Positions 1 through 64,000 of a stretch of DNA of 64,000 bases are shown here, piece after piece. The translations under genes and the position numbers were made by a program. Every line of letters begins with the position of its first letter. Positions within the stretch are counted from its first letter, which is position 1. The notes under the pieces were generated by a model that was given only the letters and a program-made list of their open reading frames with translations, made no database searches and was not told where the DNA came from. Location: positions 25,221 to 89,220 of IMG/VR virus record IMGVR_UViG_3300015371_000008; one strand, 5' to 3'. This stretch comes from a virus.

Positions 1-165
1 GTAGATCATCTGGTGGGCTGGGCGGTAGAAGTCGTCCGCCTTCACCACCTCCACCACGTCGGAGATGGCGTCGCGGGACATCAGCATGGCGCCCAGCACC
101 GACTGCTCCGCTTCGATGTTGTGCGGCGGAGGCGTCTCGAAATCCGCCTCCAGCATGTCGGTCAC
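1..165 (-). CDS. dnaB: Replicative DNA helicase DnaB, N-terminal part (truncated by window edge)
   Basis: Manual translation from GTG at 165: VTDMLEADFETPPPHNIEAEQSVLGAMLMSRDAISDVVEVVKADDFYRPAHQMIY, the classic DnaB N-domain (PPHNxEAEQSVLG...DFYRPAH); GTGA overlap with the upstream gene. Confidence 0.9.
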   Translation of the reverse strand, partial: MTDMLEADFETPPPHNIEAEQSVLGAMLMSRDAISDVVEVVKADDFYRPAHQMIY

Positions 166-1220
166 GCAGCCTCCAGTTTCGGCTTGCCGTCCAGGGACGT
201 CCACAGGCGGGCGTCCATCATGCCCAGCTCTACGCAGAAGGGGTGCGGGTCAGCCAGTTCACCGGCTTGCCGCCACCGCTCCACCACGTCCAGGATCTGG
301 GCGATGCGCTCCTCCTGGCCGGGCTTCGGGCCGTGGGCTTTGCCGCCGTCCCAGGCCAGGCCGAGCGCCTTGCGGGCCCGCCTGATCGTATGGTCCTCGA
401 CGGCGGGCGTCGTCAGGCGCAACTGCTTGGCTATCTCGCCCAGGCTCATGTTGTACTGGACCGCCATCCGGGCCACCTGCATGTGCAGCAGCGCTTCCCG
501 GTCGCGGCGGGCCCAACGCTCCTCGATCTTCTCGTTGCGGATGTCGCCCTCCCACAGCAGCCCGTCTGGGGCGTAGTCGTCGGGAGTGCGGAACCCGTAC
601 CGGCGGGCCAGGTCCTTGGCGCGGATGTGGTGGATGCCGGTGTAGGGGATCGCGCACATCTGGTCAAAGAAGGCGTTGACGTCGTCAAGCATGTCGCGGG
701 CGACGCGACGACGATGTCCCGTAACGATCTGGAGGATGGTGGTGTAGCCGTATCCGAGGCGGGAGCCCTGCACGGCGGCGGGCCAGCCATTGGCGCACAG
801 CGAACCCAGCTTCCACCTGATGAGACGGGCGGGGACGCTCGTCGTAGATGCCGCGATCAGGTCGTCTTCGGTGATGGCCGCGATGCGGCGTCCGGTACTG
901 ACGAGGACAGAGTCCACCTGCCCGTTGAGGATCTTTTCGAGGCCATGGCGGGACAGTCCAGCTGCGCGAGCCACAGGCTGGTGCACCCACTCTTTGTCGT
1001 CGATCCAGGTCCGCAGGATGGTGCGAAGTTCGGATACGCGGTAGCGGCGCGGAACTCCTTGACGGACCTTCTGCCGACGTTCGGCGTCGGCAAGGCGGAT
1101 GATCTCCGAACACGTGGAGGCTCCGGGGCAAGGGTAGGTGGCCCGGCATCCGGCCCGGTAGCCGAGTGCGGTGCCGTGCGGGAAGTCGGGGTCGTTGGGG
1201 TCACGCGGACGTGCGGGCAT
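162..1220 (-). CDS. Multi-HTH DNA-binding protein with N-terminal HGT..Y..GCR..C Cys motif
   Basis: RBS AAGGAG; actinophage-type HGTxxGYxxGC motif; HTH-like segments VARAAGLSRHGLEKILNG and MSLGEIAKQLRL. Confidence 0.6.
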   Translation of the reverse strand: MPARPRDPNDPDFPHGTALGYRAGCRATYPCPGASTCSEIIRLADAERRQKVRQGVPRRYRVSELRTILRTWIDDKEWVHQPVARAAGLSRHGLEKILNGQVDSVLVSTGRRIAAITEDDLIAASTTSVPARLIRWKLGSLCANGWPAAVQGSRLGYGYTTILQIVTGHRRRVARDMLDDVNAFFDQMCAIPYTGIHHIRAKDLARRYGFRTPDDYAPDGLLWEGDIRNEKIEERWARRDREALLHMQVARMAVQYNMSLGEIAKQLRLTTPAVEDHTIRRARKALGLAWDGGKAHGPKPGQEERIAQILDVVERWRQAGELADPHPFCVELGMMDARLWTSLDGKPKLEAA

Positions 1221-1244
1221 GCAGCATCACTCCTTGAGGGTGGA

Positions 1245-1275
1245 CCCGGTCGCTCACGGGTACACTCATTTAGTA
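1245..1275 (-). promoter_or_regulatory. Degenerate CTAAATG box plus GAGCGAC hairpin
   Basis: CTAAATGAGTGTA then CCCG-TGAGCGAC-CGGG. Confidence 0.5.
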
Positions 1276-1572
1276 TGACCGCTCGTTGCGGAATCTGGCA
1301 AGGACGTCAGCCTCCATCGCTGCCGCGTTCGCTCTCATGACCTGCACCAACGCTTCACAGATCTCGCGTGCCTGACGCCGGGTGAAGGCGTGGCCTTCCT
1401 CGTCTGAACGGGCGGCGTCCCACCTCTGCACCACCCCCGTAGCGTCCCTGATTTCGACGCTGGGGCGGGTCAGGCGGATGGCGTGCCGGTGGATACGGAA
1501 GGGCCGGGATGGGCGCCACCGGGTGCGTTCCAGGGCCGCAGACAGGGCGTCGTGGAGGTCGTACGGGTTCAG
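1270..1572 (-). CDS. Hypothetical protein, probable CTG start
   Basis: 100-aa open frame (LNPYDLHDALSAALERTRW...) not in the ORF track; GAGGAGGAG RBS; CTGA overlap with the upstream stop. Confidence 0.5.
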   Translation of the reverse strand: MNPYDLHDALSAALERTRWRPSRPFRIHRHAIRLTRPSVEIRDATGVVQRWDAARSDEEGHAFTRRQAREICEALVQVMRANAAAMEADVLARFRNERSY

Positions 1573-1829
1573 GATCGCTCCTCCTCTTCTGCGGTCAGTG
1601 GGCCGGTCGGGTGCGCCTCCGCCGTAGTGGCTTCATCGGAGCAGGCCCAGACGGCGAGCATCGCCGGGAGGGTGGAGTCGTAGGAGTTGACGCCCACCAC
1701 GTCGCCGGTGGGACGCAGGCGGCACACGACGGCCAGGGCTGGGGCGTAGAGCAGGTCGGCGAACGCCGCCACCACGATGTCGATGGCGGCGTTAGACGGC
1801 ATTTCGGGCATGGGTATAGCAGGGCTCAC
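1569..1829 (-). CDS. Hypothetical protein
   Basis: GTG start with GGAG RBS downstream of a promoter/leader cassette. Confidence 0.5.
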   Translation of the reverse strand: MSPAIPMPEMPSNAAIDIVVAAFADLLYAPALAVVCRLRPTGDVVGVNSYDSTLPAMLAVWACSDEATTAEAHPTGPLTAEEEERS

Positions 1830-1848
1830 AGGGGGTCTCCAAAGGTAT

Positions 1849-1903
1849 GCCCGGGTCGCTCTACCGGGCCGGTCGGACCCCTCAATTCTACAATCATTTA
1901 GCG
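1849..1903 (-). promoter_or_regulatory. CTAAATG-box promoter plus leader hairpin
   Basis: CGCTAAATGATTG-TAGAAT; GCCCGG-TAGAGCGAC-CCGGGC. Confidence 0.65.
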
Positions 1904-1920
1904 GATCGGGTGTGGCTTTG

Positions 1921-2637
1921 TCATATCGGCACACCCCAGCCCTGAAACAGCGTCGCCGTGTAGGTGAGCCGGACCTGCCCCGCCCGTCCGGCAGCGCCCG
2001 CCAAGGTGCCCGAGTTGGTGCCGCCCGCCCCGCCACCACCACCGCCAGGGCCGGATGCTGGAGTTGTCGCGTTGTTGGACCCCTGAGTGCCGCCGGTACC
2101 ACCAGGCCCACCGCCGGTGACTGCCGTCGCACCCGCGCCTCCGGCGCCGCTGCTCGTTGACGCGTTACTCCCCGCGTTGCCAACGGCGGCGGTACCAGCG
2201 GAACCTCCTCCACCTCCACCGCCGCCCCAGGAGGAGTTGCCCGCACCGCCCGCACCGCCGTTGAAATGCGTGCCTGTCGCCGTGCCGGTGCCGCCTGCAC
2301 CGCCCGCACCCGCCGCAGCGGAAGCGCCTCCGCTGCCGCCGTGTCCCGTCACCGTGACGGACGTGCCCGTGAAAGTCGAGCTCCCTCCGGAGCCGCCGGT
2401 CGCCTGGGCTACGCCGGTGCCGCCCGCACCGACCGTGTAGGAGTAGCCGGTGCCGGGCGAGACCGCCACGCCGGTCACCTTGGCGTACTCGCCGCCGCCG
2501 CCTCCTCCGCCGTTCTTGGACGTGGACGCGCCACCGCCCGCGCCGCCGCCGCCCCAGCATTCGACGTCAACGCTGGTGACCCCGGATGGGCAGGTCCACG
2601 TAGATGTGCCCGCCGTGGTGAACGTGTCGGTCGCCAT
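1921..2637 (-). CDS. Glycine-rich domain protein (phage minor tail-type)
   Basis: TWTCPSGVTSVDVECWGGGGAGGG and Gly-rich repeats typical of phage Gly-rich minor tail proteins; end of a structural cluster. Confidence 0.75.
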   Translation of the reverse strand: MATDTFTTAGTSTWTCPSGVTSVDVECWGGGGAGGGASTSKNGGGGGGGEYAKVTGVAVSPGTGYSYTVGAGGTGVAQATGGSGGSSTFTGTSVTVTGHGGSGGASAAAGAGGAGGTGTATGTHFNGGAGGAGNSSWGGGGGGGGSAGTAAVGNAGSNASTSSGAGGAGATAVTGGGPGGTGGTQGSNNATTPASGPGGGGGGAGGTNSGTLAGAAGRAGQVRLTYTATLFQGWGVPI

Positions 2638-3125
2638 CAGCAGAGAATCTGCACTACTAGGTCCGCCCCGGCCACGGTGCTCCCAATTTGATCTATGTCC
2701 ACGGTGAAGTAGGCCCCATCGGCGATCGTCGTCGTGTTCATGTTCGTGACCTTGCCGGAGGTGTTTCCGCTGATCGCGATCGTCGGCCGGTTGCCCTGCG
2801 TAGAGAAGATCGTGGTGCCGTTGACGTTGATGTCCACGATGATCGCGGCGCCCGTGGGGGCCGTGCCGACACTCGCGCGTACGCCCTTGATGTCGAGGGT
2901 GGCGGTGGTGTCGTTGTAGATCCGGAACGTCCCGGCGCCCGTGGTCAGAGTGCCAGCGCGGGAGAACGGGAACAGAATCCCCGCCTCGACAAGGTGTTCC
3001 GCACCTGCACTGTTACGCGTCCACAGCACCGCATTGGGCCTGGCGAATACGGCGCACCATCCGGACGGCGGATTGCCCGGACTGGCTTGCTCCGGCAGCG
3101 CCACCGCGCTCGCGAACTTCGGCAT
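2637..3125 (-). CDS. Phage minor tail/structural protein
   Basis: Beta-rich ASVGTAPTGAAIIVDINVNG...TVDIDQIGSTVAGADL domain; translationally coupled in the structural cluster. Confidence 0.65.
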   Translation of the reverse strand: MPKFASAVALPEQASPGNPPSGWCAVFARPNAVLWTRNSAGAEHLVEAGILFPFSRAGTLTTGAGTFRIYNDTTATLDIKGVRASVGTAPTGAAIIVDINVNGTTIFSTQGNRPTIAISGNTSGKVTNMNTTTIADGAYFTVDIDQIGSTVAGADLVVQILC

Positions 3126-3325
3126 CAGACGTCCTTGGTTTCGAGCCCCTCCGGGCGCCAGCCGACTCCGTGACAGTGATCACACTGCACGAGGCGTTGT
3201 GCGACGGCCAGGGCGCGCAGCCGGTGCGGGAACGGACGTGGCTCGTCGGTGGAGGTGGAGTAGCACGGCTCCCCTGGCTCGGCCAGGCAGCAGGAGCAGG
3301 TCGCCTCCAGCGGATCCATGTTCAC
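3125..3325 (-). CDS. Small phage zinc-finger protein
   Basis: CSCCLAEPGEPC...HRLR and CDHC motifs; GTGA-coupled start. Confidence 0.55.
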   Translation of the reverse strand: MNMDPLEATCSCCLAEPGEPCYSTSTDEPRPFPHRLRALAVAQRLVQCDHCHGVGWRPEGLETKDV

Positions 3326-4524
3326 GCCCTGGCCTGCACGACGACGCGGTAGACGGCGGAGGAGGCGGAGTTGGCTGAGGTCAGGGAGATGTTGTTGGTG
3401 TCCACCACGATCTCGTCCATGTAGACGCGGGCGCCGCCGGTGTTCTCGTACACGAACACCTGGACGTCCTTGGTCCCCAGGTTGTGGGTGATATTGAGGG
3501 CGCTGCCGCCGGTCAGCGCGCCGACGTCGGCGGCGTAGGCGGTGACGGCGACCAGGTTGGTACGGGCGGCCGACGCGCTGGTGGCGTTGGTGCCGCCCTT
3601 GCTGAGGGGTACCAGGCCCACGGTGATGTCGTTCGAGTTCACCGTCAGGCTGCCGTCGGCGGCCACGACGTCGAACGTCGAACCGGTCAGGGTCAGACCG
3701 GCCCCGGCGACGTAGGTGGTGCCGGAGGTCGTGTAGACGGTCCACGTCTGCGTCCACGAGCCTGGCGAGCCTGACGGGGTGGCCGTCTGGATGTACTGGC
3801 CGCCCGCGTAGGTGCCCTCGGCTACGGCGACGAGGGTGCCGTCCAGGATCTCCCCGGTGGCGTCGGCGTCGGGAGCGCGGGTGGCGGCGGAGCCGGACCC
3901 GTTGAAGACGTAGATGCCGTTCTGGGTGCCGGTCGTCTGCCCGGCGGCCAGGAATCGGTCGCCGCTGGTCAGGGTGACGCCGTCCACGGTCGTGCCGGGG
4001 CCGGACAGGGTGACGTTGGATTGGGTGGCCACCCTGACGGGGTCCTTGACGCCCACGATCCCGGCCCGCGCATCGTCAACGTACTGTTTGTTGGCGGCGT
4101 CGGTGCCGGTGCTGGGCGCCAACAGGTTGGTGATCTTCTGGGAGTTGAGGGATACCGACGCCGTCGGCGCCGCCATCTGGTCCAGGCGGGACGTACGAAC
4201 CTGCGTGTCGAAGTCGCTGATCGTGGACGCGGTCTGAGTGCCGGTGTGGTTGGCGCGGGCCAGCGGGTCGGTGGCCAGTTTGGACAAGGCGATGGCGGCG
4301 CCGGAGGCGACCTTGGCGTTGGTGATCGTGTCGTCGGGGATGTCCCCGCCATCCATGCGGACCCAGGATGTGCCGTTGTAGTACTTGTCCACCGGCGGCG
4401 TCAGAGACGTGTCGGTCCACATCTGGCCGGTGACCGGGCTGCTCGGCGCAGTGCCGGACGCTTCCGGCGTCAGCCCCTTGACCGGAATCTTGGACGTGTC
4501 GATCGGCGCCAAAAACTTCGGCAT
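3322..4524 (-). CDS. Phage tail fibre/structural protein
   Basis: ARANHTGTQ, NSQKITNL..DAANKQYVD and VRVAT..VDGVTL..GDR..QNGIYV motifs common in phage fibre proteins. Confidence 0.7.
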   Translation of the reverse strand: MPKFLAPIDTSKIPVKGLTPEASGTAPSSPVTGQMWTDTSLTPPVDKYYNGTSWVRMDGGDIPDDTITNAKVASGAAIALSKLATDPLARANHTGTQTASTISDFDTQVRTSRLDQMAAPTASVSLNSQKITNLLAPSTGTDAANKQYVDDARAGIVGVKDPVRVATQSNVTLSGPGTTVDGVTLTSGDRFLAAGQTTGTQNGIYVFNGSGSAATRAPDADATGEILDGTLVAVAEGTYAGGQYIQTATPSGSPGSWTQTWTVYTTSGTTYVAGAGLTLTGSTFDVVAADGSLTVNSNDITVGLVPLSKGGTNATSASAARTNLVAVTAYAADVGALTGGSALNITHNLGTKDVQVFVYENTGGARVYMDEIVVDTNNISLTSANSASSAVYRVVVQARA

Positions 4525-4532
4525 CCTGCCCC

Positions 4533-4925
4533 CTACGAGGTGAGGTCGAGTTGGCCAGCCATGGGGAAGGCCCACTCGACGCGGACTTGTGTGGGGGTGG
4601 GATAGGAGACGTCGCCCTCAATGAGGACTCCGCCGGTATCGGTAGCGATCACGTTGGGGGTGATGGGGATCGTGTGGGTGACCTGCCACACCGCCAGCGG
4701 GGAGGCGAAGACGTAGGTCTGCTGTATCGCTCCGCCGGGAGGTCCTGCCGGACCGGTAGGCCCGGCAGGACCCTGCGGCCCGGTCGTGCCGGGCGGCCCC
4801 TGCACGCCCGGCATGGTGAGTTCCAGGGCGACGTCAGGGCCGCCGTCAACGGTGACGGTCGTCTGAGAGTCGATCTCGACCAGAATGGCGCCCGGCGCCT
4901 CGACGACCTCCAGCAGGATCGTCAC
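4533..4925 (-). CDS. Collagen-like repeat minor tail protein
   Basis: GXY repeats GVQGPPGTTGPQGPAGPTGPAGPPG followed by a small beta domain. Confidence 0.65.
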   Translation of the reverse strand: MTILLEVVEAPGAILVEIDSQTTVTVDGGPDVALELTMPGVQGPPGTTGPQGPAGPTGPAGPPGGAIQQTYVFASPLAVWQVTHTIPITPNVIATDTGGVLIEGDVSYPTPTQVRVEWAFPMAGQLDLTS

Positions 4926-5287
4926 CGGGTCACCTCGGCGGACACCTCAACCTCGCCCCGCAGCAGCCGCGTGGTATCGCCACCCGGCGACTCAATCTCC
5001 AGGTCATAGACGCCGTAACGCCACGTCCAGGCGGCGGTGACGTCGTCGGCGACGGCCAGCCGGATCTCCCCTTCGGCGGCGTCCACCGTGATGCCGGATC
5101 CGACGGTCAACGACAGCAGCGGAGTCGGCGACGTGATCGACTCACGGACCTGCATGCGTACGGCGTAGCCGGTCAGGTCGATCGGCGTGGGCGGGTCGTC
5201 GGCCGGGTTTTTGAGGCGCAGCAGCATGGACCAGGACTCACCCTGGCCAATTTCGATCTTCCAATACGCGGCTGGCACGCGGCCCAC
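4922..5287 (-). CDS. Phage tail-associated protein (baseplate/LtfC-like beta domain)
   Basis: PIDLTGYAVRMQVR...GVYDLEI...RLLRGEV pattern of phage structural proteins. Confidence 0.6.
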   Translation of the reverse strand: MGRVPAAYWKIEIGQGESWSMLLRLKNPADDPPTPIDLTGYAVRMQVRESITSPTPLLSLTVGSGITVDAAEGEIRLAVADDVTAAWTWRYGVYDLEIESPGGDTTRLLRGEVEVSAEVTR

Positions 5288-5330
5288 CGTGACGGACCGG
5301 GACAGTTAAGGTCGCGCCCTACAGGCACGA

Positions 5331-5365
5331 AAAAGCGGGCCCCGACGCCGTGTCGGTGGCCCGCT
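5331..5365 (-). terminator. Intrinsic terminator after ssb
   Basis: GC-rich hairpin followed by TTTTT on the minus strand. Confidence 0.65.
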
Positions 5366-5376
5366 CCTGTTGGGGT

Positions 5377-5838
5377 TTAGAACGGCGGCTCCTCCGGAGC
5401 GTTAGCTGGGGTCGCCCACGGGTCGTTCGCCGGTGCGCCACCCTGCCCGTGCTGTCCGTTGCCGCCCTGCCGGGCCGTCTTGTTGACCTTGGCGGTGGCG
5501 TTGCGCAACGACGGGCCGACCTCGTCCACCTCAACCTCATAGGTGGTGATCTTATGGTTCTCCTTGTTGGTGTACTGCCGCTGCTTCAACCGGCCCTGCA
5601 CGATGACGCGGGAGCCCCGGATCAGACTCTCGGCGACGTTCTCCGCCATCTGCCGCCACACGTTGCAGCGCAGGAACAGCGTGTCGCCGTCCTTCCACGT
5701 GTTCGTGGCCTTGTCCATGAAGCGGGGGGTGGAGGCGATAGTGAACCCGGCGACCGCCTCCCCCTTGCCGGTGAAGCGGAGGGTGGGGTCGTCGGTCAGG
5801 TTCCCGACGAGCGTGACGACGGTGTCTCCTGCTGCCAT
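5377..5838 (-). CDS. ssb: Single-stranded DNA-binding protein
   Basis: [16 protein letters not shown]...[25 protein letters not shown]...EPPF tail, actinobacterial SSB. Confidence 0.97.
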
Positions 5839-5877
5839 GGTGATCTCTTCTCTACTCGTTGTGGATTTGCTGGGGCG

Positions 5878-6261
5878 TCAGGCGACGCACTTCTCCCAGT
5901 CGGACCAGGTGTTGGGGCGGCGGAACCGGCCGGTGCCGAACTCGCCGAACTGCAGAATGATCTGCAACGCGACGCCCGCCTCGACATGCAGCCTGGTCAG
6001 CCCGTCATGTTCGTTGTCGAGGTAGGCGTCCTGGAGGCTCTCGTCCCACTCGTCCTTGAACCCAGGCTCGACGATCCCGGCGACGCTGTGCAGCACGGAG
6101 GAGGTGCCGTAGGGCCGCTTCGGGTCGATGGCGGGGGCGCCGAACTCCGGCCCCCGCCAGGTGATGCAGGCCCGCCGCAGCAGCGCCAGATGACTGTCGG
6201 TGATCTCGAACTCGGTCAGCCGGTCGGCTTCGCGGATCTGCTTGCTGTAGACGTCGTCCAT
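5878..6261 (-). CDS. Hypothetical phage protein
   Basis: ORF with RBS; PAIDPKRPYG motif. Confidence 0.65.
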   Translation of the reverse strand: MDDVYSKQIREADRLTEFEITDSHLALLRRACITWRGPEFGAPAIDPKRPYGTSSVLHSVAGIVEPGFKDEWDESLQDAYLDNEHDGLTRLHVEAGVALQIILQFGEFGTGRFRRPNTWSDWEKCVA

Positions 6262-6276
6262 GTGGGGTGTCTCCGT

Positions 6277-6591
6277 TCAGTTGGTGGGCCACAGGAACAC
6301 GGCCAGGAGGGCGCCCGGCGGCGCCGGATCGTATGCGTCGGCGTCGTCGCGGCTGAGCCGGTCCGGCTCCGTCATGTAGTGGTCGCCGCACCAGGGCTGA
6401 TTCGGCATGTACATGCCGACGTCCACCCCGTCCTTGAGCGGAAGGGGGGAACAGCCGTTGTCCTGGGCAGACGCGTCGCTGGACAGCACCACGAGGGTGT
6501 TCCCGGGGGTGCCCTTCGCCTTCAGTTCGGTCAGGGCGGCCAGCAGCGAGTCGAGGGTATGGGAGTCGGCTATGGCGTCCGTGATGCTCAT
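6277..6591 (-). CDS. Hypothetical protein
   Basis: ATGA-coupled ORF with RBS. Confidence 0.6.
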   Translation of the reverse strand: MSITDAIADSHTLDSLLAALTELKAKGTPGNTLVVLSSDASAQDNGCSPLPLKDGVDVGMYMPNQPWCGDHYMTEPDRLSRDDADAYDPAPPGALLAVFLWPTN

Positions 6592-6818
6592 CGTGGGGCC
6601 TTTCGTGCGAGTGGAATGTGCAGGGTTCCGGAGGTGTGATCGCAGGTGACTGGGAATCCGGCTCCGGCGAGAGCACGCGAGGCGGTGATGCGGTTGGTGC
6701 GGCCGGTGACCCGGACGGCGAGGCCGCCGTTGATGTGGCGGACAGCCGCCACGGTGCCCCAGACGGGCAGGGAGCCAACGACCAGATCAACAACACGGTC
6801 GAGATCGGTGGCGTGCAT
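6588..6818 (-). CDS. Hypothetical protein
   Basis: AGGAGG RBS after a GAGCGAC leader hairpin. Confidence 0.65.
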   Translation of the reverse strand: MHATDLDRVVDLVVGSLPVWGTVAAVRHINGGLAVRVTGRTNRITASRALAGAGFPVTCDHTSGTLHIPLARKAPR

Positions 6819-6841
6819 GGATACACCTCCTGGTCGAGCCA

Positions 6842-6902
6842 GCCGGGTCGCTCAACCGGCCAGCACGTTACAACACCCGATTGTACAGTCATTTGGCGTC
6901 AA
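6842..6902 (-). promoter_or_regulatory. Variant box promoter plus leader hairpin
   Basis: CGCCAAATGACTG-TACAAT; GCCGG-TTGAGCGAC-CCGGC. Confidence 0.65.
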
Positions 6903-7690
6903 GTGATAGGGGAAGTCCAAGCCGCCTCCCAGGTGATCGGCCCAACCACGCCGTCGGCCACCAGCCCCTTCTCCGCCTGGAAGGCGCGGGCAACGTCGGC
7001 GTCGGCGCGGGCCCACGCCGAGTCCACGACGATGGACCAGCCGCGCTGCCGCATCTGCCGCTGCCACGTAGCGACGTCGCTGCCGCGCATAGGCGGGTTC
7101 TTCACCGTGAAGTAGCGGCCCGGCCACACCGGCACCTGGACGGCGGTCACCGGCGGCTCCGTCGTGATGGCATTAAGCGCCTCATGGACCATGGCCAGGA
7201 ACCAATCCCACGGGAAGCCCGGCCCCGGGTCGGTGTGGTCGGAGCGTTTGTAGACGGCCGACACGTCGGCGTGGCAGGTGATGCCGCGATTGCCTGCCGC
7301 CAGCTCCGCCCGGGTCAGCCGCCGGACGGGCAGGCCGTACTTTGCGCACCAGGCGGCGGTCACCTTGGCCGCCTGACCCAAGGCCGCCTTGGAGTAGTCA
7401 TCCAGCCATTCGTCGCGGGACTGCCGCATGTATCCGGCGATCTCCAGTTGGAGGCCGTCAGTGTTGGCGCCGGGCGCGGCGTACGCGGTGTCCTCGTCGG
7501 GGACGCAGCGCACCGCAGAATCGTTGTCTACGCAGATGTGGGCGGAGGCGACGACGCCGGAGTCCCGGAAGTAGCGGGCCACGTTCTCGGCCGTCAGCGG
7601 CCCCTCAGGGGCTTCCGCATCGTGGATGACGACGAGCCGGACGGTGGCGAGGCGGCCCTTTCTGTACTGGCTGGACAGGATGGTCTGCAT
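6899..7690 (-). CDS. N-acetylmuramoyl-L-alanine amidase (Amidase_2) with C-terminal peptidoglycan-binding domain; endolysin-like
   Basis: VVIHDAE, SAHICVD, AYAAPGAN, ITCHADVS, HTDPG amidase motifs; GSDVATWQ...AFQAEKGLVADGVVGPITW PG-binding domain; start uncertain. Confidence 0.9.
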   Translation of the reverse strand: MQTILSSQYRKGRLATVRLVVIHDAEAPEGPLTAENVARYFRDSGVVASAHICVDNDSAVRCVPDEDTAYAAPGANTDGLQLEIAGYMRQSRDEWLDDYSKAALGQAAKVTAAWCAKYGLPVRRLTRAELAAGNRGITCHADVSAVYKRSDHTDPGPGFPWDWFLAMVHEALNAITTEPPVTAVQVPVWPGRYFTVKNPPMRGSDVATWQRQMRQRGWSIVVDSAWARADADVARAFQAEKGLVADGVVGPITWEAAWTSPIT

Positions 7691-7794
7691 ATCGGCACGG
7701 TCGCGCCCGACAGGCATTAACGTCGCGGGCTGCGACACGCAGACGCCCCGCCGAAGCCTTGCGGCAAAGACTCCGGCGGGGCGGGAACGGGGGA

Positions 7795-8250
7795 TCAGGG
7801 GGTGTGCTTCCAGGCGGTCCGCTGCGCCGGGTCGGCGTAGACGAGGCCGAATAGGAGGGTGGCCGGGCTGCACCGGTCAGGGTCGGGCACGAGGCGTACG
7901 GAGGAGCCGCAGATCTGCGGCTTGTGCTTCAGCACCATGACGCCGTCCCAGATGTCGGCCGGATGTTCGGAGCGGAAGCCGAGCAGGCCGTCTCCCGCCT
8001 CCAGCCTGGCGACGGGGACGGGGGTGACCGGGTATACGCCGGTGGCACAGAACAGCATCCAGTCGCCGGGGCGGAACGTGACGACTCCGCTGTTGCGGGT
8101 GGCGACGCGGTAGCCGCGCTGTTGGGTGACGGAGAAGTCGGCGCCGAGGGCGGAAAGTGTTCCCGCGATGGCGCCGTGTGTTTCGAATGCGGATTCGTCG
8201 GCTTGCTGTTCCAGGGCGGGGATGTGGAACACGGTTCTGATCGGTGGCAA
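7795..8250 (-). CDS. Hypothetical protein
   Basis: ORF with AAGGAG RBS. Confidence 0.55.
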   Translation of the reverse strand: MPPIRTVFHIPALEQQADESAFETHGAIAGTLSALGADFSVTQQRGYRVATRNSGVVTFRPGDWMLFCATGVYPVTPVPVARLEAGDGLLGFRSEHPADIWDGVMVLKHKPQICGSSVRLVPDPDRCSPATLLFGLVYADPAQRTAWKHTP

Positions 8251-8276
8251 GGTGGTCTCCTTTTGGCGGCGTCGCT

Positions 8277-8552
8277 CTAGCCGCTTTCGTCGATTCTGGT
8301 GGGCAGTTCGGATTGTATGGAGCGGTAGTGCGGGCTCGGTTGCTCGCGTGGTGGCGGCGGTTTGGTCACTTCTTCCAGGTAGGCGTTGACTCGGGCGTAG
8401 ATGTAGTCGAGCAGGGCTTTGGCTTCGACTGTGTTGACGCCTTCTCCTAGGTGGAGCCTGACCTGGTTCGTCCAGTCGAAGCTGATCACTAGGCGGAAGC
8501 GGTCGAGTTGAAGAGTCGGAGGTCGCCTACCTTGGGGTTGTTGTGGAGCCAT
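8277..8552 (-). CDS. Hypothetical protein
   Basis: ORF in operon orientation. Confidence 0.45.
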   Translation of the reverse strand: MAPQQPQGRRPPTLQLDRFRLVISFDWTNQVRLHLGEGVNTVEAKALLDYIYARVNAYLEEVTKPPPPREQPSPHYRSIQSELPTRIDESG

Positions 8553-8779
8553 CGTCTGGTTTGTCCTGTCCTGTCAGGCAGGCGATTAGCGTCTGCGGCT
8601 CCACCATGTCACGGTTAAGTTTCGCCAGGTAGGCGATCGACAGGGCCCGCTGATTGGCATCGGCGATCATGACCAGTCGGCGCATGACCTCTCTGCTGTC
8701 AGCTTCCGCCTTGGACTTAGCGGCTATAGCCCTCCGAAGCATGGTCAGGAGGGCCAAGTCGTCTACGTCGCCACCCATG
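8527..8779 (-). CDS. Hypothetical protein
   Basis: GGGAGG RBS before MGGDVDD; start approximate. Confidence 0.45.
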
Positions 8780-8893
8780 ATTCCTCCCGCTTCTCCCGCG
8801 CACGCTTTCGGTACGGATGTGGGGTCGCCCGTCCCACTTCTACTCATCCCCACCATGGCACGCATTTAGCGGCAGGTCTCGGACTGTTCGCAT

Positions 8894-9763
8894 TTAGTTA
8901 TCAGACGGTGCGAGGTCGTCAAGGATTCTGCGCGCCACCTGGTAGGCGAAGTAGCCGGGGCACTCCTCCGGCGTGACGTACAGGTCGCCGCAGGCGGTGC
9001 ACTCCCACACTCCGGAGTTGTCGGGTCGGTAGGGCGCCTCGTGCACGTCGTGGCCCTGCTTGGCCAGCCTGCCGAGCAGGCAGCCCAGCGACCACGACTT
9101 GTCGGCCAGGTCGGGGATGCGCACCTTGCCGCTTGACAGGAGCGAGCCCGCCCGGCCGAGAGCTTCATGAGTCTCGGCCGCCTCCGCTTCTGCCACGTCC
9201 AGCCGGTTGCGCAGCATCTCCCGCAGCGGGGCGATTACAGCGCACAGTTCGTCGGCGGCGGCCCGCCAATCGTCGCGGGCGTCCAGCGGCACCGCGTTGA
9301 TGGTCCAGTGGTTGACCAGGTAGCGGCGCTGCTCCGCCGTCTTGCACATCGCCATCTCCTCCCACGGGTTGGTGCGGAGCGGCCCCGCCGTGGTGGACAG
9401 TTCCACCGCCCGGTCCCGGATGTCGGTCAACCGGGCCTTCTCGGCGTCGTAGGCGGCCTGCGCCTCCGCCCGCTCCTCCTCGTCCATCCAGTCGGCGGGC
9501 GGCAGCATCCCGATCGGCTTGATCGCCTTCTCCGGGTCTTCGCGCCGCCGGTGGTAGATCTCCTTGCCCCAGAGGGCGTCCACCAGGGCTCCGTCGATCC
9601 ATTCGTAGTCACTGCCGGTTACCAGCAAATGCTCCAGGGCGGCCGTCCGGTTGGAGTATCCGGCGGGCCAGAAGCGGATCAGCCGTTCCACGGTGCAGTC
9701 CACCGAGTCGCACGGGTAGTCCGGCAGCCGGGTTTCCCGGCCACACCGTTCACACGTCGTCAT
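8894..9763 (-). CDS. Hypothetical protein with terminal CxxC motifs
   Basis: 289-aa ORF; CERC at N-terminus and CTAC near C-terminus. Confidence 0.65.
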   Translation of the reverse strand: MTTCERCGRETRLPDYPCDSVDCTVERLIRFWPAGYSNRTAALEHLLVTGSDYEWIDGALVDALWGKEIYHRRREDPEKAIKPIGMLPPADWMDEEERAEAQAAYDAEKARLTDIRDRAVELSTTAGPLRTNPWEEMAMCKTAEQRRYLVNHWTINAVPLDARDDWRAAADELCAVIAPLREMLRNRLDVAEAEAAETHEALGRAGSLLSSGKVRIPDLADKSWSLGCLLGRLAKQGHDVHEAPYRPDNSGVWECTACGDLYVTPEECPGYFAYQVARRILDDLAPSDN

Positions 9764-10034
9764 CGTCGTACTCCTGCCAGGACTTCTTGGGGGTGCCCGT
9801 CAGACGGCGCACGATGGCGGCGCCGGGGCCGGATGCGGTGGCCAGGTTGTCCTGGTGGCGGTGCCGCCACCACCAGCGGGCCGTGTGGATGACGTACGCG
9901 GGCCACAAGATCCACCACAGCCACAGGGTGGCCAGATGCTCGAACGCCTCGTCAGTGCCGTCCAGCCGCAGAATGACGGCGCCGAGGCCGGTCAGGGCGA
10001 TGCCCGCGCCGACGCCGCACAGGAAGCCGGTCAT
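9750..10034 (-). CDS. Small membrane protein
   Basis: Two hydrophobic segments; AAGGAGG RBS; ATGA coupling. Confidence 0.6.
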   Translation of the reverse strand: MTGFLCGVGAGIALTGLGAVILRLDGTDEAFEHLATLWLWWILWPAYVIHTARWWWRHRHQDNLATASGPGAAIVRRLTGTPKKSWQEYDDDDV

Positions 10035-10639
10035 CGTCCGTCCTCCTTGGTCATGCCGAGTGCGATGAACATGAAGGCGGTGACGAATCGGTCCTTTGCT
10101 CTCAACCTGGGCGACCTGGGCGAGCTGGGCACCTGACCCTTCTGGACCATTGCATGCGCGTCCAGCGCCCACTGCGGGAAGACGACGGGGCCCAGGCCGT
10201 GTTCGGCCCGAATCTCGTTGATCAGGTAGGTCGCCTGGACGTCCGTCCAGTCTCCTTCGAGTGCGAGCAGGAGACGCTTGCGGACAGCCATGCGGGCCTT
10301 CATGTCGGGCCGGGCCGCAGCCACCTGCGGATCGGGGATCGCATCGGCGTCGGGCATGGGCACGTCGTAGCGGAAGATGAGCCCGTTCATGAGGACGGCC
10401 AGGTGGTGCCCGAACGGGCCCGGTTCGAACGCGAACATCTTGGCGTAGTGCCATTCGTCGATAACGTCCTCGACGGCATGGCGCCCGGTCGCGATCTCGC
10501 CTCTGGCCGTGAAGCACATGCCATGGATGGTGCTGTCTCCGGCGACGGTGGCGGCGTTGCGCAGCGCGTCGGCGGCCTGCTCCCGTGTGATGCGGATGCT
10601 GATCATTTCACTCCTCAATGGGACTGGCGGTTCGGTCAC
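10031..10639 (-). CDS. Hypothetical protein, apparent fusion of paralogs of the two upstream genes
   Basis: Shares SIRITREQAA..PGPFG..DVPMPD with 10636-11049 and NEIRA.HGL.PV..ALGM with 11034-11372. Confidence 0.65.
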   Translation of the reverse strand: MTEPPVPLRSEMISIRITREQAADALRNAATVAGDSTIHGMCFTARGEIATGRHAVEDVIDEWHYAKMFAFEPGPFGHHLAVLMNGLIFRYDVPMPDADAIPDPQVAAARPDMKARMAVRKRLLLALEGDWTDVQATYLINEIRAEHGLGPVVFPQWALDAHAMVQKGQVPSSPRSPRLRAKDRFVTAFMFIALGMTKEDGR

Positions 10640-11049
10640 GGCCCCTCCAGTTCTTCGCGCTGGTTGACGTAGTGCACGAGGGCCTGGTAGGCGTCCTCGG
10701 CACGGGAGGAGACGCCGCCGTTTTCGTTCTCCAGCAGTTCGAAGATGAGGTCGGCGTACTCGGCCAGGAACGCCTCAGCGGGCGTCTGGTCGGGCATGGG
10801 CACGTCGAAGTGGAAGACGGTGAGTCCGAGCAGCATGGACAGGTCGTAGCCGAACGGTCCCGGCTGGTAAGCGAGGAGGGTGGCGTGTTCGAGCTGGACC
10901 ATCAGCACGTGGATGGCCGTCTCCTCCGAGACGAGCGCGCCGCTGGAACTGTGCCACAACACTTTGACCGTGCCGTCCTTGGCGGCGGCGCGCAGTGCGG
11001 CGGCGGCCTGCTCGCGGGTGATGCGGATGCTGGTCATGTATTTCTCCAT
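10636..11049 (-). CDS. Hypothetical protein
   Basis: Coupled ORF; paralog of the N-half of 10031-10639. Confidence 0.65.
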   Translation of the reverse strand: MEKYMTSIRITREQAAAALRAAAKDGTVKVLWHSSSGALVSEETAIHVLMVQLEHATLLAYQPGPFGYDLSMLLGLTVFHFDVPMPDQTPAEAFLAEYADLIFELLENENGGVSSRAEDAYQALVHYVNQREELEGP

Positions 11050-11372
11050 TCCGGCATTCCCAGGGCCAGGAAGGCGCTGCGCAGGGCGTATTTGGCGGCG
11101 TAGTCGGAGTGGCCGCTTGCCGACGCTTCGATTTCGCGGATGAGGTCGATGCCGACCGGTTCCAGGCCGTGTCCGGCACGGATCTCGTTGACCAAGGCGT
11201 GCATCTGTTCCGCTTCCCAGGCGACCCAGGCGAGTTCCTGTCCGCCGTCGGGGGCGGCCACCAGGTCTTCCCGCTCGTGCCGCTGTTGGGTGATGCGGAG
11301 GAGTAGCTGCCAGAAGCGGTCGCGTGTCTGCATGCGTTCACGGATGGGGACGGTAGGCCCCGGGTTCGTCAT
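11034..11372 (-). CDS. Hypothetical protein
   Basis: AGGAGG RBS before MTNPGPT. Confidence 0.65.
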   Translation of the reverse strand: MTNPGPTVPIRERMQTRDRFWQLLLRITQQRHEREDLVAAPDGGQELAWVAWEAEQMHALVNEIRAGHGLEPVGIDLIREIEASASGHSDYAAKYALRSAFLALGMPEWRNT

Positions 11373-11443
11373 GCTGGACCTCCTGTAAGTCGGGCGGCCA
11401 CCCTCGGGGGATCCGGGGTGGCCGCTGAATTCGACGGGTCGAT

Positions 11444-11614
11444 CTACTTGTAGAAGCTGTCCGGGTCGTTGTAGATCTTCTTGAAGTCGGCGCTCGCCTT
11501 GTCGTGCTCCGGGCTGCCGAGCGGGGTTGATGTCAGCCGGTCCACGACCTTCTTGGTCTTGGATACGAGCGACTTCTTCAGTTCGCCGGGCTTCGGCTGG
11601 TCGGACTTCGCCAT
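11444..11614 (-). CDS. Small hypothetical protein
   Basis: AAGGAG RBS before MAKSDQPK. Confidence 0.6.
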   Translation of the reverse strand: MAKSDQPKPGELKKSLVSKTKKVVDRLTSTPLGSPEHDKASADFKKIYNDPDSFYK

Positions 11615-11690
11615 GTTGATCTCCTTGTGCTGATGATGTTGCACGTGATGTTGCACGCCCCGGAGGGGCCAACAACATCGCTTCCTCCTG

Positions 11691-11745
11691 GTTGGGTCGC
11701 TCCCCAACACCACTCAATGTACAGGCGTTTAGCGTCTGCGGCTAG
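11691..11745 (-). promoter_or_regulatory. Variant box promoter plus leader hairpin
   Basis: CGCTAAACGCCTG-TACATT; GTTGGG-GAGCGA-CCCAAC. Confidence 0.65.
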
Positions 11746-12089
11746 TGGTTGCCCTCAGTCTTTGCGGACACCCGCGCGTAGGTCTCCCCGCCAAACTCCT
11801 CCCGCAGTGCGGTAAGCGTCCGGTCGGCGTCTTTTACCCAGCGGTCGGCGTTGCGGGCGGCGTCCCGGCGTTCACGGCGAACCGCGTCGCCGTCCCATTG
11901 CGCGTTGATGAGGGCGTTCAGGGTTACGCACAGGGCGTCCGCGACCGCCTTGCCGTGCCTGAGGTCGGACAGGGGGTCTGAGATGTCGTTCTCCAGGATG
12001 CTGCTCAGCCACGGGGCCAGGTCGTGCAGCTCTTCGCCGGTCAGGCGGAAGGTCACGCCGGACAGTTTGTAGTCGGGAATGACGTCCAT
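11742..12089 (-). CDS. Hypothetical protein
   Basis: AAGGAG RBS before MDVIPDY. Confidence 0.6.
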   Translation of the reverse strand: MDVIPDYKLSGVTFRLTGEELHDLAPWLSSILENDISDPLSDLRHGKAVADALCVTLNALINAQWDGDAVRRERRDAARNADRWVKDADRTLTALREEFGGETYARVSAKTEGNH

Positions 12090-12091
12090 GA

Positions 12092-12358
12092 TCAGATGAA
12101 CTCCTTTCGGGGATCGTTTTCCACCCAGTCCTCCAGATCCAGTAGCACCTGGTTGGCCAGCTCGCGGCGGTCGTATGTGCTGCCGTCGAACTCGACGGTG
12201 GCGGCGGTGTCGCGCCACCGCTCCATCTCGTCGGCCAGCATTTCCAGGAGGTACAAGCCGTACTCGCCGAGCAGGATGTCAGCGTTGATCGCACGCTGTA
12301 GGCCCGCTTCGAAGTACTTCTGCTGCCGCTCCTGCTTGCTCAGCTCCGGGCTACTCAT
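12092..12358 (-). CDS. Hypothetical protein
   Basis: Coupled ORF. Confidence 0.6.
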   Translation of the reverse strand: MSSPELSKQERQQKYFEAGLQRAINADILLGEYGLYLLEMLADEMERWRDTAATVEFDGSTYDRRELANQVLLDLEDWVENDPRKEFI

Positions 12359-12563
12359 CCTCGGCTACCCCCCAGGAACGCTCGGACATTCCGTCACTGA
12401 AGATCCAGGCGGCCATCAGCCGGTCGGCGATCTCGTTCTGCTCAGCGAGGGACAACGCGCCCCATGCCTGCGGGGTTAGGCAGGTGTCCGCCTCGTGGTC
12501 GAAGTTGAAGGGCATGCCGCTCAGCGTGAACGACATGGACAGCCGGACGGTTGGGGTGTTCAT
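12351..12563 (-). CDS. Hypothetical protein
   Basis: AAGGAG RBS before MNTPTVRL. Confidence 0.55.
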   Translation of the reverse strand: MNTPTVRLSMSFTLSGMPFNFDHEADTCLTPQAWGALSLAEQNEIADRLMAAWIFSDGMSERSWGVAEDE

Positions 12564-12573
12564 GTCGATCTCC

Positions 12574-12741
12574 TTAGGACTTGCCCAGCTTCTTGTCGGC
12601 CCTGGCCTTGACATTCCGGGCCGTCCTGGTCGCCGACTGAAGGTCGGCGTTGTCGCTCTTGCCGTGCTTGGTGATGAGGTCGTCGCAGGCGGCGGACAGC
12701 TTCTCCAGGTCCACACGCTGCTGGTCTGTGATCTTCTTCAT
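12574..12741 (-). CDS. Small hypothetical protein (55 aa)
   Basis: MKKITDQQRVDLEKL...; downstream of the GAGCGAC hairpin at 12772-12794; not in the ORF track. Confidence 0.55.
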   Translation of the reverse strand: MKKITDQQRVDLEKLSAACDDLITKHGKSDNADLQSATRTARNVKARADKKLGKS

Positions 12742-12806
12742 GGTGGATGCTCGCTTTCTCGGGTTCTCCTGGCGTCGGGTCGCTCAACCGACGCGTTCCT
12801 ACGGGT

Positions 12807-13040
12807 TTATGCCGCCCTGGCTTCGCCCTGGGCGACCGTCGTGCCCTCCACGGGCTGTGAGTGGTCGCTGACGGCCCAGTTGTGCCAGCGGTGCGGAAGA
12901 GTCTCAACGACGCTCCAGGCGGCACCCTGGAGCCGGGCAGCTTCGCTGCGGGCGTGCTGTTCGGCGTCGGCCTTCGTGGTGAAGCCGCCGCGCGTTTTGG
13001 CCAGGGTGCCGTCGGCGTAGAAGGCGTGCGCGATGAACAT
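12807..13040 (-). CDS. Hypothetical protein
   Basis: MFIAHAFYADG...GGFTTKADAEQHA; coupled start. Confidence 0.55.
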   Translation of the reverse strand: MFIAHAFYADGTLAKTRGGFTTKADAEQHARSEAARLQGAAWSVVETLPHRWHNWAVSDHSQPVEGTTVAQGEARAA

Positions 13041-13645
13041 CACCGCTCCGCCCGGTAGTAGCCGTCGGCAGTGGGCCGCATCCGTGACAGCTTGACCCGG
13101 ATGGACCGACCGATGTGACTGACCGCCCACGGGTAGGGCTGCTCGCAGCGGTGACGCAGCGCGTCGGTGTTGCAGTCGAGCATTCGGCGCGTCTCGTCCG
13201 TGTCAGTCAGCACCACGCCGTAGGCGTAGCCGTCGGTGATGGCGGTGATGCGGAAGGTCCGGCCGCGCGTCAGAACGCCGTAGTTGGCCCACACATCGCC
13301 CACAACCACCGGGGCGCCCACGATTCGGCCGCGCGGGTCACGCTTCGGCGTCGGCGGCAGCGACCGCTGCCATTGCTCGACCGCCGCAGCCAGATCGGCG
13401 GCCTCGTCGCCGGTCGGCATGGACAGGTGACGCAGCAGTTCATACAGGTCGTCGTAGGTCTCGTTGACGCCGGGGCCAGCCACGATGGCGCGGCTGAACC
13501 CGGCGCTGGTGTAGAACACCTCGATGGTGAGGCCGTCGATGGTGGCGGCCAGGTAGTCGTCGCCGTCCGGGCTGGGCAGCAGCACCGTGGCGGCGCCGTG
13601 CGCCTCCAGGTGCGCGCCCAGCTCGGCGGAGGTCATCGTCGTCAT
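13040..13645 (-). CDS. Hypothetical protein
   Basis: ORF from MTTMTSAELG. Confidence 0.55.
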   Translation of the reverse strand: MTTMTSAELGAHLEAHGAATVLLPSPDGDDYLAATIDGLTIEVFYTSAGFSRAIVAGPGVNETYDDLYELLRHLSMPTGDEAADLAAAVEQWQRSLPPTPKRDPRGRIVGAPVVVGDVWANYGVLTRGRTFRITAITDGYAYGVVLTDTDETRRMLDCNTDALRHRCEQPYPWAVSHIGRSIRVKLSRMRPTADGYYRAER

Positions 13646-13653
13646 GGCCGGGC

Positions 13654-13974
13654 TCAGTTCCGGTGTCCGCCGCGCCGGTGACCGGTCCGCAGGGCGTTGG
13701 CCAGCTCCTTCAGCGTGGTCGCGCTGCCCAGTTCGCATTCGGTGGCCACGCAGCCGTCGCGCATGAACCGGCCGTCGATCTCGTCGAATGCGGCGGTGAC
13801 CATGCGGTCGCAGCGCTCTCCGAGGTAGGCGTGGACGTACTTGACGCCGTCCTCGTATTCGATCTCCGTTCGGGCGCCCTGCTTGGCGCACCAGTCGGCG
13901 AACATGCGCGGGATGGCGGAGTAGTCGTCGGGCAACGTCCGATCGATGATCGGGTGGGGCGGGTTGGTCAGCAT
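13654..13974 (-). CDS. Hypothetical protein
   Basis: AGGAGG RBS after a promoter cassette. Confidence 0.65.
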   Translation of the reverse strand: MLTNPPHPIIDRTLPDDYSAIPRMFADWCAKQGARTEIEYEDGVKYVHAYLGERCDRMVTAAFDEIDGRFMRDGCVATECELGSATTLKELANALRTGHRRGGHRN

Positions 13975-13987
13975 GGGTTCCTCCTGT

Positions 13988-14047
13988 GGGTGTCGGGTCG
14001 CTCTCCAACACCCTTCCAACGTACACCCATTTAGCATCTACGTCCAG
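13988..14047 (-). promoter_or_regulatory. CTAAATG-box promoter plus leader hairpin
   Basis: TGGACG-17-TACGTT; GGGTGTTGG-AGAGCGAC-CCGACACCC. Confidence 0.75.
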
Positions 14048-14071
14048 CGTGGGCGGACAGCCATTTAGCCC

Positions 14072-14659
14072 CTACTCGTCGCCGTCAAACCCCTGCTCCA
14101 CCACATCACCCTCCACGACACCGGAGGCGCCCCCGTCGATCGCTGCCAGCTCAGCGTGCAACCGCTGCGCCAACTCCCCGATAGACGCTGAATGCTCCAC
14201 CTGGATCGCGCCACCGCCCGGCCCGGACACCTCCGTAGGCTGCCGCCCCCAGCCGCGATCCCAGAACCGGCGAGCCAGGATCTCCAGACCGACCCGGCCA
14301 TCCGCCGGGGCCGTCTGCTCCTCCTCCTCCACCGTCCCGTCAGGCTTCCGCCGTGTGACGCGCTTAACGACGTAACCGCCCATTGCTGCTTTCATCACCG
14401 ATCCGGCGACAACCCGCACTTCAAGCTCATCACGCGCCCGATAAAGATCCTGAAGGAACTGAACCTTCCAACTTGGGGCGTTGGGTTCTTCGGCTTCGTT
14501 GATCCAGTTGTAGAGGGTGCGTTCGCTGATGCCTGCGGCTCCGGCGGCGGCGTTGAAGGTGGCGCCTGCTCGGACGGCGTTGACGATGCGGTCGTGGATT
14601 TCGGGGGTGAGTTTGGAGCGTCGGCCGCCTGTGCGGCGTCGTGTGGGTGCGGTGTCCAT
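14072..14659 (-). CDS. Terminase small subunit-like HTH protein
   Basis: GRRSKLTPE..RIVNAVRAG..AAAGAAGISERTLYNW N-terminus and EVSGPGGGAIQVEH C-terminal motif typical of TerS. Confidence 0.75.
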   Translation of the reverse strand: MDTAPTRRRTGGRRSKLTPEIHDRIVNAVRAGATFNAAAGAAGISERTLYNWINEAEEPNAPSWKVQFLQDLYRARDELEVRVVAGSVMKAAMGGYVVKRVTRRKPDGTVEEEEQTAPADGRVGLEILARRFWDRGWGRQPTEVSGPGGGAIQVEHSASIGELAQRLHAELAAIDGGASGVVEGDVVEQGFDGDE

Positions 14660-14767
14660 AGTGGGGTCTACGGTGACCGGGGGCTGGTGTTTGTGTCGCG
14701 TGGTGGCGTACAGGAACGCCCCCGGGTCCTGTGTGGGGCGCCGGGGGCGTTGCTGGTGTGGGGGGGG

Positions 14768-15196
14768 TCAGGCGTCGTCGTCCTCGTTGTGCTGTTCGAG
14801 GAAGGTGGTGTAGGCGCACGCCTCCTTCCAGCGTTCGGCGGCTTCGATGTCGCCGACCATGCATTTCAGCAGTAGGTAGAGGTCGGGGAAGGCGTCTTCA
14901 CCGGATGCGTCGTCGCTGGGGTCCAGGAGGGCGAAGGTGATCTCCCCGATGGAGGTGGGGATGGTGTCGGGGTTGATGTGCTCCTGGCTTGGGTCGTGCG
15001 GGCTCATCTCCCATGTGGTGCCGGTCGGCATGGCGGTGCTCTGGCGTGACCAGTTCAAGTAGGTGATCCACCGTTCGGCTTGGTGGCGGAACGGAATGGG
15101 GCCGTAGCGCAGGGTGTCACGGCCGGGCCTGGTGATGACGACATCCGTCATAGGGTCGCCGGTGTGTGGGTTGATAGCGCGCGGGTCGTGGCTCAT
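14768..15196 (-). CDS. Hypothetical protein
   Basis: AAGGAG RBS, ATGA coupling. Confidence 0.6.
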   Translation of the reverse strand: MSHDPRAINPHTGDPMTDVVITRPGRDTLRYGPIPFRHQAERWITYLNWSRQSTAMPTGTTWEMSPHDPSQEHINPDTIPTSIGEITFALLDPSDDASGEDAFPDLYLLLKCMVGDIEAAERWKEACAYTTFLEQHNEDDDA

Positions 15197-15336
15197 GACT
15201 GCTCCTTGATGGCGGCGCGGCGGCGGTCGCTGCGGGTGCGCAGGCGTTTGGTTCCGCGTGCGTGGCGTCCTGCTGCGTTGCTGGTGCGGAGTCCGGCCAG
15301 GCGGGCGCCGGTTGCGGTGGGGGCGGTGCGCTTCAT
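15193..15336 (-). CDS. Small basic protein (47 aa)
   Basis: MKRTAPTATGARLAGLRTSNAAGRH...; AAGGAAG RBS. Confidence 0.5.
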   Translation of the reverse strand: MKRTAPTATGARLAGLRTSNAAGRHARGTKRLRTRSDRRRAAIKEQS

Positions 15337-15394
15337 GGCCGGTCTTCCTTTCGTGGGGCCGCCCATCCGGAGCGGATGGGCGGCGGTGGTGCGG

Positions 15395-16009
15395 TCAGGC
15401 GAGAGAGAGTCCGTCTTCGGTGGACACTCCGCCGTAGAAGCGTCTGTCGAAGTAGTCGATCTGCGGCTCGCTGCCGTCGTGGTTGTAGGCGTTGGAGACG
15501 GCCTTCAGTTCTTTGGCCAGGGCGCGGAGGGCGTCAGTGGGCATGGCGCGCTCGTGGCCCCAGTCGTCGGTGACGGTGGTGAATCCCCACAGGTCGGGGA
15601 TGTTCTTGACCGTGATTTCGATGCTTCCGCCGCCGCTGTAGTAGGAGGTGCGGACACTGAAGGTGATCTGGTCGGGGGCGTCGCCGATGGGGTCGATGAC
15701 GGCGATGTCGCCGGGGACGGCCGGGGTTGTCTTGGCCAGTTTGCGGGCCAGGGCGAGGTCGGCGCGGATCATTTTGGCGATCTCGGTGAGGGTCTTGCCG
15801 GTGGTGAGGTGGTACTTGTCGCCGTACCAGCGGTTGTAGAGGTTCCAGCCGCTTTCGCCGCCGTCGGTCTTGGCCTGGCCGTTGAGGAGGCGGGCGAGGG
15901 CGCGGGCGGCGTTGCTGCGTTCGCCGTCGCCGGTGGTCTTGCGCTCGATGATGGCGCGCAGGGTGGCGATGCGGCGTTCGCGGCGGTCGGCCTTGGTGGT
16001 GGTGCTCAT
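15395..16009 (-). CDS. DUF2786-like N-terminus plus LPD29-like (polyvalent protein) domain
   Basis: ERRIATLRAIIE..GERSNAARAL helical hairpin; EIAKMIRADL..FSVRTSYYSGGGSIEITV resembles LPD29. Confidence 0.6.
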   Translation of the reverse strand: MSTTTKADRRERRIATLRAIIERKTTGDGERSNAARALARLLNGQAKTDGGESGWNLYNRWYGDKYHLTTGKTLTEIAKMIRADLALARKLAKTTPAVPGDIAVIDPIGDAPDQITFSVRTSYYSGGGSIEITVKNIPDLWGFTTVTDDWGHERAMPTDALRALAKELKAVSNAYNHDGSEPQIDYFDRRFYGGVSTEDGLSLA

Positions 16010-16024
16010 GTTCTGCTCCTGTAC

Positions 16025-16077
16025 GTTGGTCGCTCTCCAACACCACCAACGTACAGTCATTTAGCGTCTCAGGTCAA
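16025..16077 (-). promoter_or_regulatory. CTAAATG-box promoter plus leader hairpin
   Basis: TTGACC-18-TACGTT; GTTGG-AGAGCGA-CCAAC. Confidence 0.8.
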
Positions 16078-16790
16078 GGGGTTGGGGGGCGCAGCATCTT
16101 CGCGAACTCTGTCACCTGCTCATCCATCAGCGTGATCGTCAACAGCCGCCGATCGTTGATGTGCCGCATGCGCACGGACACGACGAAGTCCAACGGTGCG
16201 TTCATCGCGGTGAAGAAGTCGGTGATGGTGTCGTAGTCGGCGCCGAACTTCTCCCGCACCTCCGCCTCTTCTGCCTCCCGGGCCTTCCTCGCTTCCGCGA
16301 TCTCCGCCTTCGTCTTCGCGTCCTGCTCTGCCACGAGCGCCTGGTAGGCATCCGGCAGGATGACCCACAGTGCGCGGGCGTTCGGCTGGTGATACACAGC
16401 GCCGTACTTGCTCACCAGGAAGCCGAAGGTGTCCACAGTGAACCGCAGCGTCTGGTCGGACTCCCACTGGAAGTCGTAGCGGTCGGCGTCCGGTGCGTCC
16501 GGCGGCAGCGGCACCATCTGGTCCGTCAGGCTGCCGTCGATCTCGCTGCGCCAGATCATCACCTGCCCCGCTTTGCAGGCCGCCCTCAGCCACTCCAACG
16601 CCTTGTCCTGGTGGGTGTGCAGCGCGGACGCCAGGTAGCGGACGACATACTCCTGCCGGACGAACTCCGCTTCGCTGCCGTCGTCTGCTCTGATGCGGTG
16701 CGCGGGCCAGCCGTGCATGCCGTTCTTCGACGGCATCTCCCGCAGTGCGGCGGCCACCTCTTCGGGGGTCGCAGGGACACGCTTAGCCAT
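16074..16790 (-). CDS. Hypothetical protein
   Basis: AGGAGAAG RBS; stop codon lies within the downstream -35 box. Confidence 0.65.
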   Translation of the reverse strand: MAKRVPATPEEVAAALREMPSKNGMHGWPAHRIRADDGSEAEFVRQEYVVRYLASALHTHQDKALEWLRAACKAGQVMIWRSEIDGSLTDQMVPLPPDAPDADRYDFQWESDQTLRFTVDTFGFLVSKYGAVYHQPNARALWVILPDAYQALVAEQDAKTKAEIAEARKAREAEEAEVREKFGADYDTITDFFTAMNAPLDFVVSVRMRHINDRRLLTITLMDEQVTEFAKMLRPPTP

Positions 16791-17076
16791 GGTCTTCTCC
16801 TGTCGCGCATTCGGGTGCGGTGGTGTGGAGTTCGCCGCAGGGGCACATGTGCAGGCCAGCCGCAGCCGCTTCTGTCGCCATCCGGTCCATCACGGCGGGA
16901 TAGTGGCCCATGCGGTTTTGCGTCTTCAGTTCGAGCTTCAGCAGTCTGCACGTGTTGTCGTGGTTGAATCCGAACTCCTCGCGGATCACCTGCCATTTGC
17001 CGAGCATTGGCCGGTCCGCGTCGTAGGCGGCCACCAGTTCCTCCAGAACCCTGGCGAGGTCTTCTCCGGCGCTCAT
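16783..17076 (-). CDS. Hypothetical protein
   Basis: AAGGAGG RBS, ATGA coupling. Confidence 0.6.
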   Translation of the reverse strand: MSAGEDLARVLEELVAAYDADRPMLGKWQVIREEFGFNHDNTCRLLKLELKTQNRMGHYPAVMDRMATEAAAAGLHMCPCGELHTTAPECATGEDHG

Positions 17077-17543
17077 CCCAGAACCTCCTTCAGGGCTTCG
17101 ACTGCGGGAACCAAGGTGATGGTCCCATCGGGGTTGTGCGCGGCCACCATCCGGTCGGGCCGGTCCGGGAACGTGTGGATGTCGCCCCACCGGGAGGCGG
17201 GGATGCGACCGGGCAGGACATACCAGTGGACGGCCGCCTCCATGCCGCCGCCGTGGTGGATCAGGCTGTCACGGACATCGCGGCGCATCTTCGACAGGGC
17301 GGGCGGCCAGTCGAGCCAGCGGATCGCGGGCACGTTCACGGTGATCCGTACTTGCTTCTTGTCGTACAGCGACCCTTCCATGCCGTGGGAGACGTCGCCC
17401 AGGTCGGGCAGGTCTGTCAGCCACACCACCTGCGGTCCGGCGTTCGGGACGGTGCGGGAGAAGTTCGACTCGGTCGGCCGGATCACCCCGTCTGCCTGGA
17501 TCTTCGGCAGGTGGTACAGGCTGGTGAAGTGGTAGAGGGTCAC
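17073..17543 (-). CDS. Putative ADP-ribosyltransferase-fold protein
   Basis: LYHFTS..HL..I...G.I.P followed by VVWLT, the H-T/S strand 1 and aromatic strand 2 pattern of DarT/Tpt1-like ARTs. Confidence 0.55.
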   Translation of the reverse strand: MTLYHFTSLYHLPKIQADGVIRPTESNFSRTVPNAGPQVVWLTDLPDLGDVSHGMEGSLYDKKQVRITVNVPAIRWLDWPPALSKMRRDVRDSLIHHGGGMEAAVHWYVLPGRIPASRWGDIHTFPDRPDRMVAAHNPDGTITLVPAVEALKEVLG

Positions 17544-17932
17544 GACGCACCATCCTTCCCGCCCGAACCGGGCAGCAGGACGCCCAGGGGGGCCCTACGG
17601 CGCTCCGCACGGGTGCGGGCGGCCCCGACAGCACGGGCGGCGTCAGCGCGGCGCAGCGACTCGTACCGGTCCGGGCGAGCCACCCCGGCGTTGTCCACCC
17701 TGCGAGACAGGATGTGCAGGTAGGCGACCTCCGATTCGATCGTGACGGCTACCCGCCACGACAATTCGGCCCGGCCCGCCGGATCCGGCGCCGTCGCAGG
17801 GTCGGGGCGGGGGGAGGCGAACTCCCACGCGATGCACTCCTCCAGCCACGCGGCGTGCGCGGGCCGGTCGGCGGTCGCTTCGCGAAGCGCGGCAAGCCGC
17901 TCCTGGACGATCTCTTGATTTCTGTCGTTCAA
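17540..17932 (-). CDS. Hypothetical protein
   Basis: TTG start with TTGA overlap. Confidence 0.45.
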   Translation of the reverse strand: MNDRNQEIVQERLAALREATADRPAHAAWLEECIAWEFASPRPDPATAPDPAGRAELSWRVAVTIESEVAYLHILSRRVDNAGVARPDRYESLRRADAARAVGAARTRAERRRAPLGVLLPGSGGKDGAS

Positions 17933-18777
17933 CGGATCTTCCCTGTCTCGGGGCAGATGGAGTCGAGGCGGTGCTGCTGACCGGTGAAGCGGGTGATGGT
18001 GGCGCGGCGGCCGAAGTTGTTGACGTGGACCACGTCGTAGGTCTCCAACGTCCCGGACACGGCGCCCTGCTGCCGCCATGTGGTCACGAGGTCGCGGGCT
18101 GACGCTTCGGTCAGGCCGAACTGTGCTGCGGTGCTGCCCCGGTCGGATTCCCAGCGCAGTTCGTAGGCAAGGTGATGCTCATGCCCCTCAGGAACGTAGG
18201 CGACCGGCTTCCGGTAAGGATACGGAGCGCCGACGGCCGGGACCGGCTTACCGTCCACCTCGTACGGCATGACGCCGAACGAGCGGACCCAGCCGACCAC
18301 CGGGTGATCAGGCAGGTACAGGAAGGTTCCGGTGACGACGCGCCTGGCGTGGTCGATCTTCACGTCCTTCGCGCGCAGCGCTTCCGCCGACATCGCAATG
18401 TCGCGCAGGCGCCGGTCGATCTCTTCCTGCGGCATGTCCCGGGACGGGGTGACGGTGTCGCGGGTGCCCATCATGAACGAGCCTGCGATCTTGTATTCGG
18501 CGTGCCGGAAGTTGGCGGTCGCCTCGAATGCGAAACGGTTCTCCGCCCCGTACGGCATCCACGGGTAGACGCTGACGTCAGGGTCGGTCCAGTAGGCGAC
18601 GCCGCCACCCGTGCACGGCACGTACCTGTGCGGCAGCATCTCTGTCAGCTTCACCGACGGGGAACACGTGCGGGTCATCTCCCGCAGGTGGTGACCGAGG
18701 ACGAAGGTGCAGGTGTCGTGGGCGTCGGCGATCTCCTGCATCGACACCGGCCTCTTGTCCAAGCTGTAGTGGCTCAT
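17929..18777 (-). CDS. Hypothetical protein
   Basis: 282-aa coupled ORF. Confidence 0.65.
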   Translation of the reverse strand: MSHYSLDKRPVSMQEIADAHDTCTFVLGHHLREMTRTCSPSVKLTEMLPHRYVPCTGGGVAYWTDPDVSVYPWMPYGAENRFAFEATANFRHAEYKIAGSFMMGTRDTVTPSRDMPQEEIDRRLRDIAMSAEALRAKDVKIDHARRVVTGTFLYLPDHPVVGWVRSFGVMPYEVDGKPVPAVGAPYPYRKPVAYVPEGHEHHLAYELRWESDRGSTAAQFGLTEASARDLVTTWRQQGAVSGTLETYDVVHVNNFGRRATITRFTGQQHRLDSICPETGKIR

Positions 18778-19085
18778 GACGCCGCCTGTCGCAGGGCTGC
18801 CGCACGCTGGTCGATCAAGTACAGCAGGGTCTCGAACATGTCGAGGGTCATGGTCACGGCCGTCACCTCAAGTTTCGGGAGGCCGTCCGGGCGCGGACCG
18901 TACAGGTAGTCGATCAGGGAGGCGAACATGGCGCCGGTCAGGGTCAGCCCGGTCACGGTGCCGTCGATGCCGCGCTTCAGCTCGATCGGCTCGAACATGA
19001 TGCGGGACGCGATTCTGCCGTTTACCGCGTACTGGCCGAACTCGTCGATCAGCTTGGCGGCACGTTCCTCGGTGGTGGTGTTCAT
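18774..19085 (-). CDS. Hypothetical protein
   Basis: GAGGAG RBS before MNTTTEER. Confidence 0.6.
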   Translation of the reverse strand: MNTTTEERAAKLIDEFGQYAVNGRIASRIMFEPIELKRGIDGTVTGLTLTGAMFASLIDYLYGPRPDGLPKLEVTAVTMTLDMFETLLYLIDQRAAALRQAAS

Positions 19086-19210
19086 GGTCAGCTCCTCGTG
19101 AAGTAGTCGGCGACGGCGGTACGAACGGAGCGCATCGCCTGGTGCTTGTAGCGTCACCGTCAAGGCGCAGGAAACGCCCCCGGACCACGAGATCCGAGGG
19201 CGCAGGCCGG

Positions 19211-19774
19211 TCAGCCGCACTGCATGAAGTGGACCTGCTCCAGGCCCTCCTCCAGCGGCCACAGGAAGCGGGCGCTGGCCGGGTCGTCCAGGGTGGCCGT
19301 CGGCTCGTCCCAGTCCTGGGACGGGTTGACGTACAGCCAGCCGTTCCGGGGGAGGGAGATGGTCCAGGCGTTGTCGGCGTGCTTCTCCATCACGATGTCG
19401 TCGTGCTGGCCGTCGCCGCCGTAGAACTTGCAGTCGCCGTGGCAGAGCTGGGCGGGGAAGTCGAACCGGGTCACCTTGTCGATGTGTCGGATGGCCGGAT
19501 GGCTGAGGACAGAGTCGGCGAAGTTCACGTAGAACGCGGACGCGTACGGCTTCGCCGCCTCCTTGGCCTCGTCCATGGTGATGTGGAAGCTTTCGGCCTT
19601 CGAGGTGTCGAACATCTGCTTGGGCAGGTTGACCTTCAGTCGATAGCCGAACTGGAGGACGCGGTCGATCTCGAAGGCGGCGAAGGCGCCGCCGACGCTA
19701 CCGGTGGCGTTGTGCCGATCGTGGTTGTAGTGGGTCCAGTGGATGTCAACGTTCAGGGCGTTCGTGTCGGCCAT
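19211..19774 (-). CDS. Hypothetical protein
   Basis: AGGAG RBS after a promoter cassette. Confidence 0.65.
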   Translation of the reverse strand: MADTNALNVDIHWTHYNHDRHNATGSVGGAFAAFEIDRVLQFGYRLKVNLPKQMFDTSKAESFHITMDEAKEAAKPYASAFYVNFADSVLSHPAIRHIDKVTRFDFPAQLCHGDCKFYGGDGQHDDIVMEKHADNAWTISLPRNGWLYVNPSQDWDEPTATLDDPASARFLWPLEEGLEQVHFMQCG

Positions 19775-19784
19775 GCCTACTCCT

Positions 19785-19835
19785 GGGTTCGGGTCGCTCT
19801 CAACCCCTTCAGTGTACATCCATTTAGCGTCTTTG
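19785..19835 (-). promoter_or_regulatory. CTAAATG-box promoter (no clear -35) plus leader
   Basis: CGCTAAATGGATG-TACACT; GAGAGCGAC. Confidence 0.7.
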
Positions 19836-19840
19836 GGGGG

Positions 19841-20206
19841 TTATTCGACGGGCGGATTTTCAATGATGCGGCGGGCGTAGCGGACCGCCTCCGGGATCCC
19901 CTCGTCCGGGTGGCGGAGAGAGTCGTAGATCTCGACCTGTTCGCGGTTGGGCCGATCGCGGGCGGCCAGAAGGGCGGCGATGGCCTCCTCCACTGAGGCG
20001 TGGTGGGTGGCCGGGCCGACAGCGAACAGGGGGGAGGCGTGGAAGGGGAGGCGGTCGTGGATGCCGGGTTCGCACAGGGCGTCTTGGTGACTGGTGTCCT
20101 CGTGCGGGGCGGGTGCCTTGTCGGGCCAGTAGCAGCCGAGGAGGGCGCCGTCTGCGTAGACGCTGCGTCCTTTGACGCGGAAAGGCTGGGTTGTGATGTC
20201 TGGCAT
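19841..20206 (-). CDS. Hypothetical protein
   Basis: GGAG RBS after a promoter cassette. Confidence 0.6.
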   Translation of the reverse strand: MPDITTQPFRVKGRSVYADGALLGCYWPDKAPAPHEDTSHQDALCEPGIHDRLPFHASPLFAVGPATHHASVEEAIAALLAARDRPNREQVEIYDSLRHPDEGIPEAVRYARRIIENPPVE

Positions 20207-20231
20207 GGGCTTGCTCCGTGGTGCGTGTGGT

Positions 20232-20270
20232 GTCGCTCTTCAAGCCATGTCAGGCTACATGCATTTAGTG
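20232..20270 (-). promoter_or_regulatory. CTAAATG-box promoter plus leader
   Basis: CACTAAATGCATG-TAGCCT; AAGAGCGAC. Confidence 0.6.
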
Positions 20271-20338
20271 TTTCGGTGTAGATGCCTGTGGGGCTCAACC
20301 GTGTCACGGTGACCGGTCAAGCCCCACGTCAGAGGTGT

Positions 20339-20620
20339 TCACGCTGAGTCGCTGCGCAGTGTCTCCAGGTAAGGGTTGTGCGGGCCGGGCTTGACGATGC
20401 CGGTCTCGCGGGCGTAGCGGACCCGGGCCAGTTCCCACGCCATCGACAGGGCGCCGGTGATGGATCGCGGGGAGTTGTGGGCCACATCGTCGATCAGCGC
20501 CGACAGGCGCTCCAGATCAGTCCGACTGGCGCGGGCGAGCTTGTTCAGTTCGGCTGTGCGGGGGTCGGAGGGGGTGCGGCCCCGGCGGGGGCCGAGGGTG
20601 AGTTCGCGGGCGCGGCTCAC
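20339..20620 (-). CDS. Hypothetical protein
   Basis: GTGA-coupled ORF. Confidence 0.5.
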   Translation of the reverse strand: MSRARELTLGPRRGRTPSDPRTAELNKLARASRTDLERLSALIDDVAHNSPRSITGALSMAWELARVRYARETGIVKPGPHNPYLETLRSDSA

Positions 20621-20793
20621 CGGCCCGTCTCCCGCCGTACCGTCTTGATCACCATGATGACGACGAGGGCGGCCCAGTGGGCGGCGCACGTGGTCAGGGC
20701 CATCCAGGCGCCCAGTTCCGGGGTGATGACGCCGACGGCCATCAGGAGGGTGAAGACGGCCAGGAAGCCGAGCACGGACGCGGTGAACTTCAT
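20617..20793 (-). CDS. Small membrane protein
   Basis: Two hydrophobic helices. Confidence 0.55.
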   Translation of the reverse strand: MKFTASVLGFLAVFTLLMAVGVITPELGAWMALTTCAAHWAALVVIMVIKTVRRETGR

Positions 20794-20867
20794 CGGCCGC
20801 TCGCCACCTTTACGGTGGCGTAGGCCAGGACGGCGCTGATCTGGATGACGATGACGGTGACGATCAT
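20790..20867 (-). CDS. 25-aa hydrophobic peptide
   Basis: MIVTVIVIQISAVLAYATVKVASGR; first ORF after a promoter cassette with AGGAG RBS; ATGA-coupled to the next gene. Confidence 0.5.
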   Translation of the reverse strand: MIVTVIVIQISAVLAYATVKVASGR

Positions 20868-20881
20868 TTCTTACTCCTGTG

Positions 20882-20936
20882 GTGTTGGTCGCTCTCCAAC
20901 ACTCCAAAGATACAGTCATTTAGCGTCTCGGGTCAA
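20882..20936 (-). promoter_or_regulatory. CTAAATG-box promoter plus leader hairpin
   Basis: TTGACC-18-TATCTT; GTGTTGG-AGAGCGA-CCAACAC. Confidence 0.8.
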
Positions 20937-21577
20937 GGGGTTTTGACGAGGTCGAAGAACTCGCTGCGCATCGCCACACTGTCCCGGAACGAGCCGCGCA
21001 GGTGCGACGTCACCATGGCCGCGCCGACCGCGCGGGCTCCCCGCAGCGTCATGCAGGAGTGCGCTGACCGGATCACGCACGCCGCCCCCTCGGTGTCGAG
21101 GTTGCGGACGATCGCGTCCACGATCTGATCGCCGAGGCGTTCCTGCATCTGCGGCCGGGCCGCGTACTCCTGCACGATCCGGGCCAGCTTCGACAGGCCG
21201 ACCACGCGGGCGCCCGGCGCTGGAACGTAGCCGACGGCGGCCGTGCCGGTGAAGGCGAGGAGGTGGTGTTCGCAGATTGAGGTGAACGCGATACCCGGCA
21301 CGATGATCATGCCGGGGTTGTTCGACGGCGGCGGGAATGTCCGGGCGAAGTGCCGGTCCGGGTCGGCCCGAGTTCCGGCCGTCAGCTCGACCAGGGCGCG
21401 CACGAACCGGCCCGGCGTCTCCTCGGTGCCGTCGTCGTCGCACGGCATCCCCAGCGCCCGCAGCATCGCGCGGGCATGCATGACGGCGACGTTGAAGTCC
21501 CCGGCCGCTTCCGGGTCCGTCTCGATGTAGCCGACCGGGTCCGGCAACCCGTACGTGTAGATCTCTTCTACGGCCAT
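20933..21577 (-). CDS. folE: GTP cyclohydrolase I
   Basis: ETPGR, SICEHHLLAF, VVGLSKLARIV, RPQMQERL, HSCMTLRG. Confidence 0.96.
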   Translation of the reverse strand: MAVEEIYTYGLPDPVGYIETDPEAAGDFNVAVMHARAMLRALGMPCDDDGTEETPGRFVRALVELTAGTRADPDRHFARTFPPPSNNPGMIIVPGIAFTSICEHHLLAFTGTAAVGYVPAPGARVVGLSKLARIVQEYAARPQMQERLGDQIVDAIVRNLDTEGAACVIRSAHSCMTLRGARAVGAAMVTSHLRGSFRDSVAMRSEFFDLVKTP

Positions 21578-22314
21578 CAGCGCCCCCGCTCGTCTCCCCA
21601 GAGCAGCACATGCATGCGATGGGTGTAGTTGAACCGGTAGAACAGCGCCTGCTCTACGGTGTTCCTGGTGGTGACGGCCAGCACTTCGGCGCTCCGCCCC
21701 TCCGGCATGATCCAGACGCGTTCGGCCGGGATGTCCAGGTCAGTGACGTAGGCGGCGACCGCATCGACGTCAGAGGCGATACGGCATACCCACTTGAAGA
21801 CGGCTTTGCCCGTGTCGCGGAACGCGGTCAGCACCTCGGGCCGGATCCGCTTCTCCTCGCTCATCCCGGCGTGCGCCAACTTGGGGCTCACGTTGAACTG
21901 GCTTACGCAGGCAACCGTGTAGGCGTCGGGGGTGATGGTGCCGTTCGTCTCCACCTCCACCCGTTTGCCGAGCCGCTTCAGCCCGTCCAGCAGGCTGCGC
22001 CATCCCTCCTGCTGCTGGTGCAGTAGCGGTTCACCGCCGGTGATGACGACCATGTCGGCGCCGTGCTGCTCCACTTCGGCCAGGATCCCGGCGACCGGCG
22101 CCCGCGTCAGCTCCTCGCGCAGGTTGTAGCGGTCGGCGTTCCAGGTGTATTGGGTATCGCACCAGCCGCAGGACAGGTTGCAGCCGCCAGTGCGGACGAA
22201 CGACGCCGTACGGCCCGCCGACGCTCCTTCGCCTTGCCAGGTTGGGCCGAAGCATTCGGCGATCACCAGGGATTCGTCTGTGCTGAACAGCTCAACCGGG
22301 GGGGTGTCGGTCAT
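21577..22314 (-). CDS. queE: 7-carboxy-7-deazaguanine synthase (radical SAM)
   Basis: GPTWQGEG, FVRTGGCNLSCGWCDT, VITGGEPLL, VETNGT, VSPKL, WIMPEG. Confidence 0.95.
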   Translation of the reverse strand: MTDTPPVELFSTDESLVIAECFGPTWQGEGASAGRTASFVRTGGCNLSCGWCDTQYTWNADRYNLREELTRAPVAGILAEVEQHGADMVVITGGEPLLHQQQEGWRSLLDGLKRLGKRVEVETNGTITPDAYTVACVSQFNVSPKLAHAGMSEEKRIRPEVLTAFRDTGKAVFKWVCRIASDVDAVAAYVTDLDIPAERVWIMPEGRSAEVLAVTTRNTVEQALFYRFNYTHRMHVLLWGDERGR

Positions 22315-22817
22315 GCGCTCTCCCGTAGGGGTTGGGTGGCTCGGGACCACACCTCGCGCACGGTGACGCGGGGGGCGGGCGCCTCCCACTCTGCCGCGTT
22401 GACGTGGGTCTCCGTCACCACAACGCGCGCAATGTGGGTGCCGTCCGGCGGTTCCGGCGGCAGCCACATGACGGCCCGGTCGGCGATCATCTCCGCGACC
22501 GCCTCCACCGTCGGCCAGTCGGCGCCGGGCCAGTCGTAGCCGAACCGGAACACCTTGCAGCCGTGCTCCAGCAGGATCTTGGCCAGCGGATCCTGATTGC
22601 CGAGCATGGCGCCGTGGTCAAGGTTGGTGTCGATCCAGGCGCGCATGTGCGCCTTGAAGCCGCCGAACTCCACGATCGTGCCGTAGCCGTCCAGTTCGGG
22701 GGCGGACACCGTTACCGTGGCCCACCAGGAGTGGCCGTGCAGGTTGGTGCACTTGTCGCCGAGTAGCGGCAGCCGGTGGGCCGCTTCGAAATTATGACGA
22801 ACGGAAATGGAGCGCAT
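22311..22817 (-). CDS. queD: 6-carboxy-5,6,7,8-tetrahydropterin synthase
   Basis: FEAAHRL, CTNLHGHSW, LDHG, PTVE, VTET. Confidence 0.93.
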   Translation of the reverse strand: MRSISVRHNFEAAHRLPLLGDKCTNLHGHSWWATVTVSAPELDGYGTIVEFGGFKAHMRAWIDTNLDHGAMLGNQDPLAKILLEHGCKVFRFGYDWPGADWPTVEAVAEMIADRAVMWLPPEPPDGTHIARVVVTETHVNAAEWEAPAPRVTVREVWSRATQPLRESA

Positions 22818-22861
22818 CCCCGGATCGTGGCGGGGATGCGCTCCTTGTGTCGCGGCCTGGG

Positions 22862-22981
22862 TCAGTCCAGGTTGCGGGACAGCCAGCGGTCGTATTCCGT
22901 TTCGCGGGCTGCCTGCTCCGTCTTCTCTTCGCAGGCCGGGGTGCAGACGAAGTGGCCGCAGTCAGAGCACATACTGTTCAT
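22862..22981 (-). CDS. Cys-rich microprotein (39 aa)
   Basis: MNSMCSDCGHFVCTPAC; GGGAG RBS. Confidence 0.45.
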   Translation of the reverse strand: MNSMCSDCGHFVCTPACEEKTEQAARETEYDRWLSRNLD

Positions 22982-23022
22982 GAATTTCTCCCTGGGGGGG
23001 TCGCAGGTTAGCGGTTGGGGGG

Positions 23023-23439
23023 TTAGGCGGCGCACTTGTCGGCGTCGCGGCAGAAGTGCTGGGCGGGGCCGCAGATGCGGGCGGCTTCGCGGATCGTCTT
23101 CGGGCTCCAGTAGCAGTCCCGCTCCACGTAGATCGGGACGGGCAGGCCGTACCTGGCCCGGCCCACCGTCTGCTCCAGGTCGCGCAGGTCGAAGTAGCAC
23201 AGCTCGGCACCCTGCGGGTTACCGGCCAGTCGGACGTAGCCGAATACTTCGCCGGTGGTGTCGAAGTCGTCGGCGAACTCGGTCACCCACCAGTCGCCTG
23301 CGGCGCCGAAGTAGTGGACGTGGACGGTGGCGTCCAGCCCCTTGCCTTCCTGGGCGTAGAGCTTCGGGTATTTGGCGAGTTCGCGGGCGGTGGGGTAGAA
23401 GCGGTGGCCGCGAAGGCGCCGGTTCTTCTCGATGAACAT
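23023..23439 (-). CDS. DUF2958-family protein
   Basis: DWWVTE..FGYV..AELCYFDLRDLE..GLP..VERDCYW pattern. Confidence 0.7.
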   Translation of the reverse strand: MFIEKNRRLRGHRFYPTARELAKYPKLYAQEGKGLDATVHVHYFGAAGDWWVTEFADDFDTTGEVFGYVRLAGNPQGAELCYFDLRDLEQTVGRARYGLPVPIYVERDCYWSPKTIREAARICGPAQHFCRDADKCAA

Positions 23440-23497
23440 CTGTTCTCCTGTGCGTCGCTCAAGGTGGGGGCCCCGGATCCCGGGGCCCATCGGCCGG

Positions 23498-23632
23498 TCA
23501 GAACATGCATCCCAGGCGGGCGACGACGATCTCCCAGGCCCACTCGCGGAAGGCGGGGACGAAGATCAGGGCGGCGATGTGGGCGACGAACAGCGTGACG
23601 CCGATAACGAAGGGGAGGTCGCTGCGCTTCAT
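23498..23632 (-). CDS. Small membrane protein (44 aa)
   Basis: AGGAG RBS after a promoter cassette; one TM helix. Confidence 0.55.
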   Translation of the reverse strand: MKRSDLPFVIGVTLFVAHIAALIFVPAFREWAWEIVVARLGCMF

Positions 23633-23644
23633 GATCTTCTCCTG

Positions 23645-23704
23645 GGGGTGTCGGTCGCTCTTTCCGATACCCCAAAGATACAGTCATTTAGCGCCTCAGG
23701 TCAA
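23645..23704 (-). promoter_or_regulatory. CTAAATG-box promoter plus leader hairpin
   Basis: TTGACC-18-TATCTT; GGGGTATCGG-AAAGAGCGA-CCGACACCCC. Confidence 0.8.
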
Positions 23705-24567
23705 GGGCCGTAGCCCATCGCGTTCATCACCGCGTACACCTCGCCCAGCCGGGCCGGACTCGTCGTCACGACGTTCCAGTGCAGCCGGTTCCAGAACTCG
23801 CGTGCCGGTTCGGTGAAGTCGATGCCGTCCGGATACGTCGCCTCCACCTGCCGCCGGTAGCCCCGGGCGGCGAACGCCACATACCGGTACAGGCAGGCCC
23901 AGCAGCGTCCGCAGTGGCCCGGCATGTCGGCGAAGCAGGAGCGGGCGGCCAAGGCGTCCTCCAGCCAGCCCCGGGCGGCCCACCATGACACGCAGTCGGC
24001 CTTGGACATGCCGATCAGTGGGGAGGACAGGCGGAAGTCGAAGCCGTTCGCGGTGGCCATGTGCTGCATGGTGGACGCCCACCGGAACGACTTGTCGCCG
24101 CCGACGATCGGTGTCTCCAGGTAGTTGCCGCCCAGGTGGCCGAACCAGACTTCGCCCCACCAGCCGTGAGCGTGCGCCCATTCCAGCAGCCGCCACACGA
24201 TGATCGAATTGCGGCCGATCTGGAAGTCTCCGACGGCGGTCCAGTCGTCGCCCACCTCCAGCATGTGCAGGCGGCCCTCAGTCAGCCGTAGCGCGGCTTC
24301 CCGGTCGCGGCGGGCGTACGGCACGCCGGTGGCCGCCATGACCGCCTCTACGGGCAATCCAGCGGCGCGGGCCATCCGGTAGCAGGTGGAGGAGTCCAGG
24401 CCGCCGGACACCGGGATGATGATCCGGAAACGCGGGTCGTCACGGTCGGCGTGCGGCAGCATCTGCCGCCGGAACGCGGTGTCGTCGCGACCCAGCCGCC
24501 ACACCGCGCCCGGGTCGCCGCCGTCCAGCGCCGTCATCTCTTCGACTGCGTCGCCGGGCAGGTTCAC
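23701..24567 (-). CDS. queC: 7-cyano-7-deazaguanine synthase QueC-like PP-loop ATPase
   Basis: SGGLDS PP-loop, GRN, SPLIGMSKAD, SC..HCGRCWAC Zn site; context with queD/queE/folE. Confidence 0.85.
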   Translation of the reverse strand: MNLPGDAVEEMTALDGGDPGAVWRLGRDDTAFRRQMLPHADRDDPRFRIIIPVSGGLDSSTCYRMARAAGLPVEAVMAATGVPYARRDREAALRLTEGRLHMLEVGDDWTAVGDFQIGRNSIIVWRLLEWAHAHGWWGEVWFGHLGGNYLETPIVGGDKSFRWASTMQHMATANGFDFRLSSPLIGMSKADCVSWWAARGWLEDALAARSCFADMPGHCGRCWACLYRYVAFAARGYRRQVEATYPDGIDFTEPAREFWNRLHWNVVTTSPARLGEVYAVMNAMGYGP

Positions 24568-25511
24568 GCTGCCGCCTCCTGTCGTGTGCGCTGCACGACC
24601 AGGTCCACGATCAGGTCGAAGTCGCCCTCCGATCCAACCGCGAGGTAGATCTTGGGGCCGTTGAAGTGGATTCCGGGCGGTGTCGGTACGTAACGGTGGA
24701 CGGCCAGGTGGTCGGCGTAGTTCATCCACGACAACAGTGCGGAGGAGGAGGTCCAGTCGCGTTCGGCCCGGCCCAGCTCCTTGCCGCGCATGCCGACGCG
24801 GGCGAAGCCAGGGTTGGCCAGAGCGACGGGATCGCCGCCATAGGCGCGCACCAGACTGGCGGAGGGGCGTCTAACTCCCCTTTTGATGTCGTCGGGGTGG
24901 CGCACGCACACCCATCGACCTCGCCCGCTATCGAAAAGGGTGATGGAGCCGTTGCGACTGCCCTGGGACCAGAAGGATGAGTCCACGCTGTAGAAGGGCA
25001 GCAGATCGGGGTAGGGCGGCCGGGTCATGCCGAGTCCGTGCAGGACGGCGCCGTGCGCTCGTGCGATCTTGTGGGCGCGGATGAGCCACTGCATCATCGC
25101 CTTGCCCCGGGCGTTGACGGCGACGCCGCCGCCGAGGGCGACGAACGGATGCGTCGCGCACCACCGTTCCAGTTCCGACCATGGCGAGCCGACGTGGAAG
25201 ATCGGGATGATGTAGGTGGCGTCGCCCACCATCTGCTCCAGTTCCAGGGTGTTGCGGCCGGACGCGGCCGGATCCCCGATGACGTCCAGTGTCATGGCGC
25301 AGTTGACGTACGGGCCGTATACCTGCAACCAGGTTGCATACCCCTTCAGCGAGATCGTCTTGCCTGTGGTGTAGGCGGTGAACGCCCCCGAGTCGGCCAT
25401 GAAATCCACCTCCACGCCCCGTTCCCGGGCCCGGCGGACCAGCTTGCCCAGGTCCGTCTTGGCGAAGTAGGCGAACGAGCCGAGGATGGTGACGCGGCGT
25501 TCAGGCTGCAC
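24564..25511 (-). CDS. TGT-fold (DpdA-like) DNA guanine transglycosylase candidate
   Basis: ADSGAF, LDVIGD, PIFH, VALGG, HGLG, YSVDSSFW motifs of the TGT-like barrel; sits in a preQ0 biosynthesis cluster. Confidence 0.75.
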   Translation of the reverse strand: MQPERRVTILGSFAYFAKTDLGKLVRRARERGVEVDFMADSGAFTAYTTGKTISLKGYATWLQVYGPYVNCAMTLDVIGDPAASGRNTLELEQMVGDATYIIPIFHVGSPWSELERWCATHPFVALGGGVAVNARGKAMMQWLIRAHKIARAHGAVLHGLGMTRPPYPDLLPFYSVDSSFWSQGSRNGSITLFDSGRGRWVCVRHPDDIKRGVRRPSASLVRAYGGDPVALANPGFARVGMRGKELGRAERDWTSSSALLSWMNYADHLAVHRYVPTPPGIHFNGPKIYLAVGSEGDFDLIVDLVVQRTRQEAAA

Positions 25512-26157
25512 TGTCGTGCGCCCACTCGATCAGCCGAATGAACCGGGCGGAGTCGTCCAGTTCCCCGTACGGCTCGGTCAAGTCCATGAAGAAGTTGCGG
25601 ATGTGCGGCGGCACCTTGAACCGCAGCAGCGGCCACAGGTCGGAGTCGTCGGGGTCGCCGTATTCCTTCTCCAGGTCGTCCAGGGTGGGCGGCTCACCCA
25701 GGGATGCGATCATGTCGTCCAGGTCGGTTTGGGAGTATCCGGCGAGTTCGAGCAGGTCGGGGTTGTCGTCGGCGATCTCGTCCAGGACTTCGACCAGGAG
25801 ACGGTCGTCCCAGCCGCCCAGTTCCGACAGCCGGTTGTCGGCCACCAGGTACGCCTCGGCTTCGGCGTCGGAGCGGGATGCCCAGCCGCGCACGATCGGG
25901 ACCAGCCAGTCGCCGTCGGCTTCGGTGACGCCTTCGGGCGGGGTGGCGCCGTCGGCGCGCATGGAGTCCAGGGCGGCCAGGCGGCCGTGCCCGGCGACGA
26001 GGCGGCCGGTGCGTTCGTCGAGGAGTCCGGCCATGGTGACGCCGAATTTTTCGATCGACGCGCGGATGGCGCTGGCTTGGTGCGCTTTCGGATTGCGGGT
26101 CGCGCGGGTGATGCCGGACAGGGGCAGGTGGTCGATGCGGCGGGAGGTGGTCGTCAC
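25501..26157 (-). CDS. ParB/Srx-like domain protein associated with DNA modification
   Basis: RNPKAH..IRASIEKFG..LVAGHGRLAAL..AYLVADNRLSELGGWD. Confidence 0.85.
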   Translation of the reverse strand: MTTTSRRIDHLPLSGITRATRNPKAHQASAIRASIEKFGVTMAGLLDERTGRLVAGHGRLAALDSMRADGATPPEGVTEADGDWLVPIVRGWASRSDAEAEAYLVADNRLSELGGWDDRLLVEVLDEIADDNPDLLELAGYSQTDLDDMIASLGEPPTLDDLEKEYGDPDDSDLWPLLRFKVPPHIRNFFMDLTEPYGELDDSARFIRLIEWAHDSAA

Positions 26158-26184
26158 GTCCGGCAGCGTGCCCGACGCCGGAGG

Positions 26185-26469
26185 TTAAGGTCGCGTCCTT
26201 TCGGCGCGGCCGAACAGCCACAGGATGTGGGTGACGACGACGTCCAGGCGGTGGGTGTCTCCGATCGTGTTGCCCCATTCGGAGATGTAGGCGCAGGCTC
26301 CCCGCACGGGCACGACGGTGATCTCTATTCCGGCGTCGTGAATGGCGGGTGGTCCTGCGTGCACGCAGGAGCTTCCGGCGTCGTCGGTGTAGGTGTAGCC
26401 CGGTAGGCCGTGTTCGGTGAGGCGCTGCATGAGGACCCGTCCGGCCGTCTGTGGTTCCCACCGTCGCAT
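26185..26469 (-). CDS. Hypothetical protein
   Basis: ORF in operon orientation; start uncertain. Confidence 0.4.
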   Translation of the reverse strand: MRRWEPQTAGRVLMQRLTEHGLPGYTYTDDAGSSCVHAGPPAIHDAGIEITVVPVRGACAYISEWGNTIGDTHRLDVVVTHILWLFGRAERTRP

Positions 26470-26582
26470 GATGCCCGCGCCGACCTTTCGTCGCTCCCGA
26501 AAGTCCTGCCACTTAGCGTTCGCATGACGATACGCCTCGTTACGCGGGAAGGTCTCGGGATCGTGCACCTTTTCGGCGCGTC

Positions 26583-27215
26583 CTACTGCTTCAACGGCAT
26601 CGTCCGGATCTTCGGGTGCTGGCAGAACGGGCACTTACAGCGGGTGTAGCGCTTCCCGCGACGCAGCTGCTGAAGGGCTATCTTCCCCGAACAGCGGTAG
26701 TGCCGCCCCTCCCGGCACGGATTCGACACATCGACGAGCTTGCCGACCAGCGGGGTGGTGTGGTTCGGCCCCAGCGCCTCCCATGTGGCCTGCGCCCCCG
26801 CCTTCCGCCCCCGCTCTTCGGCCGCGAGGGCGGCCACGAGGGCGGCGCGGATCTGCTCCAGCGTTCCGGAGGCGACACCGGGCAGGGCCAGCAGGTCGGC
26901 GTCGGCCATCTCCAAGAGATCTCCGATCTTGGGGTTGTGGGTGACAGCGTCACGGAGCAGGACGTGCGCACGCAGCCCTCGATCCAGGGCCCTGCTTGCG
27001 CGGCTTGGCACGCCGGGCAGCCCGTCGGCGACGGGCTCATCTGCCGACACCAACTCCAGATCCAGGAAGTGTCTTACCAGATGGCGGATCTCCGTGCTGC
27101 TCACTGTGACCACGGCGACACTCACAAAATCGTTGTACCCGGACAGCCTCGCGGCCACCCGGGAACCGGCAGGTTGCGTGGCCGCGAACAGCCACTTGAT
27201 CCTTTCTATCATCAA
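26583..27215 (-). CDS. RNA polymerase alpha-CTD-like (HhH) domain protein with C-terminal Cys/His cluster
   Basis: GLRAHVLL..KIGDLLEMADADLLALPGVASGTLEQIRAAL resembles alpha-CTD; CREGRHYRC..CKCPFCQH; start uncertain. Confidence 0.55.
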   Translation of the reverse strand: MMIERIKWLFAATQPAGSRVAARLSGYNDFVSVAVVTVSSTEIRHLVRHFLDLELVSADEPVADGLPGVPSRASRALDRGLRAHVLLRDAVTHNPKIGDLLEMADADLLALPGVASGTLEQIRAALVAALAAEERGRKAGAQATWEALGPNHTTPLVGKLVDVSNPCREGRHYRCSGKIALQQLRRGKRYTRCKCPFCQHPKIRTMPLKQ

Positions 27216-27268
27216 GGGCCGGGCCCCCGACAGTAGGGGGTCCGGCCCTTGAGATGGGCGCTAAATGG

Positions 27269-29032
27269 CTATGACTTCGGTGTGGTGGCCCGCCGCCGGT
27301 ACTCATCCAGGTAGACGGCGGCGCAGTCCACCAGCGCCTTCTCCTGCATCTTGGCCGGATCATTGGTGCAGCCGGACGCCGTCGCCTGGGTGGTGGCGTT
27401 GACGTTGGTCTGCGTCGTGGGCGGCTGTGTGGCGGCGTCCAGGGTGACGACAGAGGTGGCTGACGCCTGCCCGTAGGTGACGTCCATGTACAGCTTGGTG
27501 ACACCGCGCACCTCGCCGAACAGTCGCCACTTCGTCTCCGTCAACGGCGTGAACTCCGTGAGCTTCAACCCCGAGGGGACCAGCGTGGAGTAGTCGCGGG
27601 AAATGGCCAGGTAGTTGACGGCGTCGGACAGCATGTCGTTGAAGTTGACGGGGTTGTGGTCGGCGCCGAAGACGTGGATGTCGAGCGGGTTCAGGGTGCC
27701 GCTGGTCACCCGGTCGGCCGGGATCATCGTGTAGGCGATGATCGACTGCGACTTTGAGCCGTTCGGCGTGGCCGGGGTGACGAACCACAGCCGCCGGGTC
27801 TTGCGGTCACGCAGAAGGAACTCCGAGGTGTTGCCCGCCTGAACCTCATCGGTGGCAGGCTCGAAACCGAAGCTGGCAAGGTTCATGTAGCGGCGTCCGG
27901 CGGTCCATTCGGTCGCCTCCCGCTGGTCGGTGACGATCGACAGCGGGTAGACCGGGCCGGGGAACTCGCCCGCCTTGACGTTCGGCTTCCACGTGATGTC
28001 GGGGGTTCCGGATGTGGAGCCCTTCAGCACCAGGACACCGGCCGGGACGCGGACCGTCTGCACCTCGAACGGTACGGCCTGCTGCACCGGGATGACGATC
28101 ACCGGGTAGCGGTCGGCAACCGGCGCCTTGGGGTCACCGGCGCAGTAGCCCCACACGTCGCTGCGCTCGAACAGCAGCTGCGGGTAGTACTCGGTGACGT
28201 AGTTCTCCAGGTCGTTCATCCTGTCGCCGTTGAAGGCGCGGTTGAACTTGTAGCCGTCGCGGAACGGGCACACCTGGGCGGCCTGCGCCTTGCCGTCCCA
28301 CTCGGCCACGCCGGAGATCGGCTGGATCCGCTCGGAGCCGTCCAGGATGGTGGTCCACACGCCGGTGTCGGCGTCCTTGCCGGGCAGGTAGGTGGCCGAC
28401 TCCTCCATGACGTCCACCCGTTGCACCGTCGAGGCGGCCTTGCCGATCGCCTTGAGGGCGCCGTTGAGGGAGGCGGTACGGCCCTCCCAGTCGGGCACGA
28501 ACGGGGTGTCGGACACCTTGATGCACGCCTTGACGTCGTGCACGCCGTATTGGCAGCCGTTGGCCGCCTTGGTCATCGTGGCGGGCTTGTCGTCGGCCGT
28601 CTTGAACAGCGGCGCCGTGGAGGGGGGCGTCTTGGTCGGCAGGTGGTAGACGGTGGCGGAGGAGTAGTAGCGGCCGTCGTCCTTGTCGTTGTCCCAGAAC
28701 GCGGCCACCATCGGGGCCAGGCAGACCAGCGCCAGGATAGCGGCGAGCACTCCCACGGAATTGTCCCCGACGGAGGGTCGATACTCGCTGGTGAGCATGA
28801 TGACCGCCGTGCCGATCATGCCGACGATGACGTAGATCCAGGCCAGCGGCGTGTAGGAGCCGACATCGAACAGGCCGCCGGGCAGCAGCCACTCCTGGAC
28901 AGCCAGGGAGAGGGACTGGCGGGCTTCTCCGAGGCCGTGTCCGAAGAGGGCCAGGAATCCGGTGATGATGAAGTAGACGGCGGGGATCCACAGCCACCAG
29001 ACGATGACGCCGACGATACGACCAAGCGACAT
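27269..29032 (-). CDS. Large membrane-anchored protein
   Basis: Three N-terminal TM helices and a long extracytoplasmic domain; AAGGAG RBS. Confidence 0.75.
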   Translation of the reverse strand: MSLGRIVGVIVWWLWIPAVYFIITGFLALFGHGLGEARQSLSLAVQEWLLPGGLFDVGSYTPLAWIYVIVGMIGTAVIMLTSEYRPSVGDNSVGVLAAILALVCLAPMVAAFWDNDKDDGRYYSSATVYHLPTKTPPSTAPLFKTADDKPATMTKAANGCQYGVHDVKACIKVSDTPFVPDWEGRTASLNGALKAIGKAASTVQRVDVMEESATYLPGKDADTGVWTTILDGSERIQPISGVAEWDGKAQAAQVCPFRDGYKFNRAFNGDRMNDLENYVTEYYPQLLFERSDVWGYCAGDPKAPVADRYPVIVIPVQQAVPFEVQTVRVPAGVLVLKGSTSGTPDITWKPNVKAGEFPGPVYPLSIVTDQREATEWTAGRRYMNLASFGFEPATDEVQAGNTSEFLLRDRKTRRLWFVTPATPNGSKSQSIIAYTMIPADRVTSGTLNPLDIHVFGADHNPVNFNDMLSDAVNYLAISRDYSTLVPSGLKLTEFTPLTETKWRLFGEVRGVTKLYMDVTYGQASATSVVTLDAATQPPTTQTNVNATTQATASGCTNDPAKMQEKALVDCAAVYLDEYRRRATTPKS

Positions 29033-29131
29033 GGCGACTCCTTTCCGATCTTTTCGGGTGTCGGTCCCGGGCGGGACCGGCTACCGGGGGCGCCACCACG
29101 CGGGGTTGGTGACGCGGCCTGGTGGCCGGTA

Positions 29132-29617
29132 CTACTTGCGGGTGGTGCTGGAACGGAAGGTGCCGGTGCTGCCGGACTTGGGCTGCCGCCGGTCGTCGCC
29201 GGACTTGACGCTCCCGCCGTAGCCGGGCTTGGCCTGGTAGGTCGGGGCGATGCCGAGCGTCTTGCGCACCGCCTCGTTGTAGGAGCGGGCCGCGCCTTGG
29301 GCGCGAGCGCTGCCGCCGTAGCGGGGATCACGAACCGTGGTCAGGACGTTGACGGGGCGGTGCGTTGCGCCGCCGCGCACGTACCAGCGGTTGCCAGTGC
29401 GGTAGGTGGAGCCGCCGTAGTACCAGACTGGCGGATAGTAGACGCCGCCGTAGTACCAGTTGGCATGATCCACGCAGTAGTCATCGGGTACGACCTGGAC
29501 GGAACCGTCGGGGTAGGTCGCCGTGCACTGCTGAAGTACGTAGGTGGGGCTGGAGCCGCAGGCGGTCAGGGCCGCGATGGCGGTGGCGGCGGCTACTGCC
29601 AGGGGGAGGGTTTTCAT
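29132..29617 (-). CDS. Lipoprotein
   Basis: Signal peptide with lipobox LTAC; Tyr/Gly-rich body. Confidence 0.7.
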   Translation of the reverse strand: MKTLPLAVAAATAIAALTACGSSPTYVLQQCTATYPDGSVQVVPDDYCVDHANWYYGGVYYPPVWYYGGSTYRTGNRWYVRGGATHRPVNVLTTVRDPRYGGSARAQGAARSYNEAVRKTLGIAPTYQAKPGYGGSVKSGDDRRQPKSGSTGTFRSSTTRK

Positions 29618-29730
29618 GGCGTTCCTCTCATCAGCGCCGGGGCCGGGAGTGGCCTGGCTACCTGAGGTGCACTCGCGGGCGGGGATGTGGTTGGGGGCCC
29701 GCGAGGGCACGGCCAGGGGGCCAGCTCTAC

Positions 29731-29877
29731 CTATCGGCCGCTCTGGGAGACGCGGATGGCGCGGTGCCGGACGTTGGTCCGGTTGCCTCGCTGGGCACGC
29801 CGGTGGCGGTTGCCGACCGGGGTGTAGCGCGGGTCGGGCTCGATGGTCGGGTACTCGTCGTCCATGTCGCGGTGCAT
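29731..29877 (-). CDS. Small basic protein
   Basis: AGGAG RBS after a GAGCGAC hairpin; MHRDMDDEYPTIEP... Confidence 0.45.
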   Translation of the reverse strand: MHRDMDDEYPTIEPDPRYTPVGNRHRRAQRGNRTNVRHRAIRVSQSGR

Positions 29878-29900
29878 CTAAGACTCCTGTGGTCAGGGGG

Positions 29901-29976
29901 CCGGTGTCGCTCAACCCGGTGGATCCCCGTCTGTTGTGTTAACTCAGAACGTACAGTCATTTAGCGGCTAGCGCAA
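29901..29976 (-). promoter_or_regulatory. CTAAATG-box promoter plus leader hairpin
   Basis: TTGCGC-17-TACGTT; CCGG-GTTGAGCGACA-CCGG. Confidence 0.75.
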
Positions 29977-30451
29977 GCTCGTTGAGCCGATTCCCTTCAG
30001 AACTTCGCCCACCTCGTCAACGACCAGCCGGGGCAGGTCGTTCCGTGCAGGCATCTTCCGCACACGCAGACGCCCACCGTCCAGCTCTTCCAGCACGCCA
30101 CAGCGCACCAGGGACAGCTCCGCGAAGGCGAACCACGCCTCCGCCGCATCGGCGTCGTCCGGGCGCCGCATCGGCGTCGTCCGGGCGCTGTACGTCCACG
30201 TCAGCGGCGCACGCCGCCACGGCGGCCACGCCGGACGGGAAGACGTCGCCGGGCAGCAGGCCGCGATACAGCGGCGCCTCACCGAGCCCAGGCTTGATGC
30301 TGGTGCAGCGGATGTGCGGCAGTTCGCCGCCGTGCAGGGCTGCGACGATGAGCTGGCAGCGCCGGTAGCAGTCCATGTAGTCGCGGCCGGGCTCGCCCAC
30401 CATGAAGGTGTCCAGGCCGGGCCACGTGACCACGTGCAGGGTGTAGGTCAT
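29968..30451 (-). pseudogene. Hypothetical gene frameshifted by a 22-bp tandem duplication
   Basis: Removing one copy of 30142-30163/30164-30185 joins ORF 30017-30451 to the C-terminal frame of 29968-30282, giving 153 aa. Confidence 0.7.
30142..30185. repeat. 22-bp perfect tandem duplication
   Basis: CGCCGCATCGGCGTCGTCCGGG x2. Confidence 0.95.
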
Positions 30452-30557
30452 GACTCACCCTCCTGCCGGGGGTAGGGGCGGCGGCGGCCGGTCGGCACAC
30501 CGCGCCGGGTCTGGCGCAGACCTTTGCGCCAGACCCGGGCGTTGTCGGCGGGACGCA

Positions 30558-30869
30558 TCAGGCGTCCGCCTGGTTGAGGTAGTGCAGGGGGCAAACGCTG
30601 ATTGACCAGTAGGTGACCGGCTCGATCCAGATGCCGTCCAGGTTCGCAGCGTGGATGCCGTTGACGCGGGCCTTGGCGTCGTCGAGGTCGAATCGGATAG
30701 ACCAGTCGTCCGGGCCTTCCTCCCACACGATCGCCCAGCGGGTGGGGGCCGACTCTAGCCAGTCCCAGTTCTCGATCAGTTCGGGACTGCGTGTGTCGGT
30801 GAGGTAGGCGGGGTGCGTGGCTCGGACGGCGGCGAGGACGGCCTCTGCCTGTTCACGGGTAACAGCCAT
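30558..30869 (-). CDS. Hypothetical phage protein
   Basis: AGGAG RBS after a three-way-junction element and GAGCGAC; WAIVWEEGPDDW motif. Confidence 0.7.
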   Translation of the reverse strand: MAVTREQAEAVLAAVRATHPAYLTDTRSPELIENWDWLESAPTRWAIVWEEGPDDWSIRFDLDDAKARVNGIHAANLDGIWIEPVTYWSISVCPLHYLNQADA

Positions 30870-30898
30870 GATCTTCTCCTAGGTTGTCGCTCTTGCGC

Positions 30899-30942
30899 GC
30901 CCCCGTCGGTCGCGAACCGGCGCCGCCGATGCGGGCGGAGGC
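30899..30942 (-). ncRNA. tRNA-like three-way-junction element 1
   Basis: GCCTCCG/CGGGGGC closing stem, CCGC..GCGG arm, GG-TTCGCGA-CC arm; then GCGCAAGAGCGAC. Confidence 0.6.
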
Positions 30943-30947
30943 TGCGG

Positions 30948-31181
30948 CTACGGCCGCTTGACGTATTCGCCGGGCGCCACCGTGAAGGTGCTGCCGTCGG
31001 CGTACTTCTCGATCCAGCCGAGTGAACCGGTGACGCGCGGGTTGTGCGGGACGCGCCGCTTGATCCATCGGTCGCAGGTGGTGCAGTGGCTGCGGTCGTT
31101 CAGCTTGAGGTTGGTGCACTTCACTTCGACGGTGGACTTCGGGTAGTGGCTGTTCTGGTACTTGGTGCGGCGGTTGGCCAT
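30948..31181 (-). CDS. Hypothetical protein
   Basis: GGAG RBS; CTTC motif. Confidence 0.55.
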   Translation of the reverse strand: MANRRTKYQNSHYPKSTVEVKCTNLKLNDRSHCTTCDRWIKRRVPHNPRVTGSLGWIEKYADGSTFTVAPGEYVKRP

Positions 31182-31184
31182 GAC

Positions 31185-31445
31185 TTACTCCCCGCCTTCA
31201 AGGTCGGCCTTGAGACCGGTGACCATGACGTACGTGGTGCCGTAGGGGTCCTCGATCACATAACCGGCGTCGTCGAGTGTCTTGGCGATCTGCGTCGCCG
31301 TGTGGACGGCGACCAGAGTTGTGGCGTGGATGGCAAGGACCTTGATCTCCGTGCTGCTCCAACTGACGAGGACATCTCGCGGCACGGCGTATCCGGCGGC
31401 GCGGACGGTTCTGATGATGTCGGCGGTGTCGAACTTGACGGCCAT
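31185..31445 (-). CDS. Hypothetical protein
   Basis: AGGAG RBS after a promoter cassette. Confidence 0.65.
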   Translation of the reverse strand: MAVKFDTADIIRTVRAAGYAVPRDVLVSWSSTEIKVLAIHATTLVAVHTATQIAKTLDDAGYVIEDPYGTTYVMVTGLKADLEGGE

Positions 31446-31460
31446 TTCGTTTCTCCTGTT

Positions 31461-31511
31461 GGTTGTCGCTCTCAACACAACCTACTGTACACCCATTTAG
31501 CGTTACGTCAA
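31461..31511 (-). promoter_or_regulatory. CTAAATG-box promoter plus leader hairpin
   Basis: TTGACG-16-TACAGT; GGTTGT..GAGAGCG-ACAACC. Confidence 0.8.
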
Positions 31512-31529
31512 GGTGTGCTGATGGCGGAT

Positions 31530-31889
31530 CTACGCGGCGTTCCGGGCCGCCGCACGCGCCTCCCGCTCCGCACGCAACCCGACGAACCGGCCATGCCGGA
31601 GGGCATTCTGGTTGCCCTTCGGCGCCCCGCCCTTGGCCGGTTCGTAGTTCTTGAACCACTCCCACGCCTGCTCCACGTTCCACACCCGGCAGGTCGGGCC
31701 GTAACCCTGCCGAACCCGGCAAGGCTCCGGCATGCCGGTCCTGTCACGGTGGATGTACCAGCTATTGACCTGCTTGTCGGTGATGTAACGGACGCCGCCC
31801 TTCGACTCGGCGGAGCGGGCAGTGAACAGGACGGCCAACTCCTTGGCGGAAGCGTCGGGATTGCGGCCGAGAATCGAGTCGCTCATCAA
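31530..31889 (-). CDS. AlpA/excisionase-like HTH DNA-binding protein
   Basis: SAKELA..ITDKQVNSW..GMPEP..RVWNVEQAWEW. Confidence 0.55.
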   Translation of the reverse strand: MMSDSILGRNPDASAKELAVLFTARSAESKGGVRYITDKQVNSWYIHRDRTGMPEPCRVRQGYGPTCRVWNVEQAWEWFKNYEPAKGGAPKGNQNALRHGRFVGLRAEREARAAARNAA

Positions 31890-31901
31890 GGTTTCTCCGA
31901 T

Positions 31902-32522
31902 CTATCCGAAGGCACCCCAGACGCGGTACGGCACACCCATCGTGATGGCGTGCCGCACCGTCGCCGAGGTGCCAGGGCTGTTGTTGTAGTTCCACGCCAT
32001 CAGCAGGGAGACGCGGGCGTCCGGGATCGGCGTGTAGTGCTTGCGTTCGCACCTGTTCGGCGGGCCGTCGTACAGGTAGCCGACCACGTTCGGGTTACGC
32101 CAATGCCCGGCCGATGGGCAGTAGTCGGGCAGGTGGCCCCGGCGCGGATGGTCCGGGTAGCCGGGGTTGGGTCGCCGGTGCGGCGAACCGTCGGCCTTGA
32201 ACTCTTTGCAGTGCGGGTTGCAGGCGGCCCAGTCGGCGGGCAACCGCTCCTCGATGATCTCGACGTCGGCGCGATTCGGGATAGCGGGACCCGCCTGGCC
32301 CTGCATGTGCGCGACCAGCGCGCTGCGGGGCGAAGATGCCCAGCGGTGCGCGATGGCGTCGGGGCCCTCGTCGGCGTCGCCGTGCCGCACGTACAGGGTG
32401 GAGTTCTCCGGCATGCGCAGCAGGTAGTCCGACAGTTCGTCGGTGACGACCGCATGCCACGCTGGACCCTGAGGCCATCCGACGGATCCGGCGATGGCCA
32501 GCCGCCGCCACGGCCTGCTCAT
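31902..32522 (-). CDS. SLOG-family (DUF2493/YspA-like) protein
   Basis: IAGS, VRHGDA.EGPDAIAHRWA, PADW, AGHWRN, SPGT. Confidence 0.75.
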   Translation of the reverse strand: MSRPWRRLAIAGSVGWPQGPAWHAVVTDELSDYLLRMPENSTLYVRHGDADEGPDAIAHRWASSPRSALVAHMQGQAGPAIPNRADVEIIEERLPADWAACNPHCKEFKADGSPHRRPNPGYPDHPRRGHLPDYCPSAGHWRNPNVVGYLYDGPPNRCERKHYTPIPDARVSLLMAWNYNNSPGTSATVRHAITMGVPYRVWGAFG

Positions 32523-33286
32523 GCCGCTTCCCGGCGCTGTGCGGTCGCCTGCGGGCCGCTCGCCGCGCTGCGCATGTGGCGCCACCACAGTCCGGCGCGG
32601 GCCGCCCAGATGACCCAGCGGGGCGCGTAGGCCATGTCGTACAGGGCCATCGCCCACTCCACATCGCCGCGTGCCGTATGGGCGTCGTAGGCGCCAGGGT
32701 CCACACCCAGGGCGCGGGACAGGTCCTTGGAGTACCAGTGCGGCCGGATGCCGAGCCGGGCGGCGGCGGCGGTCTCAGCGTCGAAGATGTGGTGATGCCA
32801 CGGCGGTTCGGAGTCGATCAGGCCGTGGCGGCGCAGCAGATCGCCGATACCCAGGTCTTCGAATCCGGGGACGCAGCCGATCAGGACAGGCTTGGCGTCC
32901 ATGCCGGTCAGGCCGGATGTCGGCCGGAACATGTAAGCGACGTCTGCGGCCAGTGCCGCCTCCACCGCCACCGGGTCGTAGGCGCCGTTGCGTTGCGGGT
33001 GCCGCTCGTCGAAGCGGCCGTAGCGGTTCATCAGGGCGAGCTGTTCGGGGTCGTCCAGGTTGAACGGCAGGTCCTCCAGTCGGACGAACGCCTGCAACCA
33101 CTCTTCGGAGCCGTCGGGGTTGCGGCGGCATAGGGCGATGTCCCAGATGCGGCGGCCGTCGAGCAGGAACGGCAGGCGCAGGCCGCCGCGTCTGCCGCCG
33201 GTCTCGGTGTCGGCGAACACCAGCGCCGGACCTTTCGGCTGGTACGACGGGGGCAGCATGCCGAGCATCGGGTAGTGCAGGGACAT
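32519..33286 (-). CDS. DEDDh 3'-5' exonuclease
   Basis: FADTETGG (ExoI), PGFED, AHTARGDV (ExoIII). Confidence 0.8.
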   Translation of the reverse strand: MSLHYPMLGMLPPSYQPKGPALVFADTETGGRRGGLRLPFLLDGRRIWDIALCRRNPDGSEEWLQAFVRLEDLPFNLDDPEQLALMNRYGRFDERHPQRNGAYDPVAVEAALAADVAYMFRPTSGLTGMDAKPVLIGCVPGFEDLGIGDLLRRHGLIDSEPPWHHHIFDAETAAAARLGIRPHWYSKDLSRALGVDPGAYDAHTARGDVEWAMALYDMAYAPRWVIWAARAGLWWRHMRSAASGPQATAQRREAA

Positions 33287-33548
33287 GGGCGGGCTCCTCT
33301 CATGCCCTCCGGGGGCCGAAGCCCCCGGGGGATGGTGCCGGATGGCGGGGTTACTGTCGCGGCCTCAGCGCAGGCTGCTCGCGGCCAGGTGGCGCAGTAC
33401 GGCGATGGCGACGACGGCGGCGGCCAGGATCAGAGCGCTTATAGCAGCACAGTGGAGGTGCAGCCGGTGGCCAGCCACAGGATGACGAACGGGGTGAACG
33501 GCGCGGCGGACAGGGCGATCCAGAACGCCATGATGGCGAGGCGGCGGT

Positions 33549-33893
33549 TCACGCGACACGCGCCCGCTCGTGGAACGGCACGATCATGTGGAGGCGGAGC
33601 GCGTCGGTCCGGCCGAACGGCCGGGAGACCGCTGTCCACTCGTCGTGCCGGTAGGCGCGCTTCCACTCGTACCAGCGCAGGAGGGTGGGTGCCAAGCCGG
33701 TGACGCGGTCGTACTTGAGGGCGAGGCGCTTGAGCCGGTCACCGCTGTCGTCGAGCAGGGTGAGGGTCTGGTCGCCGACGAACAGTTCGCCGTCGGGCTG
33801 ACCGTGGGTGACGTCCTTGGAGATGACGATCGTGTAGGTCTTGAACAGGAACGGGAAGGCAAGCCTCAGGTAGAGGCCGACGTACTCCTTCAT
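33549..33893 (-). CDS. Hypothetical protein
   Basis: AGGAG RBS. Confidence 0.6.
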   Translation of the reverse strand: MKEYVGLYLRLAFPFLFKTYTIVISKDVTHGQPDGELFVGDQTLTLLDDSGDRLKRLALKYDRVTGLAPTLLRWYEWKRAYRHDEWTAVSRPFGRTDALRLHMIVPFHERARVA

Positions 33894-33921
33894 GTTGATC
33901 TCCTGACTGGCCGGGTCGCAG

Positions 33922-34028
33922 GTCGCTCACCGAGACGACGGCCGGGGATGGTGGGACTCGCCTACGGCGGTCCTAGATTCGTGGGTATCAAACACAACCA
34001 TTGTGTCAGTCATTTAGCGTGTGGTCAA
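33922..34028 (-). promoter_or_regulatory. CTAAATG-box promoter with long leader
   Basis: TTGACC-17-CACAAT; GAGCGAC at ~33922. Confidence 0.65.
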
Positions 34029-34089
34029 GAATGGGAACGGCCCCCGCCGGGGAGTGGCGGGGGCCGTTCGATCTGGAGGCCGGTGGCGG

Positions 34090-34731
34090 TCAGGCCAGGT
34101 CGTTGCTGCTGATCGCGAACTCCGGCATCCGGTAGATCATGCGGTCGCGGAACCGGTCGTTCGCGGCGATCTCTTCCTCGCTTCGAAGGCCGCCACCGAG
34201 GCTGCGGAGAACGATCCGGATGGCGGCGATGACAGTCTTGCGGGTCAGGTCGCCCAGGTCGGCGTCGTGCTCGGTGACGCCCTGGAGAATGTCGGCGGCG
34301 ATGTCGCCGAGGTGGATGGCGATGTGCGCGGACCGAAGGTGGCGTGCCTGGCTGGAAACGTGAATGCTGGACAGGTTGGCGATCTCCTCGCGGGCCTTGT
34401 CGGCGTCGTTCATGAACTCGTTGAGCGCCATCATGATGCGGCGGTCGTTGGAGACGGCGTCTCGCTTCTCGGCCAAGGACTTGGCGGAGGAGGTTTTCGC
34501 CACTTCCTGCTTGACGAACCTCTCGACCCAGTCGGCCTTGGTGGCGGGCTTGGCGTCGTACTGGGACAGAGTGACGAGGTCGCGAAGTTCCGCGATGGTC
34601 ATCCCGTTGGCCTTCTCGCGCAGTTCGTCGGCAAACTTGGCGATGCGCGGCTCCAGGATGGGCTCAGCTTCGGCCAGGGCGCGGGTGGCGGGGGTGTTCA
34701 TGTTGTCGGTGTCGAACCGGGTGGCGGTCAT
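34090..34731 (-). CDS. Hypothetical protein with a Rho-N/SAP-like motif; paralog of 34871-35557
   Basis: MTIAELRDLV..AKPATKADWVE. Confidence 0.65.
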   Translation of the reverse strand: MTATRFDTDNMNTPATRALAEAEPILEPRIAKFADELREKANGMTIAELRDLVTLSQYDAKPATKADWVERFVKQEVAKTSSAKSLAEKRDAVSNDRRIMMALNEFMNDADKAREEIANLSSIHVSSQARHLRSAHIAIHLGDIAADILQGVTEHDADLGDLTRKTVIAAIRIVLRSLGGGLRSEEEIAANDRFRDRMIYRMPEFAISSNDLA

Positions 34732-34744
34732 CTGTTTCTCCTGT

Positions 34745-34796
34745 GATTGTCGCTCCGAACACAACCAGCGATACATCCATTTAGCGCGTACGTCAA
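34745..34796 (-). promoter_or_regulatory. CTAAATG-box promoter plus leader
   Basis: TTGACG-17-TATCGC; GGAGCGAC. Confidence 0.7.
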
Positions 34797-34818
34797 GGCT
34801 GTTATTCGTGTCGTTCGC

Positions 34819-34863
34819 GCCCCGCCTGGTCACGAACCGGCGCCCCCCGAAGAGGAGCGGGGC
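34819..34863 (-). ncRNA. tRNA-like three-way-junction element 2
   Basis: GCCCCGC/GCGGGGC, UUCG-capped arm, GG-TTCGTGA-CC. Confidence 0.6.
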
Positions 34864-34870
34864 TGACGCA

Positions 34871-35557
34871 CTACGGCTTGATCATGTCCACGGTGATCGG
34901 CATGCTCCGGTCCAGGGACATCACCAGAGCGCTGCGGAACCGCTCCGCCGCCGCCGCCTCCAGCAGATAGTCGGCCTTCAGCATGCTGGACAGCCCGTTG
35001 GCCAAGACCGCCGAAGGGAACTCGAACAGCGTCTCCATGGCTTCGGCGAGGGCCGCCAGGACGGCGTCACGCAGGTCGTCGCCCTTCTGTACGGCGCGGA
35101 GAACCCGGATCGCCCGACTGGCGGTCAGTTGCGCGATGGCGATGGAGTCGACCTGCCAGCGCATCACGGCGTACAGAGCCCTGCCGTTGGAGTCGTTGGC
35201 CAGTTCCCGCAGCTCCTTGTCGGCCGTGTCGGAGGCGTCGAGGAAGTCGTTTAGCTTCTCGGCCAGGTGCCGGTCCCGCTGCGCCTCCTTCTGGAGCTGC
35301 TTGAGCGTCTGGGCGGCGGCGGTCTTCTTCGACTCCTGATTGATGTACAGCTCGACCCAGTCGGCCTTGGTGGCGGGCTTGGCGTTGACCGGCTTGCCCA
35401 CGAACTCCTTGAGTTCGGCCACGGTCATCTCCTCGGCCGCCTCGTACGCCTCCCGCGTTCGGGTGGCGACGGCGTCCAGGAGGACGTCCTTGGCTTCGGC
35501 CAGGGCGCGGGTAGCAGGGGTGTCGAGTGTGTCGATGTTGAAGCGGTTGGCGGTCAT
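34871..35557 (-). CDS. Hypothetical protein with a Rho-N/SAP-like motif; paralog of 34090-34731
   Basis: MTVAELKEFV..AKPATKADWVE. Confidence 0.65.
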   Translation of the reverse strand: MTANRFNIDTLDTPATRALAEAKDVLLDAVATRTREAYEAAEEMTVAELKEFVGKPVNAKPATKADWVELYINQESKKTAAAQTLKQLQKEAQRDRHLAEKLNDFLDASDTADKELRELANDSNGRALYAVMRWQVDSIAIAQLTASRAIRVLRAVQKGDDLRDAVLAALAEAMETLFEFPSAVLANGLSSMLKADYLLEAAAAERFRSALVMSLDRSMPITVDMIKP

Positions 35558-35591
35558 CTGGCTACTCCTGTGGTTGTTGTCGCTCTGGAGT

Positions 35592-35633
35592 GCCCCGCCC
35601 GGTCATGAACCGGGAGCCGACTACGGTCGGGGC
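35592..35633 (-). ncRNA. tRNA-like three-way-junction element 3
   Basis: GCCCCG-ACCGTAGTCGGCT-CCCGG-TTCATGA-CCGGG-CGGGGC-A. Confidence 0.65.
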
Positions 35634-35642
35634 TGGTCGTGC

Positions 35643-36032
35643 TCAGTCGCTCAGGAGGTTGTTCAGCCCCCAGGTTTCGCTGCGGTCGTGCAGCTGAACG
35701 GGGCCCCGGGTGCCGAACAGGCTGATCCAGGCGTCCTCGTACAGGCTTCCGCCGCCCATTACGACCCAGGCGCCACCGGGCATGTACGGCGTGTGAGTCC
35801 TGCTGTCCGGCTCGGCCAGCGGGCGCAGGGTCGGGCCGTAGCCGATTCCGGCCACGATGACGGCGGGGGCGTCCGGGCGGACCGGACGCAGTGCCGCGCC
35901 GTTCGTCAGCTTCAGGGCGTCCACGTCGGGTCCGACGATGGTGACGTCCCAGTAGGTGGCGCTGATTCCGCCGTTAGGGCTGTGGAACTGGCTCTTGAGG
36001 ATCTGGCCCGGGATGCCGTGGGTGTAGTTCAT
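35643..36032 (-). CDS. Hypothetical protein
   Basis: GGAGG RBS after a promoter cassette. Confidence 0.6.
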   Translation of the reverse strand: MNYTHGIPGQILKSQFHSPNGGISATYWDVTIVGPDVDALKLTNGAALRPVRPDAPAVIVAGIGYGPTLRPLAEPDSRTHTPYMPGGAWVVMGGGSLYEDAWISLFGTRGPVQLHDRSETWGLNNLLSD

Positions 36033-36057
36033 GTCAGCGGTCCTCCGACTCCTGTTG

Positions 36058-36108
36058 CTTGTCGCTCCGAACACAACCAACGGTACATCCATTTAGCGCG
36101 TACGGCAA
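36058..36108 (-). promoter_or_regulatory. CTAAATG-box promoter plus leader
   Basis: TTGCCG-17-TACCGT; GGAGCGAC. Confidence 0.75.
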
Positions 36109-36111
36109 GGG

Positions 36112-36567
36112 TTATCCGGAAGCGATGCCAGCAGCCGCCAGAATGCACACCTCATGCAGCATCTGGTCCACCAGCGTCTTGCCGTCGTCGTACCAGTCGC
36201 CGGACCCGGTCGCCTCCATGAACCGCTTGACCGGCCAGCGCCGGTCTATGACGGCGTGGGACGCCCACGAGAACGCCACAGCAGCGGCGGCGCGGCCGGG
36301 CCGGACCCGGACGCCGGTCGTCGCGGCTACCGCCGCCACGGTGGCGATGAGGGCCGCGTGGTAGGTGGCGCAGTGGCGCTGGTTCGCCTTCCACGTCTCC
36401 CGATTGGGCGTGCCGTTGTCCTGCCCCGTCTTCGGGTCGATGTTGTAGCCGGGCGCCGCCTTATGTGTGGCGTCGTGGTCGGTCTGGGGGCCGTAGTCGC
36501 CGAGCAGGTGGCCGACGCGGGCGGCGATGGCCAGGACGGCGAAGCGGATGGCACGGTCATGGTTCAT
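36112..36567 (-). CDS. DUF3307-family membrane protein
   Basis: GHLLGDY, SHAVIDRRWPV, DQMLH. Confidence 0.75.
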   Translation of the reverse strand: MNHDRAIRFAVLAIAARVGHLLGDYGPQTDHDATHKAAPGYNIDPKTGQDNGTPNRETWKANQRHCATYHAALIATVAAVAATTGVRVRPGRAAAAVAFSWASHAVIDRRWPVKRFMEATGSGDWYDDGKTLVDQMLHEVCILAAAGIASG

Positions 36568-36621
36568 GATTTCCTCCTGATGACGTGTCGCTCGTTGAAC
36601 GTCATTACAGACCTGATAGGG

Positions 36622-36655
36622 CACCGGGAACCCGTATTAGTACGGGTTCCCGGTG
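36622..36655. terminator. Perfect hairpin after the zinc-finger gene
   Basis: CACCGGGAACCCGTA-TTAG-TACGGGTTCCCGGTG. Confidence 0.55.
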
Positions 36656-36670
36656 TGGCGTGGGACACCT

Positions 36671-38164
36671 TCATTCGAAGAAGGCGTCCAGCTTCTTCTT
36701 GAAGGAGCGCAGTGCCCTGTCCTTCTCCTTGATGTCGTGCTCCAGCTCCTCGTTGCGCGCCTCCAGGTAGGTCAGGCGCTCCTTCATGGCCGGGTACTCG
36801 GTCATCATCCGGAAGGCGGCTTCGGCCGGTGTCTCGTCCGCGCCGGTCGGTGCGGCACCGTTGACGATGGCGGCCGGGGCGGGAACCGCCACCGTCTTGG
36901 CCTTGGTCGGTTTCGGAGTGGCGGGTGTCACAGCAGCCGTCGGAGGCGCGTCCTCCTTTACCGGAGTCGGCTCGTCGGCGTGCGTGCGGCGCAGTGCCTC
37001 GGGGTGGACTTCCTTCAGGTGGGTGCGGTACTTCGGCGTACCGTCGAACCATTGCAGGCAGTCCAACTTCTGACACATGACGTCGCTGTTCTTGTACTTG
37101 TCCGGATGGTCCCGCACTAGGTGCTTGCGGTAGGCGTAGGTGGTCAGGCGGACCGCGCCGCAGCCTTCCGGGCAGGGCAGGCCCGGCACTCCGACGGGGT
37201 GCTCTTCGGGGCGGGAGTTGAACTTGTTGATATGCGCCTGGGTGGCGTGCTCGACAGGATCGACGAACGCGCATCCGGTGGTGGGGCACGGGTAGAGCTT
37301 CACAGCTGCGGGAGTCTCCTCCGGTACGGTGGCGGGCTCCGGGGGGATTGACGCCGCGACCAGCGGTGCGAGGGTCGGGGTAGTGGTGGCGCTCATGGGG
37401 ACTTCCTTCGGAGATGGCGCAGTCATGACGACCGGTTCGGCCACTGCTCTTCTGCCGTCGTCCCGGACACGCCACACATCCTTGCCGCCCTTGCGGGCAG
37501 TGGGGGCGGAAATCTGCTTTCGTAGCGCGCCGGTGCGGCGCATCTCAGGGATGAGCTGGACATACAGCCGCTTCAAGTCGTCGGCATCCGGCTGAACCGG
37601 GAGGTCCGGCCACAGGCTGCGTAGCACGTCGTACAGGTCTCCGGACCAGTCGTAGACGGTGACGCCCCGTTCTTGGACCGGGGGGACGTCGGCTGCCCTG
37701 GCAAGTTCGAGAACGGCGGCGGTGATCAGGTCCATGGAGTAGGAGGTGTCGGAGAGGATTTCGTCGGCGGCTTTTGTCATGTCTACCTCGGGGGATTGGT
37801 TCGTTGTTGTGGGGGTGGCCTCTGGCAGCTGTTCGCTCGCCGCCGATGTTTCGTCGGCGACCTGTCGCCGGGCCTGTCTGGCTTGTTTCTGGAGTCGGTC
37901 GGGGCGGATCTCGATGCCCCAGCGGGCTAGCCGGGCTTCGACGTTGACCCGCTTCGACCCGTTGCCGAGCTGTGCGCCGAAGGTGATCGGCGGGTCCTGC
38001 GACCCAACCTTTGTGATCATGTATCCGTTTTTGGTCGTCCCCCTAATTTTGATCTGTGCGTCATCCTCGACGCTGGTCAGAATGATCGCTCCACCATCCT
38101 CCCGCCTGGTGAAGCCGTCAGCGGCACACACTTTGTCGATCAGTTCCGTTCCGTCGCTGACCAC
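36671..38164 (-). CDS. Protein with tandem C2H2-like zinc fingers and a C-terminal coiled coil
   Basis: CPTTGC..H, CPEGC..HLVRDH, CQKLDC..F..HLKEVH. Confidence 0.65.
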   Translation of the reverse strand: MVSDGTELIDKVCAADGFTRREDGGAIILTSVEDDAQIKIRGTTKNGYMITKVGSQDPPITFGAQLGNGSKRVNVEARLARWGIEIRPDRLQKQARQARRQVADETSAASEQLPEATPTTTNQSPEVDMTKAADEILSDTSYSMDLITAAVLELARAADVPPVQERGVTVYDWSGDLYDVLRSLWPDLPVQPDADDLKRLYVQLIPEMRRTGALRKQISAPTARKGGKDVWRVRDDGRRAVAEPVVMTAPSPKEVPMSATTTPTLAPLVAASIPPEPATVPEETPAAVKLYPCPTTGCAFVDPVEHATQAHINKFNSRPEEHPVGVPGLPCPEGCGAVRLTTYAYRKHLVRDHPDKYKNSDVMCQKLDCLQWFDGTPKYRTHLKEVHPEALRRTHADEPTPVKEDAPPTAAVTPATPKPTKAKTVAVPAPAAIVNGAAPTGADETPAEAAFRMMTEYPAMKERLTYLEARNEELEHDIKEKDRALRSFKKKLDAFFE

Positions 38165-38234
38165 GCGATCTCCTCTCGGTCAGGATTCCCGGGGCGGGTC
38201 TGGCTAGCCCGCCCAGGGGAATCGGATGGGGGTG

Positions 38235-41024
38235 TCAGGCACGGCCACCGAATCCGCGCCGGGTGTAGGCCCAGGCGACGTCGCCGACTACTTCAGCCTC
38301 CGCCTGATCCTCGACCTCCGGGTCGGCGAACCGGCCGTTGAGGACAGCGTCCAGGGTGACCCGCTTACCTCCGACCATGTCGTCAAGGTAGGAGTCGATC
38401 AACGGGTTACCGTCGGCATCCGTGCGGGCCACCAGGCGATAGGCGGTGCAGGGCCGGGTCTGGCCGATGCGGTGGATGCGCTTGGCCAGCTGATCCTCAT
38501 CGCCGGGCCCCCACGTCAACTCCACCTGGAGGATGCGGTTGCAGCCGCCGTCCGCGTGCAGGGTGTGGCCCGTGCCGCCCGCCTTGATGGCTATGGAGAT
38601 GACCTTGGCTGTTGGGTCGGTCTGGAACCGCTTCTTGTCGGCCTGCTTGGACTCCGACGACTGGCCGCCCTGCAACCGCAGACCGCCGTACGCCTTGGCG
38701 TAGGCGGTGACCTCTTCGCGCCGGTCGGCTGAGACGACCACTTTCTCTCCGGCGGCCACCTGCCGGTCGATCCATCGCATCGCGACCGGCCGCTTGGCCT
38801 TGCCGATCGCCGTCCGCAGCGTGTTGAGCAGGACCAGGTGCTGAGCACCTTCTGCCTTGATCGCTGCTTCGACGGCGGCGTCCTCGGGATCCACCCCCAG
38901 CTTCTTGGCGATCTTCCGGGCGCGGTCGGCCAGGAAGGTGACGACGTCGTCCTCCGCCTGGCGATACTCCGCCATCGCGGCCGGGTCCAGTTCGGCCGGG
39001 TCAACGTCGATCGTCTCTGCGGTGAACGCGGGCAGGCCCAGGATGGCGGGGTCGGTGCGGCGCACCATGATGCCCCACTCCATCAGCCGGTCGTGCAGCT
39101 CCTCCAAATGGTCCGACCCGGTGTACTTGGGACCGTACTCGTGGTACTTCGCCTTCTCGGCAGGGTCTACGGCGTAGCGCCACAGGAACTTCTTCCGGCC
39201 CCCGAACAAGTGGATCAGGCCCATCATGGACAGCTGCTCGCACAGTTCCCGCACGTAGTTCAGGATGCTCGTGCCGGACAGGTTGAGGATGTAGCCGTCG
39301 GCCTTCACGATCGGCTCGGCAACCATCGCTGCGGCCTGCGTCCGGTTGGCGCTGGCTTCCTTGACGTCCTGCCCCTCATCGATGATCAACGCTTTGGGGT
39401 TGAGCCGGTTGACCGCCTCGACCCACGAGAACCGCTTGACGGCGTCGTACTTTCCGGCGGCGTGTCGGGCAATCGCGACCAGAGCCGCTTCGATCTGGCG
39501 CTGCGTCATCGTCCGGTCGCCGGAGATGAGTGCCTCGACGGTTCGCTGTGACACCGACTCCTTGGAGACCGACACACCGCCGGAGGGGCGCTTGGCCTCC
39601 ACCGTCCGCGTGGCCGCCGCAGCGATCCTGGCAGTGGTTTCGTAGCCGGGCTGGGTGAGCAGGTAGGCGACAGCGCGGCGGGCCCGGTCCGGCTTGACCA
39701 GCTCCAGCGGGTCGGTTCTGACCTTCTTGGCGTCGGCGGTCGTCCAGGTCGGCACCGGCGGGGTGTAGCCGAGGTTGTTGGAGCCGATCACCACGATGTC
39801 GGTGTCACCAGGGATGACCTGAGCATCCTGGCCGGTAGCGAGGTAGACGTTGAGGTAGGGGAAGAACTTTTCGACCTCGTCGGCCCAGTTCTCCACCAGT
39901 GAGGGGCGGCACACCACGACGGCCGGGTATGCGCCTGCGGCAGCGAGGGTGGCCAGCGATTGCAGGCTCTTCCCGAAACCCATCTCATCGCCGAGGATGA
40001 CCCGCTTGTGGGTCATCGCCCACCAGATCGCTACCCACTGCACGTCCTTGACCTGCTGGTCGGCGGCCAGGCCGGGGAAGTCCGGCATGGGGATGTTGAT
40101 TGTCGGCTGGGTGGCGTAGTAGGCGTTGGTGGACTGCCGGGTCGCCTCGTTCTCGATCGCTTCGCGGGCCTCTTCGGAGACGGTCAGCTCGAACTTCTCA
40201 ACGATCTCCCGCAGTCGGAACGGTGAGTCGGTCGGGATCACGTGGATGTGCCGGTCCTTTACCCAGGTGGACCGGTCGCGGTTCATGTCGCGCAGGTCGG
40301 CGTTCAGCGCCGGGTCGTAGTCGGCGGCGACGCAGAGTTTGCCCGTGTCGTCCAGGTAGACGTTCGGCGTGGCTTCTGCGGGCGTTGCTGCGGATTCGTC
40401 GGCCCGCATCTGGGAGATCGCTACCAGTGCGCGCACCTCGGCCGGGACGTCGATGCCGTGTCGGTCTGCGAAGTCGATCACCTTGGGCAGGGTGGTGAAG
40501 GGGAAGTCGTTGGACTTGTCGGGGAAGACGTTGCGGGGGTCGTCAGGCCAGTTGTAATGACGGCCGTCGCTGCGGGGCCAGTCTTTCAGTTCAGCGACCA
40601 GGGCCGGGTTGTACGGGAATGAGATCGCGACCCGCTCCCCCTCGCCGTCACAGCGCACCCATGACTCCGCCTTTCGGCGCTGCGCATCACGGATGCCTGC
40701 CACCCGGTTGCGGGCCCGCTCCTTGAAGGCGTCGCTGAGGCCGTCGAGGTCGTCGCCGCCGGGCGGGACGGGCAGGGTGTCCCAGTCGATGCCGAATCCG
40801 GCGAGTTGCTTCTTGTACTTGCGGATCATGGCCCGTGCGGTGATGGCCATGTCGTCGTCCCAGTCGGAGGCGGGGATGGATGCGGCGGCGTGGCCGAACC
40901 ACGAGTCGGGCTTGTTGAAGCCTTGGCCGTCGTAGTCGGCGGCCCAGTTGCACACGCCTGCCAGGGCTGAGACGGCTTCGTGGATGGGGGTGTAGTCCAT
41001 GGTTGGTTCTTTGACTCCCTGCAT
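38235..41024 (-). CDS. SNF2-family (SMARCAL1/HARP-like) helicase
   Basis: LGDEMGFGKS, IIDEGQ, LSGTSILN, AGGTGHTL, QLAKRIHRIGQ; HARP-like ISFPYNPALVAELK. Confidence 0.9.
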   Translation of the reverse strand: MQGVKEPTMDYTPIHEAVSALAGVCNWAADYDGQGFNKPDSWFGHAAASIPASDWDDDMAITARAMIRKYKKQLAGFGIDWDTLPVPPGGDDLDGLSDAFKERARNRVAGIRDAQRRKAESWVRCDGEGERVAISFPYNPALVAELKDWPRSDGRHYNWPDDPRNVFPDKSNDFPFTTLPKVIDFADRHGIDVPAEVRALVAISQMRADESAATPAEATPNVYLDDTGKLCVAADYDPALNADLRDMNRDRSTWVKDRHIHVIPTDSPFRLREIVEKFELTVSEEAREAIENEATRQSTNAYYATQPTINIPMPDFPGLAADQQVKDVQWVAIWWAMTHKRVILGDEMGFGKSLQSLATLAAAGAYPAVVVCRPSLVENWADEVEKFFPYLNVYLATGQDAQVIPGDTDIVVIGSNNLGYTPPVPTWTTADAKKVRTDPLELVKPDRARRAVAYLLTQPGYETTARIAAAATRTVEAKRPSGGVSVSKESVSQRTVEALISGDRTMTQRQIEAALVAIARHAAGKYDAVKRFSWVEAVNRLNPKALIIDEGQDVKEASANRTQAAAMVAEPIVKADGYILNLSGTSILNYVRELCEQLSMMGLIHLFGGRKKFLWRYAVDPAEKAKYHEYGPKYTGSDHLEELHDRLMEWGIMVRRTDPAILGLPAFTAETIDVDPAELDPAAMAEYRQAEDDVVTFLADRARKIAKKLGVDPEDAAVEAAIKAEGAQHLVLLNTLRTAIGKAKRPVAMRWIDRQVAAGEKVVVSADRREEVTAYAKAYGGLRLQGGQSSESKQADKKRFQTDPTAKVISIAIKAGGTGHTLHADGGCNRILQVELTWGPGDEDQLAKRIHRIGQTRPCTAYRLVARTDADGNPLIDSYLDDMVGGKRVTLDAVLNGRFADPEVEDQAEAEVVGDVAWAYTRRGFGGRA

Positions 41025-41081
41025 GGTGTCGCTCCTCACCGGTTGTCCACCAAAAGTACAATCATTTAGCGTTAGCTTCAA
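41025..41081 (-). promoter_or_regulatory. CTAAATG-box promoter of the SNF2 gene
   Basis: TTGAAG-17-TACTTT; GGTG-AGGAGCGA-CACC directly before ATG. Confidence 0.75.
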
Positions 41082-41156
41082 GGGTTTTGCGGGGGTAAAA
41101 ACCGCTGCCCACCGCCGGGGTCCTCCCTTTGGTGGGCAGCGTATGCGCCAGGTCCG

Positions 41157-41321
41157 TCAACTTGGCCAGGCCCGGCCGGTGATCAAAGCCACGCGGCCGT
41201 CGGTCGTGTCCAAGGTGTACTCCTGAACGATGACCGGCTGGCGGCCACCGTTGAGGTCGCGCAGGTGATCGCTGAGCCGGGTTGATCTGGTCGCCTCAAC
41301 ATCGACCTTGCGGCGGTTCAT
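41157..41321 (-). CDS. Small hypothetical protein
   Basis: ATGA-coupled ORF. Confidence 0.45.
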   Translation of the reverse strand: MNRRKVDVEATRSTRLSDHLRDLNGGRQPVIVQEYTLDTTDGRVALITGRAWPS

Positions 41322-41557
41322 GCCGCCGCGTCCGTAGCTGCGGGGTCGATCCAGCCGCCGAGACCGGAGCTGATGGCCGCGTCCAGGTGCTTGCACAGGT
41401 CCTTCGTCCCGGCCTTGCGGTAACGCCAGTCGGGGCAGTCGCAGTCAGGCAGCGTGACGTTGTAGGTCCGGCGCGGGTCGCTCTCCGACACCATCTCGAT
41501 GACCTTGGTGCGGAATGCGTAGGGGGCCTGCGAGGGGACGGTCCTGTCTATTGCCAT
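41318..41557 (-). CDS. SWIM zinc-finger protein
   Basis: YNVT..CDCPDWRYR..CKHL. Confidence 0.75.
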   Translation of the reverse strand: MAIDRTVPSQAPYAFRTKVIEMVSESDPRRTYNVTLPDCDCPDWRYRKAGTKDLCKHLDAAISSGLGGWIDPAATDAAA

Positions 41558-41576
41558 GTTCTCTCCTTGGGGGAGT

Positions 41577-41655
41577 CCCGGAGTCGCTCATCCCGGGGGG
41601 GTTCCGCTGAACTTTCCCTACCCTCCCATTGTACAGGCATTTAGCGTGTAGTCAA
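41577..41655 (-). promoter_or_regulatory. CTAAATG-box promoter plus leader hairpin
   Basis: TTGACT-16-TACAAT; CCCGG-GATGAGCGACT-CCGGG. Confidence 0.8.
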
Positions 41656-41658
41656 GTT

Positions 41659-42384
41659 TTAGGAAGGAGTCTCGACCTGCGTTTCCCCGTCTGGAGCGGT
41701 GACGGTGTACCCGGCTGAGATCAGCGCGGACAGGACCACATCCAACATCTGCTGCGGGTCCATCTCCGGGTAGTCGCAGCGCAGCCCGTCCATCGCCTGA
41801 CGGGCCGGTGCCAGTATCTGCTCCTGCGCCGCCGTCCGCGCCTCAGCCTCACGCCATGCCGGGCCGCCCTGGTCGCCCGGGACGGGAAGCAGCGGCACGT
41901 GCCCATTCACATGCGTGACCACGTTGTCACGCACCAACAGCGTCCAGGCGTCGCCCTTCGCGGCCACCTGAGCGTGAAAGCCGCCGGTGAGGCTGTGGTT
42001 GAAGGTGAACTGATCGAACTCGCACGGCCGGACCCAGCCATCCGGAAGCGGCTGGGAGACAACGGCCTCCTCCCGCAGGAAGTGGTGAATCAGCAGGTCC
42101 ATCCACTCCACCGCCGCATACGGCTTTTCGCAGCCGTCCCAGGCGAGAGCGGTGCCGTCCGGGGTCGGCGTCCACGGGCACCACAGACCAGGCTGGTCGG
42201 GGGGAGGCGTGGCGCGGCGGACATTGTTCCCGCTGGTGTAATACCCGGCGTCGTTGGTGTCGTACGGGCCCGTGAGACGGTCCCAGCGGCGCGAACCGTT
42301 GAAGCGGGTCAGGTAGGCCACCTCCGCCGCGTTCAGCGGCGGAGAGACGGCTACATAGCCTTCGAACTCGGTGTGGCAACCCAT
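41659..42384 (-). CDS. Hypothetical phage protein
   Basis: AGGAGG RBS; MGCHTEFEG..QPGLWCPW..WDG.EK.Y pattern. Confidence 0.65.
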   Translation of the reverse strand: MGCHTEFEGYVAVSPPLNAAEVAYLTRFNGSRRWDRLTGPYDTNDAGYYTSGNNVRRATPPPDQPGLWCPWTPTPDGTALAWDGCEKPYAAVEWMDLLIHHFLREEAVVSQPLPDGWVRPCEFDQFTFNHSLTGGFHAQVAAKGDAWTLLVRDNVVTHVNGHVPLLPVPGDQGGPAWREAEARTAAQEQILAPARQAMDGLRCDYPEMDPQQMLDVVLSALISAGYTVTAPDGETQVETPS

Positions 42385-42389
42385 CGGTC

Positions 42390-43190
42390 TCAGTCCTCCT
42401 GGTTGATGGCGTCGATGATGTCGGAGTCGCGGGCAGAGTCGAGCATGACCGGCTTGCCCTCCATCGGGATCATCATGAAGGAGCCGACCGTGTAACCGTC
42501 GGAGACGATCTGCTGGGCGGCCGACAGCCGGTAGTCCTTGTACTCGACCAGCCACGTGACCAGATCGTCGGCTGTGGCGAACACCGGCGACACCGGCGAG
42601 CCTTCTGAGACGGTCTCCCAGAACTGCCAGCCCTCCCCCGTCGGCGGGTCGGTCGCCTTCCAGGCTTCGGCGTCGGCGCGCTGCCCCGGATACTTCTCCA
42701 CGCTGCCGTGGCCGCCGCAGGGGCCGCACAGCAGGGGCACGCCCGCCTTGTCTGCCCGGAACTGCGTCAGCAGGCAGTGGTTGACGCCGTCGTGGCCGTA
42801 GGGGTGCAGGAAGCCGCCGCGCCGGTTGGCCTCGTTGACCTCGTTCGCGGTGACGGTTCGCGCCTCCCACTCCCGTGTCTCCCGGTTGAACTCGCACAGG
42901 CGCTTCTTGGACTGGAGGAAGTCCACCTCCTCGTCGGTGATGTCGGCGTTCCAGCCGATCTGGCGGGCCCATGAGGGCGGCACCCAGCCGCTGGCGAACG
43001 TCGGCACCCGGCGGTGGGAGCTGTGCTCGTAGAAGTTGTCGTACAGGTAGCGGGCCTCCGGTCCAAACCCGGAGGCGCCGCAGTGGTGGCACTCCGCCCC
43101 TTGCAGCCGGTCGGGCATCAGATAGCCCTCCCACACCTTTTTGAGTGGCCAGGCGAAATCCAGCGGGACACGCCGCACTTCACGACTCAC
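42390..43190 (-). CDS. Hypothetical phage protein with CxxCxG motifs
   Basis: REVRRVPLDF..PPTGEGWQFWETVSEGSPVSPVF. Confidence 0.7.
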   Translation of the reverse strand: MSREVRRVPLDFAWPLKKVWEGYLMPDRLQGAECHHCGASGFGPEARYLYDNFYEHSSHRRVPTFASGWVPPSWARQIGWNADITDEEVDFLQSKKRLCEFNRETREWEARTVTANEVNEANRRGGFLHPYGHDGVNHCLLTQFRADKAGVPLLCGPCGGHGSVEKYPGQRADAEAWKATDPPTGEGWQFWETVSEGSPVSPVFATADDLVTWLVEYKDYRLSAAQQIVSDGYTVGSFMMIPMEGKPVMLDSARDSDIIDAINQED

Positions 43191-43299
43191 GATCGCCCTC
43201 CTTGGAGTTGTCGTGCAGGTCTTTCGGCCCGTCGGGTGTTGGCTCTTCCGCCGTGTTGACCCTGTCGATGGGCAGGTGCCAGAACATTTCAGCTCGCAT
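43180..43299 (-). CDS. Microprotein (39 aa)
   Basis: AAGGAGGAG RBS after a three-way-junction element. Confidence 0.45.
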   Translation of the reverse strand: MRAEMFWHLPIDRVNTAEEPTPDGPKDLHDNSKEGDRES

Positions 43300-43334
43300 C
43301 TGGACTCTCCTCCTTTGTGCTGTCGCTCTTGCGT

Positions 43335-43379
43335 GCCCCCGTCCGGCCGCGAGCCGGGCGCCGTCCTACGGGCGGAGGC
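43335..43379 (-). ncRNA. tRNA-like three-way-junction element 4
   Basis: GCCTCCG/CGGGGGC; CCGT-AGG-ACGG; CCGG-CTCGCGG-CCGG. Confidence 0.65.
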
Positions 43380-43387
43380 TGGGGGTG

Positions 43388-43549
43388 TTACGTCAGGATG
43401 TGGGTGAAGAACACGGCGAGCTGGTTCGCTCCGGTTGTGACGCCGTTGATGGCTCCGTTGACCGCGTCGGCGGCGCTGGTCGGCCTAGTGAACAGGTAGA
43501 AGATAACGAATAGGACGGCAACGTACGTGATGACCTTCTTGACTCTCAT
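43388..43549 (-). CDS. Small membrane protein
   Basis: MRVKKVITYVAVLFVIFYLFTRP..; follows a three-way-junction element. Confidence 0.65.
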   Translation of the reverse strand: MRVKKVITYVAVLFVIFYLFTRPTSAADAVNGAINGVTTGANQLAVFFTHILT

Positions 43550-43587
43550 GGATGCTCCCCTCTCTGTGCGATGTCGCTCTCTCGCGT

Positions 43588-43630
43588 GCCCCGCCCGGAC
43601 TCGAACCGGGAGGCCGCCGATCGCCGGGGC
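43588..43630 (-). ncRNA. tRNA-like three-way-junction element 5 (canonical T-arm)
   Basis: CCCGG-TTCGAGT-CCGGG stacked on GCCCCG/CGGGGC-A. Confidence 0.65.
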
Positions 43631-43638
43631 TGGTGAAG

Positions 43639-43806
43639 CTATTGAAGCCGGATGACGGTCGGGTCGCATACGGCGCAGGCCCGTACCGTTTCGCCGTCGC
43701 GAACGCCCGACAGTAGCCATTCGTTGACGTGGTCGTCGCAGGTGGACGCGGATCTTCCGAGGTAGATGCCGTCTGTGGTGACCCAAAGTTGACGCTTCAC
43801 GACCAT
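43639..43806 (-). CDS. Microprotein with CxxH/CxxC
   Basis: AGGAGG RBS; flanked by two three-way-junction elements. Confidence 0.55.
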   Translation of the reverse strand: MVVKRQLWVTTDGIYLGRSASTCDDHVNEWLLSGVRDGETVRACAVCDPTVIRLQ

Positions 43807-43836
43807 GATTTCCTCCTGTGGTTGTCGCTCTTGCGT

Positions 43837-43878
43837 GCCCCGCCCGGTCGCGAACCGGGAGCCGACTACGGTCGGGGC
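43837..43878 (-). ncRNA. tRNA-like three-way-junction element 6
   Basis: Near-identical to element 3, loop TTCGCGA. Confidence 0.65.
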
Positions 43879-43885
43879 TGGTGAA

Positions 43886-44518
43886 TCAGTTGGCGGGATT
43901 GGCCCGCTCGTAGGCCAGGACGATCCGGGCCACAGCCGAGGCGTTGCCGCGAATCTCGACCATCCAGTACTCCTCGCCGAACAGGCGACGCCGCTTCACG
44001 TCGGCGTTCAGGCCCTCCTCCCGGGCCGCCCTGCGCAGCGCACTGGCGCGGCACCTGCCGTCGTCATCGGAGCCGGTCTCCACGATGTGGTTAAGCGTGG
44101 TCGGGTTGACGATGTAGTCGGCGATCTGCTGTGCCGTGAACGACTCGCCGGAGGCCGCCTTCGGCTGCTCGTCCTGCTCACCCGCCTTGACGACCTCCGC
44201 GATGATGTCGCCGAGCGACCGGGGACCGGGAACGAACAGCTCCAGGGACTTGGCCACCTTCAGATGGTCGCTGCCCATCTGGCCGCAGTTGCAGCGCCAG
44301 ACGTCGGCCTTGATGGCGGGGGTGGTGACGTTCGGGTTGATGCTGTTGCCGTAGTCGTCGATCGTGCCGATCTCCGGCAGCCACGAGTACTCCCGGTCAA
44401 CCCCGCACCGGGTCAGGTGCTCGCGCTCGGCGGGCTCCAGGGACGTGTAACCCCACCGGCCCGGCGTGGAGGCGTTGGCGACGAACCACTTCCAGGTGGC
44501 CGCAACGTGATCCATCAT
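43886..44518 (-). CDS. Hypothetical protein
   Basis: AGGAG RBS after a three-way-junction element. Confidence 0.65.
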   Translation of the reverse strand: MMDHVAATWKWFVANASTPGRWGYTSLEPAEREHLTRCGVDREYSWLPEIGTIDDYGNSINPNVTTPAIKADVWRCNCGQMGSDHLKVAKSLELFVPGPRSLGDIIAEVVKAGEQDEQPKAASGESFTAQQIADYIVNPTTLNHIVETGSDDDGRCRASALRRAAREEGLNADVKRRRLFGEEYWMVEIRGNASAVARIVLAYERANPAN

Positions 44519-44548
44519 GATCTTCTCCTGACGTTGTCGCTCGAACGT

Positions 44549-44591
44549 GCCCCCGTCGGTCGTGAACCGGCGCCCTCTACAGGGACGGGGC
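44549..44591 (-). ncRNA. tRNA-like three-way-junction element 7
   Basis: CCCT-GTAG-AGGG arm; loop TTCACGA. Confidence 0.6.
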
Positions 44592-44599
44592 TGGGTGGG

Positions 44600-44734
44600 T
44601 CAGAGTTCGTAGCAGCGATCTTTGTAGCAGGGGCCACAGATCTTCACCTCGACGGACTCGCCGTTGTCGGCGGGGACGGGGTCGATGACTTTCTCGACGT
44701 CGGGCCGGTCGTGTTCGCACCACTGACAGATCAT
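44600..44734 (-). CDS. Zn-ribbon microprotein (44 aa)
   Basis: MICQWC...ICGPC; first gene after a promoter cassette. Confidence 0.55.
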   Translation of the reverse strand: MICQWCEHDRPDVEKVIDPVPADNGESVEVKICGPCYKDRCYEL

Positions 44735-44754
44735 GATCTTCTCCTGTGATTGCC

Positions 44755-44801
44755 GTCGCTCTCAACACAACCTACTGTACACCCATTTAGCGGCACGTCA
44801 A
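44755..44801 (-). promoter_or_regulatory. CTAAATG-box promoter plus leader
   Basis: TTGACG-16-TACAGT; nearly identical to 31461-31511. Confidence 0.8.
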
Positions 44802-44847
44802 GGCGTTCCGGCGAACCGCTTCAGAGCAGGCCAACACGTAAAACACC

Positions 44848-45906
44848 TCAACGTGATCGCCCTCCTGTCCGGGCGGTCGTACGCCGCCGCGTCGCCGGTT
44901 TCTTCGCTGCGGGCTTGCGCGCCGGACGCTTGCCTCCGGCCTTCCGCTTCCCGCTGGACTTCTTCCTGCCATCCGATGCCTGTGCGATCAGCCAGGCCAG
45001 GCTCAGCCCGCACAGGAAGCCGACGGCCGGGTTCACCAGGACGGCGATACCGCAGCCGATGGCGACTACGAACAGCGGGACGAGCACCCTGCGCTCGGTG
45101 GGGCCGTTGGTCACAATCCACTTGAGACCGACATCGGCCTGGGTGAGCGGCCACGCCCACGGAACACCGCCCTTGGTGATCGCGTCGCCCCAGCAGTGGA
45201 TGACCGCGCCAACCGTCAACGCCCACGGCACCAACGCCAAGTCCATGGCAGGCAGGTGGAACCGGTACGGGTCCGGCGCCACCGCCAGATAGGCAGCTAC
45301 GGCTGCGGCGGCTTCATCCCACTTGCCGGGGATGCGCATGGCGCGGGCCAGCGCCGACAGGGCCAGCAGGAGCAGGACGCCGAGCACGACGGTGCCAACG
45401 ATCCGGCCGAAAGCCAGCGACGCGACCACGGCGGCCAACCCCAGAAGCACCATGAACGAGACGGCGGCCAGACCGCCCCACTCCGACTTGTAGCAGCGCT
45501 GATCGGTGGGGCCGACCAGGAACAGGACGGGCAACGTGGTCACCAGCAGGACGCCGCCGCACAGCAGGCCCTGCATGGCCGTGTCGGGGTTGCCGGTGTG
45601 CAGCGCGGTCGCGCCGAACGCGACCATGGCGAGCAGGGCGCAGCCGAGCGCGGAGTGAGTGCCGTTGCGGTGGCCGCCGGAGACGCCGTTGACCACCTTG
45701 GACAGGATCCAGGTGGCCGGGCCGAAGACCTGGGACACGGTGGCGTCGGGGTGGTCGATGTCGGGCAGGACCGCAGCGCCGCCGCAGATAGCCGCCAGGA
45801 ACAGGGCCATCGACGTAGGCACGCTGTAGACGGCCGTGAGCAAGGCGGCGGCAATCAGGGCCAGGCAGAGGGCTACGCCGGAAAGCGCGTGCGCTCTCCC
45901 CATCAT
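44848..45906 (-). CDS. Metal-dependent membrane hydrolase (YdjM/DUF457-like)
   Basis: MMGRAHALSG, LPDIDHP, GHRNGTHS, HCWGDAIT.GGVP; multiple TM helices. Confidence 0.85.
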   Translation of the reverse strand: MMGRAHALSGVALCLALIAAALLTAVYSVPTSMALFLAAICGGAAVLPDIDHPDATVSQVFGPATWILSKVVNGVSGGHRNGTHSALGCALLAMVAFGATALHTGNPDTAMQGLLCGGVLLVTTLPVLFLVGPTDQRCYKSEWGGLAAVSFMVLLGLAAVVASLAFGRIVGTVVLGVLLLLALSALARAMRIPGKWDEAAAAVAAYLAVAPDPYRFHLPAMDLALVPWALTVGAVIHCWGDAITKGGVPWAWPLTQADVGLKWIVTNGPTERRVLVPLFVVAIGCGIAVLVNPAVGFLCGLSLAWLIAQASDGRKKSSGKRKAGGKRPARKPAAKKPATRRRTTARTGGRSR

Positions 45907-45956
45907 CGCGGGCTCGCAAAGGTTGTGGTGTGCATGCCGGTACTCCTGTGGGTGGG

Positions 45957-46015
45957 GCCGGGGTCGCTCTCCCGGCAATCCCACCGAGCGTACATCCATT
46001 TAGCATCGTGCGCTA
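45957..46015 (-). promoter_or_regulatory. CTAAATG-box promoter plus leader hairpin
   Basis: TGCTAAATGGATG-TACGCT; GCCGGG-AGAGCGAC-CCCGGC. Confidence 0.7.
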
Positions 46016-46101
46016 GCGTTGGATCGGACGCGCGCCCGCACCCGCGCCAGGGCGCGCGTCCGCGTATACGCCTCCCCTGCCGGGTTGTCCAGAGGACACG
46101 C

Positions 46102-46132
46102 GAAAGCCCCCGCCGATTCTTCGGCGGGGGCT
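46102..46132 (-). terminator. Intrinsic terminator after the parA operon
   Basis: AGCCCCCGCCGA-N4-TCGGCGGGGGCT followed by TTC on the minus strand. Confidence 0.55.
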
Positions 46133-46143
46133 CCCCGGTCCGG

Positions 46144-46638
46144 TTACGCCTCCGGTAGCGGTGGCGCCTCCAGACGGCCGCGTAGCGCAGCCGCCTGAAC
46201 GGACCACTCGCTCACCCCAGCGGCGCGCGCCTCCACGACCGTCGCCTCGAACGCGGCCAGCGCGTCCGCCGCCGCCTCCCGGGTCTTGCGCGCCTTCCCG
46301 GCCGCCGACTGTAGCCACAGCTCCCAGCGCGCTTCCTGCTCCCGCGTCAGCACGGGGAGATCCGGCTCGTCGTCCGGCGCGATCGGGTCGGGTTCGACGG
46401 GTGGCGGGGCAGGCTTGACCACAGGGCCGCCTGGGCGGCGCTGTGGGGCCCGCTGACGGCTCTTCGCTGGCTCCTGCAGCCCTTCCGACACCCGGCCGTC
46501 CGCTGAGGCGTCAGCGGCGGTCTCAGCCGCGTCGGTCTCCGGCGCGGGCGCGGCCTCCTCCCCGGTCTGGACGGCGCCGTGCGCGATGAGCGCCTCCTTG
46601 GCGGCATCCGTCGGCGGCAGCTCCCGGCGGGCGGCCAC
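46144..46638 (-). CDS. Probable ParA partner (centromere-binding adaptor candidate)
   Basis: Coupled to parA; disordered N-terminus, helical C-terminus. Confidence 0.5.
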   Translation of the reverse strand: MAARRELPPTDAAKEALIAHGAVQTGEEAAPAPETDAAETAADASADGRVSEGLQEPAKSRQRAPQRRPGGPVVKPAPPPVEPDPIAPDDEPDLPVLTREQEARWELWLQSAAGKARKTREAAADALAAFEATVVEARAAGVSEWSVQAAALRGRLEAPPLPEA

Positions 46639-47480
46639 TACGCCACCGCCTTCACGTAGCGGTCGCCCAGCGCCTCGGCAACACTGACGATGTCGCCGCC
46701 CGCTTTCTGCGGCGGCTCGGCGAACTCGGACGCCGACTCCTGGATGCGGATCGTCTGCGGCACGTTCGGCTGCCAGGCGAGCGGCCCCCAGACGTTCACG
46801 ACCTCCTCCGCCCGCGTCTTGTGCGTCTTGGCGTTGTGGTGCCGGAAGTTCGTCACCACGCCCATGACCTCGGAGGCGGCGCCGATAGCCTTCCCCTCAT
46901 TCGGGTTGTTCATGAAATTGATGATCTTGCGTACGCCGTTGATGCTGTCCGTCTCCGGCCACGTCACGAACAGGACGCGCCCACGACGCCCACCGGCGCA
47001 CAACGCGTTCTGGCCAAGCCCGGCCAGGCCCGGCGGCGTGTCAATCAGGATGTCGGTGTAGTCGCCCGCGACGACGGTCAGCGCCCGCCTCAGTCGCAAC
47101 CAGCTCCCGGCGCCGCCCTCGGCGAAGCGGCCCAGCTCGATCCGGCTGGGCAGGACGTCGATGTTGTCGGCGAAGTCCTCCTCCCACTGACACGGCAGAA
47201 TCGCCTGCTTGATCAGGTCGGGGTTGGTGTCGATATCGCGGAACACCTCCGCGACCGAAAGCCTGGCCGCCATGTCGGCGGCGGCGATGCCGAGGCGGCG
47301 GGTCAGGTTGGCCTGCGGGTCCAGGTCCACGGCGAGCAGCCTGCGCGGCTTGCCGTTGCGCTGGCGTTTCGCCAGGGCGGCGAGCAGGAGTTGGAGGAGG
47401 AAGGTTTTCCCCACTCCGCCCTTGAAGTTCATGATGGCGGTGATGTCGGCTTCGTCTGGCACTGCGGCTTGGGCAGCCAT
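46638..47480 (-). CDS. parA: ParA-family partition ATPase
   Basis: NFKGGVGKT, VDLDPQANLT, ILIDTPPG. Confidence 0.92.
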   Translation of the reverse strand: MAAQAAVPDEADITAIMNFKGGVGKTFLLQLLLAALAKRQRNGKPRRLLAVDLDPQANLTRRLGIAAADMAARLSVAEVFRDIDTNPDLIKQAILPCQWEEDFADNIDVLPSRIELGRFAEGGAGSWLRLRRALTVVAGDYTDILIDTPPGLAGLGQNALCAGGRRGRVLFVTWPETDSINGVRKIINFMNNPNEGKAIGAASEVMGVVTNFRHHNAKTHKTRAEEVVNVWGPLAWQPNVPQTIRIQESASEFAEPPQKAGGDIVSVAEALGDRYVKAVA

Positions 47481-47622
47481 CGGCGGTCTCTCTCGGTCGT
47501 AACGGATGTGCGCCCGCCTGCGGGGTGGGCGCCGTCACGGTATCGCGGCAGACACTAAATGGGGGAGCGTGGACACGCGAACGGCCCCCGGCGGGATGCC
47601 GGGGGCCGGGCTACTGGTCGGC

Positions 47623-47793
47623 CTACGCCTGGAGGCGTGGATGGTACGGCGACAGGACGATTTCGCACGTGCCCGGGTCGGGGCAGTCGCGCAGGTGGCC
47701 GTGGACGCAGTGCACATGTCCTTGCGCAAAGTCGTCGCAGTCCGAACGGCGCTCCCAGGCCAGCGCGGGGGCCTGCTGTGACGTCGTGTTCAT
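47623..47793 (-). CDS. His/Cys-rich microprotein
   Basis: 56-aa ORF HVHCVHGHLRDC; moderate RBS. Confidence 0.4.
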   Translation of the reverse strand: MNTTSQQAPALAWERRSDCDDFAQGHVHCVHGHLRDCPDPGTCEIVLSPYHPRLQA

Positions 47794-47881
47794 GCTGTCC
47801 ACCTTCCGTGGGATGAATTCTGGCCAGGGGCCAAGGGGAGCGGCCCCCGGCGGTGCGCCGGGGGCCGCTGGGCGGGGGCGG

Positions 47882-48838
47882 TCAGGCGTCGATCAGGGTC
47901 GCCTTGCGCGGGCGCTTCGCCACGCCGAACGACGGGTCCTGGTCCTTGCCCAGTTCGACGTTGGCGACGAACCGGACCCGGCGACCCTTCAGCGTCTCCA
48001 TGTTGTCTTCGGCGAACAGCGCCTCGGGGACGGTCGCCCACACCTTCCAGCCGTCGGCACCCTTGACCAGCATCTTGTACTCGACGCTGTTGTAGGCGTA
48101 ACCGTCCTGCGACTTGGTGTGAACGATCTCGCCCTCGACGATCTGGCCCTTACCGAGCGGGACCGGCTTGGCGGCGGCGGCCTCAGCCGCCTTCTCCGCC
48201 TCGCGCTGGGCGTTGCGGGCGGCCCACTCCAGCTCCCGGGTGTGGCACTTGACGACGGCGGCCAGCTGGCGCTCGGTCAGCGGGCAGACGTACTTGCCCT
48301 TGCCATCCCGGAACCGAACCACGTAGCCGCGCATGTCCCACAGGAAGCTCGACAGGCTCTCGCCGTCGGCGGCGGTCAGCCACTCGATCGCGGCGGCCTC
48401 GGCGCCTTCCAGACCGGCGAACCAGCCGTCGATCATGGCCTGCTTGTTCGCGGCCTTGACGGCGGCTTTGGTGGCGGCGGCCTTCTTGGCGGCCTCGGAC
48501 CGCTTGGCGGAGGTGGCGCGGTACTTCTTGACCGCCTTCTCCACCTCCAGGTGGGTGTGGGTGCCGACGAAGGACCTGCCGTGGTTGGCGCCACCGCAGC
48601 CGCAGGAGCAGTTGGGGCCGATGGCGCCCATGCAGGAGGCGTCGCAGATGTCGGCGGTGGTGACGGCGACCAGGCGCTCCAGGGTGACCGGCTTGGCGCA
48701 CTCGGGGCAGTTCTCGTTGACGGTGCGGCCGGTCGCTTCGGTCTCGACGGCGACGGGGCGGTTGCAGGGCTGGCAGACGCCCAGGAAGCGGTTGGTGCGG
48801 GTCCGGTTGATGACGGTGGGGGTGTGGGTGCCGGGCAT
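47882..48838 (-). CDS. Cys-rich N-terminus plus C-terminal OB-fold-like protein
   Basis: CxxC..CxxC..CDASC..CSCGCGGANHG; VEGEIVHTK..KVWATVP..GRRVRFVA..KRPRK. Confidence 0.6.
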   Translation of the reverse strand: MPGTHTPTVINRTRTNRFLGVCQPCNRPVAVETEATGRTVNENCPECAKPVTLERLVAVTTADICDASCMGAIGPNCSCGCGGANHGRSFVGTHTHLEVEKAVKKYRATSAKRSEAAKKAAATKAAVKAANKQAMIDGWFAGLEGAEAAAIEWLTAADGESLSSFLWDMRGYVVRFRDGKGKYVCPLTERQLAAVVKCHTRELEWAARNAQREAEKAAEAAAAKPVPLGKGQIVEGEIVHTKSQDGYAYNSVEYKMLVKGADGWKVWATVPEALFAEDNMETLKGRRVRFVANVELGKDQDPSFGVAKRPRKATLIDA

Positions 48839-48850
48839 TTCGTTCTCCTT

Positions 48851-48906
48851 GGTGTCGGTCGCTCTCCAACACCTCAGAATCTACAGTCATTTAGCGCGTG
48901 GCGCAA
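48851..48906 (-). promoter_or_regulatory. CTAAATG-box promoter plus leader hairpin
   Basis: TTGCGC-17-TAGATT; GGTGTTGG-AGAGCGA-CCGACACC. Confidence 0.8.
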
Positions 48907-48947
48907 GGGGTTCCGGAAACTCCCCCGCGTGGTTGTCACTCTGATGT

Positions 48948-48992
48948 ACCCCCGTCCGGTCGCGAACCGGGCGCCCTCTACAGGTCGGGGGC
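48948..48992 (-). ncRNA. tRNA-like three-way-junction element 8
   Basis: GCCCCCG/CGGGGGT; CCT-GTAG-AGG; loop TTCGCGA. Confidence 0.6.
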
Positions 48993-49036
48993 CGAATCCT
49001 CAGGTGATGTTGCCCTAACGATCGTGGCGTGGGACG

Positions 49037-49174
49037 TCAGTCAGAAGACTGGATATCCGTGTACAGCACGTTGTCACTGTTGAAGGGGAGATCGTCATAG
49101 AACTTGTCCTCACCCGGCTTGACGTCCCGAATGATCTCTTCGCCCGTGGAAGTGACGACCTTAACCTTGGCCAT
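49037..49174 (-). CDS. Microprotein (45 aa)
   Basis: AAGGAGG RBS. Confidence 0.55.
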   Translation of the reverse strand: MAKVKVVTSTGEEIIRDVKPGEDKFYDDLPFNSDNVLYTDIQSSD

Positions 49175-49184
49175 AGCTGCCTCC

Positions 49185-49400
49185 TTAGAAGAACGAGACG
49201 TTGATGTTGCCCTCAACGACGTCGGCGACCACGCCGACGGTCGCGTTGCCGGACTGGACGTTGACGACCCTCGCGCCGTCCTTCGACTCCGGCGCCTCCT
49301 TGTCCCCCTTCGCCTCCTTGGCGGGCTTGGTGCTCTTGCCGGTGACTCTGCCTGCCTGCACGGCGGTGTATCCGCCGCTGGCGATGTTGGTTCGACCCAT
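49185..49400 (-). CDS. Small hypothetical protein
   Basis: AAGGAG RBS before MGRTNIASGG. Confidence 0.55.
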   Translation of the reverse strand: MGRTNIASGGYTAVQAGRVTGKSTKPAKEAKGDKEAPESKDGARVVNVQSGNATVGVVADVVEGNINVSFF

Positions 49401-49429
49401 AGTGCTCTCCTTCGGTTGGGGTGTTGCGT

Positions 49430-49472
49430 GCCCCGCTCCGGTCGCGAACCGGGAGCCGACTACGGTCGGGGC
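49430..49472 (-). ncRNA. tRNA-like three-way-junction element 9
   Basis: Near-identical to elements 3 and 6. Confidence 0.65.
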
Positions 49473-49480
49473 TGGGCCGG

Positions 49481-50107
49481 TCAGCTCATCCACTCGGCGT
49501 AGCGCCGCTCTTCGGCCTTCTCCACCCGCTGCTGCCGCTTGAGTAGCCAGTAGCCCCAGCATTCGTGCCAGTCGCAGCGGCGGCCGTAGGAGCGGTTCAT
49601 CTTCGCCATGGTCTCCAGGTCGTCGGTGGAGATATCGCCCCAGATGTCGGACCAGCCGACGTCCCAGCGGGTGCCGGGCGCCCACTTGCGGGTCTGGGCG
49701 TAGGCGTCGGCGTGGTGGATGGTGACGCGCGGGTCGGCCGCGTAGTGCGGGCCAACCAGCTTGATGACCCGCTCGTCCATCTCGACGACGTCCACGTGTT
49801 CGACGTGGTCGAAGGACAGGGCGGCGGCCAGCACCATACCCAGGCCCAGGCCGTTGATCAGGACGCGCTTCGCATCTCCGGCGATCTTAAAGACGGCCTG
49901 GAGGTGATCGCGCTTTTCAGCGTCCACGTCCGACATCCACAGGCGGTTGCCGTCCATGAGCCGGGTGTAGGTGCCGGGCTTGGTTCCCCGGCCGTGCCGC
50001 AGCGCGTTACGCAGGTTGTTGATGTCGTGCGCGCCGATCTCGAAGCGCTCGACGCGCAGGCCGTCCAGCTCGCCCTCGGGGACGGTCACGGTCATCCGCT
50101 CATACAT
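49481..50107 (-). CDS. Class I SAM-dependent methyltransferase (spermidine-synthase-like)
   Basis: VLINGLGLGM, DVVEMD, HADA, WDVGWSDIW. Confidence 0.8.
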   Translation of the reverse strand: MYERMTVTVPEGELDGLRVERFEIGAHDINNLRNALRHGRGTKPGTYTRLMDGNRLWMSDVDAEKRDHLQAVFKIAGDAKRVLINGLGLGMVLAAALSFDHVEHVDVVEMDERVIKLVGPHYAADPRVTIHHADAYAQTRKWAPGTRWDVGWSDIWGDISTDDLETMAKMNRSYGRRCDWHECWGYWLLKRQQRVEKAEERRYAEWMS

Positions 50108-50143
50108 GGTGATCTCTCCTGGTGTTGTCGTCGCTCTCGACGT

Positions 50144-50190
50144 GCCCCCCGCCGGTCTTGAACCGGCGCCGCCTTTCGCGGGCGGGGGGC
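50144..50190 (-). ncRNA. tRNA-like three-way-junction element 10
   Basis: GCCCCCC/GGGGGGC; GCCGG-TTCAAGA-CCGGC. Confidence 0.65.
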
Positions 50191-50197
50191 GGGTGGA

Positions 50198-50395
50198 TCA
50201 GGAAACGATGACGGGGTACAGCCGGTCATCGGGGCTTTCGGAGTCGTACAGGACAGTGACGGCCTTGGCGTCGGCGTAGCCGTTGTGGAGCAGGTGGGCC
50301 AGGTGGGTCTGGGCGCCGTCGGGGGTGGTGCAGATGTCCTGCACCTTGTTGCCGTTGTAGGTGTACTCGACGGCGGGGGTGTGCGTGAACGCCAT
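50198..50395 (-). CDS. Small hypothetical protein
   Basis: First gene after a promoter cassette. Confidence 0.55.
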   Translation of the reverse strand: MAFTHTPAVEYTYNGNKVQDICTTPDGAQTHLAHLLHNGYADAKAVTVLYDSESPDDRLYPVIVS

Positions 50396-50411
50396 GTGGA
50401 TCTCCCGTGGT

Positions 50412-50463
50412 GTCGCTCTTTTGTTGTACGCCAAACGTACAGTCATTTAGCGCGGAGGGTCAA
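50412..50463 (-). promoter_or_regulatory. CTAAATG-box promoter plus leader
   Basis: TTGACC-18-TACGTT; AAGAGCGAC. Confidence 0.8.
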
Positions 50464-50482
50464 GGGGTTTCCGGCGACGAAC

Positions 50483-51160
50483 TCAGAACCGGAACAGCAT
50501 CCCCTTCAGCAGCGCGACGTGAGCGGCGAAAACGCGTCCGCCGAAGCGGCTCCGTACGTCCCTCTCCAGCGCCGCGTAACTGTCGCAGCGCACCCACTCC
50601 GCGCGGCGGGCGTCGTCGCCGCCCTGCACCGGCACCATCTCGTCCAGCCAGAAGCAGACGGGCTTGGTCACCATCCACGCCTCATCGCTGGCGCGGGGAT
50701 CCGGCACGTACCGGGCCGGATGCGGGACACGCGCCCGTGCGATCCTGTCCAGGTCCACCCCGGCCTCTTCCTTCGCCTCGCGTACGGCCGCCTCCTCGCC
50801 GGTCTCGCCCGGCTCCAGCGTGCCGCCGGGGATCGCCCAGCCGTGGCCGTCGTCCCGCTCGACCAGCACCATGTGCCGGACCCGCTTGGGGAACAGACCC
50901 CACCGCTTGATCACCTTGTAGGTGAAGATGAGAGCGTCGGCCGCATTCTTCGGACCCCAGTGGCCCAGCTCGTTACGGCCCCGGGCGAAGCGGGTCTTCT
51001 CGCCAGGGTTGACCGGCCGTCCGTCGATGACGTCGAACGGGATCCACGCCTCCGCCTGCCGCTCCTGCCAGTCGATCGTGGTCGGGTCCATGATCGGGTC
51101 GGCCCAGTCGGCACCGGACGCGATCCCGGCCAGGACGCTCGGATGTGTGAACTCCAGCAT
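50483..51160 (-). CDS. Nudix hydrolase, NUDT9-like ADP-ribose pyrophosphatase
   Basis: GRPVNP..GRNELGHWGP, Nudix box GGTLEPGETGEEAAVREAKEEAG, YVPDPRASDEAWM, GGDDA. Confidence 0.88.
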   Translation of the reverse strand: MLEFTHPSVLAGIASGADWADPIMDPTTIDWQERQAEAWIPFDVIDGRPVNPGEKTRFARGRNELGHWGPKNAADALIFTYKVIKRWGLFPKRVRHMVLVERDDGHGWAIPGGTLEPGETGEEAAVREAKEEAGVDLDRIARARVPHPARYVPDPRASDEAWMVTKPVCFWLDEMVPVQGGDDARRAEWVRCDSYAALERDVRSRFGGRVFAAHVALLKGMLFRF

Positions 51161-51194
51161 GATCTCCTCCTTTGGTTGCGGTCGCTCATCGCGT

Positions 51195-51238
51195 GCCCCA
51201 CCCCGGCCACGAACCGGGCGCCCTCCACGGGTTGGGGC
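51195..51238 (-). ncRNA. tRNA-like three-way-junction element 11
   Basis: GCCCCA/TGGGGC (compensatory A-U); CCCGG-TTCGTGG-CCGGG. Confidence 0.65.
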
Positions 51239-51244
51239 TGTGAT

Positions 51245-51625
51245 CTATCGGGGGGAGGTTTTGGCAGACTCGCGGGCCTGCACGTAACCGGCCAGCTCCG
51301 ACTGAATCCCCAGCACGTCGGCCACCCACGGATGCGTGATCGTCCGATGCTGCTCCACCTGATCGGCCAGCGCGTCCACGAGCACCAGAGCCAGCACCGC
51401 CTCATCGTGCGGCGACAACTCCAGCTTGACCGTGTAGCCGCCGCGCGGGTAGGGATCGTTAGGTAGCCCTGCCAGCCGGTAGGCGCTGAGTGCGTCCCTC
51501 AGCCGGTGCAGCGCGGGCATGACATCCGGATGCCGCTCCACCGTCCGCGTCAGCGGTACGGCCGTCAGGGCGTGCAGGAGACCTGCCTGGCGGCCGGTCA
51601 GCTCCAACTTCAGGCCGTAGCTCAT
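51245..51625 (-). CDS. Hypothetical protein with internal duplication
   Basis: YGLKLELT / YTVKLELS halves. Confidence 0.55.
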   Translation of the reverse strand: MSYGLKLELTGRQAGLLHALTAVPLTRTVERHPDVMPALHRLRDALSAYRLAGLPNDPYPRGGYTVKLELSPHDEAVLALVLVDALADQVEQHRTITHPWVADVLGIQSELAGYVQARESAKTSPR

Positions 51626-52260
51626 GACTCCTCCACTTCCAGGCCGGTCCGGGGGAGTCCGGCGGACGTGCGCGCCGCGAGCCATTCGCTGATCACGTCG
51701 TGCACATCGCGGCCGGACAGGTCGATGACGTCCATGGGCTCCCTGATGTCGTCGCCGACGTACAAGACGTTCGGGGATCCCTCGACGATCCGGAACCAGG
51801 CGCCGCCCCTCAGCGGCGGCTCGCCCGTCTTCGACATCCGGATGTAGCCACCCAACCCCTGAGCGACTGCCTGGAACGCGCTGTAGGCGTCGTCAGCGTC
51901 GGCGTAGAAGTCGACGCGGCCCATGTTCCGGATGCCGCCCTCAACCGGCTTCTCGGCGTCGTACAGGGCGGTTCCGCGCGTGAAGTCGTGGTCGATCTCC
52001 CACAGCGTGTACGGCCTGCCCACGTACGGGGTGACGTCCAGACGCCACAGGATCGCCTCCTCATGCCGATACAGCGTCATGTTGCGGCGGTCGCCGTCCA
52101 GGAACCACTGGCCCATGTTGACCTTGTCGACGTGACGGGTGTTCCAGCGGATGAACCGGCGCGACGGCACGCCGCCGTGGCAGTTACGGTCGTGGCGGCC
52201 CATGCGGTGGGCCCCGTCCAGCAGCCAGGTCAGCCAGGCGCCGGTGCCGAAAAGTTCCAT
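51622..52260 (-). CDS. Hypothetical protein
   Basis: Coupled ORF from MELFGTG. Confidence 0.6.
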   Translation of the reverse strand: MELFGTGAWLTWLLDGAHRMGRHDRNCHGGVPSRRFIRWNTRHVDKVNMGQWFLDGDRRNMTLYRHEEAILWRLDVTPYVGRPYTLWEIDHDFTRGTALYDAEKPVEGGIRNMGRVDFYADADDAYSAFQAVAQGLGGYIRMSKTGEPPLRGGAWFRIVEGSPNVLYVGDDIREPMDVIDLSGRDVHDVISEWLAARTSAGLPRTGLEVEES

Positions 52261-52261
52261 C

Positions 52262-52462
52262 TCAGACCTCGAATCCGTCGCGGAACCGGCCGACCAGCTC
52301 CGCATACTGGCTGCGAACCGTGACCAGTTCGTCGGGGTGCATCGCGGAGATGAGTGCCGCCGCTGTCAGGGCGTGCCGCCGATCCGACTGGATCAGGTCG
52401 GAGTTGTGGTGGACGAGATCGACCGGGGCGTCATCTCGCAGAATCCTGAAGGTGTCTTCCAT
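52262..52462 (-). CDS. Small hypothetical protein
   Basis: AGGAGG RBS after a three-way-junction element. Confidence 0.6.
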   Translation of the reverse strand: MEDTFRILRDDAPVDLVHHNSDLIQSDRRHALTAAALISAMHPDELVTVRSQYAELVGRFRDGFEV

Positions 52463-52492
52463 GATGTCCTCCTAATGCTGTCGCTCTTGCGT

Positions 52493-52540
52493 GGCTTCCC
52501 GGGTCGTGAGCCCGCGCCGGGCCGGTACCCGGGGGAAGCC
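52493..52540 (-). ncRNA. tRNA-like three-way-junction element 12
   Basis: GGCTTCC/GGAAGCC (covaried closing stem); CCGGG..CCCGG arm; CGGG-CTCACGA-CCCG; then ACGCAAGAGCGAC. Confidence 0.6.
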
Positions 52541-52568
52541 TGGGGGCCGGAACCGGCCCCCAGGTGGA

Positions 52569-53414
52569 TCACTTGTTCAGCGGCAGGCCCAGGCGAATAG
52601 CGTGCTTGGTGGCTTCCCGCTCGTCCCGCTTCGCCTTCGCGGCGACCTTCGGGGCCAGCCGGTCGCGGGCCTCCTCGACCGTCTCGCCGTGCTTGTGGGC
52701 GATGGCGATCAGCAGGTGTTCGACTTCGGCCTTCTTCTCCTCGTGCCGGGCGGCGCCGAGGCGGTAGGCGTTCCAGGCTGCGTCGGCGTGCGTCCCGACG
52801 TAGATGCGTTGCGCCTCCGACTCGGTCTCGATGTTCCAGCCGTCATGCCGGATCGTCGTTCCGTCGGGGTTGGCGATGGCCTTGACCGCCTTCTTGGCGG
52901 CGGCCTCCGCGCGCTTGGCCTCCCGCTCCGCCTTGGCCTTGGCCTTGTCGTCCTCTTCGTCCAGGACGATCGTGGACGGGCGGGGCTCGACCGGCGCGGA
53001 CGGGTAGCAGTGGGTGCAGGCCCGGTCTCCGGCGGCGGCCACGATCTCCTCTTCGGTGGCGCCGGACAGGTCGCGCTTGCGGATGTCGCGGGGGGCCAGG
53101 ATGAGGGTCGTGTCGGCGTAGAGGCTGTGGCAGCGCCTGGAGCTGTGGACGTGGCCGCCGGGGACGACCCACGCGCGGGTCCAGCCGCCGCGTCGGTGGA
53201 ATTCGCCCTTAAGTTCCCTGTACTCCCGAGCCAACTTGCCGTCCTTCTCTCGCAGCGCCTGAAGCGTCCCCGCCTCGGCGGCGCGGCGCACCCCTTCACT
53301 GCGGCCAACGATGCGGTCCTGCTGGATGATCTGGTGATGCAGCATGGTGAGCTGAAATTCAACCTCGACGAGGCGGGTGTCGATTTCGGCGGGGGTGGCG
53401 GTGGCGAGGTTCAT
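52569..53414 (-). CDS. Hypothetical phage protein (Cys/His motif)
   Basis: GWTRAWVV.GGHVHSSRRC..ACTHCYPSAP. Confidence 0.7.
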   Translation of the reverse strand: MNLATATPAEIDTRLVEVEFQLTMLHHQIIQQDRIVGRSEGVRRAAEAGTLQALREKDGKLAREYRELKGEFHRRGGWTRAWVVPGGHVHSSRRCHSLYADTTLILAPRDIRKRDLSGATEEEIVAAAGDRACTHCYPSAPVEPRPSTIVLDEEDDKAKAKAEREAKRAEAAAKKAVKAIANPDGTTIRHDGWNIETESEAQRIYVGTHADAAWNAYRLGAARHEEKKAEVEHLLIAIAHKHGETVEEARDRLAPKVAAKAKRDEREATKHAIRLGLPLNK

Positions 53415-53424
53415 CGTTTCTCCT

Positions 53425-53479
53425 GGTGTCGGTCGCTCCTAACACAACCAAAGGTACAGTCATTTAGTGCGATCGTCAA
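53425..53479 (-). promoter_or_regulatory. CTAAATG-box promoter plus leader hairpin
   Basis: TTGACG-17-TACCTT; GGAGCGAC. Confidence 0.8.
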
Positions 53480-54107
53480 GGTGGGCGATGCGGGATATCG
53501 CCCGCAGCCGCTGCGCCAACGTCGGATGCTCCCCCCACAACCAGCCGACCAGCCGATACCACCGACTCAACGGCTCGTACGCCATCAGCGACCCCGCCGC
53601 CAACTCCGCGCCAGGCAAACCCAGACCGTTCAACAGCCGCACCGATTCGGCATCAGCGTCGAACTCGCCCCGCCGGAAACCCCACTTCAACGACAGTCGC
53701 GTAGCGACCCCGAACGCCAGGGCCAGGCCGCCGAGAAAGACGGCGACAACCCCATACGTCAACGCCGCTCCGAATGCCAGGGCGGCGTACGCCGCCATCG
53801 CAGGCAGTGTCCACTTGACGACCGCGAACCGGAACCCCTCACTGGGGGTGGGCCGCCGCAGATGCCGGAGTCGGTGGTGGGCCACTTCGTGCGCCAGGAC
53901 GCCGTAGAGCCGGTCGCGGTCGCCGGTGACCAGGGCGGCGCCCAGGACGATGCGGGGCCGTTCGCCCTTGTCGTCCGCTTCCGCCTGCGCGGTGTCGTCT
54001 AGGTAGTCGTCCACGTGCAGGGTCATGGGTGCCTGCTCCTGCAAGGCGACGACGATGGGGTCAAAATCCCAGCGGGACAGCAGCCGTTCGGGGGCACGGT
54101 TCAGCAT
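53460..54107 (-). CDS. M48/HtpX-like zinc metalloprotease
   Basis: GVLAHEVAH, two TM helices, EFDAD, HPTLAQRL. Confidence 0.85.
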   Translation of the reverse strand: MLNRAPERLLSRWDFDPIVVALQEQAPMTLHVDDYLDDTAQAEADDKGERPRIVLGAALVTGDRDRLYGVLAHEVAHHRLRHLRRPTPSEGFRFAVVKWTLPAMAAYAALAFGAALTYGVVAVFLGGLALAFGVATRLSLKWGFRRGEFDADAESVRLLNGLGLPGAELAAGSLMAYEPLSRWYRLVGWLWGEHPTLAQRLRAISRIAHLDDRTK

Positions 54108-54184
54108 GACGGTCTCCTCTGTGGCCGGTCGCTCAACGGCCAGGGTCGAGATGAAGAAGGCCGGGGGTGGACTGGCCGCCCCCG

Positions 54185-54222
54185 GCCGGTTGGGGATGAT
54201 GTAGCCGGTTGGGGATGATGTA
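54185..54222. repeat. 19-bp tandem direct repeat
   Basis: GCCGGTTGGGGATGATGTA x2. Confidence 0.9.
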
Positions 54223-54546
54223 TCAGCCCAGCCAAACCTTGCCGTCCATCAGGACGGCTTCACGGCCGGTGTCCTTGACGAAACCGGCGGCCTCGTCCTC
54301 GGTGACGTAGGCCCACCCGTTCTTCCACTGGTGCTCCAGGGTGTAGTTGGAGTGGCCGCGCTCGCAGAAGGAGTTGCCCTCCGTGTCGTACCAGGCGTGG
54401 GCGCGGCATTCGACGATGACCTTCTGGCCGTCTTCGTCGTAGGTGTGGGTGTCCATGAGGTCGGGGCAGTTGCCCACGGCCTGCTGGTAGCACTTGCGAA
54501 CGAGGTCGATCTTCTCGGTCTGGGTGCCGCAGTTGCCGCAGATCAT
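54223..54546 (-). CDS. Cys-rich hypothetical protein
   Basis: First gene after a promoter cassette. Confidence 0.65.
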   Translation of the reverse strand: MICGNCGTQTEKIDLVRKCYQQAVGNCPDLMDTHTYDEDGQKVIVECRAHAWYDTEGNSFCERGHSNYTLEHQWKNGWAYVTEDEAAGFVKDTGREAVLMDGKVWLG

Positions 54547-54562
54547 CGTTTGCTCCCTGGTC

Positions 54563-54613
54563 GTTGGTCGCTCTCAACACAACCAACAGTACACCCATTT
54601 AGCGTCACGTCAA
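54563..54613 (-). promoter_or_regulatory. CTAAATG-box promoter plus leader
   Basis: TTGACG-16-TACTGT; GTTG-AGAGCGAC-CAAC. Confidence 0.8.
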
Positions 54614-54634
54614 GGACGATGGGACCGCCCGCGT

Positions 54635-54739
54635 TCAGTTGGCGTTGTAGTAGGAGCCGGTGTAGGCGTGGGCGGAATAGCCCTGCTCGACCTTCTCCAG
54701 GTGGGCTTCCTGCGTAGCCGCTCCACACTTGCATTCCAT
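54635..54739 (-). CDS. Microprotein (34 aa)
   Basis: MECKCGAATQEAH..; GAAAGG RBS after a hairpin and GAGCAAC. Confidence 0.45.
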   Translation of the reverse strand: MECKCGAATQEAHLEKVEQGYSAHAYTGSYYNAN

Positions 54740-54810
54740 GATCTCGACCTTTCGATTGATTGGGTTGCTCTGAAGCCCGACCCCAGTGCGGGGCCGGGCC
54801 GGGTTGGGGG

Positions 54811-55185
54811 CTACGCCCACGCCACCGACATACTGCGGCCCTGGGCCCAGGTGGCGATGTCCTGGAGGACGTCCAGCCGGGCGGCCAGGTAGCCGGGCTC
54901 GACGCCGCACTCGATCCACACCATGCCGCCGCTGCCGGTGTCCTCCACCGTGGGGCGGCCGTGGGCGTCGTCGGTAGCGACGTCCAGCATGCCCTGGGCG
55001 ATGAGGATGCGGCCCAGGAAGTCCTGGGCGTCCACCACGCCCCCGTAGTAGTCGTCCTCGTGCGTGAAGCCGAGCAGGGCCAGGAGGCGGGCGGCGTTGG
55101 CGTTGGCCATGTTCAGCTCGGGGCTGTCGTCGGCGGTGGCGTAGTAGGTGCCGTGGTTGGCGGCGGCGCTGAAGGTGATCGACAT
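54811..55185 (-). CDS. Hypothetical phage protein
   Basis: ELNMANANAARLLALLG motif; after a promoter cassette. Confidence 0.7.
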   Translation of the reverse strand: MSITFSAAANHGTYYATADDSPELNMANANAARLLALLGFTHEDDYYGGVVDAQDFLGRILIAQGMLDVATDDAHGRPTVEDTGSGGMVWIECGVEPGYLAARLDVLQDIATWAQGRSMSVAWA

Positions 55186-55195
55186 CGGGGCTCCT

Positions 55196-55258
55196 GGGGG
55201 TGTCGGTCGCTCTTTCCGAACACCCGCCAATGTACAACCATTTAGCGCGTGACGTCAA
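55196..55258 (-). promoter_or_regulatory. Leftward CTAAATG-box promoter of the divergent pair
   Basis: TTGACG-18-TACATT; leader hairpin with AAAGAGCGA loop. Confidence 0.8.
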
Positions 55259-55294
55259 CGCGGAATCTGGAAGGAAATCGGCCGAGCCATCCGC

Positions 55295-55340
55295 TTGCCA
55301 GGCGACGCTAAATGAACGTACATTGGCGGGTGGAGCGACA
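55295..55340 (+). promoter_or_regulatory. Rightward CTAAATG-box promoter of the divergent pair
   Basis: TTGCCA-18-TACATT; GGAGCGAC then AGGAG. Confidence 0.8.
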
Positions 55341-55356
55341 ACGACAGGAGAACACC

Positions 55357-55659
55357 GTGGACCGCAGGCGCTACAACCACAGCGACCGACCCACCCCACA
55401 GGAACTCGCCGCCCACCGGCGGGCCGCCAAAGTCCAGGCGGAAGCGGCCCGGCACGGCCACGACGACGCCGCCGCTCAGCGGGCCCGGAGCATCCAGAAC
55501 GCCCGCGAGCTGCGTGACCAGATGGCCCAGACGTTCGCCACGCACCTGGGAACACTGGAGGAGATCTTTGAGAAAGAGGTCGCGAAGATCCGCGCCCAGG
55601 GGCCGGTCGGCTGCACCTGCACCTGGCCCGAATGCGTTACGAGCCGCGCGAACCTCTGA
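55357..55659 (+). CDS. Hypothetical protein
   Basis: GTG with AGGAG RBS after the rightward promoter cassette. Confidence 0.6.
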   Translation: MDRRRYNHSDRPTPQELAAHRRAAKVQAEAARHGHDDAAAQRARSIQNARELRDQMAQTFATHLGTLEEIFEKEVAKIRAQGPVGCTCTWPECVTSRANL

Positions 55660-55711
55660 CAACCCGCCGGGCCGGTGGACCCGGCCCGGCCCAACCCACA
55701 AGGAGAAGATC

Positions 55712-55873
55712 ATGGGTTACCTATTCACACTCGCCGGGTCCATCCTGACGCTCGTCGGCGTCACCGTCTGGACGATTACCGGCGAGCCCACCTCCACCGT
55801 GTTCGCGGGCGGGATCGTCTGCCTGCTCGGACTGGCCATGAGGATCAGGGAGAACAGGGGGAACGGACGATGA
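55712..55873 (+). CDS. Small membrane protein
   Basis: AAGGAG RBS; two TM helices. Confidence 0.6.
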   Translation: MGYLFTLAGSILTLVGVTVWTITGEPTSTVFAGGIVCLLGLAMRIRENRGNGR

Positions 55874-56448
55874 AGCGCATCCCGAACTGGAAGACATGGC
55901 CGGATCAGATATTCGCCTGCCCCGCCGGTGCCGTCGTCGGCGGCACGGCCGCCGCCGTCTTCGGTGACGTCATCGCCGAGGGGAACCTGCTGGTACGCAT
56001 CCTGGTGATCTGGGGGATCATCGGCGTCGCGATGATCCCCGGCGTGTTCATCTCCGCCCTGCTGCACCACCTGCGCCGACCGCTGCACCGGCGGCGACTA
56101 CGCGACCTGCCCCTGGTTCGGCGGGCGCATGAGCGGCTGCGACGACTGGGGGACGCTGTGGCCCGCAACGACAGGCCCGCGACTCCTGACACACCGCCGC
56201 AGCGGACAGGAGAGGCATCCGGCGAGATCTACTCGCGGGCGGAGGGCGAGATGCTTGCCCTGATGTTCGTTTGGTGCGGCCTGGTGTTGTCGGTGGCGCT
56301 GGGGGAGTTCGCCTGGTTGCTGGTGACCAAGACGTTGCAGGGGGCGGTCTTGGCGGGCGCTGGGGCGTCGCTGGGGGCGGTGGGCCTGGTCGTAGCGGGT
56401 GTTGCCGGTTCGGTCGTGTGGGTGATGAAGCGGACCCGCCGCCGCTGA
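55870..56448 (+). CDS. Membrane protein
   Basis: ATGA coupling; about four TM helices. Confidence 0.6.
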   Translation: MKRIPNWKTWPDQIFACPAGAVVGGTAAAVFGDVIAEGNLLVRILVIWGIIGVAMIPGVFISALLHHLRRPLHRRRLRDLPLVRRAHERLRRLGDAVARNDRPATPDTPPQRTGEASGEIYSRAEGEMLALMFVWCGLVLSVALGEFAWLLVTKTLQGAVLAGAGASLGAVGLVVAGVAGSVVWVMKRTRRR

Positions 56449-56469
56449 GGATTTTTCTGGGGAACCCCC

Positions 56470-56524
56470 TTGACCACGCGCTAAATGGATGTATATTCAG
56501 AGGTGTTGAGAGCGACACAACACC
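56470..56524 (+). promoter_or_regulatory. Rightward CTAAATG-box promoter plus leader hairpin
   Basis: TTGACC-16-TATATT; GGTGTTG-AGAGCGACA-CAACACC. Confidence 0.8.
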
Positions 56525-56537
56525 ACAGGAGCAGATC

Positions 56538-57089
56538 ATGACCAGCACCACCGCCACCGCCCAGTCCGCCTGCACCAGCGTCATCAACGCCGCCGACTTC
56601 AGCAGCAACGTCAACGACAAGCAGCGCGACACCTGGACCGTCGGCACGCTCTACCACGTGGTCAAGGCCCTGGCCGGGCGCAAGGTCGCCATCACCACCG
56701 ACAAGCAGACCGGCCACACCGTCTTCAACGTCACCCTGGACCGCGCCTACATCGGCCGGTGCCAGTTCCTGACCGTCAGCTACGACTACGGCAGCGGCGT
56801 CACCGTCACCGACCACTACGCGTGGCAGGTCGGCATGATCATGGTGATGCCGACCGACGAGCGGGAGAGCGTCAAGTGGGACGCCCTGGAGTCCTACCGC
56901 AAGCACTGCTCCGCCGCGATCGACATCGCCAAGGCGGAGCACGGCGAGACCCGGCAGTGGGGAAGCTGGAAGGCCACTGTCATCGACGGCCACACCGTGG
57001 ACGTCACCTACACCCCGTCCACCGGCAACGCCTACTTCGCCGACAAGTGGGGCGAGCGCGGCTACTGGAGGATCAGCGTCCAGGGCTGA
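56538..57089 (+). CDS. Hypothetical protein
   Basis: AGGAG RBS after a promoter cassette. Confidence 0.7.
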   Translation: MTSTTATAQSACTSVINAADFSSNVNDKQRDTWTVGTLYHVVKALAGRKVAITTDKQTGHTVFNVTLDRAYIGRCQFLTVSYDYGSGVTVTDHYAWQVGMIMVMPTDERESVKWDALESYRKHCSAAIDIAKAEHGETRQWGSWKATVIDGHTVDVTYTPSTGNAYFADKWGERGYWRISVQG

Positions 57090-57099
57090 CACCCGGGAC

Positions 57100-57138
57100 A
57101 TGACGAAGCCCCTGCCGAACCGGCGGGGGCTTCGTCAT
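57100..57138. terminator. Hairpin between convergent genes
   Basis: ATGACGAAGCCCCTGCCG-AAC-CGGCGGGGGCTTCGTCAT. Confidence 0.65.
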
Positions 57139-57908
57139 GTGCGGGCGTAGGTTATGAATCGCGCCCCTGCCGCACTGTAGACGGAGTGGATCACCATGGC
57201 CTGGTCGGTGTCGTAGTCCAGGCGGCGGACGACCTCCACCACGCCGGTCGCTTCCGGCAGTTCCAGCCGTGCCTTCTCTCCTGGCGCCGGGTTGCGGAAG
57301 GTGAAGCTGTCGGCCGACCCGGTCATCCGACCGGTGGTTTCCATGAGGGCGTAGACGTCAAGTTCGTCGCTGGACGACATGAACGGGGTGTCCTTGACCA
57401 GGTCGTAGGGCGCATAGATGTCGGTCAGGTCTACCGGTTCGCCGTCGAGGCAGCGGACGGCGCTGCGGCAGGCCACCAGGGCGTCGTCGGCGACGTCGAG
57501 GAGGACGCCCAGGGTGGTCGCGCCGAGTGGGATGCCTGCTTGGTCGATGCGGACGGCGATGAGCTGCCGGGCCCGTTCGGCGCCTTCGGTGTCCGTCAGG
57601 GTCTGCCATGGGTCGGCGTAGGTGCCGTCGTCGGTGTTGATCAGTTGCCAGGTTCGGGCGGTCACTTCGCGGACGAAGTAGCCGCTCAGTCCGCGTTTCT
57701 CCACCACCAACGCGTTGATCAACACCTGTAGGGCGGCGCGGACGGTGGTCCGGGTCGTGGAGTATTCCGCGCTCAGCTCCGCCTCGGTGGGCAGGCGCCC
57801 GCCGGGGGGGATGTCCCGGTTGATGCGCTCGCGTAGGTCATCGGCGATGACCATGAAGACGGGCGCCTTCTTCTTCTTGTTGGTATCCACAGGCATTCCT
57901 CCGAGCAT
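57135..57908 (-). CDS. GntR/HutC-family repressor with UTRA domain (KorSA/TraR-like)
   Basis: IADDLRERI..PGGRLPTEAELSAEY..RTTVRAAL wHTH plus UTRA; divergent from tra genes. Confidence 0.9.
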   Translation of the reverse strand: MLGGMPVDTNKKKKAPVFMVIADDLRERINRDIPPGGRLPTEAELSAEYSTTRTTVRAALQVLINALVVEKRGLSGYFVREVTARTWQLINTDDGTYADPWQTLTDTEGAERARQLIAVRIDQAGIPLGATTLGVLLDVADDALVACRSAVRCLDGEPVDLTDIYAPYDLVKDTPFMSSSDELDVYALMETTGRMTGSADSFTFRNPAPGEKARLELPEATGVVEVVRRLDYDTDQAMVIHSVYSAAGARFITYART

Positions 57909-57910
57909 AG

Positions 57911-57974
57911 GTATAGACAGACTCTCAGACCTCTTGACATCAGCGCAATAGTCTGCTCCACTTTCTGTCTATAC
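57911..57974. promoter_or_regulatory. Two HutC-type operator boxes in the divergent intergenic region
   Basis: GTATAGACAG (57911) and its inverted copy CTGTCTATAC (57965), both matching GTNTANAC; TTGACA at 57934. Confidence 0.6.
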
Positions 57975-58029
57975 AAAGAGAACCATGAAGACCATCAGTA
58001 CACGCCACACCATCCAAATCGGAGGCCAC

Positions 58030-58368
58030 ATGAAGTACGTGCCGCCCATCGCGGGCGCTCTGTTCTGCGTAGGCGCCCTGTACCTGATGGGCGTCCCGCT
58101 CTTCGGCCTCCTGCTCGCCCTGGCCGCCGGAGCCGCCCAGAACATCCCCGGCGAGTGGGGCGTCAGCCCCGACGAGCTGGTCTACGGGCTGCTGCTCTGC
58201 GTGCCGCCGCTCGTCACCCTGATCACCACCATGCGCATCCTCGGCAACATCACGCTGAACAGTCTGGCCGGAGGGCTGGCCGTTCCCGTGTTCGCCGGAA
58301 TGCACGCCGTGTCGGCGCTCCACGCGGGCGCCGTCCACATCTCCGGCCCCGACGACCCCGAGGAGTAA
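58030..58368 (+). CDS. Membrane protein (spread-protein-like)
   Basis: GGAGG RBS; TM helices; first gene of the tra operon. Confidence 0.6.
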   Translation: MKYVPPIAGALFCVGALYLMGVPLFGLLLALAAGAAQNIPGEWGVSPDELVYGLLLCVPPLVTLITTMRILGNITLNSLAGGLAVPVFAGMHAVSALHAGAVHISGPDDPEE

Positions 58369-58371
58369 CCC

Positions 58372-58791
58372 ATGGCCGAACCCCAGCAGCGGCACTACGC
58401 GGAGATGCCGTTGAAGAGCAGCGAAGACTTCCGCGCCATCTGCGACAAGATCCGCCGGAGCTGCAACGCGCACGCCGACGCGATCCACTTCACCAGCCGC
58501 GTCGTGGCGGCCAAGTTGAAGAAGTTCGAGAAGAAGATGGCCGACCAGCGGCGTGCCGAGCTGAAGGCTCAGGGCGCTAAGAAGGCGGAGATCTGGAAGG
58601 TTCACGCCAACTACGCCCGCGCACGGTTCGTCGCGGGCGGCCTGAAGCGGGTGGCGCGTCTTCAGCGGACCGCCGCCAAGCTGACCGACCGGGCCTGGCG
58701 CCGCTTCTTGCGCAAGTACGGCGACGAAATCCTCGGCAACGGCGCCAAGGTGCTCGACCACCAGCCGCGCCCGACGCGGCGCTCGGCCTGA
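58372..58791 (+). CDS. traA: Plasmid transfer protein TraA-like
   Basis: SSEDFRAICD..RARFVAGGLKRVA..RFLRKY pattern; directly upstream of traB. Confidence 0.6.
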   Translation: MAEPQQRHYAEMPLKSSEDFRAICDKIRRSCNAHADAIHFTSRVVAAKLKKFEKKMADQRRAELKAQGAKKAEIWKVHANYARARFVAGGLKRVARLQRTAAKLTDRAWRRFLRKYGDEILGNGAKVLDHQPRPTRRSA

Positions 58792-58828
58792 CCCCCAGAT
58801 CACTCACTCAATCAGAAAGGAGGTCCAC

Positions 58829-61594
58829 ATGACGATCAAGCACGCGGTAGCGACGGCGGTGACCGCCGACGGTGAGCACGTGAAGGCCCCCAAATGGCTG
58901 CGTCACGTGGCGCCCTGGTTCCTCGGGCTCGTCGTCATGCCGCTCGTGATCTGGTGGTTCAGGTCCATGTGGGTGGGCGACCTCGCTCTGTACGTGGCCG
59001 CGTTCATGCTGCTCGTGGTGGGCGCCGGACTGACGGGGGTGTCCTACCACCGCAGTCACGCACGCAGTTCGTGGCAGGCGAAGTGGGCCGGGCCCGCCTA
59101 CACGGCCGTACCCATGGGTTTCCTGACGCTCGCGACCCTCACCGGATTGGGCCCCATTCCAGACGGGATCATGTTCGTGGTGTGGCTGATCGGCACCCTC
59201 GGCAGTTGCCTGGCCTGGAACCTGTACTTTGCCAAGCGGTCGGAGGGGGAGGTCACCTACGACCTGCCGAAGACGAAGGTGGACAGGAAGGCGATCACGG
59301 CGGCGGCTCTGGCCACCGCCCTGCCACCGGGCAGCGGCCCGGCGGCTCTGCCCGACGTGGATGGTGAGGTCATCTCCGACACCACGGAGACGACTCCCAT
59401 GCACCCGGAAGTGGCCAAGGCGCTGGCGAAGGTCAACGCTGAGAAGGCGTTGATGGAGGCGCGGGCGGCGGCGGCGGCGGCGGACGCCAACGCCCGGCGC
59501 GTCGTCGGCGGGTGGCGGGAGCTGGTCGGCTTCGACCCGGCCAGTCAGCGGGCGACGGGTCCGCTGAGGTTCATGCACTCCAGCGCGTTGAAGGTCACCC
59601 GTAACGAGCCGTACTGCACGGAGCTGCGGTTGCGGCTGGGTGACGGCATCGAGCCGGAAGCGCTGGACAACGCACGCGGCAAGCTGGCCGCGAAGTTCCG
59701 GGTCGGCAAGCCTGACGTCCGGATCATCCCCAACAAGAAGGACCACGGTGACGTCCGGCTGCGGGTGGTCTGGTTCAACCCGCTGGAGGAGACCGTCCAC
59801 TGGCAGGGGCCGCGCCACCCCGGCATCTGGTGGGGCAGTGAGCCGATCGTCTTCGCCAAGCGTGAGGACAACACCGACGGCCGCCTGCTGCTGCCCAGCA
59901 ATAAGAAGCACGGTAAGCCCAACTCCAGCCACGTCCTGGTGGAAGGGGTCAACGGAGCGGGCAAGTCGGAATCGATGCTGGTGGTCGCCGGTGAGGGCTG
60001 CTCCCAGCAGGGTGTGTGCTTCTTCGGGATCGACGTCGGCAAGGTGTTGCAGACGTTCGGGCCGATCATGCCCGCGATCGACTGGATGGCCACGGACAAG
60101 GTCGCGGCCAAGATGATGATCAAGGCGATCATCGAGGCCGGTCTCCAGTCACGCGGCGCCCTGTTCGGCCGCCTGGGGGCTAAGGAGTGGTCTCCGGAGC
60201 TGGCCCAGAAGTACGGCATCCCCTACATCGTGATCTTCATCGAAGAGGGCGGCCTGATCTTCGAAACGCTCGGCCGCGACATCACCAAGGTCCTGATGCT
60301 GGCCCGCTCCCTGGGCGTCTGCATCTGGGGATCCATCCAGCGCGCCCAGCACGAAAACATGGACACCAACGCGCGGGCCCAGTTCACCGAGGTCATGACG
60401 TTCGGCATGACGTCCGACGACGACGTGTTCGGCATGCCGGAGTGGCTGATGGACATGGGCGCCTCCCCGGAACAGTGGGGAAGCAGCCTGCCCGGCATGC
60501 ACTACCACCACACCCCACTCCTGGCCCGCGACGACCAGTCCACGCCACAGCGGTCCATGCTGACCGACGCGACCATGCTGCGGCAGGTCACCGAGCGGTA
60601 CGGGCCGAACATGATGCAGCCGGAGCAGACGTTCGTGAACGCGATCAACGGCTTCCGGTACAAGACCAAGGGCGAAGACGAGATCACCGACCTGTACGAC
60701 CGCCGGGAGACCGGCATGGACGTGGAGCGGCGACTGAAGGCCGCCGGTGGCATCGCCCTGGACGACCGCGAAACGGTCGAGGCGATCACCGACGCCGCGC
60801 CGGAGCAGGCCGGAGCCGAGGTCCAGCAGGAGGAGGCGCGGGAGCGCGCCGCCGGGCTGGTGCCGCCGATGCGTGAACGGGAGTCGGTCACCCTAACACG
60901 GCGCAACCCGTACGACACCGCACCTGCGGCGCCGCAGCCCCGGCCGGAGGAGGACGACCCCGACCTGATCGGGCCGGAAGAGGAAGAAGAAGAGCGCGCC
61001 CGGCAAGCAGCCCTGGCCGCTGAAGACGACGACGAGGCGGAGATCGTCCACGTCGGAAAGGAGCTGGTCTACATGCCAGGAAGAAACGGACAGCCCGACC
61101 GGATCATTGACGGTGACGGCGAAGAGCTGGAACTGGACGACGACTTCGAGGACGACGGCGACGACGAGGACGACGACATCGAGATCGACGACGGCCTCGA
61201 AGGTGACGACGAGGAGGGGTTCGCCGACGACGACCACGCGGCCACGTCAGTTCCGCAGCACGCGTCCCAGATCTTGTGGTTCGACGATGACGACGATGAG
61301 GAGTTCCATGAGCCGCCGGTCAGCCGGGAGGAGGCGCGGCGCAACCTGCTGCGCATCCTGGCGGGTGACGGCCCCGGCCACGTGTTCCAGACCGGCGACT
61401 ACTACGACCACCCTGAGTTGCCGTATGTGGATCGGGCCAAGTCGTGGATCCGCCAGGAGATCATCAACTTCGCGGAGGCGGGCGTCTACGTCGAGCTGGT
61501 CAACGAGCCGGGGTCGGACGACGACGGCAAGTACCGCACCACGGAGATGATCCGGAAGGTGCCGCGCCCGGCCCCGCTGGCGGTCGTTTCGTAA
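58829..61594 (+). CDS. traB: FtsK/SpoIIIE-like conjugative DNA translocase TraB
   Basis: N-terminal TM helices, Walker A GVNGAGKS, Walker B IVIFIEE, ARSLGV..IQRA, acidic linker, C-terminal wHTH-like domain. Confidence 0.88.
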   Translation: MTIKHAVATAVTADGEHVKAPKWLRHVAPWFLGLVVMPLVIWWFRSMWVGDLALYVAAFMLLVVGAGLTGVSYHRSHARSSWQAKWAGPAYTAVPMGFLTLATLTGLGPIPDGIMFVVWLIGTLGSCLAWNLYFAKRSEGEVTYDLPKTKVDRKAITAAALATALPPGSGPAALPDVDGEVISDTTETTPMHPEVAKALAKVNAEKALMEARAAAAAADANARRVVGGWRELVGFDPASQRATGPLRFMHSSALKVTRNEPYCTELRLRLGDGIEPEALDNARGKLAAKFRVGKPDVRIIPNKKDHGDVRLRVVWFNPLEETVHWQGPRHPGIWWGSEPIVFAKREDNTDGRLLLPSNKKHGKPNSSHVLVEGVNGAGKSESMLVVAGEGCSQQGVCFFGIDVGKVLQTFGPIMPAIDWMATDKVAAKMMIKAIIEAGLQSRGALFGRLGAKEWSPELAQKYGIPYIVIFIEEGGLIFETLGRDITKVLMLARSLGVCIWGSIQRAQHENMDTNARAQFTEVMTFGMTSDDDVFGMPEWLMDMGASPEQWGSSLPGMHYHHTPLLARDDQSTPQRSMLTDATMLRQVTERYGPNMMQPEQTFVNAINGFRYKTKGEDEITDLYDRRETGMDVERRLKAAGGIALDDRETVEAITDAAPEQAGAEVQQEEARERAAGLVPPMRERESVTLTRRNPYDTAPAAPQPRPEEDDPDLIGPEEEEEERARQAALAAEDDDEAEIVHVGKELVYMPGRNGQPDRIIDGDGEELELDDDFEDDGDDEDDDIEIDDGLEGDDEEGFADDDHAATSVPQHASQILWFDDDDDEEFHEPPVSREEARRNLLRILAGDGPGHVFQTGDYYDHPELPYVDRAKSWIRQEIINFAEAGVYVELVNEPGSDDDGKYRTTEMIRKVPRPAPLAVVS

Positions 61595-61679
61595 CTGTGC
61601 GTGTTCGCGCGCACGGTGATGTCCGCAACGAGTGGCCGGATGGGTCGTGGTTCTCTCCTTTTCCTGGTGGAGGGCCCTT

Positions 61680-61860
61680 GATCGGGTGTCAGACGGCAGG
61701 TGTCTGACACCCGATCGGCGGGGTGTCAGACACCCAAGATCGTAACTCTGAGTGAAAAACTGGGGCTTTTGTCACAGTTTGTCACCGAGTGTCCGTCTGA
61801 CACCTGCAGAAAATCACACCAGACATCACCAGACAGGCATCTAACAGGCATTCCTAACAG
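61680..61860. repeat. Cluster of GTCAGAC/GTCTGAC/AGACA repeats downstream of traB (clt-like position)
   Basis: GATCGGGTGTCAGAC..GTCTGACACCCGATC inverted repeat; further TCAGACACC, TCTGACACC, CACCAGACA x2, CTAACAG x2. Confidence 0.6.
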
Positions 61861-61875
61861 TTGGAGTTGAAAGCC

Positions 61876-63027
61876 ATGAACACCCCACACGCCCCCGACG
61901 ACGCGCACTCCACCGGCTACTGGTGGTTCGTCATGCTGGTCATGGGCGGATTGTCGCTGACCTTCAACCTGTGGATGGTCATCGACCCCCCAGAGAGCGT
62001 CACCGCAGGTCAGGCGGCCACCAACATGATCCTGGGGGTCATCGTGCACGCCTCGCCGGTGCTGCTGTCCGGCATCGTGTCGCACGGCTTCAAAACCCCC
62101 CTGCTGGGCAAGTGGGAGCGCCGCGTCATCATCGGCCTGTTCCTGCTCTTCATGGTCATGTCGATCTCCCATCAGGCCGAACTGCTGGAGCGGGGCGCAC
62201 ATCTGGACTGGGCGTGGGCGTGGTCCCTGCCCGCTGCCATCGACACCATCGCCATGCTCGCATTGCGGGCGATCCTGAACGCCCACCGGCTCAACAAGGA
62301 GGCGGCCACGGCGAGGGACATCGCCGCCGAGCGGGCCGCCATCGAGGCAGACATCCGGCCGGACATCGAGGCGGACATCCGCCGCCAATTCGAGGGACAT
62401 CTGCCCGCCGTTCGCAGGGACATGGAGGCGGACATCTGGAGGGACATCTTCAGGGACATCGGGGTGGACAACCCGGTGGACACCGGGGGGGACACCGACC
62501 GGAATCTGCCCGCTCTCGTCGAGCTGATTCAGGAGGACATCCTGCGCCGGAGGGAGGCGGAATTCGCCGCCCGCGACAGGGACATGTCCCAGCGGTGGGA
62601 GTTGGAGCGGGTGGACTTCGAAGACCGCATCCGGGCTGAGGAGCAGGAGGCGGCGATGGAGCGGTGGCAGCAGCAGGAAGAGACTTTGGCGTCCCAAATT
62701 GAGTTTCGCTTGCGGCGGGAGCTGCGGCCTGGTAAGGGCTCCGGCAGTCAGACGGCCGGACGGCGGGCCATCCCTGCCGCCAAGGACGCTGCACCCAAGG
62801 TCAGCCAGGAAAAGGGGATGGAGATCGTCCGCCAGGCGCTGGAGGACGGCGACACCCTGACGAACGGCGAACTCGCCGGAATGATCGGCGTCAGCACGAA
62901 AACGGTCGGCCGGTACAAGAAGATTTTGCGAGCCGAAATGGGGTTGGCGCCCAACGCCGACGACGAACTGGACGACGAAGCCGACGGCGACGCAGGGCAT
63001 GGCCTGGGATCCCTTCGGGCCGTGTGA
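61876..63027 (+). CDS. SpdB/DUF2637-like membrane protein with coiled coil and C-terminal HTH
   Basis: Four TM helices (SISHQAEL..AWSLPAAID), coiled coil, LTNGELAGMIGVSTKTVGRYK HTH. Confidence 0.75.
   Translation: MNTPHAPDDAHSTGYWWFVMLVMGGLSLTFNLWMVIDPPESVTAGQAATNMILGVIVHASPVLLSGIVSHGFKTPLLGKWERRVIIGLFLLFMVMSISHQAELLERGAHLDWAWAWSLPAAIDTIAMLALRAILNAHRLNKEAATARDIAAERAAIEADIRPDIEADIRRQFEGHLPAVRRDMEADIWRDIFRDIGVDNPVDTGGDTDRNLPALVELIQEDILRRREAEFAARDRDMSQRWELERVDFEDRIRAEEQEAAMERWQQQEETLASQIEFRLRRELRPGKGSGSQTAGRRAIPAAKDAAPKVSQEKGMEIVRQALEDGDTLTNGELAGMIGVSTKTVGRYKKILRAEMGLAPNADDELDDEADGDAGHGLGSLRAV
62316..62495 (+). repeat. 12-bp-period GGACAN array inside the SpdB-like gene
   Basis: GGACA at 62418, 62430, 62442, 62454, 62466, 62478, 62490; related copies at 62316, 62349 (AGACA), 62361, 62373, 62395. 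Confidence 0.8.
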
Positions 63028-63035
63028 CCGCCGCC

Positions 63036-63310
63036 ATGTCCGCGCCGCAGCCGAGCACTGTCCCGCCCCGGATGTCCCTCACCGGACGGGACAGTGTCCC
63101 GGCCGGTGTCCCTCTGAAAGTCCACCCGATGTCCTCATGGATGTCCTCATGGATGTCCTCATGGATGTCCCACCCGATGTCCCACCCGACGTCCCCCTCG
63201 TGTCCCTCCGAATGTCCCTGTCTCCAGGGCCGGATGTCCCACCCCCGAAACCCCGCCCTGTCCCTCCTCTGTCCCCCGTCCGGCGGCCCCGATGTCCGTC
63301 CGGATGTCCA
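63036..63310 (-). repeat. 12-bp-period ATGTCC (GGACAT on minus strand) intergenic array, clt/TRS-like
   Basis: GATGTCCTCATG x3, GATGTCCCACCC x2 and more than 10 further TGTCC copies. Confidence 0.85.
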
Positions 63311-63331
63311 CCCCACCCGAAGGAGAAATTC

Positions 63332-63994
63332 ATGACCATCACCACCACCGCAGGCGTCCGTGAGTCGTTCACCACGACGCTCGGCTACGACGCCGACGTA
63401 ACCCCGGTCACCGTCCGCGCGTCCGGCAACATCCTCATCCAGGGCTACACCGGCTCCGGTAAGTCGTACGTGCTGGACTGCCTGGGCAAGCAGTGGCGCT
63501 CCCAGGGCGCCGACGTCACCGAGGTTCGCTCCGATAGTTGGTACGCGCTGCACCGCAACGGCGAGGCGCGTCATCTCGGCATCGGCCAGGTGACGGAGAT
63601 GCTATGCGACCTGGCCCAGTCGTTGCGCTACAGCAACCGATCGGCCGAACCGTCCATCCTCATCCTGGAGGACCTCAACCTGACCAGCAGGGCGGTGTTC
63701 GAGCCGGTCGAGGCGATCCTGCGGCTCGGCCGGGGGAGCAACATGCACGTCGTCCTGTCCACTCAGCCAATCCACGGCCTGCTGGAGCGGCTGCGCAAGC
63801 TGTGCGCCACCACCGTCTACATGGATCCCAGTCGGGACTACGACGTGCCGGAGGAGGTGATGGAGCGGGCTCTGGCGCGGGCGGGCGTCTGGCACGACGG
63901 CGCCCTGCCGACCGGGCCGGGTTCGTTCATCGTCGCCAACGGCCGCTGTGACGTCGGTAGGGTCGTCGCGGAACCGAAGGAGGAGCGCCGGTGA
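63332..63994 (+). CDS. FtsK-like P-loop ATPase domain protein
   Basis: ILIQGYTGSGKS, ILILED, LRLGRGSNMHVVLSTQ; AAGGAG RBS. Confidence 0.75.
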   Translation: MTITTTAGVRESFTTTLGYDADVTPVTVRASGNILIQGYTGSGKSYVLDCLGKQWRSQGADVTEVRSDSWYALHRNGEARHLGIGQVTEMLCDLAQSLRYSNRSAEPSILILEDLNLTSRAVFEPVEAILRLGRGSNMHVVLSTQPIHGLLERLRKLCATTVYMDPSRDYDVPEEVMERALARAGVWHDGALPTGPGSFIVANGRCDVGRVVAEPKEERR

Positions 63995-64000
63995 CGAAGC

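Follow-up and report, generated by a model that had tools for sequence, protein, structure and literature searches.

The 64,000-nucleotide stretch of DNA analysed here (the window) belongs to an 89-kb record of an uncultivated soil phage, the host of which is probably among the Streptosporangiales actinomycetes, and in which about 45 genes carry the heptamer GAGCGAC just ahead of the ribosome-binding site. The leader copies in the window are collected in Table 1. The window holds 49 copies of the heptamer, compared with 20.4 ± 4.7 in shuffled sequence (shuffle maximum 33), and the whole record holds 65, of which 55 lie on the minus strand. The motif had originally been written as GAGCGA with an optional final C, a form of which only the heptamer is enriched: the 6-mer by itself occurs 60 times against 56.5 expected, with C coming next in 49 of those 60 copies, and the extended form is usually A-GAGCGAC-C/A. 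Within the window 43 of the 49 copies are on the minus strand and 45 are sense with respect to transcription, while antisense copies show no excess (ca 14 expected per strand, 10 present in the record). The switch of strand with transcription noted at 55.3 kb is real, since past the divergent promoters (55.2–55.3 kb) the motif lies on the plus strand, at 55333 and 56510, each copy ahead of a plus-strand gene.

Table 1. Copies of GAGCGAC in the window, and the 67-nt element discussed in the text (window positions unless marked; stems as pairs of arms).
Feature	Position	Strand	Motif	Context	Stem and remarks
Leader copy	1244..1261	-	1249-1255	promoter-linked	hairpin ACCCG/CGGGT; start codon 28 nt on
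Leader copy	1849..1869	-	1855-1861	promoter-linked (distant)	hairpin GCCCGG/CCGGGC
Leader copy	6838..6864	-	6847-6853	variant promoter 25 nt upstream	9-bp hairpin GCTGGCCGG/CCGGCTGGC
Leader copy	8266..8284	-	8271-8277	stand-alone	hairpin GCGGC/GCCGC
Leader copy	11691..11708	-	11696-11702	promoter-linked, CTAAACG variant box	hairpin GTTGGG/CCCAAC
Leader copy	12772..12794	-	12779-12785	stand-alone	hairpin GCGTCGG/CCGACGC; start codon 37 nt on
Leader copy	13988..14013	-	13997-14003	promoter-linked	9-bp hairpin GGGTGTTGG/CCGACACCC; motif retained, stem changed in the orthologous L008 leader
Leader copy	16023..16043	-	16029-16035	promoter-linked	hairpin GTGTTGG/CCAACGT
Leader copy	19793..19799	-		promoter-linked	weak stem only
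Leader copy	20232..20238	-		promoter-linked	stemless
Leader copy	20882..20902	-	20888-20894	promoter-linked	hairpin GTGTTGG/CCAACAC
Leader copy	23454..23460	-		stand-alone, directly 3' of G+C-rich stem-loop	no hairpin of its own
Leader copy	23651..23667	-	23654-23660	promoter-linked	stem GGGGTATCGG/CCGACACCCC, one A-C mismatch
Leader copy	29906..29912	-		promoter 36 nt upstream	bulged 4-bp stem
Leader copy	30886..30892	-		6 nt after mini tRNA-like element	no hairpin
Leader copy	31461..31482	-	31465-31471	promoter-linked	stem GGTTG/CAACC, 12-nt loop
Leader copy	33922..33928	-		box promoter ~75 nt upstream	no clear hairpin
Leader copy	34744..34767	-	34749-34755	promoter-linked	stem TGGTTG/CAATCA, large loop
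Leader copy	35579..35585	-		5 nt after mini tRNA-like element	no hairpin
Leader copy	36061..36067	-		promoter-linked	weak stem; start codon 28 nt on
Leader copy	36580..36605	-	36587-36593	stand-alone after 15-bp stem-loop	hairpin ATGACGT/ACGTCAT
Motif copy	41028..41034	-		after box promoter, before SNF2-helicase gene	start codon assignment uncertain
Leader copy	41577..41597	-	41583-41589	promoter 39 nt upstream	hairpin CCCGGG/TCCGGG
Leader copy	43322..43328	-		5 nt after mini tRNA-like element	no hairpin
Leader copy	43573..43579	-		7 nt after mini tRNA-like element	4-bp stem GCGA/TCGC
Leader copy	43824..43830	-		5 nt after mini tRNA-like element	no hairpin
Leader copy	44531..44548	-	44536-44542	after mini tRNA-like element	hairpin ACGTT/AACGT
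Leader copy	44748..44772	-	44755-44761	promoter-linked, -10 TACAGT ends 12 nt before motif	stem GGTTGT/GCAATC
Leader copy	45957..45976	-	45963-45969	promoter-linked	hairpin GCCGGG/CCCGGC
Leader copy	48851..48873	-	48858-48864	promoter-linked	8-bp hairpin GGTGTTGG/CCGACACC
Leader copy	50127..50141	-	50130-50136	after mini tRNA-like element	4-bp stem GTCG/CGAC
Leader copy	50412..50418	-		promoter-linked	stemless
Leader copy	51181..51187	-		6 nt after mini tRNA-like element	3-bp stem only
Leader copy	52480..52486	-		after variant tRNA-like element	no hairpin
Leader copy	53426..53445	-	53432-53438	promoter-linked	stem GTGTT/GACAC
Leader copy	54122..54142	-	54128-54134	stand-alone after terminator-like stem-loop	hairpin TGGCCG/CGGCCA
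Leader copy	54562..54579	-	54567-54573	promoter-linked	stem TGTTG/CAACG
Leader copy	55198..55225	-	55206-55212	last leftward promoter (TTGACG-18-TACATT)	stem GGGTGTT/GACACCC
Leader copy	55333..55339	+		first rightward; after divergent promoter (TTGCCA-18-TACATT)	weak stem
Leader copy	56502..56524	+	56510-56516	rightward; promoter TTGACC-16-TATATT	hairpin GGTGTTG/CAACACC
67-nt anti-leader element	genome 19301-19367	-		5.9 kb before window, between degenerate tRNA and tRNA-Pro	

The position of the motif is tightly constrained. Forty of the 45 sense copies in the window lie in leaders, 3–17 nt before the Shine–Dalgarno (SD) sequence and 14–28 nt before the start codon, and one strict positional rule applied over the whole record returns 44 leader copies; together with the enrichment and the strand bias, this bears out GAGCGAC as a real, recurring motif upstream of ribosome-binding sites. 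All 40 stand at genes with an intergenic gap upstream. Indeed, on our own crude gene calls, the motif precedes 41 of the 85 genes with an upstream gap of at least 40 nt and none of the 42 tightly packed genes. Its assignment to nearly every cassette-first gene was an overstatement, holding for ca 31 of 55 such genes between 11 and 57 kb.

Three upstream contexts can be distinguished. In the first, the motif follows by 12–17 nt the -10 element of ca 25 near-identical sigma70-type promoters, the hexamer ending 12–13 nt ahead of it in most copies; in the second, it lies 5–9 nt after tRNAs or mini tRNA-like elements; in the third it stands alone, in some cases after terminator-like stem-loops. Each of the 25 mRNA-driving CTAAATG-box promoters is followed by the exact heptamer, which is missing after the box promoter that drives tRNA-Val directly and after one further box with no evident gene. 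Moreover, of 11 promoterless mini tRNA-like elements examined, nine have the motif after them. Since mRNA-driving boxes carry the motif, the tRNA-Val box does not and promoterless tRNA-like elements do, the evidence supports a tie to translated leaders and not to promoters as such.

The original prediction placed the motif in a hairpin at most copies, and all seven stems that it named were found. A stem of at least 5 bp with GAGCGA in the loop is, however, present in about half of the leader copies only (20 of 40 in the window), with a few more having a stem with one mismatch. In the hairpin copies the motif occupies the 3' side of a 7–12-nt loop closed by a 5–9-bp stem of arbitrary sequence, the base of which falls at about +1 as judged from promoter spacing. 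Such stems exceed chance, since 7% of random genome positions reach a stem score of at least 5, compared with 21 of the 34 copies that are promoter-linked or stand-alone. They also covary: a leader's own arms pair better than arms drawn across leaders in 5000 of 5000 permutations (the opposite in 0 of 5000), and the covariation score of 0.427 compares with 0.180 ± 0.033 in shuffles, none of 500 reaching it. In the same analysis 46 cells are changed on both sides, and only registers 0 and +1 pair. Copies linked to tRNA-like elements are mostly stemless (stem in two of 10). Loop display of the motif is not required, because half of the copies, including eight of the 10 linked to tRNA-like elements, have no hairpin.

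The arrangement is conserved beyond this phage. In 11 metagenome contigs the promoter box, the motif and the SD recur while the stems differ, and in two orthologous genes at 66–69% amino-acid identity the heptamer is kept while the stem and loop size have changed. In candidate hosts, the order motif-SD-ATG occurs no more often than a reversed-pattern control in four actinomycete genomes of 9–12 Mb (13–29 against 12–27), compared with ca 44 occurrences in the 89-kb phage record, which supports a phage-specific arrangement. These results bear on the possibility that the leader needs no dedicated reader, in that a 5' stem would stabilise the mRNA and the motif with its spacer, contacted by ribosomal proteins or rRNA, would enhance translation or offer host ribosomes a standby site. 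The motif is indeed fixed just upstream of the SD, close enough to be touched by a bound 30S subunit, the spacer between them is C/A-rich and strongly T-depleted, the stem starts near the predicted +1, and the ORF scans described below detected no reader protein. We nevertheless consider this unlikely: a general enhancer would be oddly unused by the candidate hosts, a pure stabiliser does not need an invariant loop, and the copies linked to tRNA-like elements are stemless. GUCGCUC, moreover, is absent from the 16S rRNAs of Nonomuraea, Planotetraspora, Actinoallomurus and Streptomyces, where complementarity goes no further than a 6-mer within a structured, conserved region, plus a single wobble match in three of these genera.

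Because the motif is orientation-locked, phage-specific, kept in diverged relatives and framed by covarying stems, a genome-wide post-transcriptional signal, as first proposed, fits the data, even though the proposed reader protein was not found. The explanation that we favour, albeit tentatively and at somewhat less than an even chance, is that GAGCGAC serves as an operator in the leader RNA, close to the 5' end of non-structural messages, where a phage-specified factor reads it and the hairpin doubles as a 5' shield. We infer from sequence where transcripts start and are processed, that the motif acts at the RNA level, that a reader exists and of what kind, and in which direction it acts. 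The motif would thus be a cis element in the short 5' leaders of SD-led, mostly non-structural phage messages, acting on RNA and lying at about +6 to +11 of transcripts predicted from the ca 25 sigma70-type promoters; after tRNAs and mini tRNA-like elements, cleavage by tRNA-processing enzymes would leave a new 5' end 5–9 nt before it. One trans-acting factor might then read the heptamer on ca 45 messages, coordinating their translation and/or stability, while a 5'-terminal stem would protect the end from 5'-end-dependent decay. Antitermination, also suggested originally, is unlikely, because every site directly precedes an SD and most have their own promoter.

As to the reader, Pfam and PHROGs scans of 127 ORFs, covering 62% of the genome and mostly orphans, returned no classic RNA-binding or RNase family, so that no element-encoded RNA-binding protein was identified among them. 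The 'Rho-N-like' paralogs put forward at 34090 and 34871 proved to be helical proteins, 35% identical, with no family match, and searches with the candidates at 47882 (OB-fold) and 36671 (C2H2) gave nothing informative. The most likely reader would be a sequence-specific RNA-binding protein not recognisable by sequence, although a small RNA is possible. In this regard, the leader copies are near-invariant (44 exact against only two or three plausible one-mismatch variants, two of which likewise occupy hairpin loops), and seven invariant positions with almost no degenerate copies would suggest base pairing, being unusual for protein–RNA sites.

Such invariance would suit a reader that is itself RNA, for which the 67-nt element in the tRNA array is a candidate. 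Released by tRNA processing, it would make a kissing contact with the leader loop and base-pair with the SD, and so reduce or abolish translation of the entire set. Its loop has CUCC-N6-GGUCGCUC, the antisense of SD, spacer and motif, within a sequence that reads GGGTACTTCGGGG ... GCTCCGTGGTTGGTCGCTCC ... CCCCGAAGTACCC; it folds with a 14-bp stem (z = -4.0) and an inner hairpin, GUUGG-UCGCU-CCGAC, that puts the anti-motif in the apical loop. It is the only antisense motif copy with an anti-SD at leader spacing, and the plus strand of its locus has no start codon after the pseudo-SD. Mean predicted duplex energies are -33.9 kcal/mol with motif leaders, -26.2 with other leaders and -21.6 for shuffled loops, an advantage which follows by construction from the common 7-mer and SD. 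The antisense copies as a class are not enriched, and a GGAG within 17 nt of one of the 10 is not rare (ca 0.09 per copy by our estimate). The element could also be an inverted fossil of a leader, and the putative RNA would share the promoter type of its targets and be co-transcribed with them. We give this proposal a rather small chance.

An operator on RNA has also to be weighed against a signal in DNA, either an asymmetric, stoperator-like site at which a DNA-binding phage regulator blocks or pauses RNA polymerase as each cassette begins, or a promoter element for a polymerase other than the host's, hairpin promoters of the phage N4 type included. The phage encodes several HTH regulators (HTH_3, PadR and GntR/UTRA), and a local start would be convenient for the stand-alone copies after terminator-like stem-loops. 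Nor do strand-asymmetry tests favour RNA: interrupted stem positions are G-U in six cases and A-C in five, and sense and antisense leaders fold alike (-9.12 against -9.05 kcal/mol; Wilcoxon p ~1). Seven base pairs, on the other hand, give poor DNA specificity, with ca 20 chance copies per 64 kb; a double-stranded site leaves the variable yet pairing arms unexplained, and cruciform extrusion is unlikely with 7–12-nt loops. The spacing is, moreover, tied to the SD across all three upstream contexts, and the tRNA-driving promoter lacks the motif. No -10-like hexamer follows at promoter spacing (TAnnnT 0 of 65; CAYnnT 6 of 65), and the 62% of the genome that was scanned yielded neither a phage RNA polymerase nor a sigma factor. 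A DNA signal of either kind appears improbable.

It is less probable still that the motif is a passive by-product of a recombining promoter-leader repeat, homogenised by duplication and gene conversion and not by selection on the heptamer. The 27 promoter boxes are indeed near-identical over ca 45 nt, in which GGTGTTGGA often precedes the motif; however, the heptamer is just as constant where it stands alone or is linked to a tRNA-like element, in flanks that have nothing in common with the promoter cassette, positions adjoining the motif vary freely inside cassettes, and the motif is kept in relatives at 48–69% protein identity.

Each of these last two readings has a parallel in a known system. 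PeSL cassettes bound modules in T4-like phages (PMC4122927, PMC2839356), and in this phage the terminators, promoters and small ORF sets are laid out in a similar way, which favours a passive cassette. The stoperators of phage L5 are intergenic, with their orientation locked to transcription (PMC3203893), and the motif described here is likewise intergenic and orientation-locked, a likeness that speaks for a DNA-level signal.

GAGCGAC is a phage-wide, start-associated leader motif. In the window the heptamer occurs 49 times, against 20.4 +/- 4.7 occurrences in dinucleotide-preserving shuffles; the hexamer GAGCGA alone is not enriched there, and its next base is C in 49 of 60 copies. By strand, 45 of the heptamers are sense and four antisense, with 43 on the minus strand, and nearly all genes run leftward up to ca 55.3 kb. 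The two plus-strand copies, at 55333 and 56510, lie just beyond divergent promoters and upstream of rightward genes, and therefore the switch of strand with transcription at 55.3 kb that had been noticed originally is real. Forty of the window copies are leader copies, placed 14–28 nt upstream of a start codon and 3–17 nt upstream of the Shine–Dalgarno (SD) site. Within genes, five sense and four antisense copies are seen, which is about the chance level. By a crude gene calling of our own, the motif stands upstream of 41 of the 85 genes that have a gap of at least 40 nt before them, and of none of the 42 that are tightly packed. Its flanks extend little (A at −1 in 68% of copies, C or A at +1), and the 6–15 nt that separate the motif from the SD are C/A-rich in every leader copy, with T in only 1–5 of 44 at each position. 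In leader position the phage has ca three one-mismatch variants against 44 exact copies; two such variants, GAGCGGC and GAGCGAA, are likewise placed in hairpin loops.

What precedes the motif is of three kinds. The first is a promoter box in 27 near-identical copies, TTGAC-N16-18-TAnnnT with a conserved (G)CTAAATGnnTG spacer, of which a simple sigma70 scan recovers five within 17.5 kb, where 1.2 would be expected. The exact heptamer lies downstream of all 25 box promoters preceding an mRNA, in most promoter-linked copies 12–13 nt from the end of the −10 hexamer; it is absent after the box that drives tRNA-Val directly, and after one further box without an evident gene. The second context is the mini tRNA-like element, made up of an acceptor stem, a single small hairpin, a T-arm (loop TTCGNGA) and a discriminator A; neither ARAGORN nor Rfam calls these elements. 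The motif follows nine of the 11 elements examined, and also two true tRNAs, by 5–9 nt. These elements resemble punctuation marks at which RNase P and RNase Z would process the transcript. Lastly, there are stand-alone copies, often downstream of a strong stem-loop. Since the motif recurs in three contexts and is lacking at the tRNA-Val promoter, it marks the start of a translated message rather than a promoter. A candidate second promoter class, CGCGAC-N19-CACnnT, has ATG or GTG 6–10 nt downstream and in no case a GAGCGAC leader; it would give rise to leaderless messages, those of the genes that end at 22817 and 26157 among them.

Positions of features in the window and in the genome (the whole record)
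Feature	Position	Remark
Promoter box, 27 copies	window 1273–56494; genome 8686, 11767	
Box promoter driving tRNA-Val	genome 8673–8686	
Mini tRNA-like elements, about a dozen	window 30899–52540 (e.g. 43831–43900, 44543–44610, 50137–50200)	between cistrons; followed by CGCAA, then the motif
Candidate second promoter class	window 5316, 14700, 22854, 26195 (− strand); genome 7002	
Terminator hairpin	window 34036–34070	
Anti-leader, 67 nt	genome 19301–19367 (− strand)	between a degenerate tRNA and tRNA-Pro
tRNA-Ala	genome 19481–19554 (L001, a piece of the record)	contains TAGAGCGAC: D-stem 3′ strand and start of anticodon stem
tRNA-Tyr	genome 7799–7883 (L001)	carries the complement GGTCGCTC in its D-arm
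DnaB	genome 24030–25385 (L002:6031–7386, in another piece)	
QueE-like radical SAM, QueC-like and TGT/DpdA-like proteins	window 20933–25400	FolE and QueD located elsewhere
NUDIX protein	window 50483–51160	closest to NUDT9-type ADP-ribose pyrophosphatases, TRPM2 NUDT9-H domain (E = 1e-17)
GntR/UTRA (HutC-type) regulator	window 57135–57890 (− strand)	adjoins divergent promoter region
tRNA-Arg(tcg), 95 nt, ARAGORN	window 59496–59590 (+ strand)	within a 921-aa ORF, 58829–61594; probably a false call

In some leaders the motif is enclosed by a hairpin, in which variable 5′ and 3′ arms hold GAGCGA in the loop. The original prediction had placed most copies in or at the edge of such loops; the enrichment, the strand switch and all seven of the stems that it named are borne out, but a stem of at least 5 bp with GAGCGA in its loop is present in only 20 of the 40 leader copies of the window, the last C of the heptamer being, as a rule, the first base of the 3′ arm. 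Such a stem is found in two of 10 copies linked to tRNA-like elements; of the 34 that are promoter-linked or stand-alone, 21 have one, compared with 7% of random genome positions. The arms pair preferentially with their own partners: own-arm pairing has a mean of 4.85, against 3.51 with the arms of other leaders, the own-arm value being reached in none of 5000 permutations, and the preference persists once the common GTGTTGG type is left out. When 27 hairpin copies are aligned without gaps, 65% of the helix cells are paired (49% when shuffled) and the covariation score is 0.427 (0.180 when shuffled, with none of 500 reaching it). Both-sided changes occur in six of seven helix pairs, and pairing is confined to registers 0 and +1. 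These copies are paralogous sites, and hence the counts show arbitrary arms staying complementary, rather than an evolutionary history.

The same arrangement is met with in relatives. When metagenome contigs were scanned for the pattern, most matches were chance ones; 11 contigs of high G+C, several of which share a sample of origin, have the same promoter box, exact heptamer and SD, with differing stems; one 13-kb relative contig carries nine motif copies. In the leaders of two orthologous genes, of 66–69% amino acid identity, the heptamer is kept and the stem sequence and loop length have changed. Relatives' contigs of 11–13 kb were also found by protein search. Among known phages there is no DNA relative in INPHARED, and protein search gave only distant helicase matches. 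The sole INPHARED DNA match, an identity over 35 nt with intergenic DNA of Streptomyces phage Mischief19, is a terminator hairpin (GAACGGCCCCCGCC...GGCGGGGGCCGTTC). In IMG/VR, neither a pattern search nor searches with two proteins gave a relative, and Rfam gave no match at the gathering threshold and no relevant match at E <= 0.5.

Several other explanations of the motif were rejected. Pairing with ribosomal RNA is unsupported, the complement GUCGCUC being absent from the 16S sequences of four actinomycetes that resemble the candidate host; as a host-type element the motif fares no better, the motif–SD–ATG arrangement being not above a reversed control in four actinomycete genomes of 9–12 Mb; and as a −35-like box it has no −10-like hexamer downstream at promoter spacing. 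Another alternative is a site read as double-stranded DNA, as in the L5-type stoperators, which are bound by the phage repressor such that elongation is blocked. GAGCGAC resembles these in being asymmetric and intergenic, with an orientation that follows transcription, and the phage encodes HTH regulators; however, only 7 bp are specified, and paired variable arms would be unexpected in a stoperator. The details of the hairpins are neutral as to which strand folds, G-U and A-C occurring six and five times, respectively, at interrupted stem positions, and sense and antisense folds being of equal stability. A double-stranded DNA site is nonetheless hard to reconcile with the complementary variable arms, with loops of 7–12 nt, with a motif that stays tied to the SD whichever of the three contexts lies upstream, or with the absence of the motif at the tRNA-driving promoter. 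The motif probably acts at the RNA level.

Promoter spacing would put the predicted +1 close to the base of the stem, with the motif spanning +6 to +11, and cleavage behind the discriminator of a tRNA-like element would leave the motif ca 6 nt from the new 5′ end. A 5′-proximal heptamer on ca 45 messages could be an operator that they all share and that a single phage-specified factor reads; this factor would set the translation and/or stability of these messages, with the stem adding 5′-end protection. This reading is the best one because the heptamer is 5′-proximal, invariant, phage-specific and present on ca 45 messages. It had originally been proposed that the regulon is post-transcriptional, element-wide and read by an element-encoded RNA-binding protein. 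The leader-wide signal at the RNA level is indeed favoured, but no RNA-binding family, and no RNase family, is among the Pfam and PHROGs matches listed for all 127 ORFs, and nothing informative was found for the particular proteins put forward as readers. A phage RNA pyrophosphohydrolase linked to the 5′ hairpins was also considered and dropped, because the NUDIX protein at 50483–51160 is NUDT9/ADP-ribose-pyrophosphatase-like rather than RppH-like; this protein may have an anti-defence role, and a second NUDIX gene is encoded elsewhere in the phage.

A candidate reader that is itself an RNA is the anti-leader, an element 5.9 kb before the window. It has a 14-bp stem (z = −4.0), an inner hairpin with UCGCU in its apical loop and an anti-SD six nt upstream of the anti-motif; its loop, antisense to a consensus leader in SD, spacer and motif, is the mirror image of such a leader; the loops are complementary on both sides, GAGCGA(C) in the leader against UCGCU in the anti-leader. 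In such an antisense scheme, host tRNA-processing enzymes would cut the small RNA out from between tRNAs, the apical loop would kiss the GAGCGAC loop and CUCC would cover the SD, such that the whole leadered gene set would be throttled or shut off together, with leaderless late genes escaping. By the same logic, the mini tRNA-like elements would create new 5′ ends starting with the motif. Kissing antisense control, as in CopA/CopT and RNA I/RNA II, employs complementary 5–7-nt loops on hairpins, much as the anti-leader displays UCGCU; in the kissing systems known to us, however, one antisense RNA serves one target, whereas the anti-leader would address ca 45. Its predicted duplexes are stronger with motif leaders than with other leaders because words are shared, and antisense GAGCGAC copies show no overall enrichment. 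When DNA contigs of four runs were compared with genome positions 15001–35000, one run was found to contain a relative ca 3–8% divergent, with at least two changes near the anti-leader and none inside it among those listed, the element's cover by that run being only inferred. That a small RNA from the tRNA array is the master antisense regulator of ca 45 early leaders, through both motif loop and SD, is an idea that we consider unlikely. The leader motif also resembles the generic 3′ half of the tRNA D-arm, AGAGC-R, a likeness of A-GAGC-GAC that is too short to be given weight.

The phage itself is uncultivated, and 38% of its genome is missing from the record, an 89.2-kb IMG/VR entry with a completeness rating of 62% and a G+C content of 67%, of which the window spans positions 25221–89220. 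An array of ca 37 tRNA genes occupies the 25 kb preceding the window, on the same strand as the leftward genes. Most ORFs are orphans; the genes recognised include DnaB, SSB, a ParA/ParB-like pair, an SNF2 helicase, two NUDIX proteins, several HTH regulators and a head-decoration protein. A 7-deazaguanine set of FolE, QueD, QueE, QueC and a TGT/DpdA-like protein suggests that the phage DNA is modified. The GntR/UTRA regulator is 48% identical to its counterpart in the relative metagenome contig L030, which shares the divergent-promoter layout. Since the phage DnaB shares 70–78% identity with cellular DnaB proteins from Nonomuraea, Planotetraspora, Microbispora and kin, the host is inferred to belong to the Streptosporangiales; this similarity suggests a recently captured host gene, and provides the best clue to the host. 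The phage DNA is seen repeatedly in rhizosphere and soil metagenomes. If the common operator is confirmed, a large lytic actinophage would be seen to co-ordinate ca 45 separately transcribed or processed messages post-transcriptionally, and expression in high-G+C actinomycetes would gain a compact, portable leader module made up of promoter, 5′ hairpin and SD.

In lambda N–boxB and in CsrA/RsmA, RNA-binding proteins recognise a loop that is fixed while the sequence of its stem is free. The boxB hairpin has a 5-bp stem and a GNRA-like pentaloop, and is found at one or two sites per genome, near boxA, where it heads terminator-containing operons and serves antitermination; GAGCGAC, in contrast, has loops of 7–12 nt and ca 45 sites, directly before the SD and mostly with their own promoter. 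CsrA/RsmA sites have a GGA core in the loop and overlap the SD, whereas the heptamer is without GGA and the SD stands outside the hairpin; half of the GAGCGAC copies, unlike either kind of site, have no stem, and the Pfam matches listed include no CsrA family. The 5′ stem-loop stabilisers of the E. coli ompA leader, B. subtilis and SP82 act regardless of loop sequence, with a stem that starts ca 0–4 nt from the mRNA 5′ end. The base of the GAGCGAC stem is predicted, from the −10 spacing, at about +1; unlike in the stabilisers, the loop is invariant, and the motif is found without a stem as well.

In the PeSL cassettes of T4-like phages, many near-identical units of early promoter and stem-loop bound small gene modules; the stem-loop is a terminator upstream of the promoter, and the proposed role is recombination (PMC4122927, PMC2839356). 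The 27 near-identical promoter boxes, some with stem-loops before them, are reminiscent of these, although the GAGCGAC hairpin is downstream of the promoter, in the leader, and has an invariant loop. The best precedent, by analogy, for a phage-wide post-transcriptional regulon is T4 RegA/RegB, in which the early programme is switched off by a phage-encoded protein acting at the translation initiation regions of early mRNAs, ca 30 or more in number (Uzan and Miller 2010, PMC3014915). RegA binds A+U-rich sites that lack structure and include the AUG, and RegB cuts within the GGAG of the SD, cutting being blocked by structure (PMC3014915). GAGCGAC differs from both in being G+C-rich, upstream of the SD and often in a loop, and no RegA or RegB homologue was seen in a profile scan of the ORFs.

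The closest described system is that of the SAS and ESAS of Cluster K mycobacteriophages, through which genome-wide start-associated motifs have been known in actinobacteriophages since 2011 (Pope et al. 2011, PMC3203893). SAS is a short asymmetric repeat of 11–19 copies per genome, in a single orientation, just upstream of the start codons of non-structural genes only and not in the host; it is the 13-mer GGGATAGGAGCCC, which includes the SD core and lies 3–7 bp from the start, and its reader and function, ‘RNA or protein’, were left open (PMC3203893). ESAS consists of 17-bp inverted repeats of conserved sequence, in which departures do not support pairing (PMC3203893). GAGCGAC is likewise many-copy, in one orientation and associated with non-structural genes, with no excess in four actinomycete genomes. 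It stands apart from the SD, 14–28 nt from the start, whereas SAS contains the SD core, and its hairpin arms, unlike those of ESAS, are arbitrary in sequence and pair each with its own partner. The SAS consensus itself, with up to two departures allowed, gives three matches, each with two mismatches, against 2.2 expected, none of them at a gene start. We know of no start-associated actinobacteriophage motif with a demonstrated reader or mechanism. GAGCGAC provides a cleaner case, with an invariant heptamer, covarying stems of free sequence and three independent contexts, conserved in diverged relatives, absent from candidate hosts and with one concrete RNA candidate for its reader.
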